Shown here: piece by piece, positions 1 through 30,347 of the stretch | Layout: each line of letters starts with the position of its first letter | How positions within the stretch are numbered: position 1 is the stretch's first letter | Origin: a virus | Length of the DNA stretch: 30,347 nucleotides | UHGV virus genome: UHGV-1790783 | Direction: 5' to 3' (one strand) | The notes under the pieces: model-generated | What the model saw: the letters and a program-made list of their open reading frames with translations, nothing else | Database searches by the model: none | What the model was told of the DNA's origin: nothing | Made by a program: the position numbers and the translations under genes

Positions 1-284
1 GATGTTAATCCTTATGTAATATTGATAACTTAATTTGTTATTTATTTATCGTTAGCGCGTTCGCTTTCGATGTAATTAATTATCGACATACAGAAAATAA
101 AATCAAGAGTTTTTTTGCTCGGGAATGAAAAATTTTATTCAATAAAAATCAAAGTCTTAGAAATAAAATGCATTTTCTCGAAGGTGTTGCCTAAATAAAT
201 TCCCTATTCGGTCAATCACCCTTATATATTTAAACTGGAATCGTGGTGGGTGAAATAAATATAACTGGAAGTGACACGTAAAAT

Positions 285-308
285 AATAACCGGACTTAGC
301 CGGTTATT
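285..308 (-). terminator. Putative intrinsic terminator ending the minus-strand operon
   Basis: Seen in sequence: perfect 9-bp inverted repeat AATAACCGG / CCGGTTATT with 6-nt loop; on the minus-strand transcript the stem is followed by AUUUUA. Lies about 15 nt downstream of the stop of the 321..629 gene. Confidence 0.55.
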
Positions 309-320
309 ACCCTTATAGAT

Positions 321-629
321 TTATTGAGCAGACTCGACAATTTTTCGGTTAGTGTCAAAGAGTGCATCGACGAAGTGTGCCGATGACTCGCTGGCATCAC
401 ACTCCAACATCTCCCTTTGGTCAGCCGAACGCCCCTTACAGTTTTGGACACTCTCTCCAATTGTCTTTCCCGCTTTGACAGCGGCTGCGAACTGGTACAT
501 GCAAATCGACACATTGTCCGATGACGAACAGACGTCGTTCATGAGTGACTGAATAACTGGTTTATAGTCCATAGCTGAGGCTGCCGTGGACGATGCGAGA
601 AGAATTGAGGATAGTAAAATCGCTTTCAT
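321..629 (-). CDS. Small secreted (periplasmic) protein with predicted Sec signal peptide, unknown function
   Basis: ORF track 102 aa. N-terminus MKAILLSSILLASSTAASA has a basic n-region, hydrophobic core and AxA cleavage motif; mature part has 4 Cys. No obvious SD; ATG sits 3 nt after the upstream gene's stop (possible coupling). Function inferred only from signal peptide. Confidence 0.5.
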   Translation of the reverse strand: MKAILLSSILLASSTAASAMDYKPVIQSLMNDVCSSSDNVSICMYQFAAAVKAGKTIGESVQNCKGRSADQREMLECDASESSAHFVDALFDTNRKIVESAQ

Positions 630-632
630 AAC

Positions 633-1196
633 TTAAAACGGTAAAATTCGTTCAACCCAATCGAACATGACGACCATCTTCCGACCATCGCCAACGCTGA
701 GTGTGACCTGACAAGCGTCAACGCCTGAAGACACACCTTCAAGTTCACGGCCATCCGCCATGTAGACCCTTATAGACTTCTGCATCTCATGAGCCTGGCG
801 ACAAATTTTGAAGAAATCACGGCGAGATGGCTGATTGTCCACATAGTCTGGGTGTACCGTTGTCCGACCCGTGAAGTCGTGCGCAATACCTTCTGTCACA
901 CCTGATTCAATCGTGCTGATTCTCTCAAGTGGGAGCCTTATACGATTTTCTTTGTCGAACGGGGCAGGGCAAAGGTCGACTTTGTTGCGCGACGACATGA
1001 GACCCTGAACGTACATGCAGAACACCTGACCATCTTCCATCGTGACCCTTACAGGAATGAGAGACTTACGCCAGAACATCAGCGCCTTCTCCACGTTGGT
1101 GTAATCGCGCGGCCAGACTTCTGCAGGAATCCCGTAGGTGATGTCAGTAATATTCGTCATATCGTCACAGTGTCGTTGGTAGGATATCGATGTCAC
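633..1196 (-). CDS. Hypothetical protein with internal duplication (two related halves each ending in an ERI motif)
   Basis: ORF track 187 aa. Half 1 VRVTMEDGQ...RIRLPLERI and half 2 IRVYMADGR...VMFDWVERI are visibly related. Start uncertain: the longest ORF overlaps the upstream lipoprotein gene by 32 nt; an in-frame ATG at 1160 would remove the overlap. No family recognised. Confidence 0.5.
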   Translation of the reverse strand: MTSISYQRHCDDMTNITDITYGIPAEVWPRDYTNVEKALMFWRKSLIPVRVTMEDGQVFCMYVQGLMSSRNKVDLCPAPFDKENRIRLPLERISTIESGVTEGIAHDFTGRTTVHPDYVDNQPSRRDFFKICRQAHEMQKSIRVYMADGRELEGVSSGVDACQVTLSVGDGRKMVVMFDWVERILPF

Positions 1197-1587
1197 CTGC
1201 GTTGCTGGTGAACACCCGGAAGACTTTCGTCTCGCCAGCTTTGGTGATGGTCTCGCGTTCCTGACGAGCGGGGTTCAGTGCGCACAGTCCGGCGCCTTCC
1301 AGTGAGGCGCCAACAATCCATTGCCCGGCATCCAGATGGAACGTCGCTTTTTCACCGGTCTCCAGCTTTGCAACCGTCTCACCATTGATGAAGATGGACG
1401 CGTCACAGCCTGCACCTATCATACCTTTGTCCCTCATAACCACCAGCGTGGTTGGTGCAGACGTCTGGTATTTGAAAACTCTGGCCTGCGGCGCCGGTTT
1501 TGCATCGGCTACAGACACAGGGCGGGATGAACATGCACTCAGGAGTAAAACGGGGATGGTAATCAGTGGAAGTAGAACGTGTTTCAT
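1165..1587 (-). CDS. Outer-membrane lipoprotein (candidate superinfection-exclusion / receptor-masking protein)
   Basis: ORF track 140 aa. N-terminus MKHVLLPLITIPVLLLSAC-SS has a classic lipobox (LSAC) with Ser at +2 (no Asp inner-membrane retention signal). Function is inference by analogy to phage Cor/Llp-type lipoproteins; it is longer than those. Confidence 0.65.
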   Translation of the reverse strand: MKHVLLPLITIPVLLLSACSSRPVSVADAKPAPQARVFKYQTSAPTTLVVMRDKGMIGAGCDASIFINGETVAKLETGEKATFHLDAGQWIVGASLEGAGLCALNPARQERETITKAGETKVFRVFTSNAGDIDILPTTL

Positions 1588-1622
1588 GGCTTGAACTAAA
1601 TTCTTATCACTTCAACGAACAA

Positions 1623-1638
1623 GGCGTCTTGAGACGCC
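1623..1638 (-). terminator. Stem-loop between the 92-aa gene and the lipoprotein gene; possible weak terminator/attenuator
   Basis: Seen in sequence: GGCGTC-TTGA-GACGCC (6-bp stem); on the minus transcript it is followed by UUGUUCGUU. T-tract is weak. Confidence 0.3.
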
Positions 1639-1646
1639 CTTAATGC

Positions 1647-1925
1647 TTAATCGAGACGTTTGAGGATATCGGCCAGATCTTCTTTGGTCATACCCGAGTT
1701 TTCGTAAATCTTCATGACCTTTTCACGAGCCTTTGCAGTAGTCTCTAATGACGTAGCTATCTTATCAAAATCACCCATCGTCATATTGGACAGCACCAGA
1801 TTGATGATGTCTGCCTTTGACAGTTTTATGCTGCGTTCACGCAGTCGATTCTGAAAGGTCTCTAGTTTATCGTTTGCTTTTTCGGTTAACTGAACCTGGC
1901 AGTGTATAGCGCGTTTCTCGCTCAT
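1647..1925 (-). CDS. Small hypothetical protein, possibly ribbon-helix-helix-like DNA binding
   Basis: ORF track 92 aa. ATG lies 2 nt after the helicase stop (TAAGCATG), suggesting coupling. The N-terminal KRAIHCQVQLTEKANDKLETFQNRL pattern (beta-strand then helix) is RHH-like; weak inference. Confidence 0.45.
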   Translation of the reverse strand: MSEKRAIHCQVQLTEKANDKLETFQNRLRERSIKLSKADIINLVLSNMTMGDFDKIATSLETTAKAREKVMKIYENSGMTKEDLADILKRLD

Positions 1926-1927
1926 GC

Positions 1928-3487
1928 TTACTCTCTATTTAAAACAGTGAAATCGAATGTGCTGCCAACCGGCAAGACCCCCTCGGCAAACCCAGGCGTC
2001 GTGTCGATAATGTGTTTCCGCTCATATGAATGCGACATGAGGTATTTGTTGCTCACGTCGATGAAGTCGGTAATAAAGCACACGTTAGCCTGATTCTTTT
2101 TGGCTCGAAGACCGCGGCCCACACGTTGACGCATCTCCACTTCGGCTTTGCCGCCACCACCCAGAATCACAGCGCCTACGCTTGGAACGTCGACACCAAC
2201 ATCCAGAATGGTTGAACCAATGAGAACATCTATCTTGCCTACCGCCAGACTATTAAGTTTTGCTTGTCGGGTAGTCTGGTTTGATTCTCCGTAGATGAAA
2301 TCGACCTTGAGGCCACTCTCTTTCATCATTTCCATCAAGATCTGACCATGACGCTTCAGACGAACCAATGTCATACAGTTCAGACCGTGACTTTTGTACA
2401 TTAACGCTTCGCGCACAATAGCCTCGTTGCGGCCCAGATTGTAAACGATGCCTAACTGATAGGCTTTCTGGTAAGCCGTACTCATTCCAACCCGAAAGTT
2501 CAGGTGTTTCGAAGCAAGTTCGGCCCTAATCCGCACCTCGTCTGGAGTGTACGCGATTTTATGATATAGAAAGTAGGGTTTCGCTAAAATACCTCGGTCG
2601 ATCAAATATTTCTCCGTTACTTTTATCTCGATGCGACCCGCAACGGCCATGAGACGCATATTTGCTTCAGTCGAGTCCTTCATGAACGGCGTTGCTGTCA
2701 GCGCCAGACGGTAGTCGGCATTGATGCACAACCGGGCGATGTCGTAGAAGTTAGAACCAGATGATTCGTGTGCCTCTTCCAGAATCAGCAGAGAAACGCT
2801 GGACAGGAAGCGTTTAACCAGTTCCCGGCGCTTCAGGTGGTACTGTTTTTTCTCCGGTGATGCGTCGCGCGGTGGCTCTTCGAGAAAACTGGCCAGGGTC
2901 TGCACCGTGGCAACGTTGATATGGCGCGAGACCTGGAACTCACCCGATCCAATCACCCCAACTCTCTGACCTTTCAGCCACGGCTCGCCATTCTCCGCGC
3001 GGTAGTCGATGGATTTCTGGAAGTTCTCTGCCATCTGGAACATCAGAACCGATCGCGTGGTTAAAAACAGCGTCATACGACCAATGCGAGCAGCAGCCTT
3101 ACACGCTACGTTCGATTTACCGCCACCCGTCGCAATCTGGGCAATCATCATCCCTTCGCGCACCAGTGTTTCCACTGTCTGATCCTGATACGCATAGTCC
3201 GGGTTATACGGGAATGGGTTAACTACCGGGTTCGGCTTGCCCAGCGCGGGGGCTTTTTCCTTGCGCACATGCACGCATTTGATGCCAGCTTTCAGAAGGT
3301 TGGCTGCAACTGGCTTCGCAAACCCAGCCGGGAACGCGTTTTTGCTCCAGTTGAACATCGTGCTGGTTCCTTTCCAGTCCCCAGCCTCCACTTCATAGCT
3401 CAACATCTCCTGAACGAGCCGCTTCACGTTGTCATCAGCGCCAGAAATCAGCGCATTGACTGCATTCGATACAATCCGAACTGTCAT
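1928..3487 (-). CDS. Superfamily-2 DNA/RNA helicase (DEAH-type, ResIII-like phage replication helicase)
   Basis: ORF track 519 aa. Motif I ATGGGKS, motif II LILEEAH, motif III LALTATP, C-terminal motif VI QRVGRGLR. Strong SD (AAGGAAAGAGG) upstream of the ATG at 3487. Confidence 0.9.
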   Translation of the reverse strand: MTVRIVSNAVNALISGADDNVKRLVQEMLSYEVEAGDWKGTSTMFNWSKNAFPAGFAKPVAANLLKAGIKCVHVRKEKAPALGKPNPVVNPFPYNPDYAYQDQTVETLVREGMMIAQIATGGGKSNVACKAAARIGRMTLFLTTRSVLMFQMAENFQKSIDYRAENGEPWLKGQRVGVIGSGEFQVSRHINVATVQTLASFLEEPPRDASPEKKQYHLKRRELVKRFLSSVSLLILEEAHESSGSNFYDIARLCINADYRLALTATPFMKDSTEANMRLMAVAGRIEIKVTEKYLIDRGILAKPYFLYHKIAYTPDEVRIRAELASKHLNFRVGMSTAYQKAYQLGIVYNLGRNEAIVREALMYKSHGLNCMTLVRLKRHGQILMEMMKESGLKVDFIYGESNQTTRQAKLNSLAVGKIDVLIGSTILDVGVDVPSVGAVILGGGGKAEVEMRQRVGRGLRAKKNQANVCFITDFIDVSNKYLMSHSYERKHIIDTTPGFAEGVLPVGSTFDFTVLNRE

Positions 3488-3569
3488 AAACCTCTTTCCT
3501 TCGTGCCTTTTGTATGGTAATTGGCTATTATAGTAAGTAAGTACTTATACAATAGATTGTATCAGAATT
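3488..3569. promoter_or_regulatory. Divergent intergenic control region between helicase (leftward) and ParB-like operon (rightward)
   Basis: 82-bp gap between divergently oriented genes. Contains TAGTAAGTAAGTACTTATAC (3531..3550) with the perfect 10-bp palindrome TAAGTACTTA, and a perfect TATAAT on the minus strand (plus 3527..3532) suitably placed for the helicase. -35 elements are weak. Confidence 0.5.
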
Positions 3570-4250
3570 ATGGATGTGAAAATTACGATTCTGCAGGTGG
3601 AAGTCGCGAACCTGCGTCCGAATCCCTGGAATACCAACTCCGTTGGGGCGCAAAACTTCGAAAAACTGAAAGGCTCTATCGAAAAATTGGGCTTTTTTAA
3701 GCCAATTCTGGCGCGGGAGTTGGACGGGGGCATTTTTGAGATCCTCGGTGGTGAACACCGCTGGCGTGCCGCGATGGAGCAGGGCATTTCAACGGTTCCC
3801 GTCATCTCCGTGGGCAAAATTAACGACCTGGTGGCCAAACAGATGTCCCTCGTCGACAACGAGCGCTACGGCGAAGACGATCAGGTCGCTTTGCAGCGCT
3901 TAATCGAAGAAATCCAGTCTGAAATCGACTACCGGTTGTCCGATATCGCCCCGTATGACGACGAAATGGCGGCAACACTCGCCAAAGCGTCCGTTATCGA
4001 TCTTGAAGCGCTGGAAGCGCTCTCCCGTGGCGATGACGAGCCGGTCGATGAGGACAAACGCGAGAAAACCGAGCGAGTCGGCGCTGAACACCAGACGATG
4101 CGCTTCAAGGTGACGTTTGATGCGTCAGATCGGGTCGCCGACACCATCAAAACCATCATCAAAGAGCAGGGAATCAATACCGGTAACGAAATGGAGAACG
4201 CCGGGGAAGCCCTGGTGTGGCTGGTCGACTACTACAAGGAGCGTATGTAA
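3570..4250 (+). CDS. ParB/sulfiredoxin-like nuclease-domain protein (paralogue 1)
   Basis: ORF track 226 aa. ParB N-terminal motif ILGGEHRWRAA preceded by LRPNPWN. Stop overlaps the next start (TAATG). Confidence 0.8.
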   Translation: MDVKITILQVEVANLRPNPWNTNSVGAQNFEKLKGSIEKLGFFKPILARELDGGIFEILGGEHRWRAAMEQGISTVPVISVGKINDLVAKQMSLVDNERYGEDDQVALQRLIEEIQSEIDYRLSDIAPYDDEMAATLAKASVIDLEALEALSRGDDEPVDEDKREKTERVGAEHQTMRFKVTFDASDRVADTIKTIIKEQGINTGNEMENAGEALVWLVDYYKERM

Positions 4251-4918
4251 TGACCAAAAACTTTGAAATCGTCTATCGAAACCCGGCAGAACTCATCCCG
4301 TATGAGATGAACGCCAAAAAACATGACGAACAGCAGATCCGCGATCTGGCGGCCGCCATCAAAAAGCGCGGTTTTGACCAGCCGATCACGGTCGACAAGC
4401 ACGACGTCATCATTACTGGCCACGGTCGTCGCGAGGCGGCTCTTCTGGCTGGTCTGGAGCGTGTGCCGGTCATTGTTCGCGACGATCTGAGCGAAGAAGA
4501 AGTGAAGGCTAAGCGTCTGGAAGACAACCGCCTGGCCAGTATTGACTACGACGCCATCAAATTGCAGCAGGAACTGGAATCCCTGGTGCTGGGCGACGTC
4601 GAGGTCTTCGGTTTTGAAGAGCGCGAGCTGAACGTGCTTGTCGGCAGCATGACCGAAGAGATGGAAACCGGCTCTCTGGTGCTCGATCTGGGCGAAGAGA
4701 CGGAGCGCCAGAAGGAAGAGCACACCGAGATCAGTCGCGAAGTGGCCTCTGAAGAAGTCCGCGTCATCGACGTATTGGGCTTTAAAACGCTCCCTGCTGG
4801 CTCTGCCATTGTGGTTGGGGATTTGCTTGCCCACATGGAAGAAATCACGGGAGAGAGCGGGGTAGACGCTTTCGTGGCGTATGCGGAGAAAGTTTCTTCT
4901 GGGGAGCTGGCCGCATGA
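4250..4918 (+). CDS. ParB/sulfiredoxin-like nuclease-domain protein (paralogue 2) with acidic C-terminal half
   Basis: In-frame ATG at 4250 inside track ORF 4217..4918. ParB-type motif IITGHGRREAA. Stop overlaps the next gene's ATG (ATGA). Confidence 0.8.
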   Translation: MTKNFEIVYRNPAELIPYEMNAKKHDEQQIRDLAAAIKKRGFDQPITVDKHDVIITGHGRREAALLAGLERVPVIVRDDLSEEEVKAKRLEDNRLASIDYDAIKLQQELESLVLGDVEVFGFEERELNVLVGSMTEEMETGSLVLDLGEETERQKEEHTEISREVASEEVRVIDVLGFKTLPAGSAIVVGDLLAHMEEITGESGVDAFVAYAEKVSSGELAA

Positions 4919-5553
4919 GCAAATACACCATCAACGTATCGTTTCAGACCCGCGTGAACAAAACCACGCGCACGCTGGAGATTGCCGAATCGTTCGGTCT
5001 TGGCCTGGACGAAAAAGAGTGGACGCTTTACGACAATCTGGAGCTGGAAGTGAAGCAGGGCGATGTGGTGTACATCACCGGCCAATCCGGTTCCGGTAAA
5101 TCCGTTGTGCTGCGCGAGCTGCAACGCCAGATGAAGGATGAAGGGCTTTCTGTAGCCTCCATCGATGACTTTGCCTTCGACAATGAGGTTAACGTCATTG
5201 ACCAGCTGGGCAAAACCACCAGCGAAGCGCTGGGGCTGCTGTCTATGGCCGGATTGAATGACGCCTATCTCTTTGTGCGTAAGCCATCCGAGATGTCTGA
5301 CGGCCAGAAATACCGTCTCAAGATCGCCAAGCTGATCGAGTCCGGCGCGAAAGTCTGGGCTGCCGACGAATTTGGCGCTGTTCTCGACCGTGTAACCGCC
5401 CAGGTTGTGGCGTCGAACCTCCAGCGTGCCGCCCGTAAGGTTGGTGCGACGGTAATGGTGGCGACGACCCACGAAGACCTGAAGAACGCGCTGCGCCCGG
5501 ATATGCAGATCACCAAGCACTACAAAGAACGCGTGAAGGTGGAATATGCCTGA
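4915..5553 (+). CDS. Stand-alone ABC-type ATPase (single nucleotide-binding domain)
   Basis: ORF track 212 aa. Walker A GQSGSGKS, Q-loop-like IDQLG, ABC signature-like SDGQKYR, Walker B VWAADEFG, H-loop-like ATTHED. No transmembrane partner in the operon. Confidence 0.75.
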   Translation: MSKYTINVSFQTRVNKTTRTLEIAESFGLGLDEKEWTLYDNLELEVKQGDVVYITGQSGSGKSVVLRELQRQMKDEGLSVASIDDFAFDNEVNVIDQLGKTTSEALGLLSMAGLNDAYLFVRKPSEMSDGQKYRLKIAKLIESGAKVWAADEFGAVLDRVTAQVVASNLQRAARKVGATVMVATTHEDLKNALRPDMQITKHYKERVKVEYA

Positions 5554-5800
5554 TTTGAAGATCGTAGAGCTGAAGCCATCGAAAGAGACTGACAACAACA
5601 ACGTTGAAGTCATCCGCCTGCTGGAAGAAGCACTCCAGTACGCAAGAGAAGGCAAAAGTCAGAGCCTGGCTCTGCTGATGATCGACAACGACGGCAATGT
5701 TATGGATTGCTGGCATAACGGTGGGCGTCCATACGTCATGGTTGGGGCGATGGAATCGCTTCGCCTGGACTTCATCAATGCCAATATCGAGCGTAGGTGA
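5546..5800 (+). CDS. Small hypothetical protein (84 aa)
   Basis: ORF track 84 aa, ATG overlaps the ATPase stop by 8 nt; no recognisable motif. Supported mainly by operon context. Confidence 0.45.
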   Translation: MPDLKIVELKPSKETDNNNVEVIRLLEEALQYAREGKSQSLALLMIDNDGNVMDCWHNGGRPYVMVGAMESLRLDFINANIERR

Positions 5801-5805
5801 TCGAC

Positions 5806-6696
5806 ATGACAGGCATCATCATCAAACGCTACCGCCCGGAAGAGTTCCCGCGTCATCTGGACTTTCTGGAGCGTATGACCGTTACCAAAGGCACGGTTGA
5901 AGACTGGCACGCGCTGAAGTCGCTGCACTACAAGACGGATGGTAAGCCGTTCGCGCCAACGTATTATCGCTGCGAACTGGACGACCGGCTGGTGGGCGTC
6001 GTGGTTATGGCTTACCCGAAACTGCTGCTGGCGCCTCGCCATCGCATGTTTCCTAAGCTGAAGCCAACCACCAATACCACCGTGGCCAACCAGTATTGGG
6101 GCCGGTACGTGAACAACAACTTTGCCGTGATCAGCCGTTCCGTTGTTGACACTCAGTACCGCGGTGTCGGCGTCTCCTATCGAATGATTAACCTGGTTAG
6201 CAGGATGCACGACCGGCCAATCATCGAGATCCAGTCGTCGATGAGCAAATACAACCCGTTCGCCATGAAAGCAGGGTTCCAGTTCATCCGTCCGGAGCGT
6301 CCGAAGAGCTATGAGAGTGCGTTGCGCGTCTTCCAGCGTCATTTCCGTTCTGACCCTGGCGACAACGAAGCGATCGTCAAAGAGCTGTTCGCCATGAGTG
6401 AGTCTCGCCGTCGTCGTGCGCTGCGTGATCTGGTCGCTGACTACCACAAGAACAGTTCCCTGGCCAAAGCCGGGCGTAATCGTGGCACGACGATTCAGGA
6501 CATTGCCGACAGCCTGGTGGACGAGGCCAGCACCGTGAAGCTGCTCAAGGACATTCACAACCTGAGCTTCACGTCTCCGCTGTATGGCGTGTACCGAAAC
6601 CCGGACTTTGGTCGTCAGCTGCCGGACACGCTGCCACTGCTGGCATTCGACAAACAGCCTTTGAATAAACCTCTTGAAATTGCATTACCGGCATAA
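5806..6696 (+). CDS. GNAT-like acyltransferase-fold protein with ~130-aa C-terminal extension
   Basis: ATG at 5806 (AGGTGA SD 8 nt upstream) within track ORF 5797..6696. Segment FAVISRSVVDTQYRGVGVSYRMINLV matches GNAT motif A (R/Q-x-x-G-x-G/A after a hydrophobic strand). Motif-level inference only. Confidence 0.55.
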   Translation: MTGIIIKRYRPEEFPRHLDFLERMTVTKGTVEDWHALKSLHYKTDGKPFAPTYYRCELDDRLVGVVVMAYPKLLLAPRHRMFPKLKPTTNTTVANQYWGRYVNNNFAVISRSVVDTQYRGVGVSYRMINLVSRMHDRPIIEIQSSMSKYNPFAMKAGFQFIRPERPKSYESALRVFQRHFRSDPGDNEAIVKELFAMSESRRRRALRDLVADYHKNSSLAKAGRNRGTTIQDIADSLVDEASTVKLLKDIHNLSFTSPLYGVYRNPDFGRQLPDTLPLLAFDKQPLNKPLEIALPA

Positions 6697-6705
6697 GGAT
6701 TTGCC

Positions 6706-6972
6706 ATGACGTTGACCGACAAACAAAAAGACATCATCAAAACCATCAATTTAGGCCATGAGCGTGGGCATCTGCTCGATCTGGACGAGCTGCTTGAAGT
6801 GCTGCCGTACAAAACGACCAAACAGAGTATGCAGTTCTCTATCCGCGCACTGGTGAAAAAGGGGCTGGTGGAGAAAGGAATGTGCCGCCAGCGCGGTGAT
6901 TCCGGCTACCACCGTCGCACGCTGGGACTGACCACGTTAGGTCGTGCCAGAGCCAAATTACTGGTGATGTAA
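6706..6972 (+). CDS. Small basic protein, putative winged-helix DNA-binding regulator
   Basis: ORF track 88 aa, SD TAAGGA upstream. Lys/Arg-rich with a helix-turn-helix-like segment (TTKQSMQFSIRALVKKGLVEK). Low-specificity inference. Confidence 0.45.
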   Translation: MTLTDKQKDIIKTINLGHERGHLLDLDELLEVLPYKTTKQSMQFSIRALVKKGLVEKGMCRQRGDSGYHRRTLGLTTLGRARAKLLVM

Positions 6973-6997
6973 GTCGGTCTGGGAGCCAGTTTGAGAG

Positions 6998-7048
6998 CCT
7001 GCTTCCGTATATATAAATAGTGACTTATTAAATATATACGGAGGCAGG
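6998..7048. repeat. Large imperfect inverted repeat (17-bp arms, 17-nt AT-rich loop) between the accessory operon and terS
   Basis: Seen in sequence: CCTGCTTCCGTATATAT ... ATATATACGGAGGCAGG, one mismatch that is a G-U pair in RNA. No adjacent T-tract, so not a classic terminator. Confidence 0.7.
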
Positions 7049-7163
7049 TTCTGAATACTCCCCAGCCCGGTTTTAAACACCCAGAAAACAAATTGGTTAG
7101 GCACTGAATTAAACAAGTTGTTTAGGAGCGCAAGGATGCGCTCTGAGTGTTTTAGAGGGATCT

Positions 7164-7805
7164 ATGACTGTAGAAAAAGACGAGAGCAAAACTCGCCTGA
7201 CACCAGCTGAGTGGGCAGAAGCCGAAGCGAAGTGGACTTCCGGCGAATACACACTCTCCAGGCTGGAGGAAGAGTACGGCATTCGTCGTGAAACGCTCTC
7301 CAGACATTTCAAAAAGCGTGGATTAGAGAAAGGCGCGGACTCCGTTGGGAAGATGGTGCGCGAGTCGCTCAAATCCGACGCAGAGCTGCGTGCGAAGGCG
7401 CGTGCAGAGAAAATCGAAGAGCGCCGGACTCGTTACGACGATTGGGCGTTCGCACTCGGTCGTATGGTGATGCATGAGGTGGCCACAGCCAAGAAGGACG
7501 GCAGGCCACTGGCAGCCATCGAAGATGACCTGAAGAGTCTCCAGCGTGCCAGCGGCACACTCGCTAAGTGCTTCGAAATATCGTCGAAAGCGCTCGGTAT
7601 GGATCGCGTGGAGAACGAGGACGACGAAATCCCGAACCTGGTATTTGGCGAACTTACGCCTTCCCAGGTGGCGCAGCTGCGTAAGGAAGATGATGAGCCG
7701 GATCTGATTGATGACGATCTGCTTGAGTCACTCGAAGAGGAAGCACTGAGCGAAGCTGAGGGCGATTCTGAAGCGTCTGGTGATGAAAGTGATGGGAGCG
7801 TCTGA
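7164..7805 (+). CDS. terS: Terminase small subunit (putative)
   Basis: ORF track 213 aa, immediately upstream of and coupled to the large terminase; HTH-like N-terminus, highly acidic C-terminus; SD AGAGGGA. Call by position and composition. Confidence 0.65.
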   Translation: MTVEKDESKTRLTPAEWAEAEAKWTSGEYTLSRLEEEYGIRRETLSRHFKKRGLEKGADSVGKMVRESLKSDAELRAKARAEKIEERRTRYDDWAFALGRMVMHEVATAKKDGRPLAAIEDDLKSLQRASGTLAKCFEISSKALGMDRVENEDDEIPNLVFGELTPSQVAQLRKEDDEPDLIDDDLLESLEEEALSEAEGDSEASGDESDGSV

Positions 7806-7807
7806 CT

Positions 7808-9064
7808 ATGGCCATCCCGTCGTCTCTGAGTCTCGTACAGCTGCATTCTGGGCAGATGCAAGTCTTCCAGTCGCCACATCGTTTCAAAGTGGTGTGTGCG
7901 GGTCGACGCTGGGGTAAATCCCGGTTGTCGATCTCCACCATCATCCGCGCGGCAGCCAAAGAGAAGAAGCAACGTGTCTGGTACGTCGCACCGACTTACC
8001 AGATGGCTCGCCAGATCTTGTGGGATGACCTGCAGGAAGTTCTGCCGCGCAAATGGGTTCGTAAGAAAAACGACACCACGATGACCATCGTGCTGAAGAA
8101 CGGCTCTGAAATCGCGCTGAAAGGTGCGGATAAGCCCGATACGCTTCGTGGTGTGGCACTGCACTTTGTGGTGCTCGATGAATTTCAGGATATGAAGCCT
8201 GACACCTGGTACAAGGTACTGCGTCCGACACTGTCCTCCACCCGTGGCGGTGCGCTGATCATCGGTACGCCAAAAGGCTTCTCCGAGTTCCACAAGCTGT
8301 GGACTATCGGTCAGAACAAAGATTTGCAACGCAAGGGGCAGTGGAAGAGCTGGCAGTTCGTTACGGCCGATTCTCCGTTCGTACCGAGCGCGGAAATCGA
8401 AGCAGCGAAGAACGATATGGACCCTAAATCGTTCGCACAGGAATACCTGGCCAGCTTCGAAAACATGTCCGGACGCGTTTACTACCCGTTCGACCGCAAT
8501 GTGCATGTGAAGCCACTCCAGTTCAATCCGAAACTGCCGATCTGGGTTGGTCAGGACTTCAACATCGACCCTATGTCATCGGTCATCCTGCAGCCGCAGC
8601 CAAATGGCGAGTTGTGGGCCGTGGACGAGGTTGTGCTGTTCTCTTCCAACACGGCTGAAGTGTGTGATGAGCTGGAGCGCCGTTTCTGGCGCTGGAAGTC
8701 TCAGGTCACTATCTTCCCTGACCCGGCAGGTGCGTATCGCCAGCACGCACGCGGCGAATCGGACGTCGATATCTTCAAGGAAAAAGGTTTCCTTCGAGTC
8801 GATTATCCGAAGAAGCACCCGCCGATCGCAGACCGTGTTAACGCAGTGAACCGCATGTTGATGAGTGCCTCGGGCGAAACCCGGTTGTACATCGATCCGA
8901 AGTGCAAACACCTCATCGACTCGCTGGAGAAGGTGATCTACAAGCCAGGCTCACGCGATATGGATAAGACTGGCGGCATCGAACACAGTGCGGATGCGTT
9001 GGGTTATCCGGTTCATCGTAGGTATCCGGTTAAAAATCGTGTTATTCTTGGTGGATCTAGATAG
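7808..9064 (+). CDS. terL: Terminase large subunit (ATPase + nuclease)
   Basis: ORF track 418 aa. Walker A VVCAGRRWGKS, Walker B HFVVLDEF, C-terminal acidic nuclease-type segment VGQDFNIDP. Confidence 0.9.
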   Translation: MAIPSSLSLVQLHSGQMQVFQSPHRFKVVCAGRRWGKSRLSISTIIRAAAKEKKQRVWYVAPTYQMARQILWDDLQEVLPRKWVRKKNDTTMTIVLKNGSEIALKGADKPDTLRGVALHFVVLDEFQDMKPDTWYKVLRPTLSSTRGGALIIGTPKGFSEFHKLWTIGQNKDLQRKGQWKSWQFVTADSPFVPSAEIEAAKNDMDPKSFAQEYLASFENMSGRVYYPFDRNVHVKPLQFNPKLPIWVGQDFNIDPMSSVILQPQPNGELWAVDEVVLFSSNTAEVCDELERRFWRWKSQVTIFPDPAGAYRQHARGESDVDIFKEKGFLRVDYPKKHPPIADRVNAVNRMLMSASGETRLYIDPKCKHLIDSLEKVIYKPGSRDMDKTGGIEHSADALGYPVHRRYPVKNRVILGGSR

Positions 9065-9078
9065 GTAAGTGCTTACCT
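9063..9078 (+). promoter_or_regulatory. Short palindrome/hairpin AGGTAAG-TG-CTTACCT in the terL-portal spacer (variant of the recurring TAAGTA motif)
   Basis: Seen in sequence; overlaps the terL stop codon and precedes the portal SD. Function unknown. Confidence 0.35.
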
Positions 9079-9097
9079 AAGCGGAAAGGAAAATCAA

Positions 9098-10672
9098 ATG
9101 GAATTGACTGACAAGCAAATCAAAGACCTTGTGGCACGACGCCACCCTGAATATGAGAAGAAAAAAGAACATTGGGACTTCCTCGCCAGCACCTACGCTG
9201 GCGGGCGTGCCTGGTTCAACGACAATATCTTCCGTTACTTCAAAGAGGGCGATCAGGAGTTCAAAGAGCGCCTGGAACGCGCTTATCGCTTCAACCATAC
9301 GCGCGAAGTGGTAAACCTCATCAACAAATACCTCTTCAAAGAGGTCATTCACCGCAACACTGATGAAGCACCGGAGCAGATCCGCAATTTCTGGAAGCGA
9401 GCCACGCGCCAGAACGCCTCCATCGATGCGTTTATGGCGGCTATCGATCTGCAATCATCCATTTATGGCCGTATCTGGGTTGTCGTGGATAGCACGATGA
9501 ACGTCGATGTTGAGTCTGTTGCAGACGAGAAGAAAAATGATGCGCGTGCCTACGCTTACTGGATTTCGCCGCAGCAGCTGCTTGATGTTGCCTGGGATGA
9601 AGACGGCAATATGTTGTGGGCGCTGATTGTTGAAATCGCGCGCGACGACGAAGATCCGTTCACTTCAACCGGGCAGGAATACCAGCGTTACCGTCTGTGG
9701 ACGCAAAACGAGTGGTATCTGTTCCGTGAAGAAGTGAAGAAGGGTTCCGGAAATAGCGGTCGCCGTCAGGCCAAAGTCGTTCTGGAGGATAGCGGCCAGC
9801 ATAATCTGGGCGTGGTGCCGGTGTTCCCGGTGGATTGCATTGGTGAAAGCGAGTCTCCGTATTTTAGCCCGTCGTTGATTGACGATATTGCCTATCTTGA
9901 TCGCGCCGTGGCCAACTACCTGTCGAACCTTGACGCGATTATTCAGGATCAGACATTCAGCCAGTTAGCGATTCCGGTTCAGTCCCTGCTGCCGGGCGAT
10001 GAAAACCACACCAAAGTGCTCGAAATGGGGACAAAACGTGTCTTCACCTTCGATTCTGAGAGCGGTAATCAGCCATTCTATCTGTCTCCAGACCCGAAAC
10101 AGGCTCAGATGATCATCACCACGATTAAGACGGTGATTAATGAGATCTACCATTCCGTTGGTGTGGCTGGTGAGCGAACCAAGCAGGATAACGCGCAGGG
10201 TATCGACAACTCTTCGGGGGCAGCGAAGATGTACGACTTCCAACGTATTAACAGTCTGCTGGTGACAAAAGCAGAGCGCCTCGAAAGGGCAGAACGCCAA
10301 ATGATGGAGTTGGCTGCGAAATGGATGGGCATCGAATTGGATGAAGACCACTCTCTGATCGCTTACCCGGAGAGTTTCGATATTCGTGGTCTGACTGACG
10401 AATTTGCCGTCGCTGAGAAATTGTCGCTGTTACAGGCGCCTGATTCTGTACGTCGTCATCAGATGGAAATGCTCATAGAAAAGATCTTCCCGAATATTTC
10501 CGAAGCGATGCAAAAGGAATTTAAAAAAGATCTCTTGAAATTTCCTCTAAAAAATGCTCCTGGCGCCCTTGAAAATAAGTCAGTACTTACTTATGATCGA
10601 GATACAGTCCAAGAAAGCGGACGAGATCAACCCCGAGGGAATGGGGACTCATCTACTCAAGAGACCGAGTGA
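9098..10672 (+). CDS. Portal protein (putative)
   Basis: ORF track 524 aa, directly after terL and before the scaffold/capsid genes; SD AAAGGA. Assigned by size and conserved gene order. Confidence 0.75.
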   Translation: MELTDKQIKDLVARRHPEYEKKKEHWDFLASTYAGGRAWFNDNIFRYFKEGDQEFKERLERAYRFNHTREVVNLINKYLFKEVIHRNTDEAPEQIRNFWKRATRQNASIDAFMAAIDLQSSIYGRIWVVVDSTMNVDVESVADEKKNDARAYAYWISPQQLLDVAWDEDGNMLWALIVEIARDDEDPFTSTGQEYQRYRLWTQNEWYLFREEVKKGSGNSGRRQAKVVLEDSGQHNLGVVPVFPVDCIGESESPYFSPSLIDDIAYLDRAVANYLSNLDAIIQDQTFSQLAIPVQSLLPGDENHTKVLEMGTKRVFTFDSESGNQPFYLSPDPKQAQMIITTIKTVINEIYHSVGVAGERTKQDNAQGIDNSSGAAKMYDFQRINSLLVTKAERLERAERQMMELAAKWMGIELDEDHSLIAYPESFDIRGLTDEFAVAEKLSLLQAPDSVRRHQMEMLIEKIFPNISEAMQKEFKKDLLKFPLKNAPGALENKSVLTYDRDTVQESGRDQPRGNGDSSTQETE

Positions 10673-10694
10673 TAAGTAACGAAAAGGTATTTCT

Positions 10695-11591
10695 ATGAAT
10701 CTGTGGCAAATGCTTATGGCCCGTCGTGGCCTGATGGATGTAGCCGAAGCGCATGAGCGCGGCGGCGCTGGTGGCGGTGCTCCTGCTGGAGACAATGAGC
10801 AGAGCATTCAAGACCCAGGCAAACAGGGCGAGCAAAAAGAGCAACCGAAGGGTGACGACGATGAGTATGCCGGTATGACTCAGGAAGAGTTGCTGGCAGA
10901 ACTGCGTAAGTCTAAGAAAGCCGGTGCTGATCTGTTGAAAGAGAACATGAAGCGCAAGGAGAAAGAGCGCACATTGGCCGATCAGCTGGCTCAGTACGGT
11001 GATATTGACCCGACGCGTGCTCGTCAGCTTCTCGAAGCTGAACAAGCCGCAGAAACCGCACGTCGGGAGGCGGAGCAGGCTGAACTGGAACGTCGTGGTG
11101 AGTTCGATGCTGTGAAAAAGCAGATGATCGAAGCACACCAGACTGAACTGGCACAGCGCGACGAACGCTACTCCGCTCTGGAGAGCGAGAACGCCGCACT
11201 GAAGGCTCAACTGGTCGAAATGACTGTTGGTGTTTCCTTCAGCAGTTCTGCTTTCCTGCGTGACAAAGTTCTGATGACTCCGGCTAAGGCACGCGTTATC
11301 TACGGCTCTCATTTCGAAGTGGGTGAAGACGGTAGTGTTGTGGGCTTTGATAAGCCAGCCGGTCAGAAAGAACGTGCAGTTCTGGTTGACGGTGAAGGCA
11401 AGCCGTTACCGTTCGAATCCGCGATTGAGCGCATTCTGCGTGCAGATCCGGAAGCTGACGCACTGTTGCGTAGCGAAGCCAAGCAGGGTGCTGGTTCCAA
11501 TAGCAAACCGACCCACAAAGTAAGCCAGCCGAAGAGCAAGTCGACTATGGATAAGTTGACCTCCGGTCTGGGAAAAATCGGACTCAAGTAA
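10695..11591 (+). CDS. Scaffolding-like protein (putative)
   Basis: ORF track 298 aa; Gly/Ala-rich N-terminus, long charged helical (coiled-coil-like) middle, located between portal and major capsid gene. No protease motif recognised. Confidence 0.55.
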   Translation: MNLWQMLMARRGLMDVAEAHERGGAGGGAPAGDNEQSIQDPGKQGEQKEQPKGDDDEYAGMTQEELLAELRKSKKAGADLLKENMKRKEKERTLADQLAQYGDIDPTRARQLLEAEQAAETARREAEQAELERRGEFDAVKKQMIEAHQTELAQRDERYSALESENAALKAQLVEMTVGVSFSSSAFLRDKVLMTPAKARVIYGSHFEVGEDGSVVGFDKPAGQKERAVLVDGEGKPLPFESAIERILRADPEADALLRSEAKQGAGSNSKPTHKVSQPKSKSTMDKLTSGLGKIGLK

Positions 11592-11617
11592 CATCTTAAA
11601 TCATAGGGAAATGAAAG

Positions 11618-12493
11618 ATGCCATTACTGCGTGATGAAGCTGAAAAGCTGTCTAATAACGAACTTGAGCAGGGTGTGATCGAGACCATCATCGATCGCGA
11701 TGACCTGTTCGCTATTCTGCCTTTCATGAAGATTAATTCTAAGGCATACCTTTACAACCGCGAAGCTACCCTGAGCGAAGCTACCTTCATTGATGTGAAC
11801 GACACCATCACTGAAGGCGCAGCAACCTTCAGCGAACACGTTGCGAAGCTACGTATCCTGGCAGGCGACGTAGACGTCGACAAATTCCTGGCGACCACTA
11901 TGTCCGACACCAACAACCAGCTGGCAATCCAGGTTCGTCAGAAGGTGAAAGGTCTGGCTCGCGCATTCCGCCGCAACCTGATTCTGGGCGACTCCAGCAC
12001 CAACACCAAAGCGTTCGACGGTATTCCGAAACTGATGCACGACGATCAGAAGATCGATATCGAAGGCGCTTCCATGACCTTCTCCATGTTCGACGAACTG
12101 GTCGACGCGGTGAAAGATCTGGGTGCGGACTGCATCATGATGCGCTCCGAGCATCTGCGTGCTTATCGCGCTCTGCTGCGTACCGTTAATATCGGCCCGT
12201 CCGAAATTATGATGGAAAACTTCGGTCGACCGATGTTGTGCCACAACGGTGTACCTTTCATCGTGAACGACTTCATCCCGACTGACGCGGGCAAAGCAAG
12301 CATCTACTGTCTGCACCTGTCCGAAGAGAACGGTGTGACCGGTCTGTATGGCGGTGAAAACGCTGGTATCGTTGTTGAGAACATCGGTACTGTTCAGAAC
12401 AAAGACGCAACCCGTACCCGCGTTAAGTGGTACTGCTCTCTGGCGAACAAGCACGACAAAGCTATCGCCGCGCTGACCAATGTAAAAATTTGA
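11618..12493 (+). CDS. Major capsid protein (putative)
   Basis: ORF track 291 aa, strong SD, follows the scaffold gene and is followed by a strong intrinsic terminator. Assigned by position and size. Confidence 0.65.
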   Translation: MPLLRDEAEKLSNNELEQGVIETIIDRDDLFAILPFMKINSKAYLYNREATLSEATFIDVNDTITEGAATFSEHVAKLRILAGDVDVDKFLATTMSDTNNQLAIQVRQKVKGLARAFRRNLILGDSSTNTKAFDGIPKLMHDDQKIDIEGASMTFSMFDELVDAVKDLGADCIMMRSEHLRAYRALLRTVNIGPSEIMMENFGRPMLCHNGVPFIVNDFIPTDAGKASIYCLHLSEENGVTGLYGGENAGIVVENIGTVQNKDATRTRVKWYCSLANKHDKAIAALTNVKI

Positions 12494-12528
12494 TCAGAAT
12501 AGTAGGTAAATAGTTATCTACTTAATAT

Positions 12529-12554
12529 GGGTGGGCTATACGCCCACCTTTTTT
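12529..12554 (+). terminator. Rho-independent terminator after the capsid gene
   Basis: Seen in sequence: GGTGGGC-TATAC-GCCCACC (7-bp GC-rich stem) followed by TTTTTT. Confidence 0.85.
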
Positions 12555-12567
12555 GTAGGAGTGATAA

Positions 12568-12996
12568 ATGCCAGAACAAAAGATGAAAATCATGGAGGAG
12601 ACGTTTGCGGATTTCACAGGGCATATGTGCCGTGCCGGATTCACCAACTCCGTCTCCAACGAGCCTCTGAGCGAGCGCCAGCAGAACCATCTTGCGGCTT
12701 GCTTCCGGACAGTTCCGTTCACGCAGTCTGTCAGCGTGGAGTCTGTTGCTCTGACTCCTGATTCTGTCTCTGTTGAGAAGGGGAAGTCAGTCAAATTGCG
12801 AGTTGATGTGCAACCGTCAAACGCAACCAATCAAAAAGTCACCTGGACTTCTCAAAATAGCGACAAAGCGACCGTGGATCAGAACGGTAACGTAGTTGGC
12901 GTAGCCGTTGGTACGGCAACCATTGAAGTGGCTTCACAGGATGGCAGTCACAAAGCGACTGCGACCGTTGAAGTGACCGCAGCACCGGCTGCGTAA
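12568..12996 (+). CDS. Ig-like (Big_2-type) domain protein, probable capsid decoration/accessory protein
   Basis: ORF track 142 aa, SD TAGGAGTG. C-terminal ~80 aa (VTWTSQNSDKATVDQNGNVVGVAVGTATIEVASQDG...) resembles bacterial Ig-like group 2 domains and the C-terminus of the major tail protein in this window. Confidence 0.7.
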   Translation: MPEQKMKIMEETFADFTGHMCRAGFTNSVSNEPLSERQQNHLAACFRTVPFTQSVSVESVALTPDSVSVEKGKSVKLRVDVQPSNATNQKVTWTSQNSDKATVDQNGNVVGVAVGTATIEVASQDGSHKATATVEVTAAPAA

Positions 12997-13039
12997 CCAA
13001 CATATGGGCAGCATAGCTGTCCATTAAGTGAGAAGAAAA

Positions 13040-13474
13040 ATGAAACCAGCAAAAATTCGTTTATTGGAGCCTCAATTTTTGGGGTACACGGGGATTCTCT
13101 GCGGTATCAAGTTTGTAGACGGTATCTCAGTTGCTGAACTGCCATTCGTCGATCAGCAGCGGATTTGTGCTTCCATGCGTGCGACTACCGTTGAAGGTAA
13201 AAATGTATCTCCTTCTGCCGCGTACAGTAGCCGCAATAACTTGACTGCGGAAGACATTGTCGAGACGCCAGCCCCGGATATTGTGCCAATGAAACGTGGT
13301 GCGGCTGAAACAAAGCCCAAACCGGTACAGCGCTTTACTCGTGAAGAACTGGAGTCGATTGCGGACTGTGAAGGTATTGCGGGTCTTCGTCAGATCGGCA
13401 ACCAAATTGGCGTGAAAGCCAAAGGCATCGTTGAAATGATCGAGGGTATCCTGAAAGCACAGGGCGGTGAGTAA
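13040..13474 (+). CDS. Hypothetical head/neck-region protein
   Basis: In-frame ATG at 13040 within track ORF 13028..13474 (GTGAGAAG upstream). Stop overlaps next start (TAATG). Function unassigned. Confidence 0.5.
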   Translation: MKPAKIRLLEPQFLGYTGILCGIKFVDGISVAELPFVDQQRICASMRATTVEGKNVSPSAAYSSRNNLTAEDIVETPAPDIVPMKRGAAETKPKPVQRFTREELESIADCEGIAGLRQIGNQIGVKAKGIVEMIEGILKAQGGE

Positions 13475-14307
13475 TGGCACAGATCGACACGTACCGTAGC
13501 GGGGAAGCCGTTTCCCTGTCGTTTGCATTTAACGTTCTGGGTATTGAGTCGGCAACGTATACCGTCAGAGATGGCGCTGGTTCGATCATCGTTGATAACG
13601 AACCTCTCGATATTACTGAGGGGCAGATGTCCATTCCGGTTGTCGTGTCGGCCGAACACAACCTGCTTGCCGACAAAGAGCGCGATCTGCGTTACGTCCT
13701 CGTCAAAGCGGTGGCATCCGGTCTGACGCATGAAGAGCGCAAGATGTACGTTCTGCTAAATAGCTTCGAGCTGTCTATTCCAGGCCAGTCATTCGCAACG
13801 GTCGCAGACGCCCAGATGCAAGCCATCGACATGCTGAACGGCGACACTCTGTTGGCTGATGGTGACGGGCTGATGCGCAAACGTCTCATTGAGGCCACCA
13901 GACGCGTCAAAACGCTGCCGTTTTCAATCCGCAAAGTCCTTCGTATCGATTTCGATCGGTACGACCGTCCACAAAACATGCTGAACGTATATGACGTACC
14001 GTGGGGTGCTGACGGGGCATATCGTCACGATCTGATTGATTGGGAGAAGATGACGCAGGATAAATTCGACGAATTCCCTGACTACTTCAAACAGACATTA
14101 ATGCTGGCCGTGGTTAATGAAGCCTGCGAAATCGCTAACGGCAATGACGTAGCGGCAGCTCGCGAGGACGGCATCCTGTCTGAATCCATTGGTGAAACGA
14201 CAAATATGTACCGCACCGGCAAAGCGGCAAATTTACATGTGGCTCGCAGTACCTGGAGACTGCTGGTCAGCTACATCAACAACCGCATGATTGTTCGCCG
14301 TGCGTAA
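13474..14307 (+). CDS. Hypothetical structural protein (head-tail connector/adaptor region)
   Basis: ORF track 277 aa, coupled to the upstream gene; position between capsid and tail genes. No motif recognised. Confidence 0.5.
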   Translation: MAQIDTYRSGEAVSLSFAFNVLGIESATYTVRDGAGSIIVDNEPLDITEGQMSIPVVVSAEHNLLADKERDLRYVLVKAVASGLTHEERKMYVLLNSFELSIPGQSFATVADAQMQAIDMLNGDTLLADGDGLMRKRLIEATRRVKTLPFSIRKVLRIDFDRYDRPQNMLNVYDVPWGADGAYRHDLIDWEKMTQDKFDEFPDYFKQTLMLAVVNEACEIANGNDVAAAREDGILSESIGETTNMYRTGKAANLHVARSTWRLLVSYINNRMIVRRA

Positions 14308-14404
14308 CGCCAGTCGCATTATTTACTTCTGGTCGAAAGGCTCAAGACGCACAATCGCGCCTTCGCCTGGTAATGCGTGCGGATGCCAACCACAGGGAGA
14401 GTGC

Positions 14405-14749
14405 ATGAACATTTCATGGCAAGCAGAGATGGCGATTTACCGTCTGGGTTCGAAGAATGTCTACGGTGAAGTGCAATTGCAGTTCGTCAGGAAGACGAAC
14501 GTCGGTGTCGTTAAGTTTGAACAAAGTAATGAGAAGTCATCGGTACGTGCGGACAGCTCCGGCAGTCGCGGAAAAGCCAATATGGAATTGTTCGATGCCG
14601 TTCTGGTGGTCCCACTTGAGGCCGCAGTACAGCTTGATGACGTTCTCATTCTGGAGGGGCAAAAGCTGAAGGTATCCAGCGTGCATCGTCGCTGGGGACT
14701 GCGTGGGCGCCCTGGGCATCTGGAAGTAGGGGCAAACATATGGGTCTGA
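14405..14749 (+). CDS. Hypothetical head-tail joining protein
   Basis: ATG at 14405 with SD AGGGAGAG; the track ORF 14291..14749 starts at a non-ATG codon overlapping the previous gene, which I consider less likely. Confidence 0.45.
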   Translation: MNISWQAEMAIYRLGSKNVYGEVQLQFVRKTNVGVVKFEQSNEKSSVRADSSGSRGKANMELFDAVLVVPLEAAVQLDDVLILEGQKLKVSSVHRRWGLRGRPGHLEVGANIWV

Positions 14750-15213
14750 AGTACGACGCGCATCAGTTTAAGCGTGCTGGCGACAGGCTCAATAACAGCC
14801 AGAAAGCCTTTAAGCGTTATCTCATCCGTGACATGGAGAAGCTGGCGCGTCTGGTTGAGCGTCTGGCGCGGGCAATGGCTCCGCTGGAGACTGGCTCACT
14901 CGAAAGCGCGATCTTCGCGAGAGTGGTCAAAGAGGGTTATACCGGGCTGCGTATTGAGTTATCGGTATCCGGGGCCAAGCCACGCGAGGGGCATCCGGGC
15001 GTTGAGGTTGGCGATTATGCGGAGTACATGGAATTGGGTAAGTATCGTCTCGGCTATCTCTCTCGCATGAAGAGCGTCACCAACCCGCCAGTCGCTGGTG
15101 TGAAGCCACGAGTTGGGCCTTTGTTCCTTGAGAGAGCCGTACAGATCAGTGAGAAACAGTTCACTCAGACGATAGCTGAAGCGGCAAGGAAAGCAGGTTT
15201 TACGAGAGGTTGA
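14740..15213 (+). CDS. Hypothetical head-tail joining / tail completion protein
   Basis: ORF track 157 aa, ATG overlaps the upstream stop; SD GGAAGTAGGGG. Assigned by position only. Confidence 0.5.
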   Translation: MGLKYDAHQFKRAGDRLNNSQKAFKRYLIRDMEKLARLVERLARAMAPLETGSLESAIFARVVKEGYTGLRIELSVSGAKPREGHPGVEVGDYAEYMELGKYRLGYLSRMKSVTNPPVAGVKPRVGPLFLERAVQISEKQFTQTIAEAARKAGFTRG

Positions 15214-15214
15214 T

Positions 15215-15598
15215 GTGTTTATTGAAGCATTTGCGAGCCTGATGCAGAAGGCGAAGATCGGTACACTCGGCACTGACATCTTTTGTCACTACATGCCAGC
15301 CAATGTGAAGTCCGGTGTTCTGTTGGTTAATCCCAATACGGGGATCGCTATTGACCATGAGTTGAAAGGCTTTTATCACGACTCTTTTACCGTCATCGTG
15401 CGTAATGCGACGATCACAAAGGCGGTGGCGAAAGCCAATAAGATCATGGACATGTTTCCGGTCGAGGAAACCGTGTCAGATGGCGTTTACTTCCGGTTGG
15501 TACGACCAATGTCGATGCCGATAACTTATCCAAAAAACGAAGGCTCGTTGATTGAAGCGGGCATCCCGATTGAATTTGCGGGCTATTTGTTGAATTAA
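15215..15598 (+). CDS. Hypothetical tail component immediately upstream of the major tail protein (possible tail terminator)
   Basis: ORF track 127 aa with GTG start 2 nt after the upstream stop (GAGAGG SD). Role is positional inference. Confidence 0.45.
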   Translation: MFIEAFASLMQKAKIGTLGTDIFCHYMPANVKSGVLLVNPNTGIAIDHELKGFYHDSFTVIVRNATITKAVAKANKIMDMFPVEETVSDGVYFRLVRPMSMPITYPKNEGSLIEAGIPIEFAGYLLN

Positions 15599-15620
15599 CA
15601 AAATAAGTAAGTATATACTT
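15590..15620 (+). promoter_or_regulatory. Putative promoter for the major tail protein gene containing the ATAAGTAAGTA motif
   Basis: Seen in sequence: TTGAAT (15590..15595), 18-nt spacer containing ATAAGTAAG, then TATACT (15614..15619); contains the 12-bp palindrome AAGTATATACTT. Confidence 0.5.
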
Positions 15621-15672
15621 GCTATTGGCGCCATGAAGGTGCTGATTTAACGGAAAAAGGAGTTTTCCAACA

Positions 15673-16419
15673 ATGTCCAATACCCATGTAAAAAACATCA
15701 AACTTGGCGCCTGCAAAGTGTCGTTTGGTGGTGTTGATCTGGGTTACACCAAAGGCGGTGTTCAGGTTGAGGTTGCGACCGAAACTCTGAAAGTTACCGT
15801 AGACCAGCTAGGGCAAACCACCATCTCCGAGCTGGTACAGGGCCGTAACATCACTATCACTGCGCCGCTGGCTGAGTCTGTGTTGCAGAATATGGTCGAT
15901 CTGATGCCGGGTTCTACCCTGAGTGAAGAAGATAACTCTGTGACCATCACTTCCGCACAGGGCGTCAACCTGATCGACGTAGCTAAAGAGCTGGTTCTGA
16001 CCCCGCAGGATACCACCGACTACGTTCTGACCATCCCGAAAGCTGCGACCGCAGGTAACTTCACCATGACCTACCAGTCTGATGATGTTCGCGTGTTCTC
16101 GGTTCAGTTCACCGCTTACCCGGATGACGACGGTATTCTGGGGAAAATGAGCGGCCCAAAGCCGGTTAAATCCGTCTCTATCTCTCCGGATTCTCCGGAA
16201 GTTAAAGCCGGTGAGAGCGTGCAGCTGGCAGCCCAGATCACACCTGCAGATGCCGGCGACAAAACCGGTGTGTGGGAGTCCGACAATCAGGAGAAGGCTA
16301 CCGTTGATCAGACTGGTCTGGTTCGCGGAGTAGCTGAAGGTTCGGCAAATATCTCCTTCACCAGCAATAGCGGCGGCAAGAAAGCGACCAAAGCTGTAAC
16401 GGTTAATTCTGCCGAATAA
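15673..16419 (+). CDS. Major tail (tube) protein with C-terminal Ig-like (Big_2) domain
   Basis: ORF track 248 aa, strong SD AAAGGAG, flanked by promoter-like motif and terminator. C-terminal ~80 aa (VWESDNQEKATVDQTGLVRGVAEGSANISF...) is Big_2-like; the domain architecture resembles lambda gpV as I recall it. Confidence 0.8.
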   Translation: MSNTHVKNIKLGACKVSFGGVDLGYTKGGVQVEVATETLKVTVDQLGQTTISELVQGRNITITAPLAESVLQNMVDLMPGSTLSEEDNSVTITSAQGVNLIDVAKELVLTPQDTTDYVLTIPKAATAGNFTMTYQSDDVRVFSVQFTAYPDDDGILGKMSGPKPVKSVSISPDSPEVKAGESVQLAAQITPADAGDKTGVWESDNQEKATVDQTGLVRGVAEGSANISFTSNSGGKKATKAVTVNSAE

Positions 16420-16436
16420 TCGTGACGTGACTAAGC

Positions 16437-27200: not shown

Positions 27201-28840
27201 CAACTGTAGATAGCAGTTTGGCCACCATTGAAGAGATGAAAAAAACCGTGGCTGAAGTCGAGCACTCCAGTGCCGAAGTGACGACAAACATTGAGGCATT
27301 GGCTAAAACAAACATCGATTTAGCTTTGCGTCAGGATGAAGACCAGCACAAACAGATGGTGAGCAATGCCAGGATCGCCACAACTCAGAAGGCTTTTGCA
27401 GATGATATGTCCGCAATGGCTACGAAAATGGAAGAGATTAGAGCTGAAATAAATGAGGATATCAGAGCTTCAATCACTGAAGAGACTACGGCTCGTGTAG
27501 ATGCGGATAATGCTATTGGAAGCAGAATCACCAAACTTGAATCAAAGATTAACGATGACATTTCTGCCGCAATTGTGAGTGAACAAGAGGCGCGAGCCAG
27601 TGCCGATGAAGCACTTTCAAAAGAAGTCCTATCGTTACAAGCCAAAGTTGAAGGCGATATTAGTGCCGCTATATCTGAAGAAAAAAACGCCCGAGCAACT
27701 GCCGACGAATCTTTGGCACAACAGATAACTACATTGAAGAGTCAAACGGGCAAGGATATTAAGGCGGCTGTAGCTGAAGAGACGAAAGCCAGAACTGATG
27801 CTGATTCCGCTTTGGCTTCTAATATCACTAATCTACAGGCTCAAACGAGCAAAGATATTCATGCTGCGATTACATCTGAAGCGACTACGCGTACAAGCGC
27901 CGACAATGCACTAAGTGGGAGAATTGACACCTTAAAAGCATCAGTAGATGGAAATACAGCAACAATTCAACAACAGGCCACAGCTATTGCTGATACGAAC
28001 AAGAAGGTATCAACAGCCTGGACGCTGAAAATGGAAACCTCCACCAGCGGAGGCCAAAAATATGTTGCCGGCATAGCGTTGGGCATCGACACAACAGGTC
28101 TATCGCAGTTTTTGGTGCAGGCAGATCGCTTTGGTTTGGTGAACTCCGTTAATGGGAAAATTACAACGCCATTCGTTATTGATGCCGGTGTGGCTTATAT
28201 GAACGGAGCTTATATCAAGAACGGCACCATTGATAACGCCAAAATAGGCAACTTCATTCAGTCCAACGATTACTCAAGCGGAATGACGGGGTGGCATATT
28301 AATAAAAACGGGAACTCAGAGTTTAACAATGTAACTGTTAGAGGCACCGTTTACGCAACGAATGGCAAATTCACAGGAGAAATACAGGCTACCAGCGGAA
28401 CATTCAGAGGCACGGTACAAGCAGATCACTTCGTAGGCGATGTCGCTAACATGTATGTGGGCAATGACTTCTCAGTTCGTAACAGCGGCACATATACAAT
28501 GACATATACAGACTCTTCTTCGTCTGCATTGCCCAAAAATATTTATGTGGCAATAAATGTATATACGGGGGGCGTCGGCCCTGTTGCAGCCCAATTTACC
28601 TGCAATGGAGTGACGAAGACCGCAGCCACTGGTAAGGGGGCTACATACAGAGACCCTGATCTTAATTCGACAAGTTCTACAGGCGTCGGTGGCACTCTTT
28701 ACGCTGCTTTTAACAATGTTACCTCAAGAACTGTTGCTGTTACGGTAAAAGTGACCAGTTCATCACAGACACATATTTATTCGCCCGTGATGCTAATCAG
28801 CCGTGGAAGTGGCGCATTTTCCATGTCGGGCATCAGTTAA
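24266..28840 (+). CDS. J: Central tail fibre / host specificity protein, lambda gpJ-like
   Basis: ATG at 24266 (SD AAGGA) within track ORF 24260..28840; ~1524 aa. Segments NYPNSALVGLKVNSEQFGS, FGCTSRGQAHRVGLWLL and the C-terminal FLVQADRFGL region match my recollection of lambda J. Contains tandem 33-aa repeats and a divergent C-terminal tip. Confidence 0.9.
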   Translation: MEQFKKKRLPLLIAGAGGKKSSSSSRTPVEADDTVNSRAMASILDLLGEGVIGGLVDGAKSIFIDDLPILNEDGSANYSGITWDFRDGSQDQTPMAGFDFVETPKSINIQLKKTHDVTVSIDNDEADRVRLILKFPSLRSVDKKSGDTNGTTVKYKFQIANGDGTFADVVAEGEKDVEIALTAKKTGVYYRSYELKLPKPGRAYKVRVIRLTDDSKTQYLYNDTWVDSIGEIVDTPMNYPNSALVGLKVNSEQFGSTMPSRSYLVRGIKIRVPSNYNEYTNTYVGVWDGTFKLLSSSNPAWILFDLLTNARYGLGQYVSESMIDLGQLYQIGRYCDEEVDDGFGGKEKRFAINTQITSRQDAYRLIQDIAGAFRGMVFWAGGMVNIMQDSPSDPVMMFTNSNVKDGLFTYKGSARKDRPSVALVTYNNKEDGYKQNIEYVEDQDAMRRYGERKTEVVAFGCTSRGQAHRVGLWLLYTARMESDVITFTAGLDASFLMPGETVLIQNKYRAGKRNSGRIVAFTKNSVTLDAPVSLAKGGCFIRILNQEGKIVERDVLETGENITKVTFSKALSSAETPVLNGVWTITEPDLEPMRVRIVNIAQGETSGSFDITAVENNPSKYEAIDNGATLIPQNTTVLDPTYSKPSNLQITEGTYLSSPGNLSVKLTATWEGKSPEYWISWRRSDANNVSNWQSARVTEEQYEIVNVAENGRYDFQLYAVSFNGKKTEIISTVYKVQGTMTPPDAPTALTAVGDYRNVILNWVNPDSIDLDHINVYASRTNNLDTAKLIAEAASTTFTHAGLGDSETWFYWVRAANKRGMLSQPNSNLGTEAMTKDVLSFLTGKITSSELGQELLEEIDTKASQEAVDAINKQMEESLKSLDDKFTETDQRIEEAQNVLRTEVSNTVSKVEEALKEVENSNAALIQLKETVSEQDKVVAGAVEAANAALDNSSALVAEEREARVEGDLANAKEIEAMKSTVDSSLATIEEMKKTVAEVEHSSAEVTTNIEALAKTNIDLALRQDEDQHKQMVSNARIATTQKAFADDMSAMATKMEEIRAEINEDIRASITEETTARVDADNAIGSRITKLESKINDDISAAIVSEQEARASADEALSKEVLSLQAKVEGDISAAISEEKNARATADESLAQQITTLKSQTGKDIKAAVAEETKARTDADSALASNITNLQAQTSKDIHAAITSEATTRTSADNALSGRIDTLKASVDGNTATIQQQATAIADTNKKVSTAWTLKMETSTSGGQKYVAGIALGIDTTGLSQFLVQADRFGLVNSVNGKITTPFVIDAGVAYMNGAYIKNGTIDNAKIGNFIQSNDYSSGMTGWHINKNGNSEFNNVTVRGTVYATNGKFTGEIQATSGTFRGTVQADHFVGDVANMYVGNDFSVRNSGTYTMTYTDSSSSALPKNIYVAINVYTGGVGPVAAQFTCNGVTKTAATGKGATYRDPDLNSTSSTGVGGTLYAAFNNVTSRTVAVTVKVTSSSQTHIYSPVMLISRGSGAFSMSGIS
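27458..27952 (+). repeat. Five tandem 99-bp (33-aa) coiled-coil-type repeats inside the J-like gene
   Basis: Seen in translation: DIRASITEETTARVDADNAIGSRITKLESKIND / DISAAIVSEQEARASADEALSKEVLSLQAKVEG / DISAAISEEKNARATADESLAQQITTLKSQTGK / DIKAAVAEETKARTDADSALASNITNLQAQTSK / DIHAAITSEATTRTSADNALSGRIDTLKASVDG. Nucleotide copies are diverged. Confidence 0.75.
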
Positions 28841-28897
28841 TTGATAGGAATAATGAGCAGCAATGTATATAGCGTGTTTTCTTAGTGCAAAAGGATT

Positions 28898-28928
28898 TTG
28901 TATCATTGATAATAAGTAAGTATATACC
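28898..28928 (+). promoter_or_regulatory. Putative sigma70-like promoter for the tail fibre gene, containing the ATAAGTAAGTA motif
   Basis: Seen in sequence: TTGTAT (28898..28903), 17-nt spacer containing ATAAGTAAG, TATATA (28921..28926). Confidence 0.5.
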
Positions 28929-28933
28929 TATTT

Positions 28934-28955
28934 GTGTGGGCAAGGACGCCCACAC
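28934..28955 (+). promoter_or_regulatory. GC-rich hairpin in the tail-fibre 5' leader
   Basis: Seen in sequence: GTGTGGGC-AAGGAC-GCCCACAC (8-bp stem), followed by the SD AAGGAG, not by a T-tract. Stem sequence resembles the capsid terminator stem. Confidence 0.55.
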
Positions 28956-28975
28956 TTCAAGGAGTGAAAAAGAAC

Positions 28976-30347
28976 ATGTGGTACAGGGAAGGTACTGTTA
29001 CATTTACAAAAGGAAGCGACACAATATCAGGCATCGGAACACGTTGGAATTTGACCGAAAAAGGCGTGTTACCGGGCATGATTGTCATTGGTCCTGACAA
29101 TAAGTTGTATGAGGTCAAGCGCGTAACCAGTGATACGGTCATTGTCCTCTCAGAACCTTATACCGGCGAAACTCAATCTAAAGTTCCGTGCCGAATCATT
29201 ACGACCTATGAAGGCGACTTAACTCAGTTTAGTGCGCGCTTTACTGCACTAATGTCGCGTATGTCGGCTGATTCCAAGTCCATGCGCAGTTGGTTGACCG
29301 CTCTGGATGATGTGACAATCGAGCGTGAAGACGGTACAGAAGTGACCGTTAAGCCGCTAATGCAGATCGTCAACGAGCATAACGAAAACGTTGAGTGGTA
29401 TAAAAATAACACCGATGCGATTGAGGCCGCTGGAGACAAAGCTCGGGAGGCGGCGGCCAGTGCTGTCGCTGCGGCAGAAAGTGCCAACACTGCTGTAGAA
29501 AAAGCCTCTCAGGCATCTCAAAGTGCATCCGCTGCGGTATCTTCACAAAGTGCGGCGAGTGAGAGTGCAGCTGCTGCGGAAAAATCTGAAACAAACGCAG
29601 AAGCGGCAAAAGAAGCGGCAGCAAAATCAGCATCTGTGGCGTCGACTAAAGCATCGGAGGCAGCCACATCAGCGTCCAGTGCCTCTGCATCTAAGGATGC
29701 GGCTAAATTATCAGAGACTAACGCTTCATCGAGTGCAAACGCGGCAGCATCATCAGCTACAGAAGCTGCAAATTCATGTAAGGCAGCAAAAGCATCAGAG
29801 ACAAACGCAAAAGCGTCTGAAGCTGCTGCCGAACAGAGTGCATTGTCTGCAAACAGTTCTAAATCTGCGGCAGAAACGTCAGCGAGCGCGGCCTCAATAA
29901 GCGCGGATAGTGCTTCATCAAGTGCAACGTCGGCAGAAAAGTCTGCGGAAAGCGCTTCGTTATCTGCGGCAAATGCCACCGCTAAAGCGACAGAGGCGAC
30001 GGAACAGGCAACAGCTGCGGAAAAGTCAGCAGAGGCGGCAAAATCTTCTGAAACCAATGCAAAGACTTCAGAAGACAATGCCGCTGCTTCTAAGGAGACA
30101 GCAGCCGAATCTGCAAGCTCTGCCTCTGTTTCAGCTTCCTCGGCGTCATCTTCAAAAGATGAGGCCGCTCGCCAGGCGTCAGCGGCAGCAGAGAGTGCGA
30201 CAACGGCATCAACGAAGGCGACGGAAGCGGCAGACAGTGCGACGGCGGCTGCGCAGAGCAAAAATGCGGCAGAATCCGCGGCAACACGCTCTGAGACAGC
30301 GGCAAAACGGGCAGAGGATATTGCATCCGCCGTGGCGCTTGAGGATG
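28976..30347 (+). CDS. Side tail fibre protein (5' partial; runs off the window end), lambda Stf-like Ala/Ser-rich shaft
   Basis: ATG at 28976 with SD AAGGAG; open to the window end (no stop), so absent from the track as a complete ORF. Globular N-terminal ~150 aa followed by an A/S/E/K-rich region ending ...SKNAAESAATRSETAAKRAEDIASAVALED, closely matching my recollection of lambda Stf. Confidence 0.85.
   Translation, partial: MWYREGTVTFTKGSDTISGIGTRWNLTEKGVLPGMIVIGPDNKLYEVKRVTSDTVIVLSEPYTGETQSKVPCRIITTYEGDLTQFSARFTALMSRMSADSKSMRSWLTALDDVTIEREDGTEVTVKPLMQIVNEHNENVEWYKNNTDAIEAAGDKAREAAASAVAAAESANTAVEKASQASQSASAAVSSQSAASESAAAAEKSETNAEAAKEAAAKSASVASTKASEAATSASSASASKDAAKLSETNASSSANAAASSATEAANSCKAAKASETNAKASEAAAEQSALSANSSKSAAETSASAASISADSASSSATSAEKSAESASLSAANATAKATEATEQATAAEKSAEAAKSSETNAKTSEDNAAASKETAAESASSASVSASSASSSKDEAARQASAAAESATTASTKATEAADSATAAAQSKNAAESAATRSETAAKRAEDIASAVALED

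Follow-up and report, generated by a model that had tools for sequence, protein, structure and literature searches.

A FljA-family putative translational repressor and an optional, probably exported protein at the end of the helicase operon of SSU5/pHCM2-type phage-plasmids

What do the last two genes of a phage-plasmid's helicase operon encode, and do they belong to the core of the element or to its movable cargo? The question is raised by positions 321-1196 of the window (the whole stretch of DNA analysed, 30,347 nucleotides of the UHGV virus genome UHGV-1790783). The source of the window is a phage-plasmid of the SSU5/pHCM2 type, its first 4 kb matching pHCM2 at 97% and SSU5 at 94% identity. 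Two tightly packed open reading frames are called in this region, both on the minus strand, one at 321-629 (102 aa) and the other at 633-1196 (187 aa, starting at a GTG), and the initial annotation took them for a moron-like pair that could not be placed in any known family. The best explanation overall, to which we assign a probability of about 0.6, is that the pair comprises a FljA-family RNA-binding translational repressor and an optional Sec-exported helical periplasmic protein, coupled within the helicase operon.

The setting of the pair is largely as first described. Order, strand and packing of the open reading frames place it at the distal end of the helicase operon, where the larger gene is the fourth and has as neighbours the genes for the helicase, a 92-aa protein, a lipoprotein and the secreted 102-aa protein. 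The lipoprotein gene, which lies upstream of it, is itself variably present among relatives. The ribosome-binding sites had been called weak, and indeed neither start is preceded by a Shine-Dalgarno sequence; together with stop-to-start spacings of only 4 nt and 3 nt, this suggests translational coupling, and the 102-aa gene may be coupled in this way to the gene before it. In a Klebsiella plasmid, a promoter-like site of its own and a GAGG Shine-Dalgarno sequence precede the pair. The helicase operon is closed by a terminator-like hairpin at 280-313 (minus strand), which has a core stem of 10 bp and a 3' arm ending in U4 then A (-15.3 kcal/mol, z -2.64). When aligned with pMT1, SSU5 and an Enterobacter plasmid, this hairpin is nearly invariant and is kept with or without the 102-aa cassette, so the proposed downstream terminator stands as a conserved hairpin, although it was not among the calls of a simple terminator scan. 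No Rfam family reached its gathering threshold in the whole window.

The larger gene is shorter than its open reading frame and does have a known family. The ATG at 1160 is the start in every homologue and in the Pfam model, and the RefSeq CDS measures 528 bp, so that the product has 175 aa rather than the 187 aa given earlier and the gene spans 633-1160 (minus strand; stop codon TAA at 633-635). The in-frame extension up to the GTG (1161-1196, minus strand), which is the source of the 187-aa open reading frame, overlaps the end of the lipoprotein gene, has no Shine-Dalgarno sequence before the GTG and is probably untranslated. The 175-aa protein is a member of the FljA family: it matches PF03614 (Flag1_repress) along profile positions 1-170 of 170 with 320 bits against a 24-bit cutoff (E 4.3e-96), matches phrog_1444 (E 1e-106), and is 35% identical over 172 aa (E 1e-35) to the Salmonella protein P0098, named 'phase 1 flagellin gene repressor FljA [Salmonella enterica]' in the sources. 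The GenBank record of SSU5 labels the gene 'putative repressor of phase 1 flagellin'.

The FljA-like protein of the phage-plasmids and FljA of Salmonella enterica agree over their full length and in size (175 and 179 aa, respectively). The motifs DITYGxxAEVWPRDY, P(S/T)RRDFFxIC and FDWVERI are common to the phage-plasmid protein and the canonical-type FljA sequences from Atlantibacter, and Salmonella FljA has near-identical versions of them, its N-terminal, linker and C-terminal motifs being very similar to those of the phage-plasmid protein. There are also differences. The phage-plasmid proteins form a clade separate from canonical FljA, the sole link between the two lying at 35% identity; the protein studied here is acidic to neutral (pI 5.9), not basic like Salmonella FljA (pI 8.9), and is found in aflagellate hosts. 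In addition, its gene lies in the helicase operon and not behind a flagellin gene or an invertible promoter.

The AF2 model of the FljA-like protein (pLDDT 82.6, pTM 0.81) contains two units, each made of an alpha helix and five beta strands, and the protein is predicted to consist of two tandem Sm/Hfq-like beta-barrels after a conserved N-terminal motif rich in aromatic residues and arginine. This motif, DITYGxPAEVWPRDY, lies within the N-terminal 20 residues (1101-1160, minus strand), which are modelled with low confidence (pLDDT 43-67), are conserved in the phage-plasmid clade and in Atlantibacter FljA and in which T8, Y9, G10, A13, E14, W16, P17, R18, D19 and Y20 are invariant alignment columns. 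The first Sm-like unit, aa 21-86 (903-1100, minus strand), is modelled with a helix at 21-32 and strands at 36-41, 46-55, 60-64, 73-77 and 81-86. The second, Sm/Hfq-like unit, aa 111-175 (636-830, minus strand), is modelled with a helix at 114-125 and strands at 129-134, 139-148, 151-156, 160-165 and 169-174, and carries the conserved PSRRDFFxIC and FDWVERI. Each half thereby shows, in the model, the topology that defines the Sm fold, in which an N-terminal helix leads into a barrel of five bent strands. Salmonella FljA presumably adopts the same two-domain fold, because the alignment behind the AF2 model spans both clades.

That the protein is built from two related halves, each ending in ERI, had been proposed at the outset, and this view survives in the predicted structure rather than in plain self-alignment. 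A Smith-Waterman alignment of the two halves is not significant, as 10 of 500 shuffles score as well, whereas the model is duplicated, with ERI at the junction of strands 4 and 5 in both copies of the helix and five strands. Comparison of the N-half with the C-half by hhalign covers 17 columns (P 0.005), or 31 columns (E 6e-5) when more diverse alignments are used, and lends modest profile-level support to related halves.

By sequence, the protein falls outside the Sm/Hfq family as delimited by the Pfam Hfq/LSM profile and the Sm2 motif: the Pfam Hfq profile stays below threshold (12.7 bits versus a 27-bit cutoff, E 0.1), and the YKHAI of the Hfq Sm2 motif is not conserved, FDWVERI standing in its place. 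Among PDB sequences, the family profile of the C-half detects Hfq weakly (best E 0.0056), a phmmer search with the C-half gives Hfq-like matches only below threshold (E 0.7-0.9), and the profile of the N-half finds no meaningful match and no sequence link to Sm proteins. Hfq acts on mRNA leaders, as does FljA according to the literature and as the FljA-like protein may do. Unlike Hfq, the latter has two Sm units per chain instead of one, and it is probably a specific repressor, not a general chaperone.

The distribution of the FljA-like gene contradicts the idea that it is moron-like. The gene belongs to the core of SSU5/pHCM2/pMT1-type phage-plasmids, present in 831 plasmid records against 823 with the helicase, a ratio of about 1:1; among these records are 341 from Klebsiella and 62 from Y. 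pestis, and it is intact in Y. pestis pMT1. With dN/dS at 0.07-0.2, Klebsiella copies included, the gene is under purifying selection. Gene order, distribution and selection are thus established for the gene, as are FljA-like family membership and the fold prediction for its product. Klebsiella is normally without flagella. No flagellin gene lies beside the FljA-like gene, and the pHCM2 gene table holds none in the first 100 kb. Canonical-clade fljA follows directly on a flagellin gene in Atlantibacter and Franconibacter, whereas the phage-plasmid gene never does, and the fljBA-type arrangement, directly downstream of a second flagellin gene, is not found for it; in the conserved-pattern locus search, run with a narrower alignment, Salmonella fljA itself was missed owing to the stringency of the pattern.

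Most likely, the 175-aa protein is an RNA-binding translational repressor with a putative target, and we infer RNA binding, repression and targets by analogy with Salmonella FljA. The latter reportedly binds the fliC 5'UTR, and the FljA-related papers, as far as their titles indicate, treat the control of fliC as post-transcriptional. The phage-plasmid protein would likewise bind one particular mRNA at its 5' leader and thereby keep it from being translated. In flagellated hosts such as Salmonella and E. coli, the fliC leader would be the obvious candidate, and flagellin synthesis would then be turned off whenever the helicase operon is expressed. However, the intact gene in normally aflagellate Klebsiella argues against fliC as the sole or main target, and equal conservation in the Klebsiella plasmids together with the lack of a partner flagellin gene would require at least one further, non-flagellin target, probably encoded by the phage. 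A search of pHCM2 positions 1-100 kb and of the window for sequences like the fliC leader, using the E. coli leader from a genome and a Salmonella leader, gave a best score of 22.3 bits, which 96-98 of 100 shuffles matched or exceeded. Our literature searches returned no paper tying FljA to phage-plasmids, SSU5, pHCM2, pMT1 or an Sm/Hfq fold, and nothing, experimental or otherwise, that deals with the copy on phage-plasmids; searches pairing FljA with Hfq/Sm or RNA binding likewise gave nothing on a Hfq-like two-domain arrangement.

It is possible, though we think it considerably less probable, that the FljA-like protein is a purely phage-intrinsic post-transcriptional regulator of phage-plasmid mRNAs with no role in host flagellin synthesis. 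Several features fit this reading: the gene is a core gene in a 1:1 relation to the helicase, it lies where a replication-type operon ends, it is conserved under purifying selection across about 340 Klebsiella plasmids, and pMT1 has an intact copy; so do the absence of a partner flagellin gene, unlike the canonical clade, and a pI unlike that of FljA. T4 RegA, which represses translation and whose gene lies among those for replication, provides a functional analogy only. However, no candidate phage RNA target has come to light, and the most conserved motifs of the protein are those that it has in common with canonical FljA proteins, an indication that ligands are recognized in a similar way.

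A broader proposal, which we advance with a similar degree of doubt, concerns the family as a whole. FljA proteins may constitute an unrecognised class of sequence-specific RNA-binding proteins with a tandem Sm fold, whose largest clade would be a core post-transcriptional regulator of phage-plasmids and not a factor of flagellar phase variation. The targets would then be phage or non-flagellin host mRNAs, because the gene is maintained in aflagellate Klebsiella; a trimer may mimic the Hfq hexamer, and Salmonella fljA might be a domesticated or exchanged relative of the phage regulator.

We now turn to the second gene of the preferred reading, which encodes a precursor of 102 aa (321-629, minus strand) belonging to phrog_9536 (E 2e-47) and forms an accessory cassette. 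The Sec signal peptide and the four cysteines attributed to this product are both borne out by rule-based inspection. Its N-terminus reads MKAILLSSILLASSTAASA followed by MDYK, with the signal peptide at aa 1-19 (573-629, minus strand); n, h and c regions are recognizable by inspection and hydropathy, with K2, a hydrophobic core whose Kyte-Doolittle mean over 9-mers reaches 2.7, and A-S-A at -3/-1, after which cleavage is predicted, giving the tripartite build and the small residues at -3 and -1 of a Sec/SPase I substrate. This architecture is kept in divergent homologues, in some of which residue 20 is not Met, and the signal peptide, although it changes more quickly than the mature part, remains hydrophobic. 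The predicted mature protein of 83 aa (324-572, minus strand) is acidic (pI 4.7) and helical, the AF2 model placing helices at residues 19-34, 40-64, 69-74 and 77-101 with a mean pLDDT of 66. Its cysteines, at 34, 43, 64 and 77, are spaced C-x8-C-x20-C-x12-C and are invariant at three of the four positions in 11 homologue sequences, Cys77 being lost in two of the 11, one of them frame-disrupted; the 11 homologue clusters all lie on ~105-112 kb contigs or fragments. The product is therefore probably a Sec-exported, all-helical periplasmic protein with disulfides. As stated at the outset, it has no known family: beyond PHROG 9536, searches of Pfam (E up to 10), NCBIfam, PADLOC and PDB sequence profiles were all empty, a fold search likewise gave no match, and neither a profile nor a fold match links it to a PADLOC or Spackle/Imm-like defence protein.

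Unlike the FljA-like gene, the 102-aa gene is optional. By tblastn it is present in ~259 of ~830 related plasmids, about a third, and in alignment it is missing from SSU5, pMT1 and the Enterobacter plasmid as a clean indel. The exact block lost is 312 bp long, at 324-635 or equivalently 321-632, its placement being ambiguous by a 3-nt TAA repeat, and consists of the gene and a 3-nt spacer. In all loci where it is visible, the gene lies immediately 3' of the FljA-like gene. In Klebsiella plasmids, the same slot directly after the FljA-like gene is filled by a distant homologue, which we call type B (PHROG 27673 / PF26829 'ValRS_modifier'; ~151 plasmid records). This protein likewise has a signal peptide and has in common with the 102-aa protein the pattern C-x8-C-x20-C-x11/12-C, at 26% identity and a pairwise E of 5e-6; PHROGs 9536, 27673 and 21025 are linked by weak cross-matches. 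However, the 102-aa protein matches neither PF26829 nor phrog_1256, and the PF26829 match of type B is itself flagged weak, the 'ValRS_modifier' function being a family name only and, for exported proteins, putative.

These data bear on the initial view that the pair is moron-like cargo without a known family, the secreted protein acting in superinfection exclusion or host modulation, which we now consider unlikely. Presence in only some close relatives, as expected of a moron, is seen for the 102-aa gene, whose slot may also hold a divergent homologue or nothing, but not for the FljA-like gene, and the check for variability among related phages thus separates the two. The variable lipoprotein gene upstream is also in keeping with cargo, as is the fact that T4 Spackle (Sp) and similar small periplasmic helical disulfide proteins act in exclusion; Spackle resembles the 102-aa phage protein in being small, Sec-exported, helical and Cys-containing, a likeness of architecture only, to which no sequence or fold match of the 102-aa protein corresponds. 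On the other hand, the FljA-like gene is a core gene of a known family, and the cassette lacks the promoter, terminator and distinct base composition of its own that would mark a moron: only 3 nt separate the 102-aa gene from the stop codon before it, no promoter-like site precedes it, and it shares the operon hairpin. A compositional island was considered and rejected, the GC content of the cassette (0.48-0.49) being like that of its neighbours. Furthermore, the 102-aa protein has no PADLOC match and no sequence relative in the PDB. Our reading remains that it is most likely an accessory periplasmic protein, for which a putative inhibitor or exclusion role in the periplasm is the best guess.

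For the FljA-like protein, a DNA-binding transcriptional regulator repressing a promoter of host fliC or of the phage is improbable. The RefSeq labels 'transcriptional regulator' and 'transcriptional repressor' and the Pfam family name 'Repressor of phase-1 flagellin' would suggest such a role, but neither the AF2 model nor Pfam reveals a helix-turn-helix or other DNA-binding domain, and the titles of the FljA papers give the control as post-transcriptional. The WYL domain found in regulators, a module that senses ligands or ssDNA and does not bind operators, also counts against it. Finally, that the 102-aa open reading frame is a chance or decaying one, as might be suggested by the many plasmid records, pHCM2 included, whose incomplete gene tables list no CDS at the matching position, is essentially refuted by pN of 0.14-0.19 versus pS of 0.66-0.79 (dN/dS about 0.1), in addition to which the frame is intact across homologues 52-97% identical, three cysteines are invariant and the fourth nearly so, and there is a dedicated PHROG family and a distant homologue in the same slot.

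Phage-plasmids of the SSU5/pHCM2 type occur widely in clinical Klebsiella, E. coli, Salmonella Typhi and Enterobacter, and pMT1, the virulence plasmid of Y. pestis, has the region in common with them. If the FljA-like protein does no more than repress fliC, in line with its annotation, the finding is routine. A FljA-family regulator on such elements could alter host motility and flagellin display, and with them how the host is recognized by the immune system and how susceptible it is to flagellotropic phages; or it could instead act as a key switch in the phage-plasmid's own life cycle. Small and clearly bounded, the cassette for the secreted protein is a candidate for lysogenic conversion or exclusion, and the predicted two-domain, Hfq-like architecture offers a concrete structural hypothesis for how FljA may recognize mRNA leaders.

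The upstream gene of the pair at 321-1196 (minus strand) is a core regulator of a known family, and it already carries a label in public records. Its product matches the whole profile of Pfam PF03614, 'Repressor of phase-1 flagellin' (E 4.3e-96, 320 bits vs a 24-bit cutoff), as well as PHROG 1444, and shares 35% identity (E 1e-35) with a protein of 179 aa listed at NCBI as 'phase 1 flagellin gene repressor FljA [Salmonella enterica]'; the original GenBank record of phage SSU5 labels the gene 'putative repressor of phase 1 flagellin'. The initial annotation had been unable to place the protein in a known family and had given it 187 aa; both statements need correction. The frame read from GTG at 1196 is 12 codons too long, since the start shared by homologues, the Pfam model and RefSeq CDSs is the ATG at 1160, which leaves 175 aa (633-1160, minus strand). 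In the RefSeq record of SSU5 (3323-3850 of that locus, L001), the annotated product starts at an internal Met and is just 148 aa long, although all 175 codons of the frame are intact and 96.6% identical to the window protein.

Over its first 4 kb, the window shares 97% identity with numerous Salmonella and Citrobacter plasmids, pHCM2 of S. Typhi CT18 among them, and 94% with Salmonella phage SSU5, which identifies it as a piece of an SSU5/pHCM2-type phage-plasmid. According to the pHCM2 annotation, the remainder of the window codes for ParB-like proteins, terminase, capsid and tail genes. All genes of the locus lie on the minus strand, in the order SF2 helicase (1928-3487), 92-aa gene (1647-1925), lipoprotein gene (1165-1587; lipobox LLSAC, phrog_890), FljA-like gene and 102-aa gene (321-629), with successive gaps of 2, 59, 4 and 3 nt. 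A minus-strand hairpin follows at 280-313 (-15.3 kcal/mol, z -2.6), with U4 and then A at the end of the 3' arm; it hardly varies across pMT1, SSU5 and an Enterobacter plasmid, and a simple terminator scan left it unflagged. No Shine-Dalgarno sequence precedes either the FljA-like or the 102-aa gene and, given the gaps of 3-4 nt, translational coupling is the natural reading. These coordinates, gaps and hairpin bear out the layout described earlier, namely the end of a helicase operon with a hairpin downstream and weak ribosome-binding sites. The stretch at 1-320, between the hairpin and the next conserved gene (651 bp, just beyond the window), is intergenic, with 30% GC and a single promoter-like site (minus strand, 106-79). 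Among PADLOC models, those for PbeA and type IV restriction helicases match the helicase moderately (E 4e-22 at best), probably through generic SF2 helicase similarity; the gene is annotated as UvsW helicase in one phage record, Escherichia phage Cyrano.

By tblastn, the FljA-like gene is present in 831 plasmid records (822 at full length), against 823 with the helicase orthologue, from Klebsiella (341), Escherichia (229), Enterobacter (92), Y. pestis pMT1 (62) and Salmonella (60); the 12 phage records with a full-length copy are all SSU5-like elements. Pairwise dN/dS is 0.07-0.2 (0.15 between two Klebsiella copies); in comparisons with saturated synonymous sites, pN is about 0.17 vs pS about 0.77. 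Because it occurs almost one to one with the helicase and has a low dN/dS, the gene is a core gene under purifying selection and not cargo, and the moron-like status proposed for it does not hold. Among 1.84 billion proteins, the FljA family has 32 representatives at 50% identity, few of them full length. Six distant full-length members (P0114, P0116, P0119, P0120, P0122 and P0125; 164-174 aa, one from Xenorhabdus bovienii) all have the C-terminal (F/Y)D(W/A)V, and the N-terminal motif AEVWPRDY is missing in some. Sequences labelled as Gram-positive, from Gemella morbillorum (P0081) and a Bacillota MAG (L013), are 69-76% identical to the enterobacterial phage-plasmid type and most likely result from contamination or mis-binning. 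One copy from an E. coli chromosome (P0074, on a 5.2 Mb contig; 54% identical, with segments locally scrambled in the alignment) resembles a phage-plasmid-type gene in decay.

The FljA-like protein was originally described as two related halves each ending in ERI, and this is right in substance, although a plain self-alignment of the halves is not significant. Profile-profile comparison aligns them over 17 columns with close homologues (P 0.005) and over 31 columns with a more diverse set (E 6e-5), around a common core (I/V)RVxMxDG. In an AlphaFold2 model built on 18 homologues (pLDDT 82.6, pTM 0.81), a helix followed by five strands occurs twice, at aa 21-86 and aa 114-174. The C-terminal-half profile matches Aquifex Hfq over the whole Sm core (E 0.0056), with other Hfq and Lsm chains next, and Pfam Hfq gives a sub-threshold match at the same position (E 0.1); the N-terminal-half profile has no sequence-level link to Sm proteins. 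ERI lies at the strand-4/strand-5 junction in each unit, the position of the Sm2 motif in Hfq, where the C-terminal unit has a conserved FDWVERI. The homologue alignment adds two motifs: DITYGxPAEVWPRDY, conserved at the N-terminus, and PSRRDFFxIC, in the linker. The protein is thus predicted to consist of two tandem Sm-like barrels together with these two motifs. Our literature search found no paper describing FljA as Sm/Hfq-like.

What such a protein would bind is suggested by the family. FljA reportedly binds the fliC 5'UTR, in work of 2006 by Yamamoto and Kutsukake and by Aldridge et al. The Sm-like fold and the conserved motifs in common with FljA lead us to infer that the phage-plasmid protein would be a sequence-specific, mRNA-leader-binding translational repressor. 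The titles of the papers cited for FljA present its action on fliC as post-transcriptional. A role in DNA binding, implied by the RefSeq label 'transcriptional regulator', is unlikely, as neither Pfam nor the AlphaFold2 model shows a DNA-binding domain. The canonical gene on Atlantibacter and Franconibacter chromosomes directly follows a gene for a flagellin that has both Flagellin_N and Flagellin_C domains, whereas the phage-plasmid gene has no flagellin neighbour in any locus examined; its product also has a lower pI than Salmonella FljA (5.9 vs 8.9). Klebsiella is normally aflagellate, and that the gene is conserved there speaks against flagellin mRNA as the sole target, and perhaps against it as the main one. 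In Salmonella and E. coli, fliC may well be silenced upon expression of the operon; in Klebsiella, the repressor would have to act on another target, most economically a phage-plasmid transcript. A search of pHCM2 and the window found no fliC-leader-like sequence above shuffled controls.

The 102-aa gene, judged from its sequence, is real: it has 11 homologue clusters (52-97% identity), a dN/dS of about 0.1, and invariant Cys34, Cys43 and Cys64, with Cys77 lost in two of the 11, one of these frame-disrupted. The Sec signal peptide and four cysteines noted initially are upheld. By rule-based reading, the protein begins with a textbook signal peptide for SPase I (K2, hydrophobic core, ASA|M), a region that evolves faster and keeps its hydrophobicity. 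Cleavage would leave an acidic mature protein of 83 aa (pI 4.7) with the pattern C-x8-C-x20-C-x12-C, predicted to be all-helical (pLDDT 66). Some records begin the gene at internal Met20, without the signal peptide; homologues with Lys at residue 20 still have one, which rules out this shorter start. Many RefSeq plasmid records, including pHCM2 (NC_003385 68839-69472), show no CDS here, which may partly be an artefact of incomplete PLSDB tables.

Between the stop codon of the FljA-like gene and the hairpin, the window carries a block of exactly 312 bases that pMT1, SSU5 and an Enterobacter plasmid lack; it comprises the 102-aa gene and a spacer of 3 nt, with repeated TAA at the bounds. This type A gene (PHROG 9536) occurs in about 259 plasmid records; about 151, mostly Klebsiella, have in the same slot a type B gene of 99 aa, 26% identical, with the same signal peptide and Cys spacing, and roughly half have neither. 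Either type directly follows the FljA-like gene in the examined loci where the upstream gene is visible. The moron-like view is apt for the 102-aa gene as an accessory gene, but it has no promoter, terminator or compositional signature of its own. Its product is an orphan, optional and, by prediction, exported protein; one may reasonably guess at a periplasmic inhibitor or an exclusion factor, though no database match supports this. Type B matches PHROG 27673 and, weakly, phrog_1256 and PF26829 'ValRS_modifier'. Its clear signal peptide (L005 1197-1496, Klebsiella pCRE-234_3; also loci L020-L025) sits beside this weak match to the T4 Vs family, so that either the PF26829 and phrog_1256 match is spurious or the family name is unfit for these exported proteins.

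The lipoprotein gene, which also has a weak DUF2846 match, occupies a slot that is variable in its own right (loci L003-L007): Klebsiella plasmids carry the gene inverted, pMT1 and E. coli SP15 have a shortened version of about 260-270 bp, and in pKPS11 unrelated genes (phrog_2320, phrog_29155) take its place. In one Klebsiella lineage with the inverted gene, the FljA-like and type B genes have their own AT-rich leader of 155 nt (L005 2037-2191, minus strand), with a promoter-like site CTGTCA-17-GATAAT and a GAGG Shine-Dalgarno sequence, and look like an independent two-gene unit.

Overall, the initial annotation was largely right in what it observed and half wrong in how it interpreted it. 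Two points go beyond routine annotation, both as hypotheses. FljA-family proteins would be tandem Hfq-like domain proteins, which is a strong prediction, and there is a paradox in that phage-plasmids of hosts without flagella keep a 'flagellin repressor' among their core genes, with no partner flagellin.

What the first reader, a model, noticed from the sequence alone, without database searches (positions are those of the whole stretch)
1165..1587. Phage-encoded outer-membrane lipoprotein, candidate superinfection-exclusion factor
A clear lipobox (LLSAC followed by SS) predicts an outer-membrane lipoprotein, encoded in an operon with the helicase rather than with lysis genes. No partner inner-membrane spanin is adjacent and at 140 aa it is larger than typical o-spanins. 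Phage lipoproteins of the Cor/Llp type that inactivate the phage's own receptor are the closest established functional class, so this gene may protect the host from related phages.
Basis: partly seen in the sequence, partly recalled or inferred. Interest (0 to 1): 0.55.

Follow-up and report, generated by a model that had tools for sequence, protein, structure and literature searches.

The report
Mobile-element outer-membrane lipoprotein, function untested
This is a real gene for a small outer-membrane lipoprotein that is found only on phages, phage-plasmids and other mobile elements, usually as an add-on gene inside phage tail operons; it is neither a lysis protein nor a relative of the known receptor-blocking lipoproteins, and a role in keeping other phages out is plausible but untested.

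Summary
The ORF is real: window 1165-1587, minus strand, 140 aa, lipobox L-S-A-C with Cys19 and Ser at +2. dN/dS is 0.09-0.14, and the lipobox is kept in 232 of 243 relatives.

The window is an SSU5/pHCM2-type phage-plasmid. Its relatives carry their own spanins, and SSU5 carries its own Cor, so this gene is neither.

It belongs to PHROG 890, an uncharacterised family distantly related to DUF2846. The predicted fold is a transthyretin-like beta-sandwich with an invariant Cys pair.

The main new result is context. In every other setting examined, the homolog sits on a mobile element. Most often it lies in lambda-like prophage tail operons between gpK and gpI, always 24-73 nt upstream of gpI. 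It is usually followed by an intrinsic terminator, has lower GC than its neighbours, and often sits beside exclusion or defence cargo such as SieB and AbiU2. This is the classic moron layout.

That context supports an envelope function such as superinfection exclusion. It does not support Cor/Llp-style masking of the phage's own receptor: there is no homology, lipoprotein identity does not track the J receptor-binding end, and SSU5's receptor is LPS core.

Function remains untested. Interest is moderate.

The parts
1165..1587 (-). Lipoprotein gene (140 aa precursor, about 121 aa mature). PHROG 890; distant DUF2846-like beta-sandwich.
1531..1587 (-). Signal peptide plus lipobox (aa 1-19, L-S-A-C). 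The lipid-modified Cys19 codon is at 1533-1531. The next residues are Ser-Ser, which predicts outer-membrane sorting.
   Evidence: Cys19 is invariant in 51 aligned relatives
1177..1452 (-). Predicted eight-strand transthyretin-like beta-sandwich (aa 46-137). Invariant residues are R52, D53, C61, C102 and R124. C61 and C102 probably form a periplasmic disulfide (inferred).
1614..1640 (-). 8-bp GC hairpin (AAGGGCGUC-UCAA-GACGCCUU region) followed by UUGUUCGUU, lying between the 92-aa gene and the lipoprotein gene. It is a possible partial terminator that separates the cassette from the helicase operon.
   Evidence: whole 71-nt stretch -17.2 kcal/mol, z -1.7; not called by the simple terminator scan
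633..1160 (-). FljA-like gene (Pfam Flag1_repress, repressor of phase-1 flagellin). Its ATG lies 4 nt after the lipoprotein stop, so it belongs to the same unit.
   Evidence: it follows the lipoprotein gene in all 35 SSU5-like loci
321..629 (-). 102-aa Cys-rich protein with a cleavable signal peptide (phrog_9536). Its ATG lies 3 nt after the FljA-like stop. It is present in only part of the SSU5-like elements.
280..313 (-). Strong intrinsic terminator (14-bp stem followed by a U-run) that ends the lipoprotein / FljA-like / 102-aa cassette.
   Evidence: -15.3 kcal/mol, z -3.6
1647..3487 (-). Upstream co-directional genes: DEAD/DEAH helicase (1928-3487) and a 92-aa protein (1647-1925, phrog_1466). 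They are context, not part of the lipoprotein's function.
22844..24249 (+). The element's own gpK-like (22844-23668) and gpI-like (23656-24249) tail-tip genes. They overlap with nothing inserted between them. This is the junction where homologs of the lipoprotein sit in lambda-like prophages.

Best explanation
The gene encodes a small lipoprotein. It is exported, lipid-modified at Cys19 and sorted to the inner leaflet of the outer membrane. There it presents a compact, disulfide-stabilised transthyretin-like beta-sandwich to the periplasm.

It is an accessory, moron-type gene of a family that travels almost only on mobile elements. These are lambda-like prophages (at the gpK/gpI junction of the tail operon), SSU5-like phage-plasmids (in a cassette with a FljA-like regulator), P4-like islands and decayed integrase islets.

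The most likely job is to alter or guard the cell envelope of the carrier cell so that incoming phages, probably siphoviruses with lambda-type tail tips, fail at or just after adsorption. That is superinfection exclusion. It would act on a conserved envelope or tail-tip component, not by masking the particular receptor read by the phage's own J C-terminus.

Shown: the gene, the lipobox, the fold prediction, restriction to mobile elements, the moron layout, and that it is neither a spanin nor Cor.

Inferred: outer-membrane localisation, the disulfide, expression in the carrier state, and the exclusion function itself.
For: (1) Lipoprotein signal and family-wide conservation.

(2) Real gene under purifying selection: dN/dS 0.09-0.14.

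(3) Every context examined is a mobile element. That is 35 SSU5-like loci, 57 loci with K-(cargo)-lipoprotein-I, 5 next to the tape-measure gene, 2 P4-like islands and 2 integrase/PIN7 islets.

(4) In prophages the gene is always 24-73 nt upstream of gpI. The gap to gpK ranges from 17 nt to 5.7 kb.

(5) A canonical intrinsic terminator follows the gene in 28 of 44 distinct loci. Its GC is 45.7%, against 57.0% for gpK and 49.2% for gpI. This is the moron signature as defined in PMC3594210. HK97 gp15, a tail-operon moron, is a proven exclusion protein (same paper).

(6) Cargo inserted beside it includes SieB (PF14163, 5e-29), HEPN_AbiU2, an LPS kinase, a TonB_C protein, MazEF, PIN7 and NA37 pairs.

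(7) Among about 50,000 phage records, homologs occur in only 22, all apparently temperate or prophage-derived: SSU5-likes, mEp390, HK639, CharmingMan, Fostie and phiAH14a/b.

(8) Alleles are swapped. The helicase is 92-100% identical while the lipoprotein is 58-100% identical. dS is 0.58 between two elements whose helicases are identical. Klebsiella SSU5-likes carry a 29%-identical allele close to where the window's flanking DNA aligns in those records.

(9) Hosts include soil, plant and Antarctic Pseudomonas, Rhodanobacter, Pantoea and Rahnella. That argues for a phage- or envelope-level role over an animal-virulence role.
Against: - No experiment on any family member was found in the literature held.
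- There is no homology to any known exclusion or defence protein. PADLOC gives none, and PHROGs and Pfam give only 'lipoprotein' and a sub-threshold DUF2846 match.
- No convincing sigma-70 promoter lies upstream of the gene in prophage loci: 3% against 2% in control windows at 9 of 12 matches. None was found in the window either. Expression in the lysogen or plasmid state is therefore unproven.
- One Klebsiella lineage lacks the terminator.
- In the window the gene is not near the tail genes, and its GC (54.8%) is not lower than that of the element (50.9%).
- Sitting in a cargo hot spot is association, not proof of function.
Confidence: 0.4

Rival explanations
1. It is an envelope-fitness factor for the carrier cell that has nothing to do with phages. 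Examples would be protection against bacteriocins, tailocins, type VI attack, lysozyme-like enzymes, serum or envelope stress, in the way lambda Bor or plasmid TraT help their hosts.
For: It has the moron layout and is restricted to mobile elements. It is retained in decayed integrase islets where no phage remains, which suggests benefit to the host. In the window it is co-operonic with a FljA-like regulator and a secreted protein, which looks like a lysogenic-conversion cassette. The fold resembles periplasmic binding lipoproteins such as TssJ.
Against: There is no similarity to Bor, Iss or TraT. Its occurrence in soil and Antarctic bacteria argues against serum or virulence roles as the general function. 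The neighbouring cargo with a recognisable function is mostly anti-phage: SieB and AbiU2.
Confidence: 0.28
2. It works like Cor or Llp. The lipoprotein would bind and inactivate the outer-membrane receptor used by the phage's own tail tip. That would exclude related phages and keep progeny from being wasted on cell debris.
For: It is an outer-membrane lipoprotein encoded by temperate siphoviruses. In prophages it lies two genes upstream of the receptor-binding J gene. High model confidence from residue 21 onwards suggests a short tether that would hold the domain against the periplasmic face of outer-membrane proteins.
Against: There is no homology to Cor, and SSU5 has its own Cor. Lipoprotein identity follows gpI, gpK and the J N-terminus (rho 0.51-0.65) but not the last 250 aa of J (rho 0.21). 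L058 and L060 have identical lipoproteins with 58%-identical J ends, and L068 and L080 are 94% against 37%. SSU5 binds LPS core. In the window the gene is 21 kb from the tail-tip genes.
Confidence: 0.12
3. It is an o-spanin or another lysis component that pairs with a distant i-spanin.
For: It is an outer-membrane lipoprotein on a phage genome.
Against: SSU5 has Rz (phrog_1026, 5e-23) and Rz1 (phrog_1275, 2.5e-19) in a holin-endolysin-spanin cassette. pHCM2 and pToe3-1 have genes of matching size in the same place. Kongari et al. list the SSU5 spanin. This protein is 140 aa with a globular beta-sandwich, not a short proline-rich peptide. It also occurs in islands that have no lysis genes.
Confidence: 0.02
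4. It is a structural or assembly component of the tail tip, since it lies between gpK and gpI.
For: There is strict positional linkage to gpI in 57 loci, with co-orientation in the late operon.
Against: About 95% of members have a signal peptide and lipobox, so the protein leaves the cytoplasm where tails assemble. The window's own element and SSU5 have gpK and gpI overlapping with nothing between them. A terminator follows the gene. It also occurs outside tail operons.
Confidence: 0.02

Closest known systems
HK97 gp15 (moron-encoded superinfection exclusion protein; Cumby et al. 2012, reviewed in PMC3594210)
   Same: Both are an extra gene inserted in a lambda-like tail operon and bounded by a terminator. 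Both encode an envelope protein. gp15 blocks DNA entry without touching the receptor and depends on the incoming phage's tail. Five homologs of the lipoprotein sit beside the tape-measure gene, close to where gp15 lies (between the chaperone and tape-measure genes).
   Different: gp15 is a small inner-membrane protein of the YebO family, whereas this is an outer-membrane lipoprotein with a beta-sandwich. There is no sequence relation. Exclusion has been shown for gp15 but not here.
Cor (phi80, N15, T1, SSU5_025; phrog_1119) and Llp (T5)
   Same: All are phage-encoded outer-membrane lipoproteins of siphoviruses that are encoded near tail genes. Cor and Llp exclude phages by inactivating FhuA.
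   Different: There is no detectable similarity. This protein is 140 aa, while Cor is 77 aa. The predicted fold is different. SSU5 carries both genes. There is no covariation with the receptor-binding end of J.
Pfam DUF2846 (PF11008), uncharacterised bacterial lipoprotein-like domain
   Same: The pattern of strands is the same and the size is similar. The window protein matches at E=0.02, and 18 of 51 relatives match at E<=0.1, the best at 2.5e-6.
   Different: The match is below Pfam's threshold (15.4 bits against 34.3). DUF2846 has no known function, so the relation gives no mechanism.
TssJ (type VI secretion outer-membrane lipoprotein) and other transthyretin-like sandwiches
   Different: The resemblance is of a generic fold only, at 9-12% identity. 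There is no T6SS context.
Lambda Bor / Iss and plasmid TraT (mobile-element lipoproteins that help the host)
   Same: They are outer-membrane lipoproteins expressed from a resident prophage or plasmid.
   Different: There is no sequence similarity. Serum resistance is unlikely to be the general role, given the environmental hosts.

Membership tests
Bacterial lipoprotein (Lgt/LspA/Lnt substrate) | An N-terminal signal peptide ending in a lipobox [LVI][ASTVI][GAS]C, with a positive n-region and a hydrophobic core | tested here: met
   MKHVLLPLITIPVLLLSAC with Cys19. The PROSITE-style rule is passed by the window protein and by 232 of 243 relatives. Cys19 is invariant.
Bacterial lipoprotein (Lgt/LspA/Lnt substrate) | Outer-membrane sorting: no Asp at +2 (E. 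coli Lol rule) | tested here: met
   Residue +2 is Ser. None of the 232 relatives has Asp at +2. This is rule-based only.
Bacterial lipoprotein (Lgt/LspA/Lnt substrate) | Actual lipidation and membrane localisation | not testable with these tools
   This needs globomycin or palmitate labelling and membrane fractionation.
o-spanin (Rz1-type) | Encoded within, overlapping or next to an i-spanin gene in a lysis cassette | tested here: not met
   The neighbours are a helicase, a 92-aa protein and a FljA-like protein. The spanins of SSU5, pHCM2 and pToe3-1 lie after the tail-fibre genes.
o-spanin (Rz1-type) | Short, proline-rich mature peptide; match to spanin profiles | tested here: not met
   The mature protein is 121 aa and globular. 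There is no spanin PHROG or Pfam hit.
Cor superinfection exclusion protein (phrog_1119) | Sequence homology to Cor | tested here: not met
   BLASTP against SSU5_025 gives no alignment at E<=100. PHROG scan gives only phrog_890.
Cor superinfection exclusion protein (phrog_1119) | Inactivates FhuA or the phage's receptor | not testable with these tools
   The indirect test was negative: there is no covariation with the J C-terminus.
Llp (T5 lipoprotein) | A lipoprotein of about 60 aa encoded next to the receptor-binding protein gene; homology to Llp | tested here: not met
   There is no PHROG or Pfam hit other than phrog_890 and DUF2846. The precursor is 140 aa. In the window the gene is 21 kb from the tail-tip genes.
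Moron (Juhala/Hendrix definition, PMC3594210) | An extra gene relative to related genomes at the same position | tested here: met
   gpK and gpI overlap in the window and in SSU5. In 57 prophage loci the lipoprotein gene is inserted between them.
Moron (Juhala/Hendrix definition, PMC3594210) | Own terminator | tested here: met
   28 of 44 distinct prophage loci have a canonical hairpin plus T-run between the lipoprotein gene and gpI. In the window the three-gene cassette ends in a strong terminator at 280-313.
Moron (Juhala/Hendrix definition, PMC3594210) | Own promoter | tested here: inconclusive
   A simple sigma-70 scan finds no enrichment of good matches upstream: 3% against 2% at 9 of 12 matches. 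None was found in the window.
Moron (Juhala/Hendrix definition, PMC3594210) | GC content differs from neighbours | tested here: met
   In prophage loci the values are 45.7% (lipoprotein), 57.0% (gpK) and 49.2% (gpI). In the window the difference is small and in the opposite direction: 54.8% against 50.9%.
Moron (Juhala/Hendrix definition, PMC3594210) | Expressed from the repressed prophage or plasmid state | not testable with these tools
   This needs RNA-seq or a reporter in a lysogen.
Pfam DUF2846 (PF11008) | Score at or above the gathering threshold (34.3 bits) | tested here: not met
   The score is 15.4 bits, E=0.02. 18 of 51 relatives match at E<=0.1, and one carries a precomputed PF11008 hit. 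It is a distant relative, not a member by Pfam's rule.
PHROG 890 ('lipoprotein') | Profile match over the full length | tested here: met
   E=1.9e-55, residues 10-140 on profile positions 7-136 of 136.
Known anti-phage defence systems (PADLOC-DB 2.0) | Match to any defence protein model | tested here: not met
   No hit at E<=1.

The most novel reading that the evidence does not exclude
The family is a new, widespread class of exclusion proteins: outer-membrane lipoproteins that ride at the gpK/gpI junction of lambda-type tail modules and have been relocated in SSU5-like phage-plasmids. They would stop incoming siphoviruses after receptor binding. They would do this by engaging a conserved part of the tail-tip or ejection machinery (tape measure, gpI, the gpK peptidase or the J N-terminus) or a conserved periplasmic partner. 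That would explain why they co-vary with gpI, gpK and the J N-terminus but not with the receptor-binding end of J.
Probability: 0.2. Interest if true: 0.7.

Novelty: new variant of a known kind. Interest (0 to 1): 0.45.

Why it matters
If the family does exclude phages, it adds a common and so far unrecognised lipoprotein class to the short list of envelope-level exclusion factors (Cor, Llp, gp15, SieA). It is common: more than 1200 clusters at 50% identity, across Enterobacterales, Pseudomonas and Xanthomonadales.

It would also matter for phage therapy and phage typing of strains that carry SSU5/pHCM2-type plasmids, which include Salmonella Typhi, E. coli, Enterobacter and Y. pestis pMT1.

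Its fixed position directly upstream of gpI gives a simple genomic marker for finding cargo hot spots in lambda-like tail operons.

If it is not an exclusion factor, it is still a conserved, mobile-element-borne envelope protein with no known function, and it can be tested with one plasmid construct.

Tried and rejected
- Sequence search of solved structures gave only chance hits, best E=0.1.
- BFVD's best hit was DUF4352 at 2e-4, which is also uninformative.
- The afdb50 library was not available.
- NCBIfam and PADLOC gave no hits.
- The genome-contig scan failed with the 51-sequence alignment because no stretch was conserved enough. It was repeated with a 12-sequence alignment.
- A promoter search upstream of the prophage homologs showed no enrichment of good sigma-70 matches.
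- I followed a lead that the Y. pestis virulence gene ypmt1.66c ('putative DNA-binding protein', PMC3968184) might be the FljA-like neighbour. I rejected it: the lipoprotein cassette is not in pMT1 40-80 kb, where that gene would lie.
- Literature searches found nothing on function. The terms were DUF2846, mEp390, pHCM2 plus lipoprotein, accession numbers, and fljA plus phage-plasmid.
- The S. Typhi IVIAT antigens on pHCM2 (HCM2.0043, HCM2.0069c) could not be mapped to this gene.
- The spanin and virion-component readings were considered and rejected (see rivals).
Full report
**What is in the window**

The finding's coordinates hold a single ORF on the minus strand, 1587 down to 1165, 140 aa. 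Its N-terminus is MKHVLLPLITIPVLLLSAC|SS. That gives one Lys, a 13-residue hydrophobic core, the lipobox L-S-A-C with Cys19 (nt 1533-1531), and Ser at +2.

**What the element is**

The window is an SSU5/pHCM2-type phage-plasmid.
- The first 4 kb are 97% identical to pHCM2 of S. Typhi CT18 and to many Salmonella and Citrobacter plasmids, and 94% identical to phage SSU5.
- Positions 321-1925 are 100% identical to E. coli plasmid pToe3-1.
- SSU5 annotates the gene as 'lipoprotein' (SSU5_122). RefSeq calls it 'hypothetical protein' in pHCM2 and pToe3-1.

**Is it a real gene?**

Yes.
- PHROG 890 ('lipoprotein') matches at 1.9e-55.
- A word-indexed search finds close copies almost only on contigs of about 100-120 kb from Salmonella, Citrobacter, Enterobacter, E. 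coli, Cronobacter and Buttiauxella.
- A profile search reaches 35-60% identical proteins of about 140 aa in Pseudomonas, Pantoea, Yersinia, Rahnella, Klebsiella, Rhodanobacter and Stenotrophomonas.
- An exhaustive profile search finds 1222 clusters at 50% identity with E<=1e-3 and 486 with E<=1e-10, nearly all 130-150 aa.
- Between alleles dN/dS is 0.09-0.14.
- In 51 aligned relatives the invariant residues are C19, R52, D53, C61, C102 and R124.
- A PROSITE-style lipobox rule is met by 232 of 243 full-length relatives, and none has Asp at +2.

**Fold**

AlphaFold2 on the 51-sequence alignment gives pLDDT 87.5 and pTM 0.80. The model is an eight-strand beta-sandwich (aa 46-137). Residues 21-45 are also modelled with high confidence, so the tether to the lipid anchor is short.

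No solved structure is close.
- Foldseek against PDB gives nothing below E=1e-3.

Pfam gives only a sub-threshold DUF2846 match (15.4 bits against 34.3). 18 of 51 relatives match that model weakly. DUF2846 has no known function. The invariant C61/C102 pair is most simply read as a periplasmic disulfide; this is an inference.

**Local gene arrangement**

On the minus strand the order is as follows.
- Helicase (1928-3487).
- A 92-aa protein (1647-1925).
- A 59-nt gap with an 8-bp GC hairpin followed by UUGUUCGUU.
- The lipoprotein gene.
- 4 nt, then a FljA-like protein (Pfam Flag1_repress, 4e-96; ATG at 1160).
- 3 nt, then a 102-aa secreted Cys-rich protein (321-629).
- A strong terminator (280-313, z -3.6).

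The gene is therefore better described as the first gene of a three-gene cassette bounded by hairpins than as a simple member of the helicase operon. Read-through from the helicase cannot be excluded. All 35 SSU5-like loci examined keep helicase, 92-aa gene, lipoprotein and FljA-like gene in that order. The 102-aa gene is present in only some of them.

**Not a spanin, not Cor**

SSU5 has the following genes directly after its tail-fibre genes: a Cor homolog (SSU5_025, phrog_1119, 1.8e-29), a holin, an endolysin, Rz (phrog_1026) and Rz1 (phrog_1275). pHCM2 and pToe3-1 have genes of holin, endolysin and Rz size in the same place, a few kb beyond the end of this window. Kongari et al. 2018 list SSU5 among phages with a two-component spanin. 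BLASTP of the lipoprotein against SSU5 Cor finds no alignment. PADLOC and NCBIfam give nothing.

**The main new result: where the family lives**

I looked up the genomic context of the distant homologs. In every case the gene is on a mobile element. The loci came from look-ups of individual proteins, a scan of one genome per species (13 loci) and a scan of IMG/VR (80 loci).
- 35 loci are SSU5-like.
- 57 loci are lambda-like prophage tail operons with the order gpM, gpL, gpK, (0 to 5.7 kb of cargo), lipoprotein, gpI, gpJ.
- 5 loci have the gene beside the tape-measure gene.
- The Rhodanobacter and Stenotrophomonas copies sit at the cargo end of integrase/primase or integrase/AlpA (P4-like) islands.
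- The Phytobacter copy, and the closest relatives that are not on a phage-plasmid (67% identity), sit in integrase-associated islets with PIN7, MazEF and NA37-family genes.

In the prophages the gene is always 24-73 nt upstream of gpI, while its distance from gpK varies from 17 nt to 5.7 kb. In 28 of 44 distinct loci a canonical intrinsic terminator lies between the lipoprotein gene and gpI. The exceptions are L017, the truncated L020 copy, and one Klebsiella lineage with a 24-26 nt gap. Mean GC is 45.7% for the lipoprotein gene, 57.0% for gpK and 49.2% for gpI.

An extra gene, a terminator of its own and deviant GC together make the moron layout (PMC3594210). The promoter part is not established, because a simple sigma-70 scan shows no enrichment of good matches.

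Cargo inserted between gpK and the lipoprotein gene includes the following.
- HEPN_AbiU2.
- SieB (PF14163, 5e-29).
- A Kdo/WaaP-family LPS kinase.
- A TonB C-terminal domain protein.
- Antirepressors.
- An insertion sequence.
- NA37 pairs.

Isolated phages with a homolog are temperate or prophage-derived. They include SSU5-likes, mEp390 (gp17, between the gpK and gpI homologs; its annotators already noted similarity to a Y. pestis pMT1 lipoprotein), HK639 (after the tape-measure gene), CharmingMan, Fostie and Pseudomonas phiAH14a/b.

The window's own tail-tip genes are 33-43% identical to those flanking the lipoprotein in prophages. Here gpK and gpI overlap with nothing between them.

**A test of the Cor/Llp reading**

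If the lipoprotein masked the receptor read by the phage's own tail tip, its sequence should follow the receptor-binding C-terminus of J. It does not. I compared 19 distinct loci that have complete J genes.

| Compared with | Spearman rho with lipoprotein identity |
|---|---|
| gpI | 0.65 |
| First 700 aa of J | 0.58 |
| gpK | 0.51 |
| Last 250 aa of J | 0.21 |

L058 and L060 have identical lipoproteins, gpK, gpI and J N-termini, but their J C-termini are 58% identical. L068 and L080 have 94% identical lipoproteins and J C-termini only 37% identical.

This is a small sample confounded by shared ancestry, so it weakens the receptor-matching idea without disproving it. Separately, SSU5's known receptor is LPS core oligosaccharide, bound by tail fibre gp22. 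A periplasm-facing lipoprotein cannot mask that directly.

**Evolution within the phage-plasmids**

The helicase is 92-100% identical across SSU5-like loci, while the lipoprotein ranges from 58% to 100%. Two elements with identical helicases differ at dS 0.58 in the lipoprotein gene. That means whole alleles are exchanged; it is not faster change in place. Klebsiella SSU5-likes carry a 29%-identical allele close to where the window's flanking DNA aligns in those records.

**Interpretation**

What is shown: a conserved, exported, lipid-anchored beta-sandwich protein, restricted to mobile elements and placed as an add-on gene in positions that also collect exclusion and abortive-infection genes.

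What is inferred: it acts on the envelope of the carrier cell, most likely against incoming phages. I put this at about 0.4.

The closest functional precedent for the architecture is HK97 gp15, a tail-operon moron that blocks DNA entry in a way that depends on the incoming phage's tail. The closest precedents for the protein type are Cor and Llp, but membership in those families was tested and not met.

A host-fitness role unrelated to phages is the main rival, at about 0.28. Examples are protection against bacteriocins, tailocins, T6SS or envelope stress. The wide environmental host range argues against a virulence or serum role as the general function.

Spanin and virion-component readings are rejected.

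**Novelty and score**

That this gene encodes a lipoprotein is already in the SSU5 annotation. I did not find the following described in the library searched:
- the family's restriction to mobile elements;
- its fixed place upstream of gpI, with a terminator;
- its link between lambda-like prophages and SSU5-like phage-plasmids.

If it excludes phages, it is a new family of a known kind of system. No experiment exists, the fold is generic and no promoter was found, so interest is moderate (0.45).

Noticed in passing
window 633-1160 (minus strand): A full-length FljA-like protein (Pfam Flag1_repress, 4e-96; phrog_1444) is translationally coupled to the lipoprotein gene and follows it in all SSU5-like loci examined. 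A phage-plasmid copy of the repressor of phase-1 flagellin could silence host flagellin, affecting motility, immune recognition or flagellotropic phages. None of the phage-plasmid papers retrieved mentions fljA.
   Followed up: partly
window 321-629 (minus strand): A 102-aa protein with a cleavable signal peptide (MKAILLSSILLASSTAASA|MD) and several Cys residues (phrog_9536, function unknown) is the last gene of the cassette. It is present in only part of the SSU5-like elements.
   Followed up: partly
L081 6904-7329, L082 2332-2757, L090 4529-4954 (IMG/VR prophage loci): A 141-aa ORF with a TonB C-terminal domain in L081 (PF03544, 5.6e-15), with same-length ORFs at the same offset in L082 and L090, lies directly after gpK in the cargo region upstream of the lipoprotein gene. 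A phage-encoded TonB_C fragment could interfere with TonB-dependent receptors used by phages and colicins.
   Followed up: no
L095 7366-7914; L003 4210-4980; L088 6827-7747; L107 7684-10081; L013 9446-11814: The gpK/gpI junction of lambda-like prophages is a cargo hot spot. It holds SieB (5e-29), HEPN_AbiU2 and a Kdo/WaaP-family LPS kinase. A recurring pair, an NA37 (YejK-like) protein plus a protein of about 400 aa, also appears next to the lipoprotein gene in a Phytobacter island.
   Followed up: partly
L020 8143-8403 (K. pneumoniae ATCC 13883 chromosome): The lipoprotein gene at the K/I junction looks truncated or pseudogenised here: only an 86-aa ORF remains and 72 aa align.
   Followed up: no
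window 3570-6696 (plus strand): Divergent from the helicase are two ParB-like nuclease-domain genes, an ABC-type ATPase-like gene, a small gene and a 299-aa gene. The cluster is conserved in SSU5 and pHCM2. Its function was not examined.
   Followed up: no
window 321-1925 vs NZ_CP069087.1 97959-99563: The cassette is 100% identical to E. coli TOE3 plasmid pToe3-1 (131 kb, human faeces, Myanmar). In that plasmid no Cor gene is annotated between the tail-fibre assembly gene and the holin-size gene, unlike SSU5.
   Followed up: partly
Klebsiella SSU5-like records, e.g. MZ779062.1 32465-32833 and CP058330.1 91789-92157: Klebsiella SSU5-like phage-plasmids carry a lipoprotein allele only 28-29% identical to the window's. 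In pJN2-26 and vB_Kpn_1825-KPC53 it lies near where the window's flanking DNA aligns (pJN2-26: about 1 kb beyond the last aligned base, window nt 318). This points to allele replacement at a fixed site.
   Followed up: partly

Follow-up and report, generated by a model that had tools for sequence, protein, structure and literature searches.

What is the short AT-rich element that recurs between the genes of virus genome UHGV-1790783? The window, meaning the whole 30,347-nucleotide stretch analysed here, comes from an SSU5-like phage-plasmid (SSU5/pHCM2/pMT1-type). The original prediction placed near-identical elements at the heads of several transcription units, and read them as either a phage-specific promoter class or a common operator. 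The recurrence is borne out: a scan of the window for ATAAGTAAGTAY, allowing up to two mismatches, gave 11 matches against 1.95 expected, and none of 100 shuffles reached 11. The true repeat unit is a 20-bp palindrome (inverted repeat) with arms ATARGTAAGT and ACTTACYTAT, and ATAAGTAAGTAY is its left half. Seven copies lie in the window (Table 1), within 2 nt of the positions first proposed. The short perfect palindromes are present as well: TAAGTACTTA at 3538; AAGTATATACTT at 15609; and GTATATAC at 15611 and 28920.

Table 1. Palindrome copies, neighbouring hairpins, and the candidate binding protein in the window.
Feature	Coordinates	Strand	Sequence	Context
Candidate binding protein, 92 aa	1647..1925	-		Directly downstream of helicase
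Site A	3533..3552	.	GTAAGTAAGTACTTATACAA	Within 82-bp divergent helicase/ParB_N region; flanked by helicase gene (minus strand, start 3487) and first ParB_N gene (ATG 3570)
Site B	9061..9080	.	ATAGGTAAGTGCTTACCTAA	Overlaps terminase stop codon (9062-9064)
Site C	10575..10594	.	ATAAGTCAGTACTTACTTAT	Palindromic; 3' end of portal ORF (9098-10672)
Site D	12502..12521	.	GTAGGTAAATAGTTATCTAC	Degenerate copy
Intrinsic terminator hairpin and T-run	12529..12549	+		Directly 3' of site D; RNA fold -15.4 kcal/mol, z = -2.6
Site E	15603..15622	.	ATAAGTAAGTATATACTTGC	Outer blocks kept, centre GTAT-ATAC
GC-rich hairpin without T-run	15624..15646	+		1 nt past site E; folded stretch -13.9 kcal/mol, z = -3.1
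Site F	22106..22125	.	ATAAGTAAGTACTAATTTAC	Followed by TATCAT (22126-22131)
Intrinsic terminator	22135..22157	+	10-bp stem and TTTTTATTT	3 nt past TATCAT of site F; -15.2 kcal/mol, z = -3.7
Site G	28912..28931	.	ATAAGTAAGTATATACCTAT	0 mismatches to ATARGTA-N6-TACYTAT
GC-rich hairpin	28934..28955	+		2 nt past site G; -15.9 kcal/mol, z = -3.8

The complete SSU5 genome (103,299 bp; 88% coding, 12% non-coding) was scanned for the palindrome. Twenty-eight positions fall within five mismatches of it (0.07 expected), merging into about 26 sites where fewer than 2 copies are expected. A genome-wide scan was the check that the original prediction had set itself, and the motif came through it: a single full copy is intragenic, and the remaining full copies all lie within the 12% of non-coding DNA. 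When intergenic DNA alone was shuffled, core matches numbered 0.29, against 14 observed. The SSU5 copies precede genes for replication, nucleotide metabolism, head, tail, and lysis, so that early-type genes (SSB, RecA, ligase, NrdA, and ThyX) and late-type genes are headed alike; the start codon may be as near as 2 nt or over 900 nt away. The palindrome is not restricted to the structural region, and beyond the window it heads replication and nucleotide-metabolism genes.

Within the window, site A has -10-like hexamers on either side, one on each strand: ATTATA at 3526-3531, a minus-strand TATAAT, and TACAAT at 3548-3553. Both pMT1 and an E. coli plasmid retain site A, as do two Klebsiella relatives. 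Site B ends 17 nt upstream of the portal ATG (9098). Site C, the sole window copy inside a gene, forms the 17-bp spacer of TTGAAA(10569)-17-TATGAT(10597), upstream of a DUF6651 scaffold-like gene (ATG 10695). Site D lies 9 nt past the stop of the major capsid gene (12493) and 7 nt ahead of the terminator hairpin; its orthologue in Klebsiella pKp_SB611_2 is the perfect palindrome ATAGGTAAGTACTTACCTAT, and the order capsid gene, palindrome, terminator is kept in SSU5 and in the Ralstonia and Halomonas relatives. Site E, 4 nt past the upstream stop (15598), stands before an Ig-domain major tail gene (ATG 15673). Site F precedes the tail L gene (ATG 22180; ribosome-binding site AAGGAAG), and no other part of this intergenic region is so well conserved: in a five-genome alignment, 16 of 23 columns here do not vary. 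Site G follows a J-like tail gene (stop 28840) and precedes the tail-fibre gene (ATG 28976).

The proposed placement in promoter spacers holds at site C (TTGAAA-17-TATGAT, 10569-10597, the top sigma-70-like match within window positions 1-16000), site E (TTGAAT-18-TATACT, 15590-15619), and site F (TGGATA-17-TATCAT, 22103-22131). Similar arrangements occur elsewhere: TTGAAA-17-TATCAT at SSU5 position 55688, and TTGTCA-17-TATCAT in Ralstonia. A convincing sigma-70 promoter nevertheless accompanies only two or three copies, the best-formed of which carry near-consensus -35 and -10 elements. No conserved -35 element at a fixed distance was found across the SSU5 sites, and most of these sites have no recognisable -35 at all. 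The -10-like TATCAT follows the palindrome at its 3' edge in only about eight of 26 SSU5 sites; it recurs in the Ralstonia and Halomonas relatives. Nor are -10-like hexamers enriched on the gene strand, the gene-less bottom strand having just as many (22 versus 18). Of the two readings in the original prediction, then, a phage-specific promoter class is not established, whereas a common operator is well supported by symmetry, by about 26 copies that head gene blocks and are almost all intergenic, and by the features of the arms and their conservation described below.

Information content is similar in both halves of the palindrome. Watson-Crick pairs between the arms number 182, against 180.6 +/- 4.2 expected from column shuffling, and the RNA hairpin that the palindrome could form is weak (-1.6 to -6.3 kcal/mol). 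This lack of covariation, with so weak a hairpin, suggests a DNA site for a dimeric protein. The sites are also conserved: with five genomes aligned at four orthologous intergenic regions, invariant columns make up 53% of the motif versus 38% of other non-coding positions (Fisher p = 0.025). Orthologous sites are retained in Cyrano, pMT1, and the E. coli and Klebsiella plasmids (75-98% nucleotide identity).

Relatives whose portal identity is only 55-73% also have a palindrome at these gene junctions (at that of site A in the relatives from Morganella, Xenorhabdus, Ralstonia, and Halomonas), but each clade has its own sequence and spacing. The Ralstonia form, ATAGTCA-N4-TGACTAT, has nine matches there (0.11 expected) and the enteric form none; the Halomonas form is RTAAGTCA-N2-4-ACTTACTTAT; and that of Morganella and Xenorhabdus is ATARGTAW-N4-ATACYTAT. 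Constant junctions with a palindrome that differs between clades point to an element-encoded regulator co-evolving with its operator.

The motif is thus probably the operator of a genome-wide regulon, bound by a regulator that the phage-plasmid itself would encode, most likely a dimeric protein or a pair of dimers. The operator would be the 20-bp inverted repeat with outer blocks ATARGTA and TACYTAT, most commonly ATAAGTAAGT joined to ACTTACTTAT. Nearly every rightward lytic unit, whether for DNA replication and recombination, nucleotide metabolism, head, tail, or lysis, has one copy at its head. This copy lies where a promoter would have its -35 and spacer, with TATCAT as a putative -10 at the 3' edge of some copies, and is often squeezed between the preceding stop codon and a terminator hairpin. 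The geometry suits a repressor, in that the best promoters have the palindrome as their spacer and site A lies between two divergent -10 hexamers. The intragenic copy also speaks for the operator: in the portal reading frame (taken from ORF 9098-10672), site C departs from consensus by exactly the base that avoids an in-frame stop, with C at 10581 where A would create TAA. This variant, GTCAGT, is shared by SSU5, an E. coli plasmid, and one of the Klebsiella relatives. Several observations weigh against this model, among them the lack of a recognisable -35 at most sites, which suits activation better than repression. In several units the site is upstream of a terminator, an awkward place for a promoter unless transcription were to start inside the hairpin; and there is the strand-indifferent distribution of -10-like hexamers.

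Which protein might bind? The 92-aa protein is a lead only, drawn from its position, a published lysogen expression value, and a sequence pattern judged by eye. All the clades examined have a protein of comparable size and layout downstream of their helicase. The window protein matches phrog_1466, a family of unknown function, and is the positional counterpart of CYRAN_117, whose reported level in the transcriptome of the Cyrano lysogen is 12 times the background (PMC9928086). By eye it shows a strand-helix-turn-helix pattern like that of the Arc and Mnt repressors; however, Foldseek, Pfam, and PDB profile searches gave no significant match to this or any other fold, and its AlphaFold2 model has a mean pLDDT of 69. 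The ribbon-helix-helix proteins Arc and Mnt of P22 use symmetric operators of about 21 bp, similar in size and symmetry to the 20-bp palindrome, in which the subsites are spaced by about 11-13 bp, an arrangement that would accommodate two dimers. Unlike the proposed regulon, Arc and Mnt govern one promoter region.

The binder might instead come from the host. SlmA, the nucleoid-occlusion factor, is a TetR-family protein whose DNA-bound form antagonises FtsZ. Its 20-bp binding site (SBS) has the consensus GTAA-GTGAGC-GCTCAC-TTAC, and the natural site SBS17, GTAA-GTAAAT-GGTCAC-TAAC, is bound as a 30-mer with a Kd of 63 nM (PMC4423959, PMC4117426 Tables S4 and S7). The phage consensus, ATAA-GTAAGT-ACTTAC-TTAT, agrees at 14 of 20 positions, including every SlmA-specificity position and the TAA and TTA flanks. 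Positions 1 and 20 at the outer ends aside, the differences are confined to places at which SlmA accepts any purine or any pyrimidine; changing G to A at core position 3 moves the Kd from 50 to 60 nM (PMC3020112). The strict core GTRAGYRCTYAC, which the central 12 bp of site B (GTAAGTGCTTAC) fit exactly, occurs in SSU5 three times exactly (0 expected) and 17 times with up to one mismatch (2.55 expected), compared with a single such match in the first 50 kb of P1. Because the clade consensus amounts to a host SlmA site, SlmA could be the binder, or a second binder beside an element-encoded one.

An array of some 26 sites per element copy might then repress the promoters it overlaps, block division over the plasmid (or cell-wide once the element replicates), or titrate SlmA away as the element replicates. 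An SBS between -35 and -10 does allow SlmA to repress, and a multicopy SBS plasmid together with SlmA blocks division (PMC3573117); the spacer-placed sites share the arrangement of the synthetic reporter Psbs::lacZ, which SlmA represses. No SlmA homologue encoded by the element was found. The resemblance, however, is lost in the sister clades. The Morganella and Xenorhabdus relatives keep the outer blocks but lose the SlmA-critical core A and G (C and T in the other arm), although, going by PMC3020112, the recognition helix should be the same in the SlmA of their hosts, and the Ralstonia and Halomonas relatives have different palindromes at the same places. Within SSU5, outer-block positions (T6 in 26 of 26 sites, A7 and A15 in 24 each) vary less than the SlmA-critical ones, with 21 for A8, 22 for G9, 17 for C12, and 19 for T13. 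Position 7 is never G, which SlmA would accept, and in sites E and G one half of the core departs from the rule. Moreover, the chromosome has 24-52 SBSs in 4.6 Mb, of which most fall in coding DNA and not one in a promoter, whereas the element has about 26 in 103 kb, nearly all intergenic. SlmA as the principal reader is a minority possibility; the match holds in this clade only, and recruitment of SlmA is a hypothesis.

About equally doubtful is an activator-dependent promoter class, akin to the Lpa-dependent late promoters of phage P1. Here the palindrome would replace the -35 element, an element-encoded activator would recruit RNA polymerase, and TATCAT would serve as the -10. Since most sites have no recognisable -35, an activator fits them better than a repressor, and TATCAT does recur at its fixed position in the minority of SSU5 sites and in the two distant clades noted above. 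P1 and the element studied here are both enterobacterial phage-plasmids whose numerous transcription units each begin with a short conserved element that overlaps the promoter and binds protein (putatively here). The P1 record annotates the late promoter as an inverted repeat of 9 bp and a -10 hexamer with 4 bp between them, the repeat being centred near -22 with no -35. The late boxes AAGTGACTT or AAGTTACTT come close to the motif centre AAGTACTT (cf. PMC10695390), which the P1 box AAGTNACTT also resembles. Yet tblastn found no Lpa homologue (best E-value 0.63), and P1 uses two different elements, C1 operators and Lpa late promoters, for early and late genes, where here a single palindrome heads both kinds, early-type genes included. 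The P1 C1 operator is asymmetric; it is annotated as a 17-bp site, whereas the palindrome has 20 bp and two-fold symmetry. The -10 signal shows no bias toward the gene strand, and the best-formed promoters, already near consensus at -35 and -10, also argue against activation.

Two ParB-family proteins encoded to the right of site A (3570-4250 and 4217-4918) are improbable binders, at sites resembling parS or KorB operators that would serve partition, long-range silencing, or a link to packaging. ParB-family proteins such as Noc and KorB do bind dispersed palindromes. The first window protein aligns with Spo0J over residues 7-155, and both are conserved beside site A in the Morganella, Xenorhabdus, and Ralstonia relatives (in Halomonas, a ParB_N match is recorded for the first only). 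Their genes, though, belong to a rightward, late-looking block just upstream of terminase, and SSU5 has a separate ParA-type partition gene elsewhere; the spacer between the half-sites varies from 4 to 6 bp, whereas parS, NBS, and OB sites are contiguous; and no specific link between the ParB_N proteins and the motif was found.

Action as an AU-rich RNA hairpin (a processing site, stabiliser, terminator part, or translational operator) is disfavoured and very improbable: several palindromes do lie 2-18 nt before a start codon or beside terminator hairpins, and the window encodes at 633-1196 a candidate partner, a full-length homologue (PF03614, E = 4e-96) of FljA, an RNA-binding protein that acts post-transcriptionally (PMC2652032), but compensatory changes are absent, many copies form only four to six of ten possible pairs with low predicted stability, start-codon distances vary widely, and no PF03614 protein is listed at the palindrome-bearing Morganella, Xenorhabdus, Ralstonia, and Halomonas loci.

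An element-encoded regulator acting at a genome-wide operator would recall RK2, in that one palindrome is repeated at the heads of many gene blocks over the whole replicon. The two are unrelated in sequence, and RK2 operators are contiguous palindromes of 12-13 bp. In the KorA/KorB regulon of RK2, and in other plasmid-wide regulons, one or two element-encoded regulators recognise a palindrome at many promoters and co-ordinate most genes of the replicon. Here, a single regulator would switch about 26 promoters jointly, and by a slight margin it is likelier to repress the lytic units while the element is a plasmid-prophage than to activate them.

The palindrome is real and strongly non-random. 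With ATAAGTAAGTAY as the query and up to two mismatches allowed, the window holds 11 matches against 1.95 expected. Every site listed in the original prediction was found to within 2 nt, and the short palindromes that it named are present. Seen with its flanks, the motif proves to be one half, the left, of an inverted repeat of 20 bp, ATARGTAAGT-ACTTACYTAT, of which the window carries seven copies (sites A through G in the table). Six of the seven are intergenic, as had been claimed for all but one copy in the portal gene; that exception is site C, which departs from the consensus at a single residue, C for A at 10581. In the portal reading frame (derived from ORF 9098-10672) the consensus A would create an in-frame TAA, and the C variant is shared with SSU5 and with the E. 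coli and Klebsiella relatives. Site C thus seems to be kept despite coding constraint.

The complete Salmonella phage SSU5 genome (103,299 bp, 88% coding) contains 28 positions within five mismatches of the palindrome, against 0.07 expected. Merging leaves about 26 sites, evenly spaced at roughly one per 4 kb. A genome-wide scan had been set beforehand as the test that could refute the idea, and it shows that the motif is not equally frequent inside coding regions. Only one full SSU5 copy lies within a gene (portal), and a shuffle restricted to intergenic sequence predicts 0.29 core matches where 14 were observed. The downstream start codon is no more than 47 nt away at half of the sites. Genes that follow a site include those for SSB, RecA, ligase, NrdA, ThyX, methylases, the holin, and head and tail proteins; because replication and nucleotide genes are preceded by sites as well as head and tail genes, the palindrome is not a late-gene feature.

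The 30,347-bp window is part of an SSU5-like phage-plasmid. Where it overlaps with the beginning of the SSU5 record, it is 97.6% identical to SSU5, whose position 1 corresponds to window position 7031. Identity is 98.2% to one E. coli plasmid and about 92% to Yersinia pestis pMT1, and a similarity search returned 825 plasmid records similar to the window, Y. pestis pMT1 plasmids among them. Published work assigns pHCM2 of S. Typhi to the SSU5-like group. Phage Cyrano (~82% identity) shares the sites and their places; so do pMT1 and the plasmids of E. coli and Klebsiella, at identities as low as 75%, and some of them have a perfect palindrome where the window's copy is degenerate. Some relatives (L007-L009) were analysed by DNA motif search and DNA alignment alone. 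Invariant columns make up 53% of the motif, versus 38% of the remaining non-coding sequence (p = 0.025). Neither the motif strings nor any description of the motif was found in the relevant literature searched.

A minus-strand block contains a FljA-like gene, a lipoprotein, a small ORF, and a helicase. The rightward block begins with two ParB_N proteins, ABC-type ATPases, terminase, portal, and a scaffold-like protein; capsid and tail genes come next, and the window ends within the tail fibre gene. The latter contains imperfect direct repeats, spaced at multiples of 42 nt (GCNGCNNAANNNTCNGANACNAANGC...), which probably encode a repetitive Ala/Ser/Glu-rich shaft segment.

Coordinates of the palindrome copies and of associated features
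Feature	Record	Position (nt)	Strand	Remark
Site A	window	3533 (start)
Site B	window	9061 (start)
Site C	window	10575-10594		within last 100 nt of portal gene
Site D	window	12502 (start)
Site E	window	15603 (start)
Site F	window	22106 (start)
Site G	window	28912 (start)
FljA homologue	window	633-1196	minus	full length
92-aa candidate regulator gene	window	1647-1925	minus	directly downstream of helicase
ParB_N proteins and ABC-type ATPases	window	3570-6700	rightward	upstream of terminase
Near-perfect hairpin	window	6991-7055
Promoter-like stretch	window	10569-10597		TTGAAA-17-TATGAT; best match in window 1-16000
Promoter-like stretch	window	15590-15619
Promoter-like stretch	window	22103-22131		TGGATA-17-TATCAT
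Tail-fibre repeats	window	29512-30081
Post-capsid palindrome and terminator	window	12502-12549
Post-capsid palindrome and terminator	SSU5	5471-5530
Post-capsid palindrome and terminator	Ralstonia locus L114	13664-13720
Post-capsid palindrome and terminator	Halomonas locus L116	13400-13450
Half-site repeats	Morganella locus L113	2930-2978
Half-site repeats	Xenorhabdus locus L115	2990-3027
Late-promoter boxes	phage P1 (L111)	2678-2696, 17251-17269, 20969-20987, 31212-31230, 38318-38336, 46608-46626

The comparison extends to more distant relatives. Morganella, Xenorhabdus, Ralstonia, and Halomonas each yielded a syntenic locus by way of a portal homologue (55-73% identity). The layout of two ParB_N-domain proteins with ABC-type ATPases is present in all distant relatives examined, with the Halomonas ParB_N match recorded for the first protein only. 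All four distant loci carry a palindrome at junctions corresponding to those of the window, including the helicase/ParB divergent region, the terminase-portal junction, and the positions ahead of the scaffold-like gene and of the tail genes. Each clade has its own version. The SSU5 clade, including the window, has ATARGTAAGT-ACTTACYTAT; Morganella and Xenorhabdus have ATARGTAW-N4-ATACYTAT, the type to which window sites E and G belong; Halomonas has RTAAGTCA-N2-4-ACTTACTTAT; and Ralstonia has ATAGTCA-N4-TGACTAT (nine matches versus 0.11 expected, with none to the enteric form). Position is kept as sequence and spacing drift by clade, which fits co-evolution of the operator with a putative element-encoded regulator. 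The Ralstonia element is part of a contig of 1.7 Mb; the feature is thus not confined to elements that live as plasmids.

The original prediction offered two possibilities, a phage-specific promoter class or a common operator. The second is well supported by the number of copies, their placement, and their symmetry; the first is not established, no conserved −35 element being present. It is rather likely that the palindrome serves as the common operator of an element-encoded regulator governing essentially the whole lytic programme, with repression slightly favoured over activation. The closest known arrangement is that of phage P1, whose numerous transcription units are served by C1 operators scattered over the genome and by late promoters that depend on Lpa. 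As a dispersed operator of the P1 C1 or RK2 Kor type should be, the SSU5-clade palindrome is present in many copies and intergenic at the heads of gene blocks; its dyad symmetry is conserved as sequence. Plasmid-wide Kor-type regulons are a functional analogue of such a phage-plasmid operator.

A quite different binder is suggested by the sequence itself: SlmA, the host nucleoid-occlusion protein. SlmA binds GTGAGTACTCAC, for which it needs G1, T2, A4, and G5; position 3 may be any purine (Kd 60 versus 50 nM) and position 6 either pyrimidine (PMC3020112). The ChIP-derived consensus spans 20 bp, GTAA-GTGAGC-GCTCAC-TTAC, and the natural SlmA-binding site SBS17 reads GTAA-GTAAAT-GGTCAC-TAAC (PMC4423959, PMC4117426). 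At all positions that confer specificity, this is matched by the phage consensus, ATAA-GTAAGT-ACTTAC-TTAT, which, tolerated purine/pyrimidine positions aside, differs from the SlmA consensus at 1 and 20 only. In SSU5, the 12-bp core GTRAGYRCTYAC (G1, T2, A4, and G5 in each half) has three exact matches versus 0 expected, and 17 with at most one mismatch versus 2.55 expected. All 17 have ATAR/YTAT-type flanks, in keeping with the 20-bp form with TAA/TTA flanks represented by the SlmA consensus and SBS17. The window has one exact core match (9065) and three with at most one mismatch; in P1, the first 50 kb contain a single one of the latter kind. No SlmA homologue was detected in the element by tblastn, and the literature searched contains nothing linking SlmA to SSU5, pHCM2, or pMT1. 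SlmA probably can bind the best palindrome copies.

A bolder proposal, tentative and rather doubtful, is that in the Enterobacteriaceae/Yersinia clade (including pHCM2 and pMT1) the operator has evolved into a SlmA site of high affinity, which the element would exploit twice over. One use would be co-repression: SlmA would help to keep lytic promoters off and would be titrated away by element replication, making a copy-number switch. The other would be inhibition of cell division by the element's own DNA, acting over the plasmid as long as it is a prophage and cell-wide during lytic replication. In published work, SlmA acts as a repressor when its site lies between −35 and −10, and multicopy plasmids carrying SlmA-binding sites, together with SlmA, block division (PMC3573117). 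Each nucleoid has ~500 SlmA dimers and 24-52 chromosomal sites (PMC3573117); the element, with ~26 sites per 100-kb copy, has about as many. At the published stoichiometry of a pair of dimers per site, one element copy would be calculated to engage ~52 SlmA dimers.

As the primary binder, SlmA fares less well. The likeness is confined to the SSU5 clade. In the Morganella and Xenorhabdus relatives the outer blocks (ATARGTA and TACYTAT) persist but the central A, G / C, T are gone, the SlmA recognition helix of Morganella and Xenorhabdus being assumed conserved (after PMC3020112). Bases critical for SlmA vary more than the outer blocks do, G never occurs at position 7, and the core rule is broken at two window sites.

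P1 also provides a model of positive control. In its late promoters a box, AAGTGACTT, is separated by 4 bp from a −10 hexamer, with an inverted repeat near −22 and no −35. The SSU5-clade palindrome centre, AAGTACTT, resembles the annotated P1 −22 boxes (AAGTGACTT, AAGTTACTT), and no −35 is conserved at the SSU5 sites. However, TATCAT stands at a fixed position in only ~8 of 26 SSU5 sites (CAT forms the right flank of about 40%), and the palindrome, unlike P1 late promoters, serves early and late genes alike. A tblastn search with P1 Lpa against SSU5, Cyrano, and the window detected no homologue (best E-value 0.63).

The motif had also been placed within the spacer of a plausible σ70 promoter at two sites, and this holds for a few copies: sites C and F each fall within such a stretch. 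A general σ70 promoter class is rejected. The sites have no conserved −35 element at constant spacing, the left flank being simply A-rich; −10-like hexamers are as common on the gene-less bottom strand (22 against 18 sites); and only the three stretches in the table passed a σ70 scan. Over the whole window, promoter-like sites do not exceed shuffle expectation.

Several sites lie next to hairpins or terminators. At sites D, E, F, and G a stable GC hairpin begins 1-7 nt after the palindrome, followed by a T-run on two of the four; elsewhere in SSU5, the terminator precedes the site. After the major capsid gene, elements of the SSU5 clade, Ralstonia, and Halomonas all run from stop codon to palindrome to intrinsic terminator to the next gene. 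That this order is retained while the palindrome itself diverges suggests that operator and terminator cooperate. Transcription starting ~7 nt past the −10-like hexamer would have its first nucleotide within the hairpin's 5' arm, and the hairpin would then halt incoming but not new transcripts.

A separate, near-perfect hairpin has 24-nt arms (TTGAGAGCCTGCTTCCGTATATAT / ATATATACGGAGGCAGGTTCTGAA; −36.7 kcal/mol, z = −8.7) and an AT-rich loop with a loose likeness to the motif. Three copies occur in SSU5: one at about 33.47 kb, one at about 78.32 kb, and one that spans the ends of the record, position 1 of the record lying inside the loop. A small terminase-like gene begins just downstream of the window copy. 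The structure could be a strong bidirectional terminator or could be related to packaging.

The palindrome could in principle act as RNA (a hairpin, processing site, terminator part, or translational operator), but this reading is rejected for want of covariation and because the folds are weak. Watson-Crick-compatible arm positions number 182, versus 180.6 ± 4.2 by column shuffle, and the predicted hairpins are weak (−1.6 to −6.3 kcal/mol, with 4-6 of 10 pairs possible in many copies). Information content is alike in the left and right halves. Together these results indicate that sequence, not pairing, is under selection, as is characteristic of DNA sites bound by symmetric proteins.

Which element-encoded protein might bind the operator? 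One tentative lead is a protein of 92-99 residues, encoded downstream of the helicase and found in every clade examined. Its Cyrano counterpart, by position, is CYRAN_117, which is reported at 12 times background in the lysogen (PMC9928086). Judged by eye, the 92-aa window protein has a strand-helix-turn-helix pattern like that of the Arc/Mnt repressors, and the putative strand varies by clade (HCQVQLT, VTQFRAT, SVNATFK, HTVVVNK). An AlphaFold2 monomer has an unstructured amino terminus followed by helices and is of only moderate confidence (mean pLDDT 69), and searches by PDB sequence, PDB profile, Pfam (E up to 10), and Foldseek found nothing significant. In Morganella and Xenorhabdus, two to three direct half-site copies (ATACCT...), ~13-14 bp apart, occupy the short spacer between the helicase and this small candidate regulator gene. 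The arrangement looks like an autoregulatory region.

The two ParB_N proteins beside site A are possible binders. The pair is conserved in most clades examined, and the first protein aligns with Spo0J past the amino-terminal domain. The FljA-like protein is a full-length homologue of FljA (PF03614, E = 4e-96; phrog_1444), which in Salmonella represses phase-1 flagellin. In pMT1 and in the E. coli and Klebsiella relatives, an annotated gene of corresponding size occupies its position, and a viral-contig search found close relatives only. It is rejected as the binder because PF03614 is absent from the Morganella, Xenorhabdus, Ralstonia, and Halomonas listings, where the palindromes are present. 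CYRAN_45, the annotated "putative repressor" of Cyrano, sits in an integrase-bearing block without a counterpart in the SSU5 annotation, and so is not a family-wide regulator. None of the LexA, Fur, CRP, FNR, TyrR, NrdR, and DnaA boxes is known to fit the motif.

No description of lysis-lysogeny control in SSU5-like phage-plasmids, a very large family, was found in the literature searched. One operator ahead of ~26 transcription units provides a handle on this control: it predicts promoters, defines a regulon, and can be used as bait to pull down the regulator. The SlmA match is an unusual and directly testable hypothesis. If functional, it would describe a mobile element with an array of nucleoid-occlusion sites, of which, to our knowledge, there is no earlier case. 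Moreover, because the operator is fixed in position and clade-specific in sequence, the family constitutes a natural data set for the co-evolution of protein and DNA specificity.

Follow-up and report, generated by a model that had tools for sequence, protein, structure and literature searches.

We analysed a 30,347-nt window of viral DNA (virus genome UHGV-1790783), in which six plus-strand genes lie between a divergent helicase gene and the terminase genes (Table 1). All six open reading frames and their overlaps were confirmed as described in an earlier sequence-only reading, the genes overlapping or nearly abutting along a 3.4-kb operon. Genes 1 and 2 meet in a TAATG junction (stop 4248-4250, start 4250-4252), genes 2 and 3 in ATGA at 4915-4918, and genes 3 and 4 overlap by 8 nt (ATG 5546-5548, TGA 5551-5553). 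Gene 5 may begin at GTG 5797, with a GTGA overlap with gene 4, or at ATG 5806, which is the likelier start because AGGTG stands before it at 5795-5799. Gene 6 begins at ATG 6706 after a 9-nt gap, with an AAGGA Shine-Dalgarno sequence. The earlier description of a coupled operon holds insofar as the genes form one co-oriented, packed unit, but the overlaps alone are poor evidence for it, since the structural genes downstream are packed similarly, with spacings ranging from -17 to +74 nt. It is conserved linkage and natural gene fusions, rather than overlaps, that provide the evidence for a functional unit.

Table 1 Coordinates of the six-gene operon and neighbouring features in the window.
Feature	Position	Strand	Family match
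ParB1, ParB/Srx (CTPase-fold), 226 aa	3570..4250	+	ParB_N, phrog_723
ParB2, ParB/Srx, 222 aa	4250..4918	+	ParB_N, phrog_930
Minimal soluble ABC ATPase, nucleotide-binding domain only, 212 aa	4915..5553	+	ABC_tran
84-aa protein in variable cargo slot	5546..5800	+	phrog_796
GNAT-fold acyltransferase with helical C-terminal domain, 296 aa	5806..6696	+	
Winged-helix (MarR/PadR-like) DNA-binding protein, 88 aa	6706..6972	+	
SF2 (DEAD/ResIII, UvsW-like) helicase	1928..3487	-	Pfam DEAD, ResIII, Helicase_C
Long inverted repeat	6991..7055	n/a	
Small-terminase-like protein (TerS)	7164-7805	+	phrog_867, E 1.6e-106
Large terminase (TerL)	7808-9064	+	Terminase_6N match of 416-aa orthologue

The operon belongs to an SSU5-type phage-plasmid. 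Because Salmonella phage SSU5, in which the module genes are annotated, shares 98.5% identity with the window, this gene set is already present in databases, and its six products fall into PHROG families 723, 930, 293, 796, 886 and 900. These matches, along with an earlier prediction of the GNAT and ABC ATPase pairing, contradict the proposal that the gene set is novel. Every domain call made from the sequence passed profile or structure tests, and the module indeed belongs to no named system, PADLOC, NCBIfam and PDB searches having returned no named or experimentally characterised match. A known anti-phage defence system was likewise rejected, as PADLOC gave only generic ATPase, methyltransferase N-terminal and winged-helix model matches, and no system.

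Co-occurrence of the genes was found across 32 diverse loci from alpha-, beta- and gammaproteobacteria, in which the order helicase (minus strand), ParB, ParB, ABC, GNAT, winged helix, TerS, TerL and portal is kept wherever sequence extends. The divergent helicase lies directly upstream in 30 of these loci, the other two being short partial contigs that do not reach that side, and TerS/TerL lies directly downstream in every locus whose sequence reaches that far. Across this deep lineage five of the six genes match terminase and portal in persistence, which makes them core genes rather than the accessory system initially suggested. The helicase is a conserved neighbour and a putative member of the module; Nonlabens phage P12024S and Tenacibaculum phage pT24 also have SF2 helicases in the vicinity of ABC-GNAT genes, with a likeness to the module helicase that is generic only. 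Many carriers are ~110-kb phage-plasmids (PMC7969092), and the full module is also found in chromosomally integrated copies, e.g. at 93-114 kb of a 4.99-Mb Dyella genome.

The exception to this persistence is gene 4: of 80 close relatives, 39 have it, 20 lack it and 21 carry a ~540-nt insert in its place. Phage Cyrano lacks it, a Klebsiella phage has a 183-aa gene instead, and in more distant relatives the slot holds Tad2, thioredoxin or other genes. Its product matched phrog_796 only, with no Pfam, NCBIfam, PADLOC or PDB match. What had been read as a six-gene module consists of five core genes and a variable slot, of whose three states the 84-aa gene is one.

All four core proteins retain their catalytic motifs across 26-39 homologues. 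The two ParB proteins are paralogues, 27% identical over their full length. ParB1 matches ParB_N (E 8.7e-14) and phrog_723 (E 2e-85), aligns over residues 7-155 with Spo0J (1vz0), and conserves the motifs GGEHR and DNxRYGE in 26 homologues. ParB2 (ParB_N, E 9.3e-9; phrog_930, E 3e-115) has an invariant GHGR motif, and the N-terminal module of phage ParB-DNA methyltransferases matches its residues 2-157 as well (phrog_498, E 2e-32; PADLOC MTase_II, E 6.5e-18). Both fall under the TIGR00180 cutoff (39.4 and 46.9 vs. 58.45 bits). In ParB-dependent phage thymidine dioxygenases (5mYOX; PNAS 2026, PMC13229309), where ParB was experimentally shown to activate a phage DNA-modifying enzyme, and in ParB-DNA methyltransferase fusions, a post-replicative DNA-modifying enzyme has a ParB/Srx-fold protein encoded beside it or fused to it and depends on that protein for activation; ParB-acetyltransferase fusions are also known (PMC12704722). 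The ParB region of gene 2 is closest to the ParB module of the methyltransferases, whereas here a GNAT with an ABC ATPase takes the place of the dioxygenase or methyltransferase as candidate catalytic partner.

Gene 3 (ABC_tran, E 4.9e-13) conserves Walker A (GxSGSGKS), signature (SDGQ), Walker B (AADEF..LD) and H-loop (TTHE) motifs in 26 homologues. Its database annotation as an ABC transporter was rejected: the protein is a nucleotide-binding domain alone, domain searches and the 32 diverse loci revealed no conserved membrane-spanning partner in the operon, and its partner is the GNAT. This label, which two module genes carry, is wrong and needs correction. A profile search with the GNAT protein retrieved 908 cluster representatives, many of them ~440-500 aa long with a GNAT region starting at about residue 200-240, and all ten of the longer representatives sampled had an N-terminal ABC_tran domain. 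These single-protein fusions, homologous to both gene 3 and gene 5, include Leptospira phage LE3 gp17, Gordonia phage Axumite gp2 and many metagenomic proteins. The ATPase, described as stand-alone in the sequence-only reading, is indeed a separate gene encoding a nucleotide-binding domain only, but judged by this homology it is one half of a split ABC-GNAT protein, which many other phages encode in fused form. Some fusions further include a family-B DNA polymerase (P0293, P0318), which puts the enzyme on DNA. A single ParB gene lies 5' of the ABC-GNAT gene in the unrelated phages Leptospira LE3, Gordonia Axumite and Rhodococcus Jace, and fused ABC-GNAT genes often have terminase next. The gene following the core encodes a formyltransferase-like protein in Axumite and an aspartate decarboxylase in Jace, an arrangement that may recall multi-step hypermodification pathways.

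In gene 5, a GNAT fold (residues ~20-165) is followed by a ~130-aa family-specific helical C-terminal domain. The nearest viral matches to its structural model include Mom of phage Mu and are Mom-type rather than protein acetyltransferases. Mom is a GNAT-fold enzyme responsible for Gly-tRNA-dependent DNA adenine modification (Nat Commun 2026, PMC13219725), with active-site residues H58, Y59, R111, S124, D149, R151 and Y159. Both share an invariant His-Tyr pair near the N-terminus (H41-Y42, aligned with H58-Y59), and an invariant Arg (R111) in the strand before the cofactor loop is a putative further equivalence, drawn from sequence pattern and predicted secondary structure, not superposition. 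Unlike Mom, gene 5 lacks a conserved counterpart of the essential S124, the residue at the inferred position varying between S, A and G, and it keeps a CoA-type binding loop (R119-G-x-G122-x-[S/A/G]), whereas Mom is without this pyrophosphate-binding loop and has PRNSES at the inferred equivalent position. The retention of this loop makes acyl-CoA a likelier donor than tRNA for gene 5. Both genes occupy a late-region position adjoining packaging genes, but Mom works alone whereas the gene 5 GNAT is tied to an ABC ATPase. ParB likewise stands ahead of some Mom homologues, as in Microbacterium phage Appa with the order ParB, Mom-like gene, tRNA-Gly.

At the sequence level, membership of gene 5 in the Mom family was rejected: its profile matched the Mom alignment with an hhalign probability of 10.9% (P 0.0028) over 37 columns only and Mu Mom alone without significance (E 0.3), and PHROG searches of the module products did not return the Mom PHROG. 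A toxin-antitoxin pair of the TacAT/AtaRT type, in which an RHH/DUF1778 antitoxin gene precedes that of a short GNAT toxin, was also discarded, as the GNAT here is 296 aa long and the winged-helix gene lies downstream; Pfam and NCBIfam profile searches found no DUF1778 or toxin family in the module. The GNAT also behaves as a persistent core gene, lytic phages included.

With a GNAT-fold protein, an adjacent ABC ATPase with intact motifs and two ParB_N genes, the module is best read as a split, expanded version of ParB plus ABC-ATPase/GNAT systems computationally predicted to acylate a DNA base. The prediction of a DNA-base acyl-modification system combining a GNAT and an ABC ATPase goes back to Aravind's group (Iyer et al. 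2013 NAR) and is taken up in Iyer et al. 2021 (Viruses 13:63), with Tenacibaculum phage pT24 as an example. Like that system, the module is phage-borne and combines a small ABC ATPase with an enzyme of GNAT fold; the pT24 ABC protein is 30% identical to gene 3 (E 2e-11), and tblastn found no match to the gene 5 protein in pT24. Unlike it, the module has its ATPase and GNAT in separate genes, an extra ~130-aa C-terminal domain on the GNAT, two ParB paralogues, a winged-helix protein and a cargo slot interrupting the operon. The earlier system, as here, is a computational prediction throughout.

Among the three functions suggested from the sequence, DNA modification or anti-restriction is the best supported, while host takeover and packaging rank lower. 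We regard it as a little short of an even call that the module is a multi-subunit, ParB-guided, nucleotide-driven acyltransferase acting on the phage's own DNA, a reading supported by the natural ABC-GNAT fusions as "Rosetta stone" evidence. ParB1 and ParB2, through their ParB/Srx NTP-binding fold, would bind DNA and recruit or activate the enzyme, a role modelled on the phage thymidine dioxygenases and ParB-methyltransferase fusions. The ABC ATPase would form an ATP-dependent dimer cycling the GNAT subunit on and off DNA, and the GNAT subunit would transfer an acyl group, probably from acyl-CoA, to the exocyclic amine of a base. The winged-helix protein would provide site specificity or regulate the operon, and the modified DNA would be packaged in a form resistant to host nucleases, with a presumed anti-restriction benefit. 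More tentatively, we propose an ATP- and ParB-dependent acyl-CoA:DNA acyltransferase that would write a hitherto undescribed acyl mark on SSU5/pHCM2/pMT1-type phage-plasmids and their ~110-kb relatives across Proteobacteria; the literature searched reports no modification of SSU5-type DNA. The RNA cytidine acetyltransferases TmcA/NAT10 offer an analogy for coupling an ATPase to a GNAT, since these GNATs modify a nucleic-acid base only with the help of an ATPase attached to them. They differ in having a helicase-like rather than ABC ATPase and RNA as substrate, and we know of no detectable homology with the module beyond the GNAT fold. Points against the DNA-acyltransferase reading are also the weak sequence likeness of gene 5 to Mom, the variable residue at the S124 position, the lack of a tblastn match in pT24 and the tendency of GNATs to acetylate proteins or small molecules more often.

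A protein target is the first alternative to weigh: we consider it unlikely, but worth keeping in view, that the substrate of the ABC-GNAT complex is a protein of host or phage, such as a nucleoid protein, polymerase or defence factor, acylated in the course of host takeover, anti-defence or replication control, with the ParB and winged-helix proteins only localising it on DNA. Most characterised GNATs modify proteins, e.g. Rac of phiKMV-like phages (PMC7824862; PMC5512222), and both the CoA-type loop of gene 5 and the anti-defence cargo gathered by the operon slot, such as Tad2, are consistent with such an activity. However, a linkage to ParB, winged-helix proteins, terminase and, through fusions, DNA polymerase speaks for DNA as the surface worked on, Mom-type proteins are nearest to gene 5 among viral structures, and terminase/portal-like persistence from alpha- to gammaproteobacteria would be unusual for a host-specific takeover factor.

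More doubtful still is a packaging-site accessory complex, in which the ParB proteins (possibly nickases) and the winged-helix protein would organise or process palindromic DNA for the terminase, with the ABC-GNAT pair in a supporting role. A gap of 190 nt separates the module from TerS and holds the inverted repeat, with 24-nt arms and an AT-rich centre; the GenBank entry for SSU5 stops at window position ~7030, within the palindrome loop. Distant loci have comparable GC-flanked, AT-rich palindromes at the same position, and the repeat matched no Rfam family; its possible roles are packaging site, physical end of the genome or terminator. Besides the constant position upstream of TerS/TerL in the 32 loci, an ABC-GNAT module lies directly 5' of terminase in LE3, Gordonia phages and Pseudoalteromonas SL25. 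Yet such adjacency is not specific, because phage DNA-modification genes often adjoin ParB and terminase genes, with ParB neighbours in 27% and terminase in 19% of contigs (PMC13229309). In Nonlabens P12024S and Enterococcus 9184, moreover, the ABC(-GNAT) gene sits amid primase, helicase and polymerase genes, away from terminase, some relatives are fused to a family-B DNA polymerase, and a packaging complex would leave an acyltransferase with conserved catalytic residues without a role.

A plasmid partition or maintenance system built on ParB centromere-binding proteins and an unusual ATPase is very improbable: the two ParB-fold proteins share with ParABS an N-terminal NTP-binding fold with conserved GxxR and DNxR motifs, ParB1 aligns with Spo0J and many carriers are phage-plasmids, but the operon encodes no ATPase of the ParA type, neither ParB protein reaches the family cutoff, the lytic Leptospira phages LE3/LE4 have the ParB-ABC/GNAT pair as well, the full module is found integrated in chromosomes such as that of Dyella, and pMT1 presumably has a separate P1/P7-type par system.

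The DNA-acyltransferase reading lends itself to testing: laboratory Salmonella supports SSU5 growth, and at 3.4 kb the operon is small. If the module acylates DNA, it would represent a new chemistry and enzyme architecture for phage DNA modification, and it would be the first ABC ATPase-driven DNA base modification and the second GNAT route to DNA modification after Mom; the Mom mechanism and the ParB-dependent dioxygenases were themselves worked out only in 2026 (PMC13219725; PMC13229309). The simpler fused versions would then act likewise in actinobacterial, spirochaete and Bacteroidota phages. Carriers of the module are common and clinically relevant, including SSU5/pHCM2-type Salmonella plasmids, Yersinia pestis pMT1, and Klebsiella and E. 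coli phage-plasmids, and an unrecognised DNA mark on these elements might have consequences for restriction barriers, for the spread of plasmids and for methylome calls made by sequencing.

Judged by sequence comparison, the module is a real and deeply conserved gene set, which splits and enlarges a type of system already predicted in silico; the sequence-only reading is borne out as an observation and in part as an interpretation. The ORF survey of the window recovered six plus-strand ORFs across 3570-6972, and the stop/start overlaps claimed by the sequence-only reading are present junction by junction, namely TAATG at 4248-4252, ATGA at 4915-4918, an 8-nt overlap at 5546-5553 and a 9-nt gap ahead of 6706. 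Gene 5 may start at GTG 5797 or ATG 5806, the latter being likelier because an AGGTG ribosome-binding site lies six bases upstream. Such tight spacing is nothing special in the window, since the downstream structural genes are spaced by -17 to +74 nt, so the argument for a single functional unit has to come from comparative evidence. Wherever the locus sequence reaches (the helicase side in 30 of 32), all 32 diverse loci share the order helicase on the minus strand, ParB1, ParB2, ABC ATPase, GNAT, usually winged-helix, TerS, TerL and portal. In the window, a 190-nt gap 3' of the module precedes a small-terminase-like gene, the large terminase and the portal. Across the diverse loci, five of the six genes persist to the same degree as terminase and portal, which makes the module core to the lineage and not, as first proposed, an accessory.

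Coordinates of the module, its flanking repeats and associated genes in the loci compared with the window.
Sequence	Feature	Position	Remark
Window	SF2 helicase	1928-3487	minus strand, divergent, upstream of module
Window	10-nt inverted repeat CTTATACAAT / ATTGTATCAG	3544-3565	just 5' of gene 1 start
Window	gene 1, ParB1	3570-4250	plus strand
Window	gene 2, ParB2	4250-4918	plus strand
Window	gene 3, ABC ATPase	4915-5553	plus strand
Window	gene 4, 84 aa	5546-5800	plus strand
Window	gene 5, GNAT, 296 aa	5806-6696	plus strand
Window	gene 6, winged-helix, 88 aa	6706-6972	plus strand
Window	inverted repeat, 24-nt arms, AT-rich centre	6991-7055	in gap 6973-7163, between module and TerS
L085	four-cysteine protein	4277-4468	between ParB1 and ParB2
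L089	four-cysteine protein	4457-4645	between ParB1 and ParB2
L091	four-cysteine protein	4100-4285	between ParB1 and ParB2
L092, L096, L098	four-cysteine protein		between ParB1 and ParB2
L085	acidic protein	5136-5510	between ParB2 and ABC
L088, L089, L090, L104, L106, L107, L108	acidic protein		between ParB2 and ABC
L117 (Gordonia phage Axumite)	gp3, formyltransferase-like	1805-2452	annotated 'tRNA-methyltransferase'; adjoins ParB and ABC-GNAT pair
L118 (Rhodococcus phage Jace)	gp87, aspartate decarboxylase	5601-6026	next to ParB and ABC-GNAT pair
L129 (Microbacterium phage Appa)	ParB-like gene, Mom-like acetyltransferase, tRNA-Gly(ccc) gene	1969-3228	in this order

Cultured phages with the module (105-122 kb) include Pseudomonas phage nickie and its relatives, Rhizobium RHEph10-like phages, Stenotrophomonas ANB28 and Xanthomonas JGB6. 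Gene 5 has homologues of ~40-50% identity in many Proteobacteria, Dyella and Hyphomonas among them, carriers including Faunimonas, Magnetospirillum, Massilia, Paracoccus, Photobacterium, Xenorhabdus and Yersinia pestis, and many of them lie on contigs of ~100-118 kb. Upstream, the shorter inverted repeat falls in an 82-nt divergent region common to gene 1 and the helicase gene and may be an operator; a simple scan of 3300-7400 returned no sigma-70-like promoter, and the regulatory-signal search no Rfam match.

Profile searches upheld the predicted domains and motifs of the two ParB proteins and the bare ABC ATPase. The ParB N-terminal fold was recovered in genes 1 and 2 (E 8.7e-14 and 9.3e-9, respectively), which are full-length paralogues with 27% identity and retain the arginine-containing GxxR motif and the DNxR motif (26 homologues). 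Spo0J aligns with gene 1 over 150 residues, and the nearest counterpart of gene 2 is the ParB portion of phage ParB-DNA methyltransferases (phrog_498, E 2e-32; also PADLOC MTase_II). Gene 3 consists solely of an ABC nucleotide-binding domain, in which the Walker A, signature, Walker B and H-loop motifs are conserved, and no membrane partner for it is encoded in the module. In broad protein searches with genes 3 and 6, the matches listed included only close relatives. Gene 4 has no recognisable feature, and a PDB sequence search gave no match for the gene 5 profile and no significant match for genes 4 and 6.

The gene 3 ATPase and the gene 5 GNAT are the halves of a protein fused elsewhere. Searching 1.84 billion representative proteins with a gene 5 profile yielded 908 relatives, the closest being stand-alone proteins of ~290-325 aa; in a second large group, ~440-500 aa long, the part resembling gene 5 starts near residue 200-240, with an ABC_tran domain ahead of it in 10 of 10 longer relatives sampled. 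The fusion was confirmed in Leptospira phage LE3 gp17 and Axumite gp2, and gene 3 shares 24-30% identity with the fused proteins of cultured phages. The 'stand-alone' ATPase is thus a separate gene in the window and part of a fusion in many other phages. The neighbourhoods run ParB, ABC-GNAT, three small genes, TerL and portal in LE3; ParB, ABC-GNAT, formyltransferase-like gene and terminase in Axumite; and ParB, a 364-aa ATP-binding protein matching gene 3 and aspartate decarboxylase in Jace. In Pseudoalteromonas SL25, a gene 3 match lies in an unannotated stretch directly 5' of TerL; the fusion of Nonlabens P12024S sits amid primase and helicase genes, and the ABC gene of Enterococcus 9184 amid polymerase genes. 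Of four ABC-GNAT fusions distantly related to gene 5 (P0285, P0293, P0318 and P0274), two are also fused to a family-B DNA polymerase, one has a LAGLIDADG intein in its ATPase and one a TFIIB-repeat tail. Such neighbourhoods suggest that DNA is the working surface. Helicases near ABC-GNAT genes elsewhere share only generic SF2 similarity with the window helicase.

Gene 4 does not belong to this conserved core. Of 80 close relatives, 39 carry it; in 20 it is missing and the ABC and GNAT genes abut, and 21 have a ~540-nt insert in its place. Gene 4 is therefore swappable cargo, and the proposed six-gene unit reduces to five core genes. The ABC/GNAT gap (window 5546-5800) is an insertion hot spot, as seen in nine loci (L085, L091, L093, L099, L104, L105, L109, L113 and L114), and slot contents in distant relatives include Tad2-like anti-Thoeris, thioredoxin, PNKP-type (HAD) phosphatase, N4 gp49-like, HExxH-motif and (small) membrane proteins. 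Mostly in alphaproteobacterial relatives, a four-cysteine protein of 48-63 aa (CxxC...CxxC then GE[FL]FEE) is encoded between ParB1 and ParB2; its gene is absent from the window, and an ORF of 53 aa occupies this position in phage nickie. Alphaproteobacterial relatives also conserve an acidic protein, ~120-145 aa long, between ParB2 and the ABC gene; an HMM of these proteins misses gene 4 even at E 10, and homology between the two was rejected.

Comparison with Mom, the GNAT-fold DNA-modifying enzyme of phage Mu, gives an indication of how gene 5 may work. In a profile-profile alignment (P 0.0028), the invariant H41-Y42 of gene 5 pairs with the invariant H58-Y59 of Mom. Ordinary GNATs bind the CoA pyrophosphate through an R-G-x-G-x-[S/A/G] loop, which gene 5 retains, whereas the Mom sequence differs at the inferred equivalent place. 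Alanine mutants at Mom H58/Y59 have drastically reduced activity, and the donor of Mom is glycyl-tRNA (PMC13219725). Because gene 5 keeps the CoA loop while Mom differs and uses glycyl-tRNA, we would expect an acyl-CoA donor for gene 5. Mom S124 is essential, whereas the serine at the inferred matching position of gene 5 is not conserved, and gene 5 is no Mom family member at the sequence level; a first hhalign match to Mu Mom, which set the gene 5 cofactor loop against a different Mom segment, was judged spurious. A Mom-like mode of action for gene 5 is a reasonable lead, but calling it a Mom is not supported. Phage Appa encodes a ParB-like protein, a Mom-like acetyltransferase and a tRNA-Gly(ccc) in succession, which fits the recently shown Gly-tRNA dependence of Mom and shows that ParB pairs with Mom-type enzymes too.

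DNA modification, the likeliest of the functions offered by the sequence-only reading, has five lines of evidence in its favor, and packaging was set lower. Iyer et al., citing their own 2013 NAR paper, predict acyl modification of a DNA base by a GNAT plus an ABC ATPase, with Tenacibaculum phage pT24 as example; the ABC protein of pT24 is a relative of gene 3. ParB has been shown experimentally to activate a phage DNA-modifying enzyme (PMC13229309), is often fused to phage DNA methyltransferases, and also occurs in ParB-acetyltransferase fusions (PMC12704722). The formyltransferase-like protein of Axumite and the aspartate decarboxylase of Jace could possibly supply extra steps or donors in a multi-step modification. 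Since a fold cannot reveal its substrate, a protein acetyltransferase with a DNA-bound target is plausible, if unlikely.

A packaging accessory, which we consider rather improbable, would suit both the module position and the longer palindrome, which has counterparts of different sequence at the same position in distant loci (Hyphomonas L003, Dyella L002, L099, L102, L105 and L086). The GenBank record of Salmonella phage SSU5 also stops inside the palindrome loop, at window ~7030, and the Cyrano record ~5 nt away; the palindrome may mark a cos/pac site, act as a terminator or reflect an assembly break. However, packaging would leave the acyltransferase without a job, and in other phages the ABC-GNAT gene lies within replication regions. 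DNA-modification genes are near terminase genes in 19% of contigs (PMC13229309), so terminase adjacency suits modification as well as packaging. A plasmid partition system is very improbable, given that ParA is missing, both ParB proteins fall under the partition-family cutoff, the ParB and ABC-GNAT pair also occurs in lytic Leptospira phages, and chromosomally integrated copies exist.

The gene set had been put forward as a candidate novel system, but it is not new, since each of the six products belongs to a PHROG family (723, 930, 293, 796, 886 and 900) and its relatives are annotated. The module region shares 98.5% identity with SSU5 and ~84-86% with phage-plasmids of E. coli and Klebsiella; in the records of these phages the products appear as ParB-like, 'ABC transporter' and 'ABC-type ATPase fused to a predicted acetyltransferase domain'. 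The label 'ABC transporter (ATP-binding subunit)' on genes 3 and 5 (PHROG 293/886, GenBank) is misleading, because gene 5 lacks any ATPase domain and gene 3 a membrane partner. None of the six PHROG families carries an experimentally based function, and PADLOC and NCBIfam scans of the module likewise assigned no named system, in agreement with the sequence-only reading. Literature searches on fused ABC-type ATPases and COG2401 found nothing, and those on SSU5 genome ends and phage-plasmid surveys no functional data. The phage was already annotated and this kind of system already predicted, and the finding itself is no discovery; the function of the module is probably a new DNA chemistry.

Follow-up and report, generated by a model that had tools for sequence, protein, structure and literature searches.

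Genes for ParB-like proteins are readily annotated as partition genes, but what do two of them do when they stand in tandem at the head of an operon with no partition apparatus nearby? This question is raised by a stretch of virus DNA of 30,347 nucleotides (the window), which belongs to an SSU5-like phage-plasmid (98.5% identity). The two genes are here called ParB1 and ParB2.

The ParB1/ParB2 pair

According to the original prediction, both products are diverged paralogues related to ParB and sulfiredoxin, and this was borne out. Both proteins matched PF02195 (ParB_N) above its gathering score of 26.3 bits, ParB1 with 51.8 bits (E 9e-14) and ParB2 with 35.7 bits (E 9e-9). They are 27% identical and collinear over their full length, and the motifs ILGGEHRWRAA (ParB1) and IITGHGRREAA (ParB2) align to Box II (GERRxRAA) of the Spo0J, ParB, and Noc structures. 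Further matches were obtained for ParB1 with phrog_723 (E 2e-85) and Spo0J (1vz0, E 1e-10), and for ParB2 with phrog_930 (E 3e-115) and phrog_498 (ParB-MTase, E 2e-32). Judged by these profile matches, the N-domain of ParB1 has a ParB fold. For ParB2, the same fold is assigned on the basis of an AF2 model (pLDDT 77), in which residues 1-95 are confident and the acidic region 100-170 is of low confidence. The best Foldseek match of this model was the ParB-CDP structure 6sdk (E 3.8e-7); other matches were nucleotide-bound Noc and KorB (8qa8, 8qa9), and sulfiredoxin.

We compared both proteins with the canonical CTP motifs (Box I QPR, Box II GERRxR, Box III ENxxR). The corresponding motifs are NTN, GEHRWR, and DNER(YG) in ParB1, and NAK(KH), GHGRRE, and DNR in ParB2. 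These variant residues are conserved within each of the two families, and in ParB2 the residues N21, G57, R60, D92, and N93 are invariant. The glutamate of Box II is still present in ParB1 (GEHR) but replaced in ParB2 (GHGR). This suggests that the pair may consist of one hydrolysis-competent subunit (ParB1) and one degenerate regulatory subunit (ParB2). Nucleotide binding by the ParB fold, and its specificity, are unpredictable from sequence (PMC12704722).

The start of ParB2 at the ATG at 4250 is preceded by an AAGGAG Shine-Dalgarno sequence 8 nt upstream, and the orthologue alignments start at this codon rather than at an upstream GTG (4217). This ATG and the TAA stop codon of ParB1 overlap by one base (gtaATGacc). 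The TAATG overlap, from which a heteromeric complex had been proposed, is thus real in the window, but it is weak evidence for a heteromer, since no more than 15 of the 32 related loci show such stop/start coupling. In the remaining 17, the distance between the two genes is 150-930 nt, sometimes with small genes in between. A strongly acidic C-terminal half had been described for the second protein. It is indeed present in ParB2, but not as a distinguishing feature: from residue 101 to the end the net charge is -21 in ParB2 and -17 in ParB1, and the acidic C-terminal half is found in 33 of 33 orthologues of either protein. Both have a pI of about 4.5.

Pfam detected ParB_N as the sole domain of both proteins, with neither HTH_ParB nor an MTase family, and no recognisable DNA-binding domain was found by Pfam or in the ParB2 model. 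Likewise, PADLOC gave no defence-system assignment beyond an MTase N-domain similarity. We also considered a ribbon-helix-helix fold for the C-terminus, where the tails (MRFKV...NAGDALV in ParB1, GFK...TG..G.DAF in ParB2) resembled beta-alpha-alpha modules. The two tails are weakly in register (hhalign E 0.012, probability 3.5%), profile searches against Pfam and PDB returned no match, and the ParB2 model shows helices only. Therefore, a ribbon-helix-helix fold is not claimed.

Operon context and conservation

ParB1 and ParB2 open an operon of six translationally coupled genes (Table 1). That the pair heads an operon encoding a split ABC-GNAT enzyme had been missed by the original prediction. 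Consecutive starts and stops between 3570 and 6972 overlap or abut, including the start of the ABC ATPase gene, which overlaps the ParB2 stop codon (ATGA), and no sigma-70-like promoter was found inside this region. The downstream hairpin is kept in a Klebsiella relative and is likely the 3' boundary of the operon, which ends with the gene for the 88-aa protein.

Table 1. Features of the ParB1/ParB2 locus; positions refer to the window.
Feature	Position	Strand	Description
UvsW/DEAD-like helicase, divergent neighbour	1928..3487	-	PF00270, PF04851, PF00271
ParB1, 226 aa	3570..4250	+	ParB N-domain (by profile matches), acidic middle, conserved C-terminal module (MRFKV...NAGEALV)
ParB2, 222 aa	4250..4918	+	ParB N-domain (by model), acidic low-confidence helical middle, confident C-terminal helical domain
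Stand-alone ABC-type ATPase	4915..5553	+	PF00005 (E 5e-13); Walker A GQSGSGKS, signature MSDGQ, Walker B DEF, H-loop
84-aa ORF	5546..5800	+	phrog_796 (E 1e-46)
GNAT-fold acyltransferase-like protein	5797..6696	+	GNAT core (~residues 1-165) with R-G-V-G motif A, helical C-terminal domain
88-aa protein, possible winged helix	6706..6972	+	phrog_900 (E 5e-49)
Imperfect palindrome	6991..7055	none	24-nt arms, 17-nt loop; between operon and terminase genes
Terminator-like GC-rich hairpin with T-rich tail	7125..7144	+	20 nt upstream of TerS-like gene

The enzymatic core of the operon is a split ABC-ATPase and GNAT acyltransferase. In ABC-GNAT fusions, the N-terminal half is the counterpart (orthologue) of the ABC gene, whose product is 49% identical to residues 2-214 of the fusion P0420 (E 3e-67), and the C-terminal half is that of the GNAT gene. 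By these sequence matches, the two genes are the split equivalent of the fused proteins (COG2401, 'ABC-type ATPase fused to acetyltransferase'). The true start of the GNAT gene may be an ATG at 5806. ABC-GNAT fusions occur in phage DNA-metabolism contexts, and some are joined to a phage DNA polymerase (PolB). Proteins and small molecules are further substrates of GNATs. The first prediction of the ABC-GNAT system was reportedly made by Iyer et al. in 2013. As cited in PMC7824862, a DNA base is the predicted acylation target of an ABC ATPase-GNAT system (Iyer/Aravind). Our literature search found no work on COG2401, and neither a report of modified DNA in SSU5-like phages nor a link between SSU5 and DNA modification. 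We also inspected 83 loci of ABC-GNAT fusions in other viruses (887 kb) and found no ParB-domain ORF within ~8 kb, using an HMM that gave 65 matches in the loci of the lineage studied here. In general, therefore, ABC-GNAT enzymes can do without a ParB protein.

This lineage comprises ~100-kb phages and phage-plasmids, with relatives of ~100-120 kb in the nickie, RHEph10, and ANB28 groups; copies of the module also lie on chromosome-sized contigs (L087, L118). Its diversity was recovered by the genome scan, whereas a scan of viral contigs with the GNAT alignment gave near-identical SSU5-like loci for all of the best 80 matches. The gene order helicase (minus strand), ParB1, ParB2, ABC, GNAT, 88-aa gene, TerS, TerL was found in all 32 loci, with GNAT identities down to 36% and with the helicase gene always head-to-head with ParB1. 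Orthologues of both ParB1 and ParB2 are present in every one of them (32/32). The paralogue pair is thus ancient and always kept, and the expectation that the two proteins are not redundant held for this reason. The 84-aa ORF was detected in 99%-identical loci only, and its slot is variable across the lineage; the 88-aa gene is the one most closely coupled to the GNAT gene, with a gap of at most 35 nt in most loci. The 88-aa protein gave weak matches to LexA_DNA_bind (E 0.14) and to CARF-associated wHTH domains. In relatives, Tad2-like small genes of the anti-defence type are inserted in the same operon.

We then compared the evolutionary distances of the proteins. After removal of the phylogenetic background, the partial r was 0.40 for ParB1-ParB2, 0.36 for ParB2-GNAT, and 0.27 for ParB1-GNAT, relative to 0.53 for the ABC-GNAT control and about zero for the ParB proteins with the ABC ATPase, all of these being mirror-tree values with no significance test attached. 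A ParB1/ParB2 heteromer is plausible in view of the constant retention of both proteins, the apparent homology of their C-terminal domains, and a modest co-variation of their distances. Since the whole region including the helicase, terminase, and portal genes is syntenic in this lineage, adjacency by itself does not tell whether the genes are functionally linked or were only inherited together.

The palindrome downstream of the operon had been suggested as a cognate ParB site. It is real, unique in the 30-kb window, and conserved in close relatives, and is a possible cos/pac or protein-binding site. The linear SSU5 record ends inside it at about window position 7031, and the Cyrano record ends in its loop. 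A packaging site is therefore no less likely than a ParB site.

Possible functions of the pair

The partition reading takes ParB1 and ParB2 as centromere-binding proteins that serve the plasmid state of the phage-plasmid together with a distant ParA. The element is indeed a phage-plasmid, and both genes are annotated as partition proteins in public records. Nevertheless, the TIGR00180 scores of 39.4 and 46.9 bits stay below the cut-off of 58.45, and neither protein has an HTH. The N-terminal ParA-activating motif [LFI]G[KR]G[LFI] (as defined in PMC12704722) is absent from all orthologues (0/33 for ParB1, 0/33 for ParB2). The immediate neighbours of the pair are the helicase and ABC ATPase genes, with no adjacent parA. 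The SSU5 ParA is encoded ~27 kb away and is directly followed by a small 96-aa gene, which may be the cognate type Ib partner. Moreover, 19 cultured phages of Rhizobium, Pseudomonas, Stenotrophomonas, and Xanthomonas carry ParB1, ParB2, and GNAT and show no detectable homologue of the SSU5 ParA; the pair thus occurs independently of ParA. The copies on chromosome-sized contigs also argue against a partition role. Ordinary partition was rejected on the TIGR00180 scores, the distant ParA, the absent motif, and the ParA-less phages. This reading is already largely refuted and, in our view, extremely improbable. Ordinary partition proteins with a nearby ParA, which would have refuted the original prediction, are thus not what was found, and the data indicate that the routine partition annotation of both 'ParB' genes is wrong.

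Three further explanations have to be weighed. The two proteins might be stand-alone NTP-regulated nucleases or NTPases of the ParB/Srx type, or acidic decoys, which act in host takeover or counter-defence independently of ABC-GNAT by nicking or degrading host or competitor DNA or by depleting nucleotides, and merely share the operon. Non-specific nicking, DNase, or NTPase activity is indeed described for ParB-methylase fusions, Osa, and other orphan ParBs (PMC5512222; PMC12839542), and ParB2 belongs to a GHGR-type clade of methylase-fused ParB domains. Strongly acidic tails would suit protein or DNA-mimic interactions, and this explanation is also consistent with ABC-GNAT fusions that have no ParB neighbour and with the anti-defence-type genes inserted in the operon of relatives. 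It leaves unexplained why in each of the 32 loci two diverged paralogues occur together and immediately precede ABC-GNAT, and why the ParBs co-vary with GNAT; we consider it unlikely. An accessory role in DNA packaging, in which the pair recognises or processes a packaging site such as the palindrome together with the TerS-like protein and TerL, would fit the observations that TerS and TerL directly follow the operon in every locus and that two linear phage genome records end at the palindrome. Furthermore, a ParB2-like gene comes first in the records of the unrelated phages Vibrio X29, Lactobacillus c5, and Rhodobacter RcKai, the usual place of a terminase gene. On the other hand, a gap of 190 bp and the terminator-like hairpin lie between the operon and TerS, and the phages with the next-closest TerL (~40% identity; Vibrio phages of 36-37 kb) list the terminase at the record start and have no such module. 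The ParBs have no detected DNA-binding domain, and the palindrome is single-copy and reduced to a half-site in the Xenorhabdus and Morganella relatives, so that a packaging role appears quite unlikely. Finally, the proteins could be KorB-like NTP-switch regulators of the flanking helicase gene, the operon, or late genes, acting through the divergent intergenic region or the palindrome. The 82-bp intergenic region contains short TTGTAT/ATACAA repeats, the ParB2 model also matches KorB (8qa8, 8qa9), and DndB acts as a repressor that depends on ATP according to PMC12704722. But a regulator of this kind would be strongly acidic and have no HTH or other DNA-binding domain, the ribbon-helix-helix alternative finding no support in profile searches, and the need for two paralogues would be unexplained. 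We regard this as very unlikely.

In the best reading of the sequence evidence, the pair are two orphan proteins of the ParB fold, probably nucleotide-binding, that have lost the partition apparatus (HTH, ParA-binding motif, ParA partner). As to their function, we favour, with a probability of about 0.4, that they are NTP-binding accessory or loading subunits of a predicted ABC-GNAT DNA-modification module. The pair shares its operon with ABC and GNAT in all 32 loci, DNA as the target of the GNAT being a prediction. The co-variation of both ParBs with GNAT and the Tad2-like genes inserted in relatives speak for this role; the lack of a ParB gene around the 83 fusion loci and the near-zero co-variation with the ABC ATPase speak against it. 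The ABC-GNAT enzyme would act on phage DNA and introduce an acyl-type base modification, as predicted in the literature. Both ParBs would be its NTP-gated accessory subunits, probably forming a ParB1/ParB2 hetero-oligomer held together by homologous C-terminal domains, and would load, activate, or time ABC-GNAT on replicating phage DNA before packaging, much as phage thymine dioxygenases are activated by ParB-like proteins and DpdA is assisted by DpdB. Because both proteins are acidic and have no recognisable DNA-binding domain, a role as clamp or loader is not obvious. A more specific and only tentative version, which we think has a small chance of being correct in this form, is an asymmetric heterodimeric ParB-fold NTP switch, with ParB1 hydrolysis-competent and ParB2 degenerate, that licenses or loads the split ABC-GNAT DNA acyltransferase on replicating phage DNA.

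SSU5-like phage-plasmids are common in clinical Enterobacteriaceae, and two SSU5-like records carry resistance-gene labels (CTX-M-15 in pECOH89 and a KPC-named Klebsiella record). Should a new DNA modification be introduced by the operon, it would account for some of their host range and restriction evasion, and would be, after Mom, a further and chemically new (acyl) mark on phage DNA. The two proteins would then also be the first naturally heteromeric pair of the ParB-CTPase fold without a DNA-binding domain. Should the heterodimeric switch be true, an undescribed acylated base would be expected in the genomes of the SSU5-like phage-plasmids and of the nickie, RHEph10, and ANB28 groups, protecting them from restriction. 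The module is present in the cultured phages SSU5, Cyrano, nickie, and RHEph10, so that the case is open to direct tests.

Comparison with known systems

The N-domain fold and most motif positions are shared with the canonical CTP clamps ParB, Spo0J, Noc, and KorB (PDB matches 6sdk, 7bnr, 7nfu, 8qa9, 1vz0), and ParB1 has an S, a G, an E, the second R of Box II, and the N of Box III in common with canonical ParB. In contrast to these clamps, the pair has no HTH, no ParA-binding motif, no adjacent ParA, and, within the 30-kb window, no repeated parS-like sites; ParB2 lacks the Box II glutamate, and both proteins are acidic and score below the TIGR00180 cut-off.

Closer parallels are found among partners of DNA-modifying enzymes. 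The ParB-like activators of phage thymine dioxygenases (5mYOX) consist of an NBD and a CTD and have no DNA-binding domain (PMC13229309). Such a 5mYOX-associated ParB is likewise an orphan phage ParB fold that adjoins a DNA-modifying enzyme, and its layout, with an N-terminal nucleotide-binding domain, a helical or unstructured middle, and a C-terminal domain, is that predicted by the ParB2 model. Their partner is an Fe/2OG dioxygenase, whereas here it would be the split ABC-GNAT. Moreover, there are two diverged paralogues here instead of one, and Box I and Box II are more diverged (GEHR, GHGR). Outside the lineage, ParB2 is closest in sequence to the ParB-DNA methyltransferase fusions of phages (phrog_498; PADLOC MTase_II PDLC03229, E 6.5e-18), with whose N-termini, including those of Streptococcus phage methylases, ParB2 shares 35-46% identity over ~125-140 residues. 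These fusions couple a ParB fold to a DNA-modifying activity, but the proteins described here are free-standing and duplicated, without an MTase domain and with an acidic middle and C-terminal domain of their own. The ParB-like ATPase DpdB assists DpdA in the Dpd 7-deazaguanine DNA modification (PMC12839542). By analogy of role, DpdB and DndB are comparable as ParB-fold NTPases that are accessory or regulatory parts of DNA-modification machineries, although their partners are the TGT-like DpdA and DndACDE and not ABC-GNAT. The Stenotrophomonas phages DLP3 and DLP5 also combine ParB-domain proteins with restriction-resistant DNA. They belong to a different lineage and were set aside because their ParB has a different architecture (445 aa, adjoining the portal gene) and because they have no match to this GNAT.

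With the ABC-GNAT fusions, finally, the operon shares the ABC NBD, the GNAT fold, and the phage DNA-metabolism context, but encodes the enzyme in two genes instead of one, preceded by the two ParB paralogues.

A tandem pair of diverged ParB-like genes

By its sequence, the window represents an SSU5-like phage-plasmid: over positions 3400-7200 it shares 98.5% identity with Salmonella phage SSU5 and 83-86% with phage-plasmids from Klebsiella and Escherichia. The two genes that had been predicted to be diverged tandem ParB paralogues both exceed the gathering score of Pfam ParB_N (E 9e-14 for ParB1, the upstream gene; 9e-9 for ParB2). Their products are 27% identical and collinear end to end, and they fall into separate PHROG families (723 and 930). 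The motifs cited in the original prediction align with Box II of the nucleotide pocket in solved ParB, Spo0J and Noc proteins. The proposed stop/start overlap is likewise present in the window, where the TAA of ParB1 and the ATG of ParB2 share one base, with AAGGAG located 8 nt upstream and the start at 4250 borne out by orthologue alignments. It is not general, however: among related loci sharing the helicase-ParB1-ParB2-ABC-GNAT-terminase order (the lineage), the gap is at most 25 nt in 15 loci but 150-930 nt in 17. The acidic C-terminal half ascribed to ParB2 (net -21) is real but not confined to it; ParB1 has one as well (net -17), as does every orthologue.

The ParB1 pocket is mostly canonical, with the Ser and Gly of SIxxxG, the Glu and second Arg of Box II (GEHR) and the Asn of Box III (DNER). 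Box I (PNPWNTN) carries Asn in place of Gln and Arg, and these variant residues are at least 90% conserved among 33 orthologues. In ParB2 the motifs NAKxH, GHGR and DNR are invariant or almost so across 46 homologues; with GHGR, the Box II glutamate is missing. In the AlphaFold model of ParB2 (pLDDT 77), a confident N-domain (residues 1-95) is followed by an acidic, low-confidence middle with helical and disordered parts (100-170), and residues 172-221 form a C-terminal helical module that is again modelled with confidence; the closest structures to the model are nucleotide-bound ParB, Noc and KorB. A ribbon-helix-helix fold for the conserved C-terminal modules of both proteins was unsupported by our searches.

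Features of the ParB-GNAT region (window positions)
Feature	Position	Description
ParB1	3570-4250	226 aa; co-directional with ParB2
ParB2	4250-4918	222 aa; co-directional with ParB1
ABC-type ATPase	4915-5553	same run as the ParB pair
84-aa ORF		between the ABC-type ATPase and 299-aa genes
GNAT protein	5797-6696	299 aa; acyltransferase-like; same run as the ParB pair
88-aa protein	6706-6972	last gene of the run
Imperfect inverted repeat	6991-7055	24-nt arms, 88% complementary, 17-nt loop; between operon and TerS-like gene
Terminator-like hairpin	7125-7144	GC, T-rich tail; 20 nt upstream of TerS-like start codon

The six genes form one run in which stops and starts overlap or abut, and no sigma-70-like promoter was found within it. 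A UvsW/DEAD-like helicase gene lies upstream of ParB1 in divergent orientation. The 82-bp region between them (3488-3569) contains TTGTAT at ~3510 and ~3558 and its complement ATACAA at ~3547 and lacks a sigma-70 consensus promoter; the repeats could be an operator or a phage-specific promoter. The terminator-like hairpin and a 190-bp gap separate the 88-aa gene from the genes for the TerS-like protein, TerL and portal. This hairpin, also present in a Klebsiella relative, may mark the end of the operon or control read-through into the late genes. The GNAT gene and the gene following it are the tightest-coupled pair of the module (gap of at most 35 nt in most lineage loci). A counterpart of the 88-aa gene was detected in most related loci; its product gave weak winged-helix matches and could be a DNA-recognition partner of GNAT.

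Conservation and the question of partition

A scan with the GNAT alignment, taking one genome per species, yielded 30 loci, and four more were added from distant homologues. Many are alpha-, beta- or gammaproteobacterial contigs of ~100-120 kb, and a few are chromosome-sized. The order helicase (minus strand), ParB1, ParB2, ABC, GNAT, small gene, TerS, TerL, portal was found in 32/32 loci with enough flank, all of which encode clear orthologues of both ParB1 and ParB2 (29-38% identity). Therefore, the duplication is old and neither copy is dispensable. Among cultured phages, the records that carry GNAT and those that carry full-length ParB1 are the same 31, comprising SSU5-like elements and Rhizobium RHEph10-like, Pseudomonas nickie-like, Stenotrophomonas and Xanthomonas phages.

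In Burkholderia and metagenomic relatives, genes for Tad2-like (PF11195, an anti-Thoeris family) and thioredoxin proteins are inserted among the module genes (L003 7347-7823, L004 9853-10646); the operon is thus a hot spot for small accessory genes, possibly with anti-defence roles. Contigs labelled 'Bacillota MAG' and 'Candidatus Fimivivens MAG' share 90-99% identity with the enterobacterial element across the matched GNAT gene and have probably been mis-binned; across that gene, a 108-kb contig of Yersinia pestis NCTC5923 shows 99% identity (L089, L092 and L090 for these contigs).

Both genes are annotated as partition genes in public records, and the original prediction had named ordinary partition proteins with a nearby ParA gene as the case against it. 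Both proteins score under the cut-off of the partition family TIGR00180. A Pfam search found no HTH domain in either, and the ParA-activating motif occurs in 0/33 ParB1 and 0/33 ParB2 orthologues. Outside the window, at 30497-31521 of the SSU5 record NC_018843.1 and ~27 kb from the pair, a ParA-like gene (221 aa) precedes one of 96 aa in a type Ib-like layout; this is the candidate for the actual plasmid-partition locus of this element type. No homologue of this ParA was detected in 19 Rhizobium, Pseudomonas, Stenotrophomonas and Xanthomonas phages that keep the ParB pair. Taken together, the relatives with no detected homologue of this ParA, the missing motif and HTH domain and the sub-threshold scores all but exclude an ordinary partition role, and the counter-case named in the original prediction does not hold. 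We therefore consider such a role very improbable and the public annotation probably wrong.

A split ABC-GNAT enzyme

A profile search of 1.8 billion representatives returned 990 relatives of the GNAT protein. An ABC ATPase domain lies directly N-terminal to the GNAT region in 62 of the 66 long relatives, many of which were then recognised by Pfam GNAT models. Identity between the ABC ATPase of the window and the N-terminal half of one of these fusions is 49% (E 3e-67), and the GNAT protein of the window is collinear with the C-terminal half of the same fusion. Therefore, the window encodes a split ABC-GNAT enzyme. According to a comparative-genomics study (PMC7824862), a GNAT coupled to an ABC ATPase had been predicted to carry out an acyl-type modification, as yet uncharacterised, of a DNA base; we found no experimental characterisation of the system in the literature.

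Elsewhere, ABC-GNAT fusions reside in phage replication modules. A recurrent 1260-aa protein (P0432; L122, L123 6001-9783) joins a family-B DNA polymerase (exonuclease and polymerase) to an ABC ATPase and a GNAT-like domain, and occurs on metagenomic phage contigs beside Prim-Pol, RecA and RNA ligase genes. In another fusion (P0407) the ABC domain contains a Hint/LAGLIDADG intein, and two relatives have TerL ORFs of roughly double the usual length (L093 8944-11193; L101 9024-11540); in these elements, ATPase genes seem to be a target for inteins.

Possible role of the ParB pair

Our preferred reading, to which we assign a probability of roughly 0.4, is that the pair are NTP-binding accessory subunits which, before packaging, would load the split ABC-GNAT enzyme onto phage DNA, its putative substrate, activate it there or set its timing. 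ParB1 and ParB2 might assemble into a hetero-oligomer in which one nucleotide site is competent and the other degenerate. The shared operon and the invariant adjacency across the lineage point to such a link, but adjacency alone is weak evidence because the whole region is syntenic. Outside the lineage, ParB2 is most closely related to the ParB domains of fusions with phage DNA methyltransferases. Phage thymine dioxygenases have ParB-fold activators that lack a DNA-binding domain (PMC13229309), and other ParB-fold proteins assist DpdA (PMC12839542) or the Dnd system (PMC12704722). After removal of shared phylogeny, residual co-variation was modest (ParB1-ParB2 0.40, ParB2-GNAT 0.36, ParB1-GNAT 0.27, against 0.53 for ABC-GNAT as positive control), these mirror-tree values being descriptive only.

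At 83 fused ABC-GNAT loci of other viruses (887 kb), the ParB HMM that found 65 ORFs in lineage loci found none; ParB is therefore a lineage-specific addition and not a general ABC-GNAT partner. A simple DNA-clamp model is uncertain, because both proteins are acidic and have no DNA-binding domain. That they are instead independent ParB-type nickases, NTPases or acidic decoys, serving host takeover or counter-defence, appears unlikely. Regulators resembling KorB, one of the closest structures to the ParB2 model, are a still more doubtful alternative for proteins without an HTH domain.

The inverted repeat, originally suggested as a cognate ParB site, is real and occurs once in the window. Close relatives including Klebsiella keep it, and those from Xenorhabdus and Morganella have only a half-site. 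The linear GenBank records of the cultured phages SSU5 and Cyrano each terminate within its loop, and a packaging or terminus site, possibly cos or pac, is a likelier reading than a parS-like one. A packaging accessory acting there is an improbable role for the pair.

Both genes are in public records and the ABC-GNAT prediction is published. In its proposed mode of action the pair most resembles the ParB-fold partners recently reported for DNA-modifying enzymes. Unlike these, ParB1 and ParB2 are an obligatorily retained pair of diverged paralogues, bear acidic tails and accompany a split ABC-GNAT enzyme.

Follow-up and report, generated by a model that had tools for sequence, protein, structure and literature searches.

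Gene content of the locus

The window, i.e. the whole stretch of DNA analysed (30,347 nucleotides of the virus genome UHGV-1790783), harbours the following genes around the GNAT gene studied here:

1928–3487, minus strand: divergently transcribed UvsW/DEAD-type helicase (Pfam DEAD/ResIII/Helicase_C), syntenic in distant prophages
3570–4250, plus strand: ParB/Srx N-terminal-domain protein 1, with a GGEHRWRA box (PHROG 723; ParB_N E 8.7e-14; phrog_723 E 2.1e-85)
4250–4918, plus strand: ParB/Srx N-terminal-domain protein 2 (PHROG 930/620; ParB_N E 9.3e-9; phrog_620 E 2.1e-39)
4915–5553, plus strand: ABC-type ATPase of 212 aa, the cognate, detached N-terminal domain of the GNAT protein (Pfam ABC_tran E 4.9e-13; phmmer matches to fused relatives)
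5546–5800, plus strand: optional 84-aa gene (PHROG 796) between the ATPase and GNAT genes, patchy in relatives
5806–6696, plus strand: GNAT-like acyltransferase of 296 aa (PHROG 886), predicted to be the catalytic half of an ABC ATPase-GNAT protein that is split here
6706–6972, plus strand: conserved 88-aa gene (PHROG 900) that follows the GNAT gene and recurs in relatives
7164–9064, plus strand: TerS-like DNA-binding protein (7164–7805) and large terminase (7808–9064), directly downstream of the cassette (phrog_867 E 1.6e-106)

The open reading frame of the GNAT gene spans 5797/5806–6696 on the plus strand, in keeping with the sequence-only reading, which had placed the gene at 5806–6696. Its ATG at 5806 has a Shine-Dalgarno sequence (AGGTGA) 7 nt upstream, and the public homologues share this start (P0001). 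The adjacency to ParB-like and ATPase genes noticed in that reading is also correct, the gene lying downstream of the two ParB_N genes and of the ATPase gene. The second ParB protein matches the methyltransferase-fused type (phrog_498 E 2.3e-32; PADLOC MTase_II E 6.5e-18).

The 84-aa gene, present in 39 of 80 SSU5-like loci, replaced in ST13-OXA48phi12.3 and absent from phage Cyrano, where the ABC ATPase and GNAT genes are directly adjacent, probably lies outside the core module. The 88-aa gene occurs in 79 of the 80 SSU5-like loci and is matched in an Ectothiorhodospira prophage; in a Dyella prophage its position is held by an ORF of about 93 aa with no detectable similarity. It gave only faint HTH-type matches, and it may possibly encode a small wHTH protein. 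The 7808–9064 protein matches (phmmer) a Terminase_6N gene in syntenic position in both the Dyella and Ectothiorhodospira prophages.

GenBank and PHROGs label the 296-aa gene as an ABC transporter ATP-binding subunit, a reading to which we give virtually no credence. Its support lies only in database names, the name being derived from COG2401, 'ABC-type ATPase fused to a predicted acetyltransferase domain'. The domain content of the protein rules the label out, since Pfam finds in it neither a P-loop nor an ABC match, while the real ATPase is encoded by the separate gene 4915–5553. Furthermore, neither a permease or other membrane partner nor a substrate-binding gene was seen among the ORFs of positions 3000–10000. 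The practical upshot now is that the propagated 'ABC transporter' annotation of the GNAT gene is wrong.

Fold and conserved residues of the GNAT protein

Judging from its predicted fold and its conserved acyl-CoA pyrophosphate loop, we regard the 296-aa protein as a real GNAT-fold acyltransferase. The model is that of a mixed α/β GNAT (β1-α1-α2-β2-β3-β4-α3-β5-α4-β6-β7). Fold prediction was the check put forward by the sequence-only reading, which had named a non-GNAT fold or the lack of an acyl-CoA loop as the outcome speaking against it; both the GNAT topology and the loop are present in the model. The protein can be divided as follows (all on the plus strand):

5860–6300, plus strand: GNAT core, residues 19–165 (β1 to the short α4/β6), from predicted secondary structure, invariant columns and charge
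6016–6120, plus strand: family-specific insert between β3 and β4, residues 71–105 (PKLLL..RH..FPKLKP), from model helices H76-81 and H92-105 and from conservation
6160–6177, plus strand: GNAT motif A, the putative acyl-CoA pyrophosphate-binding loop R119-G-V-G122-V-S124 at β4/α3, from family conservation
6310–6570, plus strand: family-specific helical insert of five to six helices, residues 169–255, with no recognised fold
6580–6636, plus strand: terminal strands, residues 259–277, with the SPLYGVYRNPD motif, from the full-length model

The residues W34, H41-Y42-K43, R111, D115, E141 and S144 are invariant in the GNAT core, as are R78, P83 and N95 in the β3-β4 insert. In motif A, R119 and G122 are invariant (70/70), position 124 being occupied by S, A or G (35/24/11); the loop reads RGIGLG in the fused forms and QGVGLG/QGAGIG in the Streptococcus and Gordonia relatives. 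In many GNATs a tyrosine of α4 operates as the general acid. The present protein has an alanine (A153) at that position. A single invariant tyrosine is kept by the fused forms in a C-terminal 'Y..W.NP' segment (Y472 in A3).

The sequence-only reading had located a GNAT motif A segment in the N-terminal ~170 aa. The motif itself stands (VVDTQYRGVGVSYRMINLV, residues 112–130); the 296-aa protein searched alone obtained no significant Pfam match, the best being Acetyltransf_10 (E 0.068; 13.6 bits vs the 23.6 cutoff). Likewise, no NCBIfam or PADLOC family was matched by the protein, and PDB sequence searches with the protein and the family profile returned only chance matches (AlkD, E ~1; a myosin chimera). 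The gene product matches phrog_886 with an E of 8e-164, and its HMM-linked homologues do match Pfam GNAT models, some of them over the curated cutoffs, such as P335 Orf25 (31.1 vs 20.7) and P0209 (on Acetyltransf_1). Acetyltransf_7 is matched at E <= 0.01 by 18 of 31 fused forms.

Two details of the sequence-only reading had to be revised. It had described a long C-terminal extension; in the model, this region is not a simple tail, but a helical insert (169–255) followed by strands at 259–264 and 275–277. These strands appear in the full-length model and turn to coil when the fragment is modelled alone. With Y260, G261, N265 and P266 invariant, we infer that residues 259–277 form the last strands of the GNAT sheet. 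The same reading had considered the last ~130 aa to be basic. In fact, residues 169–296 have a net charge of only +2 (family medians of about 0 for 169–258 and −1.5 for 259–296), the strongly basic part being the GNAT core, which is at net +13 (family medians +10 and +12).

The partner ATPase, DNA-linked fusions and distribution of the cassette

The motifs of the 4915–5553 ATPase are intact (Walker A, G56-S63; signature MSDGQ, 127–131; Walker B VWAADE, 147–152; H-loop, H186). Among the distant relatives (the best representatives listed, beyond those already collected), 69 of 148 are fusions of an N-terminal ABC domain to a C-terminal GNAT domain. The ATPase matches the N-terminal halves of these 69 proteins (phmmer E down to 1e-62), and the GNAT family profile finds fused proteins with E values of 1e-15 to 1e-28, aligned in their C-terminal halves, in agreement with phmmer. 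On these sequence matches, we take the GNAT and ATPase genes to be the two halves of one split protein. The sequence-only reading had overlooked that its ATPase neighbour was the GNAT's own detached domain.

Besides the ABC-GNAT proteins, there are triple fusions of the type ParB–Zn-ribbon–ABC–GNAT (hhalign 97.5%, E 6.7e-12; phrog_620 E ~1e-16), and a PolB–ABC–GNAT fusion was indexed in the assembly collection (35 blocks; 24 contigs were read). In another locus (L117), an intein-bearing PolB gene lies immediately upstream, and one fused gene is housed in an SPbeta-like replication module. The nucleic-acid context suggested by the sequence-only reading is therefore upheld, and it points specifically to DNA: the natural fusions with an ABC ATPase, ParB and a family B DNA polymerase are stronger evidence than the adjacency of genes. 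ParB is absent from many lineages, e.g. from all 80 fused viral loci.

The ParB–ABC–GNAT cassette was found beside terminase genes in phages of Proteobacteria, Firmicutes, Actinobacteria and Spirochaetes, namely in SSU5-like elements, in the Dyella and Ectothiorhodospira prophages, and in Streptococcus, Lactococcus, Gordonia and Leptospira phages; related fusions occur in viruses that are probably archaeal. Among 80 viral contigs with fused forms, about 60 have TerL as the gene immediately upstream. The SSU5-like phage-plasmids with the cassette are often met in clinical Salmonella, E. coli and Klebsiella, and PhiR41_1, an SSU5-like phage of this kind, infects E. coli K-12. An ASCH gene neighbours the cassette in Streptococcus phages, and a Formyl_trans_N gene does so in Gordonia and Porphyromonas phages. 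A scan of genome contigs yielded only about 12 genuine matches, the remainder being generic ABC ATPases. Accessory genes of many kinds gather where the replication and packaging modules meet, so that the position of the cassette alone is weak evidence.

Several other leads were discarded. The idea of a genome terminus came from 21 of 80 IMG/VR contigs that end exactly at the GNAT stop codon; we treat it as an artefact because these ends fit provirus trimming at gene boundaries. The apparent ParB::GNAT, ABC::GNAT and GNAT::TerL fusions among close homologues (P0027, P0030 and P0003) are in-frame deletion chimeras of SSU5-like elements. A PD-(D/E)xK nuclease was guessed for the N-terminal ~430 aa of long fusions (P0189, P0205 and P0228), and a PDB profile search gave it no support; in PHROGs, the only match of this part was DnaA-like P-loop, for P0205.

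Proposed acylation of phage DNA and its alternatives

The GNAT gene is a member of an already predicted and uncharacterised family, the phage ABC ATPase–GNAT system (Iyer, Zhang, Burroughs & Aravind 2013, via PMC7824862; COG2401 'MK0520'; PHROGs 886, 293 and 11143), with which it shares the HY motif, the β4 arginine, the CoA loop and the β5 glutamate. As related in PMC7824862, which cites Iyer et al. 2013, Aravind's group predicted in 2013 and 2021 that this family acylates DNA bases. This earlier prediction had been missed in the sequence-only reading. Tenacibaculum phage pT24, a cited example of the family, was found with a fused query, only the ATPase segment being aligned. The present locus differs from the family in dividing the protein over two genes, which a further gene sometimes separates, in the two ParB genes that precede them, and in the 87-residue helical insert, which is missing from the short forms. 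The literature searched contained no experiment on any ABC-GNAT family member and no report of acylated DNA in a cassette-carrying phage.

The analysis shows the modelled GNAT fold, the conserved CoA loop, the pairing with the ATPase, the fusions to ParB and to a DNA polymerase, and the constant place beside the terminase genes. From these we propose, with about even confidence, that the GNAT of the ParB–ABC ATPase–GNAT module acylates phage DNA with an acyl-CoA as donor, driven by ATP and assisted by ParB. The choice of DNA as substrate and acyl-CoA as donor, the roles given to ATP and ParB, and the biological purpose are our inferences. The module, split here into tightly packed genes (ParB, ParB, ABC, the optional 84-aa gene and GNAT), would operate as follows. 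Like every ABC nucleotide-binding domain, the ABC ATPase would dimerise on ATP, thereby bringing or clamping the basic GNAT domains onto phage DNA. The ParB/Srx proteins would serve to load the enzyme on double-stranded DNA, to target it there or to activate it. The GNAT would then move the acyl group from acyl-CoA to the exocyclic amine of a DNA base, our most specific guess being the N4 of cytosine. This step would occur after replication and prior to packaging, and the acylated phage DNA would resist host nucleases.

Several observations argue for this proposal. Homologues of ParB in phages serve as activators of enzymes that modify DNA after replication (PMC13229309), and the ParB-dependent DNA modifiers (5mYOX T-dioxygenase/ParB; DpdA/DpdB) likewise have a ParB/Srx protein next to, or fused with, such an enzyme, the ParB–DNA methyltransferase fusions (PHROG 498) belonging to the same PHROG neighbourhood as the second ParB of the window. 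Unlike these systems, the catalytic partner here is a GNAT with an ABC ATPase, instead of a dioxygenase, a transglycosylase or a methyltransferase. The basic GNAT core, by analogy with the DNA/tRNA-binding Mom, is consistent with a link to DNA. Knowing that ASCH proteins hydrolyse N4-acylcytosines (PMC6972931), we count the ASCH and Formyl_trans_N neighbours, as accessory genes acting on modified bases or amines, in favour of DNA acylation. What counts against it is that N-acyl base groups are labile, their instability being documented at N6-adenine (PMC13219725), that many lineages lack ParB, that alanine stands in for the α4 tyrosine (A153), and that the structural basis is a predicted one. 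More tentatively, we suggest that the cassette, driven by ATP and dependent on acyl-CoA, writes an N-acylated base, e.g. N4-acyl-deoxycytidine, into double-stranded phage DNA, and that in some phages the ASCH and formyltransferase genes read, erase or tailor this mark.

A different nucleic acid could be the target. TmcA/NAT10 combines an ATPase with a GNAT to make N4-acetylcytidine in tRNA, and the present pair resembles it in outline, as an NTPase module with an acetyl-CoA-dependent GNAT acylating a nucleobase in a polynucleotide. An RNA/tRNA N-acyltransferase functionally analogous to TmcA/NAT10, which could protect or retune tRNAs during infection, would share this ATPase-plus-GNAT logic and would suit both the basic GNAT core and the formyltransferase neighbour, which recalls Met-tRNA formyltransferase. 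The ASCH neighbour in Streptococcus phages fits such an RNA target equally well, since ASCH proteins also act on tRNA ac4C, of which they were recently proposed to be erasers (PMC6972931; bioRxiv 10.64898/2026.02.27.708502). We nevertheless find this reading rather unlikely, because the recurrent partners of the family are DNA proteins (ParB, PolB, terminase and helicase) and the ATPase is a minimal ABC domain, whereas TmcA has a helicase-type ATPase, DUF1726 and tRNA-binding domains; none of the TmcA-type Pfam domains was found in the target, its ATPase or the 31 fused relatives. Acetylation by the ABC-GNAT pair of a host or phage protein, with the ATPase as regulator or adaptor, is unlikely too. 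Candidate targets would be RNA polymerase, as for the phiKMV Rac GNAT, or a nucleoid, defence, replication or packaging protein, but such a role hardly accounts for the fusions to ParB, a DNA-clamping/DNA-loading domain, or for the neighbouring base- or amine-modifying genes. Moreover, the phages that carry the family infect widely differing hosts (bacteria and probably archaea), and such a spread disfavours a single host protein as target.

The phage Mu Mom protein, which the sequence-only reading had invoked as precedent, turned out to be only an analogue at the level of the fold. Both are very basic, GNAT-fold proteins linked to DNA with an insert before the last strand, and Mom ranks among the best structural matches of the modelled GNAT protein, although not distinctly from other GNATs. 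By sequence, it is not a member of the Mom family (PF25680, DNA adenine N6 modification): no PF25680 match was found at E <= 1, and hhalign against a 48-sequence Mom profile built from Mu Mom (local, global and trimmed-core) gave a probability of 0.7%, the trimmed cores reaching E 0.036 and a probability of 1.4%. In that insignificant alignment, the Mom catalytic set H58/Y59, R111, S124, D149, R151 has W34/H41/Y42, R111 and Q143-S144 as comparable residues here, with no counterpart established for D149 and R151. Furthermore, Mom acts alone, teaming up with neither an ATPase nor ParB, and what is inserted between its β6 and β7 is an HTH-like element of ~35 residues (PMC13219725), as compared with an 87-residue bundle here. 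Since Mom uses Gly-tRNA, not acyl-CoA (PMC13219725), it is no precedent for an acyl-CoA-dependent DNA modification. Could the present GNAT nevertheless modify DNA with an acyl or aminoacyl group taken from a charged tRNA, in the way that Mu Mom draws on Gly-tRNA? Among viral models its top match is a Mom protein (E 7e-5), the W...HY before β2, the β4 arginine, the β5 Q-S and the insert stand at places comparable to those in Mom, and the formyltransferase neighbour could cap the free α-amine. We judge this chemistry improbable, given the profile comparisons above and the canonical CoA pyrophosphate loop (RxxGxG/A/S), which is conserved across the family and lost in Mom, where by position, not by alignment, the stretch R120-N-S-E-S124 appears to replace the motif glycine. 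Finally, ParB and ABC-GNAT might serve as a non-enzymatic DNA-clamping or recognition factor for the terminase or the polymerase, the GNAT fold being used only for binding. ABC ATPases such as SMC, Rad50 and RecF do clamp DNA, and unrelated phages keep the place beside terS/terL with striking constancy, whichever way the genes are ordered. The CoA loop and H41, Y42, K43, R111, D115, E141 and S144, however, are invariant across 42–100% identity, as is typical of an active site, and most phages of the same terminase type lack the cassette, which is therefore not a core packaging component; hence, we consider this role very improbable.

Should acylation of phage DNA by the ParB–ABC–GNAT module prove correct, the module would be a DNA counterpart of TmcA/NAT10, and its product a new chemical class of phage DNA hypermodification, made by the first characterised acyl-CoA-using DNA N-acyltransferase. 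As the acyl mark would be labile, it could vanish in standard DNA preparation and sequencing. Since members of the family infect E. coli K-12 (phage PhiR41_1), their function is directly testable. The finding would also provide an enzymatic route to acylated DNA, and it would bear on the escape of these elements from restriction and other DNA-sensing defences.

Gene order and GNAT assignment

The 296-aa GNAT-like protein of the window is encoded within the following gene order, where the plus-strand genes from the first ParB-like gene to the GNAT gene overlap or are tightly packed:

1928-3487, minus strand, UvsW/DEAD-type helicase
3570-4250, plus strand, ParB-like protein 1
4250-4918, plus strand, ParB-like protein 2
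4915-5553, plus strand, ABC-type ATPase
5546-5800, plus strand, 84-aa ORF (PHROG 796)
5806-6696, plus strand, GNAT ORF (PHROG 886)
6706-6972, plus strand, 88-aa ORF (PHROG 900)
7164-7805, plus strand, TerS-like DNA-binding protein
7808-9064, plus strand, large terminase, with the portal gene next

Over 3500-7200, the window shares 98.4% identity with Salmonella phage SSU5, against 83-86% with SSU5-like phage-plasmids of E. coli and Klebsiella. The GNAT ORF is real: its ATG at 5806, where public homologues start as well, follows an AGGTGA ribosome-binding site at a distance of 7 nt. It is clearly coding, because its product matches PHROG 886 (E 8e-164) and has 320 homologues in a 90%-clustered protein collection (identity down to ~42%), while the family profile gave 985 matches among 1.84 billion cluster representatives. 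A 299-aa antisense ORF (5659-6558) was rejected as a separate gene, being a shadow of the GNAT gene.

Searched alone against Pfam, the protein received a GNAT call without significance (Acetyltransf_10, E 0.068). The GNAT motif quoted in the sequence-only reading was located at residues 112-130, where the acyl-CoA pyrophosphate loop of the family reads R119-x-x-G122-x-S/A/G, with R119 and G122 invariant in 70 sequences. In distant relatives, which match Pfam GNAT models, some above curated thresholds, this loop takes the textbook forms RGIGLG, QGVGLG and QGAGIG. Since the loop is conserved and the relatives match GNAT models, neither of the outcomes named in advance as refuting the sequence-only reading, a non-GNAT fold or a loss of the CoA loop, was found in the target.

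The C-terminal ~130 aa, previously described as basic, are not so: residues 169-296 have a net charge of only +2, and the family medians are ~0 (residues 169-258) and −1.5 (259-296). The charge resides in the GNAT core (+13; family medians +10 and +12), comparably to Mom (+17.5), which binds DNA and tRNA. The predicted structure comprises helices over residues 169-255, then strands at 259-264 and 275-277. Because these strands turn to coil when residues 162-296 are modelled alone, whereas the helices still fold, the models suggest that the GNAT sheet takes its last strands from the conserved SPLYGVYRNPD segment, with the helices inserted ahead of them.

The separate ATPase and the fused relatives

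The neighbouring ATPase (4915-5553) is the missing half of the GNAT protein. ABC(N)-GNAT(C) fusions account for 69 of the 148 best representatives listed by the profile search (minus those already collected), and their ATPase halves match the window ATPase with phmmer E-values down to 1e-62. This ATPase, in which the Walker A, signature, Walker B, D-loop and H-loop are all intact, resembles generic transporter nucleotide-binding domains by sequence; no permease partner was noted among nearby ORFs. The COG2401 annotation ('MK0520, ABC-type ATPase fused to a predicted acetyltransferase domain') names the right family; the GNAT gene is mislabelled where that name has been shortened to 'ABC transporter ATP-binding protein'.

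The window module is a new, split form, with a duplicated ParB, of a known ABC-GNAT family, whose function in DNA acylation was predicted before (PMC7824862, citing Iyer et al. 2013); experimental work on its members was absent from the literature that we searched. The sequence-only reading, largely right in its observation and right in the direction of its interpretation, had missed both the split-gene relationship and this earlier prediction. Two fused relatives carry additional elements: an intein within the ABC domain of P0178, and a C-terminal TFIIB-repeat match in P0155 (L091 166-2163), the TFIIB repeat being a transcription-factor domain of archaeal or eukaryotic type.

The 84-aa gene is optional (39 of 80 close loci). 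It separates the ATPase and GNAT genes in SSU5 but is absent from phage Cyrano, where the ATPase and GNAT genes abut; a 183-aa ORF replaces it in Klebsiella phage ST13-OXA48phi12.3, and three other genes, including Phage_gp49_66 and RyR-domain genes, fill the slot in an Ectothiorhodospira prophage. The point at which the protein is split thus behaves as a hotspot for insertions. The 88-aa gene is kept directly 3' of the GNAT gene in 79 of 80 SSU5-like loci, is matched in the Ectothiorhodospira prophage and has a ~93-aa counterpart in position in a Dyella prophage; showing only faint winged-helix-type matches, it may be a further module component or a packaging factor. Some SSU5-like elements harbor in-frame deletion chimeras, ParB1::GNAT, ABC::GNAT and GNAT::TerL (P0027, P0030 and P0003, close homologues of window 3570-9064), and therefore some resident phage-plasmids are decaying across the cassette.

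Association with DNA-related genes

The order ParB, ABC, GNAT, small gene(s) and TerS/TerL recurs in unrelated phages. The cassette occurs in the Dyella and Ectothiorhodospira prophages (~45% identity), Streptococcus phages phiNIH1.1 (where the GNAT part appears decayed or frameshifted) and MismyG, Lactococcus P335, Leptospira LE3 and Gordonia Axumite. In four representatives (P0194, P0215, P0221 and P0230), a ParB/Srx N-terminal domain and a zinc ribbon precede ABC-GNAT in the same protein. These ParB fusions align with the cassette-linked ParBs (hhalign probability 97.5%, E 6.7e-12), and PHROG 620, which matches P0194 and P0221 (E ~1e-16), also matches both window ParBs. ParBs of the type seen in the window also occur as fusions to DNA methyltransferases (PHROG 498; PADLOC MTase_II), and phage ParB homologues activate post-replicative DNA-modifying enzymes (PMC13229309).

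A 1260-aa fusion of family B DNA polymerase to ABC-GNAT (P0203; L006-L008 8001-11783) lies inside a replication module; the assembly collection lists it in 35 blocks, from which 24 contigs were read, and it represents one phage lineage. In another lineage, on contig L117 (4354-7998), an intein/LAGLIDADG-bearing PolB ends where the ABC-GNAT gene starts, and another fused gene is located in an SPbeta-like replication module. TerL stands immediately upstream of the fused gene in ~60 of 80 viral contigs (IMG/VR, L093-L172), and among genomes these contigs come closest to MAG contigs of Bathyarchaeia and Nitrososphaeria, which suggests that they are archaeal viruses. The stop codon of the fused gene is exactly the contig end in 21 of the 80; a physical genome end was set aside, provirus trimming at gene boundaries being most likely.

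Accessory genes vary by lineage, all within base or amine chemistry. An ASCH-domain gene follows ParB-ABC-GNAT in phiNIH1.1 and MismyG (L173 5472-5849; L179 4458-4826), and ASCH proteins are amidohydrolases that hydrolyse N4-acylcytosines (PMC6972931), so this neighbour hints at N4-acyl-cytosine chemistry. Two unrelated phages, Axumite and one of Porphyromonas, have a Formyl_trans_N gene directly 3' of the fused gene (L174 1805-2452; L178 4385-4858), and the pairing therefore looks recurrent; the Axumite copy is annotated 'tRNA-methyltransferase'.

Proposed activity and its alternatives

We propose that the ABC domains would dimerise with ATP and bring the basic GNAT domains into position on the phage DNA, with ParB as a loader or activator, and that GNAT would transfer an acyl group from acyl-CoA onto the amine of a base in the interval between replication and packaging. 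Besides the fold, CoA loop and partnerships observed in this analysis, we infer the DNA substrate, the acyl-CoA donor and the purpose; the mechanism as a whole has about an even chance of being correct. A protein as the acylation target appears unlikely. Acylation of RNA or tRNA in the manner of TmcA, which the ASCH neighbour fits equally well, is distinctly unlikely. In its logic of an NTPase and a GNAT acting on a polynucleotide, TmcA/NAT10 comes closest to the module, although its ATPase and domains differ.

The precedent initially invoked, Mom, stands as a fold-level analogue: it is among the best structural matches of the target, but there is no PF25680 match and the profile comparison is insignificant. 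The two proteins also resemble each other in the W...HY motif, in an arginine of beta4 and in carrying an insert ahead of the final strand. The invariant W34...H41-Y42, beta4 R111 and beta5 Q143-S144 of the target occupy places comparable to W48, H58, Y59 and R111 of Mom, which are functionally important, and to its conserved Q145-S146, in an alignment (mom, L009 1378-2103) that is colinear without statistical significance (E 0.036). The Mom donor is Gly-tRNA, not acyl-CoA (PMC13219725), whereas the target family retains the CoA loop; a Mom-like charged tRNA donor is very unlikely. A non-catalytic accessory role in packaging or replication is the least probable of these alternatives.

The ParB-ABC-GNAT cassette is widespread, including in clinically common phage-plasmids, and its proposed DNA acylation can be tested directly in E. 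coli. The predicted chemistry, if real, would be a new class of DNA modification.

Follow-up and report, generated by a model that had tools for sequence, protein, structure and literature searches.

A palindrome upstream of the terminase genes of an SSU5-type phage-plasmid is one of three syntenic copies and a possible transcription-boundary hairpin

What does a large palindrome do immediately upstream of phage terminase genes, and does it serve the gene before it or those after it? The element considered here lies in a stretch of 30,347 nucleotides (UHGV virus genome UHGV-1790783, hereafter the window), between the stop codon of an 88-aa ORF (6972) and the ATG of terS (7164), that is, between accessory operon and terS as originally predicted (Table 1). 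The gene order of the upstream operon is conserved even in relatives from Xenorhabdus and Moellerella. The 17-bp-arm inverted repeat is real: its arms form 16 Watson-Crick pairs and one G.T pair (T7003/G7043), and nowhere else in the 30-kb window does the arm sequence occur, against a chance expectation of 0.02 matches with at most three mismatches. The arms can be extended to 24 nt at 88% complementarity (6991-7014 / 7032-7055), and the predicted RNA stem is uninterrupted over 21 bp (6994-7014 / 7032-7052), giving the at least ~20 bp of double-stranded RNA expected of an RNase III substrate. The 17-nt spacer had been described as an AT-rich loop; it is indeed AT-rich, but it folds further into five extra pairs and leaves a loop of only 4 nt, so that the predicted structure has the stable GC-containing stem (21 pairs plus 5) and short loop of an intrinsic terminator. 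Outer arms stretch the structure to 6974-7070, and it begins 2-4 nt past the stop codon of the upstream gene. The intergenic region 6973-7163 folds with -72.4 kcal/mol (z = -6.2 vs dinucleotide shuffles). The core hairpin is predicted at about -33 kcal/mol, and the extended palindrome at -50.4 kcal/mol on the sense strand vs -41.6 on the antisense strand. The window copy is 7.7 kcal/mol stabler as sense than as antisense RNA, and its two imperfect pairs form G.U wobbles in the sense RNA but not in the antisense RNA; one of them arises from a window-specific A to G change at G7043. A CTAA deletion unique to this copy makes its centre 4 bp shorter than that of any other family member (AAATACTAAGTGACTTATTAA).

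Table 1 Features of the window around the palindrome upstream of terS
Feature	Position	Strand	Basis or remark
88-aa ORF, phrog_900	6706..6972	+	last gene of upstream ParB_N-ParB_N-ABC ATPase operon
Extended imperfect palindrome	6974..7070	+	~97-nt hairpin with internal loops as sense RNA; outer stem kept in family alignment
Outer left arm GGTCTGGGAG	6976..6985	+	starts 4 nt after 88-aa ORF stop; fold, alignment
Core left arm CCTGCTTCCGTATATAT	6998..7014	+	inverted-repeat search, family alignment
AT-rich centre AAATAGTGACTTATTAA, itself partly palindromic	7015..7031	+	family comparison, fold
Core right arm ATATATACGGAGGCAGG	7032..7048	+	inverted-repeat search, family alignment
Outer right arm CTCCCCAGCCCGG, then TTTTAAAC	7058..7070	+	fold, alignment
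AAACAA-N-TTGTTT, first copy (AAACAAATTGGTT)	7086..7098	+	motif search
AAACAA-N-TTGTTT, second copy (AAACAAGTTGTTT)	7111..7123	+	motif search, family alignment
Small hairpin GAGCGC-AAGGAT-GCGCTC, terS leader	7126..7143	+	ends 20 nt before ATG
terS Shine-Dalgarno region AGAGGGA	7154..7160	+	invariant in family alignment
Putative small terminase / DNA-binding protein (terS), phrog_867	7164..7805	+	first gene downstream; terminase small subunit in phage Cyrano annotation
Large terminase subunit (TerL)	7808..9064	+	Terminase_6N / Terminase_3; nearest solved relative = phage P74-26 TerL

By its sequence the window is an SSU5/pHCM2-type phage-plasmid (98.6% identity to phage SSU5), and the palindrome is not unique but a member of a repeat family, of which the original prediction was unaware and which changes the question. 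pHCM2 carries three near-identical copies, at ~62.4, 87.2 and 32.1 kb, and every family member sampled has the palindrome, usually 55 bp long, at three syntenic sites. When loci were collected from IMG/VR contigs by synteny, independently of the palindrome pattern, copy A, upstream of terS, was found in 74 of 74 loci (94-117 nt before the start codon), which settles in the affirmative its presence in related phages; copy B, after the Dam methylase gene, in 72 of 72 (105-119 nt); and copy C, upstream of a helicase-primase block, in 78 of 78 (106-122 nt). The blocks downstream comprise the terminase and virion genes (A), a 76-aa ORF and RNase H (B), and phrog_2500, a DnaB-like helicase and a primase (C). 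Among phages, only SSU5-like records match the palindrome, and in complete E. coli genomes the median is 6 places (three copies, each counted on both strands), with 1409 of 1413 places on plasmids and the other 4 on one chromosome. The gene upstream of copy C is co-directional or divergent depending on the genome, and the flank is variable from ~35-45 nt 5' of the palindrome, a TCTGG core of the outer left arm being retained even there. Since the palindrome and everything downstream of it are conserved at this site, the cassette, judged from these alignments, belongs to the downstream operon.

All three sites have kept their copy (100% retention) though the flanks of the lineages have diverged by at least 20%, and the copies evolve in concert, with the three of one genome sharing lineage-specific changes. 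The mosaic contig 2834043822_5 combines a Klebsiella-type copy A with Salmonella-type copies B and C, and the AT-rich centre of site A reaches 55-75 nt in relatives from Xenorhabdus and Moellerella. An F-type ETEC plasmid also carries an isolated remnant of the palindrome, with IS elements on either side. The literature searched on SSU5 gave no account of this palindrome or of the virion ends.

The copies differ in what follows the hairpin. A sense-strand T-run is kept across lineages after B (CTTTTT, CTGTTTT) and after C (TCTTTT, TCTTTTT), and both sites have a conserved, predicted sigma-70-like TAnnAT -10 element 32-44 nt before the ATG. Copy A has no usable T-tract in the three main lineages: its tails, in the window TTCTGAAT, have T-tract scores of 0.84-2.26 vs a 95th percentile of 1.99 for random sequence, and a scan for a sigma-70 promoter in or beside it gave none. 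By sequence, then, intrinsic terminator is a class that suits B and C (4-5 T) and not A. The original statement that neither hairpin of this region has a proper T-tract is accordingly right in part: it holds for the large palindrome, but a simple scan lists the small one as terminator-like, with TTTT 6 nt further on. A distant lineage from K. oxytoca and K. michiganensis has an unrelated imperfect hairpin followed by T8 at site A and ordinary terminator hairpins at sites B and C. In the K. oxytoca lineage a 56-nt repeat common to B and C lies beside, not inside, these hairpins, which suggests a separate sequence-specific function.

How the arms vary bears on whether the element is read as RNA or as DNA. 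Across 72 distinct family copies, no change is seen at arm positions 1-4, 7 and 10-12 and hardly any at 13-14, leaving blocks CCTG (1-4), T7 and GTATA (10-14, the last two nearly) invariant in both arms and one helical turn apart, while positions 5, 6, 8 and 9 vary freely and largely independently. In the copy A alignment 12 of 21 pairs never vary. The palindrome measures 50-57 bp across the family, with arms separated by 17-25 bp. In the family alignment 94% of cells are paired, and one covarying pair (A-U 13, G-C 11) lengthens the helix. Arm position 9 shows C-G, U.G and U-A; by our calculation its left and right variants are statistically near-independent, so that true covariation is modest. 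Wobble pairs possible on the sense strand outnumber antisense-only ones by 55 to 16, whereas at site B the antisense RNA is the stabler in 14 of 22 distinct copies, with G.U and A.C equal at 9 to 9. The asymmetry, among copies that are not independent of one another, is therefore suggestive of an RNA role at A and C, reversed at B, and not decisive. As the invariant positions exceed the needs of a plain terminator, something appears to read the arm sequence; the copies may owe this strictness to gene conversion among them, to a family-specific factor that recognises them, or to both.

The explanation that we tentatively prefer, at slightly less than an even chance, is that the palindrome acts as RNA: at the 5' edge of the lytic operons it would fold into a hairpin that ends incoming transcription or insulates the operon from it. 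On this view it is copy A of a trio of paralogous boundary cassettes specific to phage-plasmids of the SSU5/pHCM2 type. The cassettes start just past the preceding stop codon, are built around the ~55-bp near-perfect palindrome, and sit ~95-120 nt ahead of the opening gene of a long lytic block whose genes all point the same way. RNA polymerase entering from upstream would produce a sense transcript that folds into a very stable hairpin. At B and C, where the T-run follows directly, this would be an intrinsic terminator, shielding a separately promoted downstream lytic operon from read-through. At A, the degraded T-run would allow weak termination at most, and the hairpin might act mainly by protecting the 3' end of the upstream operon's message, or alternatively be a double-stranded site at which an RNase III-type enzyme separates that message from the terminase message. 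Because of its poor T-tract, copy A is probably a leaky terminator, or else acts in processing or stability. Four observations argue for a hairpin at a transcript boundary: the start 2-4 nt after a stop codon, the T-runs at B and C, the T8 hairpin of the distant lineage, and G.U pairs on the sense strand only. In addition, a hairpin would tolerate the variation in length, and the 4-bp deletion of the window, better than a phased protein site would. Against it, where the gene upstream of copy C is divergent there is nothing obvious to terminate, the window copy is without a usable T-tract, and the antisense RNA of B is often the stabler one; the strictness of the arm sequence, the modest covariation and the 56-nt repeat beside the K. 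oxytoca terminators also tell against it. The RNA processing or stability role that had been put forward is thus favoured in a wider sense, as part of a predicted transcript-boundary hairpin.

The conserved arms could instead be a double-stranded DNA operator or a distal regulatory site, bound at all three cassettes by a phage-plasmid protein that co-regulates the lytic operons, either silencing them in lysogeny or activating them after induction. Candidates would be the 88-aa protein, the master repressor, or either of the two ParB/Spo0J-like proteins encoded in the upstream operon. We regard such an operator as possible but unlikely. It would account for invariant blocks that recur in both arms at one helical turn, for lineage-specific changes shared by three copies as if one protein read them all, and for an element that stays linked to the operon on its downstream side and not to the gene before it; moreover, site B of the K. 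oxytoca lineage keeps a single unpaired unit beside a separate terminator. A ParB-family DNA-binding protein is encoded on the replicon, as the first of the two ParB_N proteins aligns with Spo0J (residues 23-172) through the helix-turn-helix region. KorB, the ParB-family repressor of RK2, acts at dispersed palindromic operators 80-190 bp upstream of promoters. However, the sites of ParB and KorB (and parS) are contiguous palindromes of 13-16 bp, not 17-bp arms usually 21 bp apart, and the spread in palindrome length, to which the deletion in the window adds, amounts to about half a helical turn. Occurrence at three loci, a distance of ~93-148 nt to the likely B and C start sites, which is too far for simple occlusion, and a length of 50-57 bp make the element a poor fit to a rigid dimer operator. 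An operator would also leave the sense T-runs of B and C and the G.U excess of A and C unexplained. For the 88-aa protein, the originally proposed ligand, the element is present at three loci and the gene at only one. A better candidate for a dispersed operator is AAACAA-N-TTGTTT, found twice between the palindrome and terS and in at least 10 other places in pHCM2, mostly intergenic; it is probably a separate operator-type site.

A bolder proposal, which we consider rather doubtful, is that the three borders form a family-specific hub, at which one encoded factor reads the invariant arms and switches all three operons together between lysogeny and lytic growth. This factor might be a ParB/Spo0J-like protein with a CTPase fold acting in the manner of KorB, or an antiterminator that binds the hairpin. 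If true, it would amount to a new control logic for lysis and lysogeny in a clinically widespread plasmid family.

It is improbable that the copies are recombination linkers, or a selfish or neutral repeat, maintained by gene conversion and marking breakpoints of module exchange between lineages, with no dedicated regulation. Concerted evolution within genomes, the mosaic contig, the variable flank that begins next to copy C, and the lone remnant on the ETEC plasmid are what such a repeat would produce. Nevertheless, a mobile or neutral repeat would be expected to spread to other sites or to chromosomes, which this one has not done, nor would it readily explain complete retention at three syntenic sites despite diverged flanks, invariant arm positions, or conserved T-runs and distances to the next gene.

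A role of the palindrome as lytic replication origin or DNA-unwinding element, with inverted initiator boxes around a ~35-bp stretch of ~85% A+T and three origins per genome, seems to us very improbable. The oriS and oriL palindromes of herpes simplex virus likewise have inverted arms around an AT-rich centre, in three copies, and the GC-containing arms, AT-rich centre and copy number seen here recall them. Copy C lies directly upstream of phrog_2500 and the helicase and primase genes, and the enlarged centre of site A in Xenorhabdus and Moellerella relatives also speaks for such a role. Yet no initiator protein, iterons or DnaA boxes are in evidence, an origin has no obvious rationale before the terminase genes or after the Dam methylase gene, and the sense T-runs and downstream promoters would be unexplained.

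Least probable of all is that copy A is the packaging site, nicked symmetrically by terminase to place the virion ends in the AT-rich centre. Its position directly upstream of terS and terL is the classic one for cos, it is set apart from B and C by the missing T-run and by its downstream flank, and the linear GenBank record of SSU5 ends ...GTGACTTATTA and begins AATATATACGG, a junction that coincides exactly with the boundary between spacer and right arm of copy A, every base being present once. However, a functional cos is a single copy, and pHCM2, the E. coli plasmids and the IMG/VR contigs all have two more near-identical copies that would also be cut. Four independent draft contigs terminate inside copies B or C, so a palindromic repeat that breaks assemblies can explain the SSU5 record ends; by comparison, 0 of 75 other A loci are at a contig end inside the palindrome. 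The start of the Cyrano record copies SSU5, the LF82/Cyrano paper being without end mapping, and other SSU5-like phage records are circular or opened elsewhere, arbitrarily. TerL, a Terminase_6N/Terminase_3 protein, does not belong to a known cohesive-end lineage, its distant relatives being those of T5-like and Jersey-like phages and not of lambda-, P2- or HK97-type phages, and the 4-bp deletion of the window falls at the very centre of the supposed site. The packaging recognition region suggested earlier is therefore disfavoured. There is a general warning in this: the SSU5 reference was opened inside a repeat and drafts break there, so that without end mapping the ends of a record are not to be equated with the ends of the virion.

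Several familiar identities can be set aside briefly. A protelomerase target (telRL, N15-type) does not go with a usual length that is odd (55 bp), three copies and an imperfect centre, and the PLSDB feature table of pHCM2, an incomplete one, lists no protelomerase gene; a REP/ERIC/MITE-like chromosomal repeat does not go with the plasmid location of the E. coli places. Half-sites of a LexA box (CTGTATAT / ATATACAG) occur in some lineages, but their spacing is ~37 bp rather than 8, and in many copies the sequence is CCGT. A T4 late promoter is matched in consensus by TATAAATA, but no gp55-like factor is known here, and TATAAA and TAAATA near copy A, viewed by eye as -10 hexamers, lack the T at -7. 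No IHF, CRP or Dam sites were seen by eye, and Rfam 15 returned nothing at gathering score, the best being a generic miRNA-precursor-like match (25 bits vs 84).

The second, small hairpin in the terS leader is present as originally described and is conserved. Three family members show a compensated G-C to A-U change in it, and K. oxytoca-type relatives have a hairpin with a different sequence (GGCGTC..GATGCC). Neither terS nor the 88-aa protein had a useful match in the PDB.

The SSU5-like phage-plasmids are frequent in Salmonella Typhi, E. coli, Klebsiella, Enterobacter and Yersinia, the family including pHCM2 of S. Typhi, relatives of pMT1 of Y. pestis, and SSU5-like plasmids of Klebsiella and E. 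coli. The organisation and silencing of their lytic genes are poorly understood. The three cassettes offer a simple map of where the transcription units for packaging and virion, DNA metabolism and replication would start, and three defined targets for mutagenesis and transcript mapping.

Compared with known systems, the KorB OB sites of RK2 and the centromere palindromes of N15 are similarly dispersed, some 80-190 bp upstream of promoters, on replicons with ParB-family proteins; theirs are short and contiguous (13-16 bp), whereas here 17-bp arms flank ~21 AT-rich bp at variable spacing. Lambda-type cos shares a partly symmetric sequence upstream of terminase genes, and one record ends within ours, but this palindrome is not unique in its genome and the terminase falls outside the known cos types. 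As with the RNase III hairpins of T7 (R0.3, R1.1 and others), several similar long intergenic hairpins occur per genome, with at least 20 bp of double strand, enough for E. coli RNase III, and a leftover 3' hairpin would stabilise the upstream message; the T7 sites, however, number about ten and have a characteristic internal loop, and cleavage here is putative. Intrinsic terminators that serve as insulators resemble the cassettes in placing a hairpin after a stop codon, followed at B and C by a T-run and then a -10 element and replaced in the distant lineage by a hairpin with T8. They differ from them in stem length (~21-27 pairs here, far longer than usual), in that one sequence is kept here at three loci and across genera, and in the T-tract that defines the class and that the window copy A lacks. 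PeSL (promoter-early stem-loop) cassettes of T4-type phages, the subject of work by Arbiol and colleagues from 2010, have been proposed to drive modular shuffling. The present copies are three in number, occupy fixed syntenic sites before core lytic operons and contain a 55-bp palindrome, and no sigma-70 promoter can be recognised downstream of copy A, all of which is unlike PeSL. Still, B and C combine a stem-loop, a T-run and TAnnAT (promoters by prediction only) and C borders a variable region. PeSL, too, are repeated intergenic stem-loop and promoter modules within one phage genome, at the edges of variable blocks and similar enough to recombine, and this possible likeness is a lead.

The inverted repeat of the original prediction, with 17-bp arms and an AT-rich centre, is real: the arms pair through 16 Watson-Crick pairs and one G.T around a 17-nt centre, a repeat finder extends them to 24 nt at 88% complementarity, and the arm sequence has no other occurrence in the 30-kb window (0.02 matches expected by chance). 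The 191 nt that separate the 88-aa ORF from terS, the putative small terminase gene, fold at -72.4 kcal/mol (z = -6.2); in this fold the apparent loop pairs further, down to 4 nt, and outer arms enlarge the structure. The window copy is a unique 51-bp variant, and its central CTAA deletion and right-arm A->G change are absent from the 74 IMG/VR loci of this site, pHCM2, SSU5 and the best plasmid matches (the closest being 98.6% identical across the palindrome region). These differences may be genuine or, the palindrome being hard to sequence, a sequencing error. Sequence comparison places the window in the SSU5 group of phage-plasmids: identity over this region is 98.6% with Salmonella phage SSU5 and 78-98% with ~790 plasmids from Salmonella (pHCM2 of S. 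Typhi among them), E. coli, Klebsiella, Enterobacter, Citrobacter and Yersinia pestis. The ParB_N–ParB_N–ABC ATPase–small–~299-aa–88-aa operon lies directly before terS-terL in every relative examined, a linkage reaching Xenorhabdus and Moellerella (TerS 50-60% identical), and this tight association suggests that it may function in packaging or late gene control rather than in plasmid partition; pHCM2 has a separate ParA-like ATPase gene elsewhere on the plasmid.

A BLAST search with window positions 6900-7250 found the palindrome three times in complete pHCM2: before terS (copy A, that of the window), after the Dam methylase gene (B) and before the helicase-primase block (C). It occurs in 260 of 5426 complete E. 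coli genomes, where the median is 6 places (three copies, each counted on both strands); of all places, 1409 are plasmid-borne and 4 lie on one chromosome. Within the phage collection it is confined to the 12 SSU5-like records. The original prediction named absence from related phages as a point against it; when loci were sampled via flanking proteins and not by pattern, against ascertainment bias, no locus with sufficient sequence lacked the palindrome (A, 74/74; B, 72/72; C, 78/78). Its typical form is an almost continuous 55-bp palindrome (CCTGCTTCCGTATATAT-AAATACTAAGTGACTTATTAA-ATATATACGGAAGCAGG) centred on TAAGT-N-ACTTA, with total lengths of 50-57 bp across the family. Lineage-specific changes are common to all three copies within a genome (in one lineage, GTATATTAAATAATAAAT in all three), and E. 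coli plasmids have the same 55-mer at A and at C; such concerted evolution can reflect gene conversion between copies or a shared trans-acting reader. One mosaic contig (IMGVR_UViG_2834043822_000005; loci L195, L292 and L224) has a Klebsiella-type A with Salmonella/pHCM2-type B and C, which suggests that large modules may be swapped between lineages. A lone C-type cassette between IS3- and IS2-family elements of NZ_CP062831, a conjugative IncF plasmid (F-type, ETEC) with the CFA/III pilus regulator gene cofR, holds the palindrome with the promoter-like region that follows it and the opening codons of the phrog_2500 gene; it is a captured fragment of an SSU5-like plasmid.

Coordinates of the palindromes and associated features (L-numbers label fetched records, each with its own coordinates)
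Feature	Position	Description
Upstream operon	window 3570-6972	two ParB_N-domain proteins, ABC-type ATPase, 84 aa, 299 aa, 88 aa (phrog_900)
Folded structure with outer arms	window 6974-7070	
Outer left arm	window 6976-6985	GGTCTGGGAG
Left arm	window 6998-7014	CCTGCTTCCGTATATAT
Centre	window 7015-7031	4-bp deletion
Right arm	window 7032-7048	ATATATACGGAGGCAGG; A->G at 7043
Outer right arm	window 7058-7070	CTCCCCAGCCCGG
AAACAA-N-TTGTTT	window 7086-7098 and 7111-7123	palindromic motif, twice before terS
Small hairpin	window 7126-7143	GAGCGC-AAGGAT-GCGCTC
Downstream genes		213-aa DNA-binding protein in small-terminase position (phrog_867), then large subunit (Terminase_6N/Terminase_3)
Site A	pHCM2 ~62.4 kb	upstream of terS; family-wide, palindrome 3' end to next start codon 94-117 nt
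Site B	pHCM2 ~87.2 kb	between phage Dam methylase gene and 76-aa ORF, then rnhA; 105-119 nt
Site C	pHCM2 ~32.1 kb	upstream of phrog_2500, DnaB-like helicase, primase; 106-122 nt
Site regions holding the promoter-like block	pHCM2, B: L008 36835-37240; C: L007 31942-32114	CTCCAG(A/T)CGCT-TAnnAT
Further AAACAA-N-TTGTTT	pHCM2 (L007/L008), near 1567, 15297, 31170, 71563, 73002, 75384, 77707, 78011, 83766, 84762	
56-nt repeat	pCAV1099-111 (L364-L366) 108521-108576 (B) and 56264-56318 (C)	CCCCTTAATTAAAAAGATTTTAAAAAGAGCTTTAAATACTATCCAGAGCAAGG
Lone C-type cassette	NZ_CP062831 (L006) 6002-6054	

All three copies are built as a cassette ahead of a lytic operon, with an outer left arm, (G)TCTGGGAG, a few bases past the preceding stop codon, the core palindrome and an outer right arm, CTCCCAGAC(C). 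At B and C the core is immediately followed by a T-run (CTTTTT or CTGTTTT at B, TCTTTT or TCTTTTT at C) that is kept in lineages with differing surrounding sequence, and further on a strongly conserved block ends in a TAnnAT hexamer (TAGAAT or TAAAAT at B, TATGAT or TATCAT at C) that lies 32-44 nt ahead of the ATG. If this hexamer is a -10 element, as predicted, the palindrome would lie at about -93 to -148. Several CCAGA(A/C) repeats separate the palindrome from the promoter-like block at B and C, and site A is without this block. Upstream of C, the sequence differs between plasmids from ~35-45 nt 5' of the palindrome, and the neighbouring gene is either divergent or co-directional, in the latter case with its stop codon 7-35 nt short of the palindrome. 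The cassette is therefore part of the downstream operon. At A the T-run is degraded (TTCTGAAT, CTCTCAAAC, CTTCGTAAG), a promoter scan found no sigma-70-like promoter, and in its place stand two AAACAA-N-TTGTTT copies, the small hairpin and the ribosome-binding site. The earlier view that neither hairpin has a proper T-tract holds for the palindrome but less well for the small hairpin, which is followed 6 nt on by TTTT and is terminator-like in a simple scan.

The small hairpin is indeed present just before the terS ribosome-binding site, 20 nt from the ATG. It is conserved, with a compensated G-C to A-U change (GAGCAC..GTGCTC) in three family members, G.U variants in several, and a hairpin of other sequence (GGCGTC..GATGCC) at the same place in the K. 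oxytoca group, and is best read as a putative leader (5'-UTR) structure of the terS message. The AAACAA-N-TTGTTT motif, found at at least 10 further pHCM2 places, most of them intergenic and 10-100 nt ahead of gene starts when compared by eye with feature tables, looks like a dispersed operator, a candidate target for a global regulator; in its half-sites it recalls everted halves of chromosomal parS (TGTTTCAC-GTGAAACA). Two ParB/Spo0J-like proteins are encoded just upstream of the motif pair before terS.

We tentatively read the palindrome as a hairpin that marks a transcript boundary, and the three copies together as marking the 5' edges of the major lytic operons. A hairpin is favoured by the length variation and by the pairing itself: 94% of alignment cells are paired, a helix-extending pair covaries (A-U in 13 sequences, G-C in 11), arm position 9 occurs as C-G, U.G and U-A, and site B has compensated double changes at positions 6 and 8. 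It is also favoured by an excess, among distinct copies, of G.U on the sense strand (55) over A.C, which wobbles only on the antisense (16), and by the greater stability of the sense RNA, seen in 14 of the 22 distinct copies at A and in 31 of the 37 at C (-33.1 vs. -25.4 kcal/mol for the window copy). TerS homologues with 50-65% identity in Moellerella, Xenorhabdus and the K. oxytoca/michiganensis group retain the order ParB_N x2–ABC–...–88 aa–gap–terS–terL, and in every case a long inverted repeat, AT-rich at its centre but of other sequence and spacing, lies in the gap. Site A of K. oxytoca pCAV1099-111 has the left arm alone from the SSU5 palindrome and forms another imperfect hairpin, with T8 behind it, which makes it a textbook intrinsic terminator; sites B and C have ordinary terminator-like hairpins. 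What is conserved at long range is thus a hairpin/terminator at three positions, plus some lineage-specific shared sequence. On the same plasmid, B and C have in common a 56-nt AT-rich repeat whose 3' end shares homology with the SSU5 palindrome's right arm, and at C the terminator hairpin lies between two inverted copies of it. The proposed RNA processing or stability element is best retained in the wider form of a transcript-boundary hairpin. B and C would be insulating terminators ahead of the operons' own predicted promoters. Since its T-tract is not usable, copy A more probably terminates leakily, stabilises the 3' end of the ParB-ABC operon's message or serves, ahead of the terminase message, as an RNase III-type processing site. 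Its predicted RNA duplex is a perfect 21 bp, and a duplex of this kind is a sufficient RNase III substrate.

Other features favour sequence-specific recognition: arm positions 1-4, 7 and 10-12 are invariant in 72 distinct copies (13-14 almost so), 12 of 21 pairs are invariant in the A alignment, left and right variants at position 9 are near statistical independence (calculated from distinct-copy variants), site B shows no strand bias, and changes are shared within genomes. It is conceivable, if rather unlikely, that a protein specific to the family reads the palindrome as an operator in double-stranded DNA. Strict sequence conservation and concerted evolution also leave room for the palindromes to act as a hub through which the three lytic operons are controlled together, which we consider improbable. 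A recombination linker or neutral repeat is very doubtful, and a lytic replication origin more doubtful still.

Least probable of all is a cos or packaging site, even though the linear SSU5 GenBank record (NC_018843; L001 1-25, L002 2960-3000) ends in ...AAATACTAAGTGACTTATTA and starts with AATATATACGGAAGCAGG, a junction exactly at the spacer/right-arm boundary of copy A with no base missing or duplicated. The phage Cyrano record is opened one base from this point; the Cyrano paper compares a re-annotated plasmid with SSU5 and contains no end mapping, and we found no published mapping of SSU5 ends in the literature searched. However, four independent draft contigs stop inside other copies (L314 and L327 in B, L257 and L274 in C), so that the palindromic repeat breaks assemblies and database 'ends' at it are unreliable. 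No other A locus among 75 has a contig end inside the palindrome, and records of other SSU5-like phages are either circular or start at another point. The large terminase, with Thermus phage P74-26 as the closest solved structure, is ~26% identical to those of T5-like and Jersey-like phages and unlike those of lambda-, P2- and HK97-type cos phages. The three copies per genome, the contig breaks and the terminase speak against the packaging recognition region suggested earlier.

We found no description of this palindrome repeat family in the searchable literature. As transcript-boundary hairpins, the palindromes would have counterparts in the T7 RNase III sites and the T4 PeSL cassettes, which are likewise repeated intergenic stem-loops of phage, and insulating terminators are of the same general kind.

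Follow-up and report, generated by a model that had tools for sequence, protein, structure and literature searches.

Genes and features of the region

The 30,347-nucleotide stretch of DNA analyzed here (the window) represents the virion module of an SSU5-type E. coli phage-plasmid. Its nucleotide identity is 94.6% to phage SSU5 and up to 99.8% to E. coli plasmids; 784 plasmid records match. Two of its products end in an Ig-like Big_2 domain, as the first-pass annotation had stated. Both open reading frames are as described there, and both peptides that it quoted are present in them. The features of the region are as follows.

11618..12493, plus strand: major capsid protein (MCP) gene, 291 aa; phrog_212 'major head protein', E 1.3e-107
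12529..12555, plus strand: terminator-like hairpin, GGGTGGGC-TATAC-GCCCACC and a T run (terminator scan, sequence)
12557..12561, plus strand: Shine-Dalgarno sequence AGGAG, 6 nt before the ATG at 12568
12568-12996, plus strand: head Ig protein gene, 142 aa (ORF)
12568..12723, plus strand: N-terminal module of the head Ig protein, about 50 aa (aa 1-52); phrog_35209, E 1.4e-40, aa 1-58
12728..12733, plus strand: CTGTCA, a 6-nt microhomology (alignment, junction sequences)
12736..12969, plus strand: Big_2 domain of the head Ig protein, aa 57-134; Pfam PF02368, E 2.2e-25, 88.9 bits
12943..12996, plus strand: 3' end of the head Ig gene, with a switch from H2-like to H3-like sequence inside a common DGSHKATATVEVT motif (alignment, junction sequences)
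13040..13474, plus strand: phrog_916 gene, 144 aa from the ATG at 13040, directly after the head Ig gene
15215-15598: tail terminator gene, PF12691
15673-16419, plus strand: major tail protein (MTP) gene, 248 aa (ORF)
15673..16152, plus strand: tail-tube domain of the MTP, aa 1-160 (gene order, PHROGs, fold matches)
16155..16161, plus strand: heptamer C_CCA_AAG in X_XXY_YYZ phase at the tube/Big_2 junction (sequence)
16162..16398, plus strand: Big_2 domain of the MTP, aa 164-242, fused in frame; Pfam PF02368, E 2.8e-26, 91.7 bits
16479-16796: chaperone gene, with a -1 frame extension to 17146
From 17133: tape measure gene, 1528 aa

Both Big_2 scores lie above the Pfam gathering threshold of 22.8 bits. 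One of the two domains sits, as first proposed, on the tail tube protein. This gene lies in the order tail terminator, MTP, chaperone pair, tape measure, and its product matches major-tail-protein PHROGs (phrog_1280, phrog_2175). The model of the tube domain has a pLDDT of 85.5. The top Foldseek matches in the PDB are Douge gp13 (E 2.3e-11), T5 pb6 (8.7e-11), DT57C (8.7e-11), and lambda gpV (3.1e-9). These tube-protein matches span about 256-285 columns, with TM-scores of only about 0.4, owing to a different orientation of the two domains. The MTP Big_2 domain is modeled as all-beta with a pLDDT of about 95 and superposes on the Big_2 domain of PDB 7quz with an rmsd of 0.8 A over 82 columns. 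The SSU5 counterpart of the MTP, SSU5_012, is 97.6% identical to it.

The other Big_2 domain belongs to a small protein whose gene immediately follows that of the major capsid protein, again as first described. The MCP product has weak Pfam matches to SrpI-like, GP7, and SU10_MCP, and its SSU5 counterpart is annotated as the MCP. Between the MCP and head Ig genes sits the hairpin at 12529..12555, which likely acts as an attenuator, such that the Ig protein would be made in smaller amounts than the MCP. Relative L009 has a comparable GGGTGGGC...GCCCACCC hairpin with a T run after its MCP gene. Since AGGAG stands 6 nt 5' of the ATG, the head Ig protein is its own translation unit and not a frameshift extension of the MCP.

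The two parts of this protein were modeled with very different confidence. Its Big_2 domain is all-beta in the AlphaFold model, with pLDDT above 90. In the N-terminal module, modeled from a shallow alignment of 17 sequences, aa 1-30 have pLDDT below 50 and there is one helix, at 36-48. Sequence matches in the PDB cover aa 51-141 only, the Big_2 part, with none for aa 1-50. The N-terminal ~50 aa of the adjacent phrog_916 gene are paralogous to this module (hhalign probability 92.9%, E 3.7e-7), and phrog_916 matches both the head Ig protein and the 13040..13474 product. Every relative examined keeps the latter gene, even where the head Ig gene is absent. Its counterparts were recognized by size and position (142-145 aa) in L001-L005, L007, L009, L011, and L012, and their sequences were compared for L001-L005.

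Similarity of the head and tail Big_2 domains

BLASTP places the head and tail domains in one ungapped alignment, in which 38 of 83 residues are identical (46%) and 64% are positives (E 2e-19). This homology is far beyond chance, which is to be expected of two domains from one Pfam family. The domains had been called near-paralogous and closely similar. They are homologous and align without gaps, but the closeness was overstated, as identity over the whole domain is 46% in protein and 51% in DNA. The 33-aa stretch quoted in the first-pass annotation is the most conserved core of Big_2, where head and tail are about 56% identical. Third codon positions are 30% identical, which is near random, and the longest exact run is 8 nt. 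A search for DNA repeats returned no head-tail repeat beyond a 14-nt chance match. With synonymous sites saturated, 51% nucleotide identity, and 30% at third positions, we rejected the possibility that the two are recent intragenomic duplicates.

The first-pass annotation had named unrelated Big_2 domains as the yardstick for this similarity. As a background we took 150 unrelated giant proteins with 2355 Big_2 repeats, whose identity to the head domain has a median of 37.5% and a 99th percentile of 49.4%. At least 45.8% identity is reached by 121 of the 2355 repeats, and 29 have a bit score at least that of the head-tail pair. The pair ranks high against this background, roughly in the top 1-5%, which leaves some probability for an old common origin of the two in this phage lineage. 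Individual unrelated proteins do as well or better. The Big_2 domain of a Paenibacillus glucanase (PDB 7quz) scores 60.8 bits against the head domain, the same as the tail domain's 60.8 bits. The tail domain shares 54% identity (79.7 bits) with the Big_2 domain of gp227 from Arash, an unrelated Salmonella phage of 180 kb, and 46% (67 bits) with the head domain. Unrelated domains are thus as similar to head or tail as these are to each other, the outcome that the first-pass annotation had set as counting against its reading. That head and tail are mutual closest relatives, orthologues aside, was rejected, since Arash, the glucanase, and 29 background repeats score equally or higher.

Comparison across genomes separates the two domains further. 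In relatives from Salmonella, Klebsiella, and E. coli, a comparison that had been proposed as a check, each of the two is conserved on its own; the number of head units varies from 0 to 3. Orthologous domains are far more alike than head and tail: the window head domain is 88% identical to SSU5 H2, the second unit of SSU5_006, and tail domains are 61-96% identical across SSU5, Cyrano, PhiR41_1, and Klebsiella. Head-tail pairs share 38-52%, with no excess within genomes over between genomes. The window head domain is 52% identical to the Klebsiella tail domain and 45% identical to the tail domain of its own genome. Given third positions at 30%, separate sets of orthologues, and unrelated domains that score as well or better, the suggestion of recent domain shuffling within this genome does not hold.

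Variation in head units and tail attachment

The head gene of relatives consists of a constant N-terminal module of ~50 aa and zero to three Big_2 units. The combinations found are 0, H1, H2, H3, H1+H2, H2+H3, and H1+H2+H3. The module precedes every one of them and stands alone in L007, L011, and L012. SSU5_006 has three units in 307 aa; the window head protein has one, the counterpart of the second SSU5_006 unit, H2 (88% amino acid identity).

Two junctions in the window gene bear on how this single-unit form arose. The CTGTCA at 12728..12733 marks the point where SSU5 H1 (234 nt) is absent, and in SSU5 this hexamer is found where H1 begins and again where H2 begins. At the other end, the last 30 nt of the gene are identical to the end of SSU5 H3 and match the end of H2 at 19 of 30 positions. 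The chimeric 3' end is the trace of in-register recombination between H2 and H3, with a loss of 261 nt. The single-unit form looks like a deletion derivative of the three-unit form, generated by two in-frame deletions. The direction of this change, from three units to one, comes from parsimony over few genomes together with the chimeric 3' end.

Attachment of the tail domain also differs among relatives. In L007, L009, and L010 the tail Big_2 lies in the -1 frame behind C_CCA_AAG and a stop codon. Three different stop codons follow the conserved heptamer in the frameshift-type relatives, and a Big_2 ORF of 84-86 aa is open in the -1 frame. Frameshifting would thus be expected to append the domain in L007, L009, and L010. 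Hairpins predicted downstream of the frameshift site do not keep a common register across these relatives. The window's heptamer stands at gene nt 483, the position of the -1 site in those genomes. A programmed -1 frameshift was considered for the window and rejected: the heptamer is in phase, but Big_2 is in frame 0 and the -1 frame ends after two codons (PKAG*). The slippery form varies among in-frame relatives (CCT AAA in Cyrano, CCA AAA in PhiR41_1). Judging from these sequences, the mode of attachment varies, in frame in the window and with a -1 frameshift site in some relatives, and this change, like that in the head units, looks recent. Phage Ig-like extensions are described as added either in frame or by frameshift (Fraser et al. 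2006; reviewed in PMC5009743). L007, L009, and L010 are like the frameshift-appended systems, while the window keeps the heptamer but needs no frameshift. The real plasticity is in the number and identity of head Big_2 units and the mode of tail attachment, not in head-tail exchange.

In MTPs whose tube domain is 75-79% identical to the window's, the Big_2 domain at the same position is only 41-51% identical, which equals the similarity between head and tail.

Proposed display on head and tail, and alternative readings

The arrangement resembles several known virions. Lambda gpV (246 aa; tube 1-156, Big_2 157-246; PDB 2l04, 6p3e, 7t4f) has a two-domain architecture like that of the window MTP (248 aa). 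Both have a C-terminal Big_2 domain, and both genes lie between a tail terminator and a frameshifted chaperone pair. The two proteins match at the level of fold over both domains but in sequence only in the Big_2 part; a PDB sequence search detected no similarity between their tube domains. Both gpV and T5 pb6 carry a C-terminal Big_2 domain (PMC8718954). The pb6 tube domain is duplicated, whereas that of the window MTP is single. The Ig domain lies along the tube in lambda and projects outward in T5; that of the window MTP may do either.

T5 combines both sides in one virion, with the Ig-like domain of pb10 on the head and the Big_2 domain of pb6 on the tube (PDB 5ngj; PMC8718954); the window matches this layout at the level of genes. 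In pb10, an N-terminal alpha-helical capsid-binding domain precedes a C-terminal Ig-like domain (PMC5292684). No sequence similarity was seen between the pb10 binding domain and the window N-terminal module, which is about 50 aa and poorly modeled. T4 Hoc and Hoc-like proteins (PDB 7x30_P; PMC10385173) carry a variable string of Ig units on a conserved capsid-binding part. Their Ig units differ in number from one relative to another, as do the 0-3 units of the SSU5-family head protein. Both window domains match the Big_2 units of 7x30_P. The Hoc capsid-binding domain is C-terminal, whereas the constant module of the window protein is N-terminal, and outside the Ig units there is no homology. 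The likeness of the head Ig protein to pb10 and Hoc is one of architecture, not of family membership. Direct orthologues are SSU5_006 and SSU5_012 of Salmonella phage SSU5 (NC_018843), for the head protein and the MTP respectively, and the N-terminal module is common to SSU5_006 and the window head protein.

We favor the reading, with a probability of roughly 0.7, that the window encodes two separately maintained Big_2 surface-display modules, one on the head side and one on the tail, a known arrangement and not a recent swap. With the tail domain fused in frame, each tube subunit is expected to bear one Big_2 on the outer face of the tail. On the head side, we propose that the N-terminal module is a virion (capsid) anchor, through which the protein would display its single Big_2. 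Indirect support for capsid binding comes from the position of the gene next to the MCP gene and from the module's occurrence both with Ig units and alone. Both domains would be exposed on the virion, where they may let the phage adhere weakly to surface carbohydrates or mucus, a role that would not be essential. Adhesion by Ig-like domains, which the first-pass annotation invoked, is a hypothesis in the literature (Fraser et al. 2006, as cited in PMC8718954). Removal of the lambda Ig domain lowers activity 100-fold (PMC8718954).

The most plausible source of the 46% identity is that both domains belong to one strongly conserved family. It could instead stem from an exchange within the SSU5-like lineage, in which a single domain, copied between head and tail before the family diversified, gave rise to H2/H3 and the tail Big_2. 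Ig-like domains are documented to move from one phage structural gene to another (PMC5009743), all Big_2 domains of the SSU5-like phage-plasmid group fall in a 40-60% identity band, and tail domains share 42-52% with H2/H3, somewhat above the 38-44% between H1 and H2/H3. However, the glucanase (36-54%) and Arash (39-54%) domains fall in much the same band, so an 80-aa domain at such divergence carries no lineage-specific signal, and we regard this older exchange as unlikely.

The 142-aa product could also be a neck, tail, or non-virion protein, in which case there would be no head-plus-tail display. Klebsiella record MK422451 annotates the orthologue as 'tail tube protein', many PHROG matches of the Big_2 part are tail proteins, and the N-terminal module is common to the next gene, itself without an assigned role. 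The tail-protein matches, however, span only the Big_2 part (aa ~50-140), and the true tube protein is encoded elsewhere. Moreover, the gene always lies between the MCP and adaptor/head-completion genes, and the PHROG that best matches it over its full length is 'structural protein with Ig domain', in the category head and packaging. Gene position and PHROG category point to a capsid-associated protein, making a non-capsid role quite improbable. A literature search for proteomic or cryo-EM work on SSU5-like virions returned no such study.

Recent copying of one Big_2 from the other, in the window genome or its immediate ancestors, deserves hardly any weight: the pair is ungapped and scores above about 95-99% of background repeats, but it has no common DNA repeat, and separate orthologues of each domain reach 61-96% identity in relatives with a genome identity of only about 78%. 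Nor does the 46% come from recent exchange, since the head and tail lineages had already separated when the Salmonella, E. coli, and Klebsiella relatives split from one another. Head-plus-tail Ig display is already known, and public records already annotate such proteins: the 'Ig domain-containing protein' genes of SSU5-like plasmids are orthologues of the window's.

Gene layout and the two Ig-like proteins

Between positions 11600 and 16500 the window is 94.6% identical in nucleotide sequence to Salmonella phage SSU5, and its identity to E. coli plasmids of 106-120 kb reaches 99.8%, with 784 matching plasmid records. It therefore derives from an SSU5-type phage-plasmid. Such elements are common in clinical Enterobacteriaceae. 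They are a well-described group (PMC7969092).

Genes of the siphovirus virion module, with positions in the window
7808-9064, large terminase
9098-10672, portal
10695-11591, scaffold
11618-12493, major capsid protein (MCP)
12568-12996, Ig protein of 142 aa (head Ig protein)
13040-13474, protein of 144 aa
13474-14307, adaptor-like protein
14408-14749 and 14740-15213, two small neck proteins
15215-15598, tail terminator
15673-16419, major tail protein (MTP), 248 aa
16479-16796, tail chaperone, with a -1 frame extension to 17146
from 17133, tape measure, 1528 aa

Ig-like domains on head decoration and tail tube proteins are textbook features of phages (T5 pb10 and pb6, lambda gpV, T4 Hoc). Public records of SSU5 and of hundreds of plasmids already label both genes here 'Ig domain-containing protein' or 'structural protein with Ig domain'. 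Head-plus-tail display is thus nothing new in kind and as such of little significance. The arrangement is that of T5, where pb10 and pb6 carry the Ig-like domains. T5 pb10 joins a capsid-binding, alpha-helical domain to an Ig-like domain (PMC5292684), and by position and architecture the 142-aa protein is most like anchor-plus-Ig decoration proteins of this kind. It also recalls T4 Hoc, in which a variable string of Ig units sits on a constant binding part. These likenesses are architectural only; membership of the pb10 or Hoc family was not found at the sequence level.

The 142-aa protein would be anchored to the capsid by its N-terminal module and display one Big_2 domain, and each tube subunit would display one on the tail surface. 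Both would be accessory, probably dispensable modules that bind surface carbohydrates or mucus weakly; the first-pass annotation had also mentioned weak adhesion to cell-surface carbohydrates. An accessory role would fit the ease with which close relatives gain and lose Big_2 units. Weak adhesion was hypothesised by Fraser et al. 2006, and PMC8718954 describes the hypothesis as awaiting experimental verification.

Similarity of the head and tail Big_2 domains

The presence of a Big_2 domain on each protein was confirmed at the coordinates given. In the 142-aa protein the Pfam Big_2 match spans aa 57-134 (E 2.2e-25), in the MTP aa 164-242 (E 2.8e-26), and AlphaFold models have pLDDT >90 in the Big_2 parts of both. 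Both domains are members of the family, and they align without gaps with 38 of 83 residues identical (46%, E 2e-19). The first-pass annotation had called the domains near-paralogous and read their close similarity as suggesting recent shuffling within the genome.

The DNA does not bear this out. When the domains are codon-aligned, DNA identity is 51%, identity at third positions is 30% (near random) and the longest common run is 8 nt. A repeat search of the DNA gave no head-tail repeat except a 14-nt chance match. Each domain also has its own orthologues. The head domain shares 88% of its residues with the second Big_2 unit of SSU5_006, the head Ig protein of SSU5; among the tail domains of SSU5, Cyrano, PhiR41_1 and Klebsiella relatives, pairwise identities are 61-96%. 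Every head-tail comparison falls at 38-52%. In the identity matrix the window's head domain has 52% identity with the Klebsiella tail domain but only 45% with the tail domain of its own genome, so there is no sign of intragenomic homogenisation. Concerted evolution by gene conversion can be dismissed, within-genome identities being no higher than between-genome ones.

An exhaustive HMMER search with the head domain returned 65,049 representative proteins at E <= 0.001. Giant multi-repeat bacterial proteins led the ranking because scores add up over repeats. Such a ranking cannot order single domains, and the top 150 proteins, all unrelated giant repeat proteins, were therefore reused as a per-domain background of 2355 single Big_2 repeats. 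(A word-indexed search with the whole head Ig protein gave 30 matches, family members only, and served for architectures, not as background.) Identity of the background repeats to the head domain has a median of 37.5% and a 99th percentile of 49.4%. The tail domain's identity to the head domain is matched or exceeded by 121 of the 2355 repeats, and its score by 29.

Single proteins reach the same level. With phmmer, a Paenibacillus beta-1,3-glucanase (PDB 7quz) has a Big_2 domain that scores 60.8 bits against the head domain, equal to the tail domain's score. The tail domain is closer to a Big_2 domain of gp227 from Arash, an unrelated 180-kb Salmonella phage (54%, 79.7 bits), than to the window's head domain (46%, 67 bits). 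Tail Big_2 domains at the equivalent position in MTPs whose tube domains are 75-79% identical share 41-51% with that of the window. Positionally equivalent tail domains have thus diverged to the same level as head and tail domains.

The DNA, orthologue, background, control and positional results therefore place head-tail identity no higher than that between unrelated Big_2 domains, the outcome that the first-pass annotation had named as refuting its reading, and recent intragenomic shuffling is not supported. The useful outcome is this negative one. An identity of 46% between two Big_2 domains says nothing about recent exchange because the family is conserved and unrelated members reach that level. 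An old common origin of the two domains inside this phage lineage is possible: the pair lies in the upper tail of the background distribution, but an 80-aa domain at this divergence is too short to decide. Domain shuffling does survive in a narrower form, as deletion junctions place it within the head gene's own Big_2 array and not between the head and tail genes.

The head Ig gene and its Big_2 array

The head Ig gene has its own AGGAG (12557-12561) and ATG, and a terminator-like hairpin (12529-12549) with a T run (12529-12555 in all) separates it from the MCP gene. The head Ig protein is therefore a separate product and not an MCP extension; from this layout, it is probably made at a lower level than the MCP. 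An extension by frameshift or read-through was considered and rejected on the 75-nt gap, the hairpin and the gene's own start signals. Read-through would also meet several stops within 30 nt of the MCP stop (TGA TCA GAA TAG TAG GTA AAT AG).

Throughout the family the first ~50 aa (12568-12723; phrog_35209, E 1.4e-40) stay constant. What follows this N-terminal module varies, with H1, H2 and H3 denoting the first, second and third Big_2 units of SSU5_006.

Big_2 units after the N-terminal module of the head Ig protein
H1, H2 and H3: SSU5 (307 aa), Cyrano (301 aa)
H1 and H2: 220-aa forms, e.g. Salmonella
H2 and H3: P0001
H1 only: P0018
H2 only: the window
H3 only: Klebsiella relatives, P0013
no Big_2, short Pro/Lys/Glu-rich tail: L007, L011, L012
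gene absent: PhiR41_1, L009

Judged from the alignment of 12568-12996 with SSU5_006 (L001:2469-3392), the window's single unit carries traces left by two in-frame deletions in a three-unit form. H1 (234 nt) is gone between two copies of CTGTCA, with the junction at 12728-12733. On the 3' side, H2-like sequence switches to H3-like sequence inside the common DGSHKATATVEVT motif (about 12943-12960), with 261 nt removed. The last 30 nt of the gene match the SSU5 H3 end at 30/30 positions, versus 19/30 for the H2 end.

A homologue of the N-terminal module was found at the start of the next gene. With hhalign, 12568-12723 and 13040-13195 align without gaps at 26% identity (probability 92.9%, E 3.7e-7). 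BLASTP of the two products gave no match, and the relation is seen by profile-profile comparison only. A gene matching 13040-13474 in size and position occurs in every relative examined. The module common to these adjacent genes is possibly a common virion-binding part. A search with the 142-aa protein gave no PDB sequence match to the module, and AlphaFold confidence for aa 1-30 is too low to identify its fold, so that it binds the capsid is something we infer. No virion proteomics or cryo-EM of SSU5-like phages was found in the literature.

Several observations concern neighbouring genes and labels. The MCP of Escherichia phage PhiR41_1 (L005:2484-3404), a phage that lacks the head Ig gene, carries a 15-aa Glu/Lys/Gly-rich insertion near its C-terminal third, PKNGVKVTEGSEQKTEGQEGTAN replacing PTDAGKAS, which may be an alternative surface feature. 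A Xenorhabdus hominickii plasmid-like contig has a 49-aa ORF (L011:1027-1176) with a Pfam match to Tad2-like, an anti-Thoeris protein family, between the MCP gene and a module-only head gene; it has the look of a small cargo gene for anti-defence placed within the virion module. Arash gp227 (L006:898-1749; 283 aa, two Big_2 domains) lies directly 3' of the MCP gene yet carries the label 'major tail protein', which its Ig domains probably prompted in error. Record MK422451 likewise labels the Klebsiella counterpart of the head Ig protein 'tail tube protein'.

The tail protein and the frame of its Big_2 domain

Matches of the MTP model (pLDDT 85.5), with E from 2e-11 to 3e-9, extend over both domains and are to tube proteins, those of mycobacteriophage Douge, T5 (pb6), DT57C and lambda (gpV). 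In size and layout the MTP is like gpV, which has a tube domain at 1-156 and Big_2 at 157-246 (PMC8718954). By domain, fold and gene position it belongs to the gpV-type tube proteins.

Among tube-domain homologues the C-terminal module is an in-frame Big_2, another domain, an insertion or nothing. In three diverged SSU5-like relatives (L007, L009 and L010) the MTP ORF ends after 163 aa, immediately past C_CCA_AAG, with three different stop codons (TGA, TAA, TAG). A Big_2 ORF of 84-86 aa runs on in the -1 frame (L007:6483-6743, L009:4483-4750, L010:1945-2214). To judge by the reading frames, the arrangement is the classical one of an Ig-like extension added through programmed -1 frameshifting. 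In a search for an RNA stimulator past this site, each relative had a hairpin 5-8 nt downstream, with no common structure and an unfavourable covariation term. That Ig-like extensions in phages are in frame or frameshifted has been noted before (PMC5009743).

The window (16155-16161), SSU5 and the Klebsiella relatives have the same heptamer at the same gene position, with Big_2 in frame. In these the -1 frame reaches a stop after two codons, reading PKAG-stop in the window. The corresponding position is CCT AAA in Cyrano and CCA AAA in PhiR41_1; the slippery form is not strictly kept, and the window's heptamer was therefore judged most likely a relic. It is improbable that the gene still frameshifts at 16155-16161 to yield a minority tube-only subunit of ~164 aa beside the 248-aa Big_2 form. 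This dual output would mirror the relatives, where the short form is made by default and the Big_2 form requires the frameshift. If true, a one-step indel at the slippery site would switch tail Ig density between sparse and full with both products retained.

Across the relatives examined, Big_2 occurs on both proteins, on the tail protein only and on neither; none had it on the head protein only. The Xenorhabdus and Providencia relatives lack it on both. Their MTP genes (L011:4480-4600, L012:4470-4620) end in poly-A runs (A_AAA_AAA/G) and have a common alternative-frame extension starting KKKVTPPV, which hints at a frameshifted short tail instead of an Ig domain.

The modular head array, the N-terminal module in two genes and the in-frame versus -1 tail Big_2 are all instances of known phenomena. 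For studies of SSU5-type phage-plasmids, it is modestly useful that a constant head module carries 0-3 easily gained or lost Big_2 units, and that the tail Big_2 alternates between in-frame and -1-frameshift attachment among close relatives. The head-array and tail-frame variants form a natural series for relating Ig display to adsorption or surface retention.

In E. coli, MTP variant clusters P0204-P0207 and P0210, some with 77-80 members, have different frameshifts or indels in or just before Big_2 and an intact tube domain. Such truncations may reflect errors of sequencing or assembly, decay of the elements or tolerated loss of the Ig domain.

The tail chaperone gene ends in GCA AAG TAA (16788-16796), with the -1 frame open from just upstream (16783-17146). 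The arrangement is the G/GT-type -1 frameshift conserved in siphovirus tail chaperones, and its context, A_AAG plus stop, resembles the MTP site of L007, L009 and L010. GC-rich hairpins follow the genes of the two most abundant virion proteins, at 12529-12555 (MCP) and about 16437-16462 (MTP). The latter, AGAGGCTC-AGGAA-GAGCCTCT, has a weaker T tract than the T run of the former. The equivalent hairpin in L007 lies 3' of the -1 frame Big_2 ORF, not 3' of the MTP stop codon.
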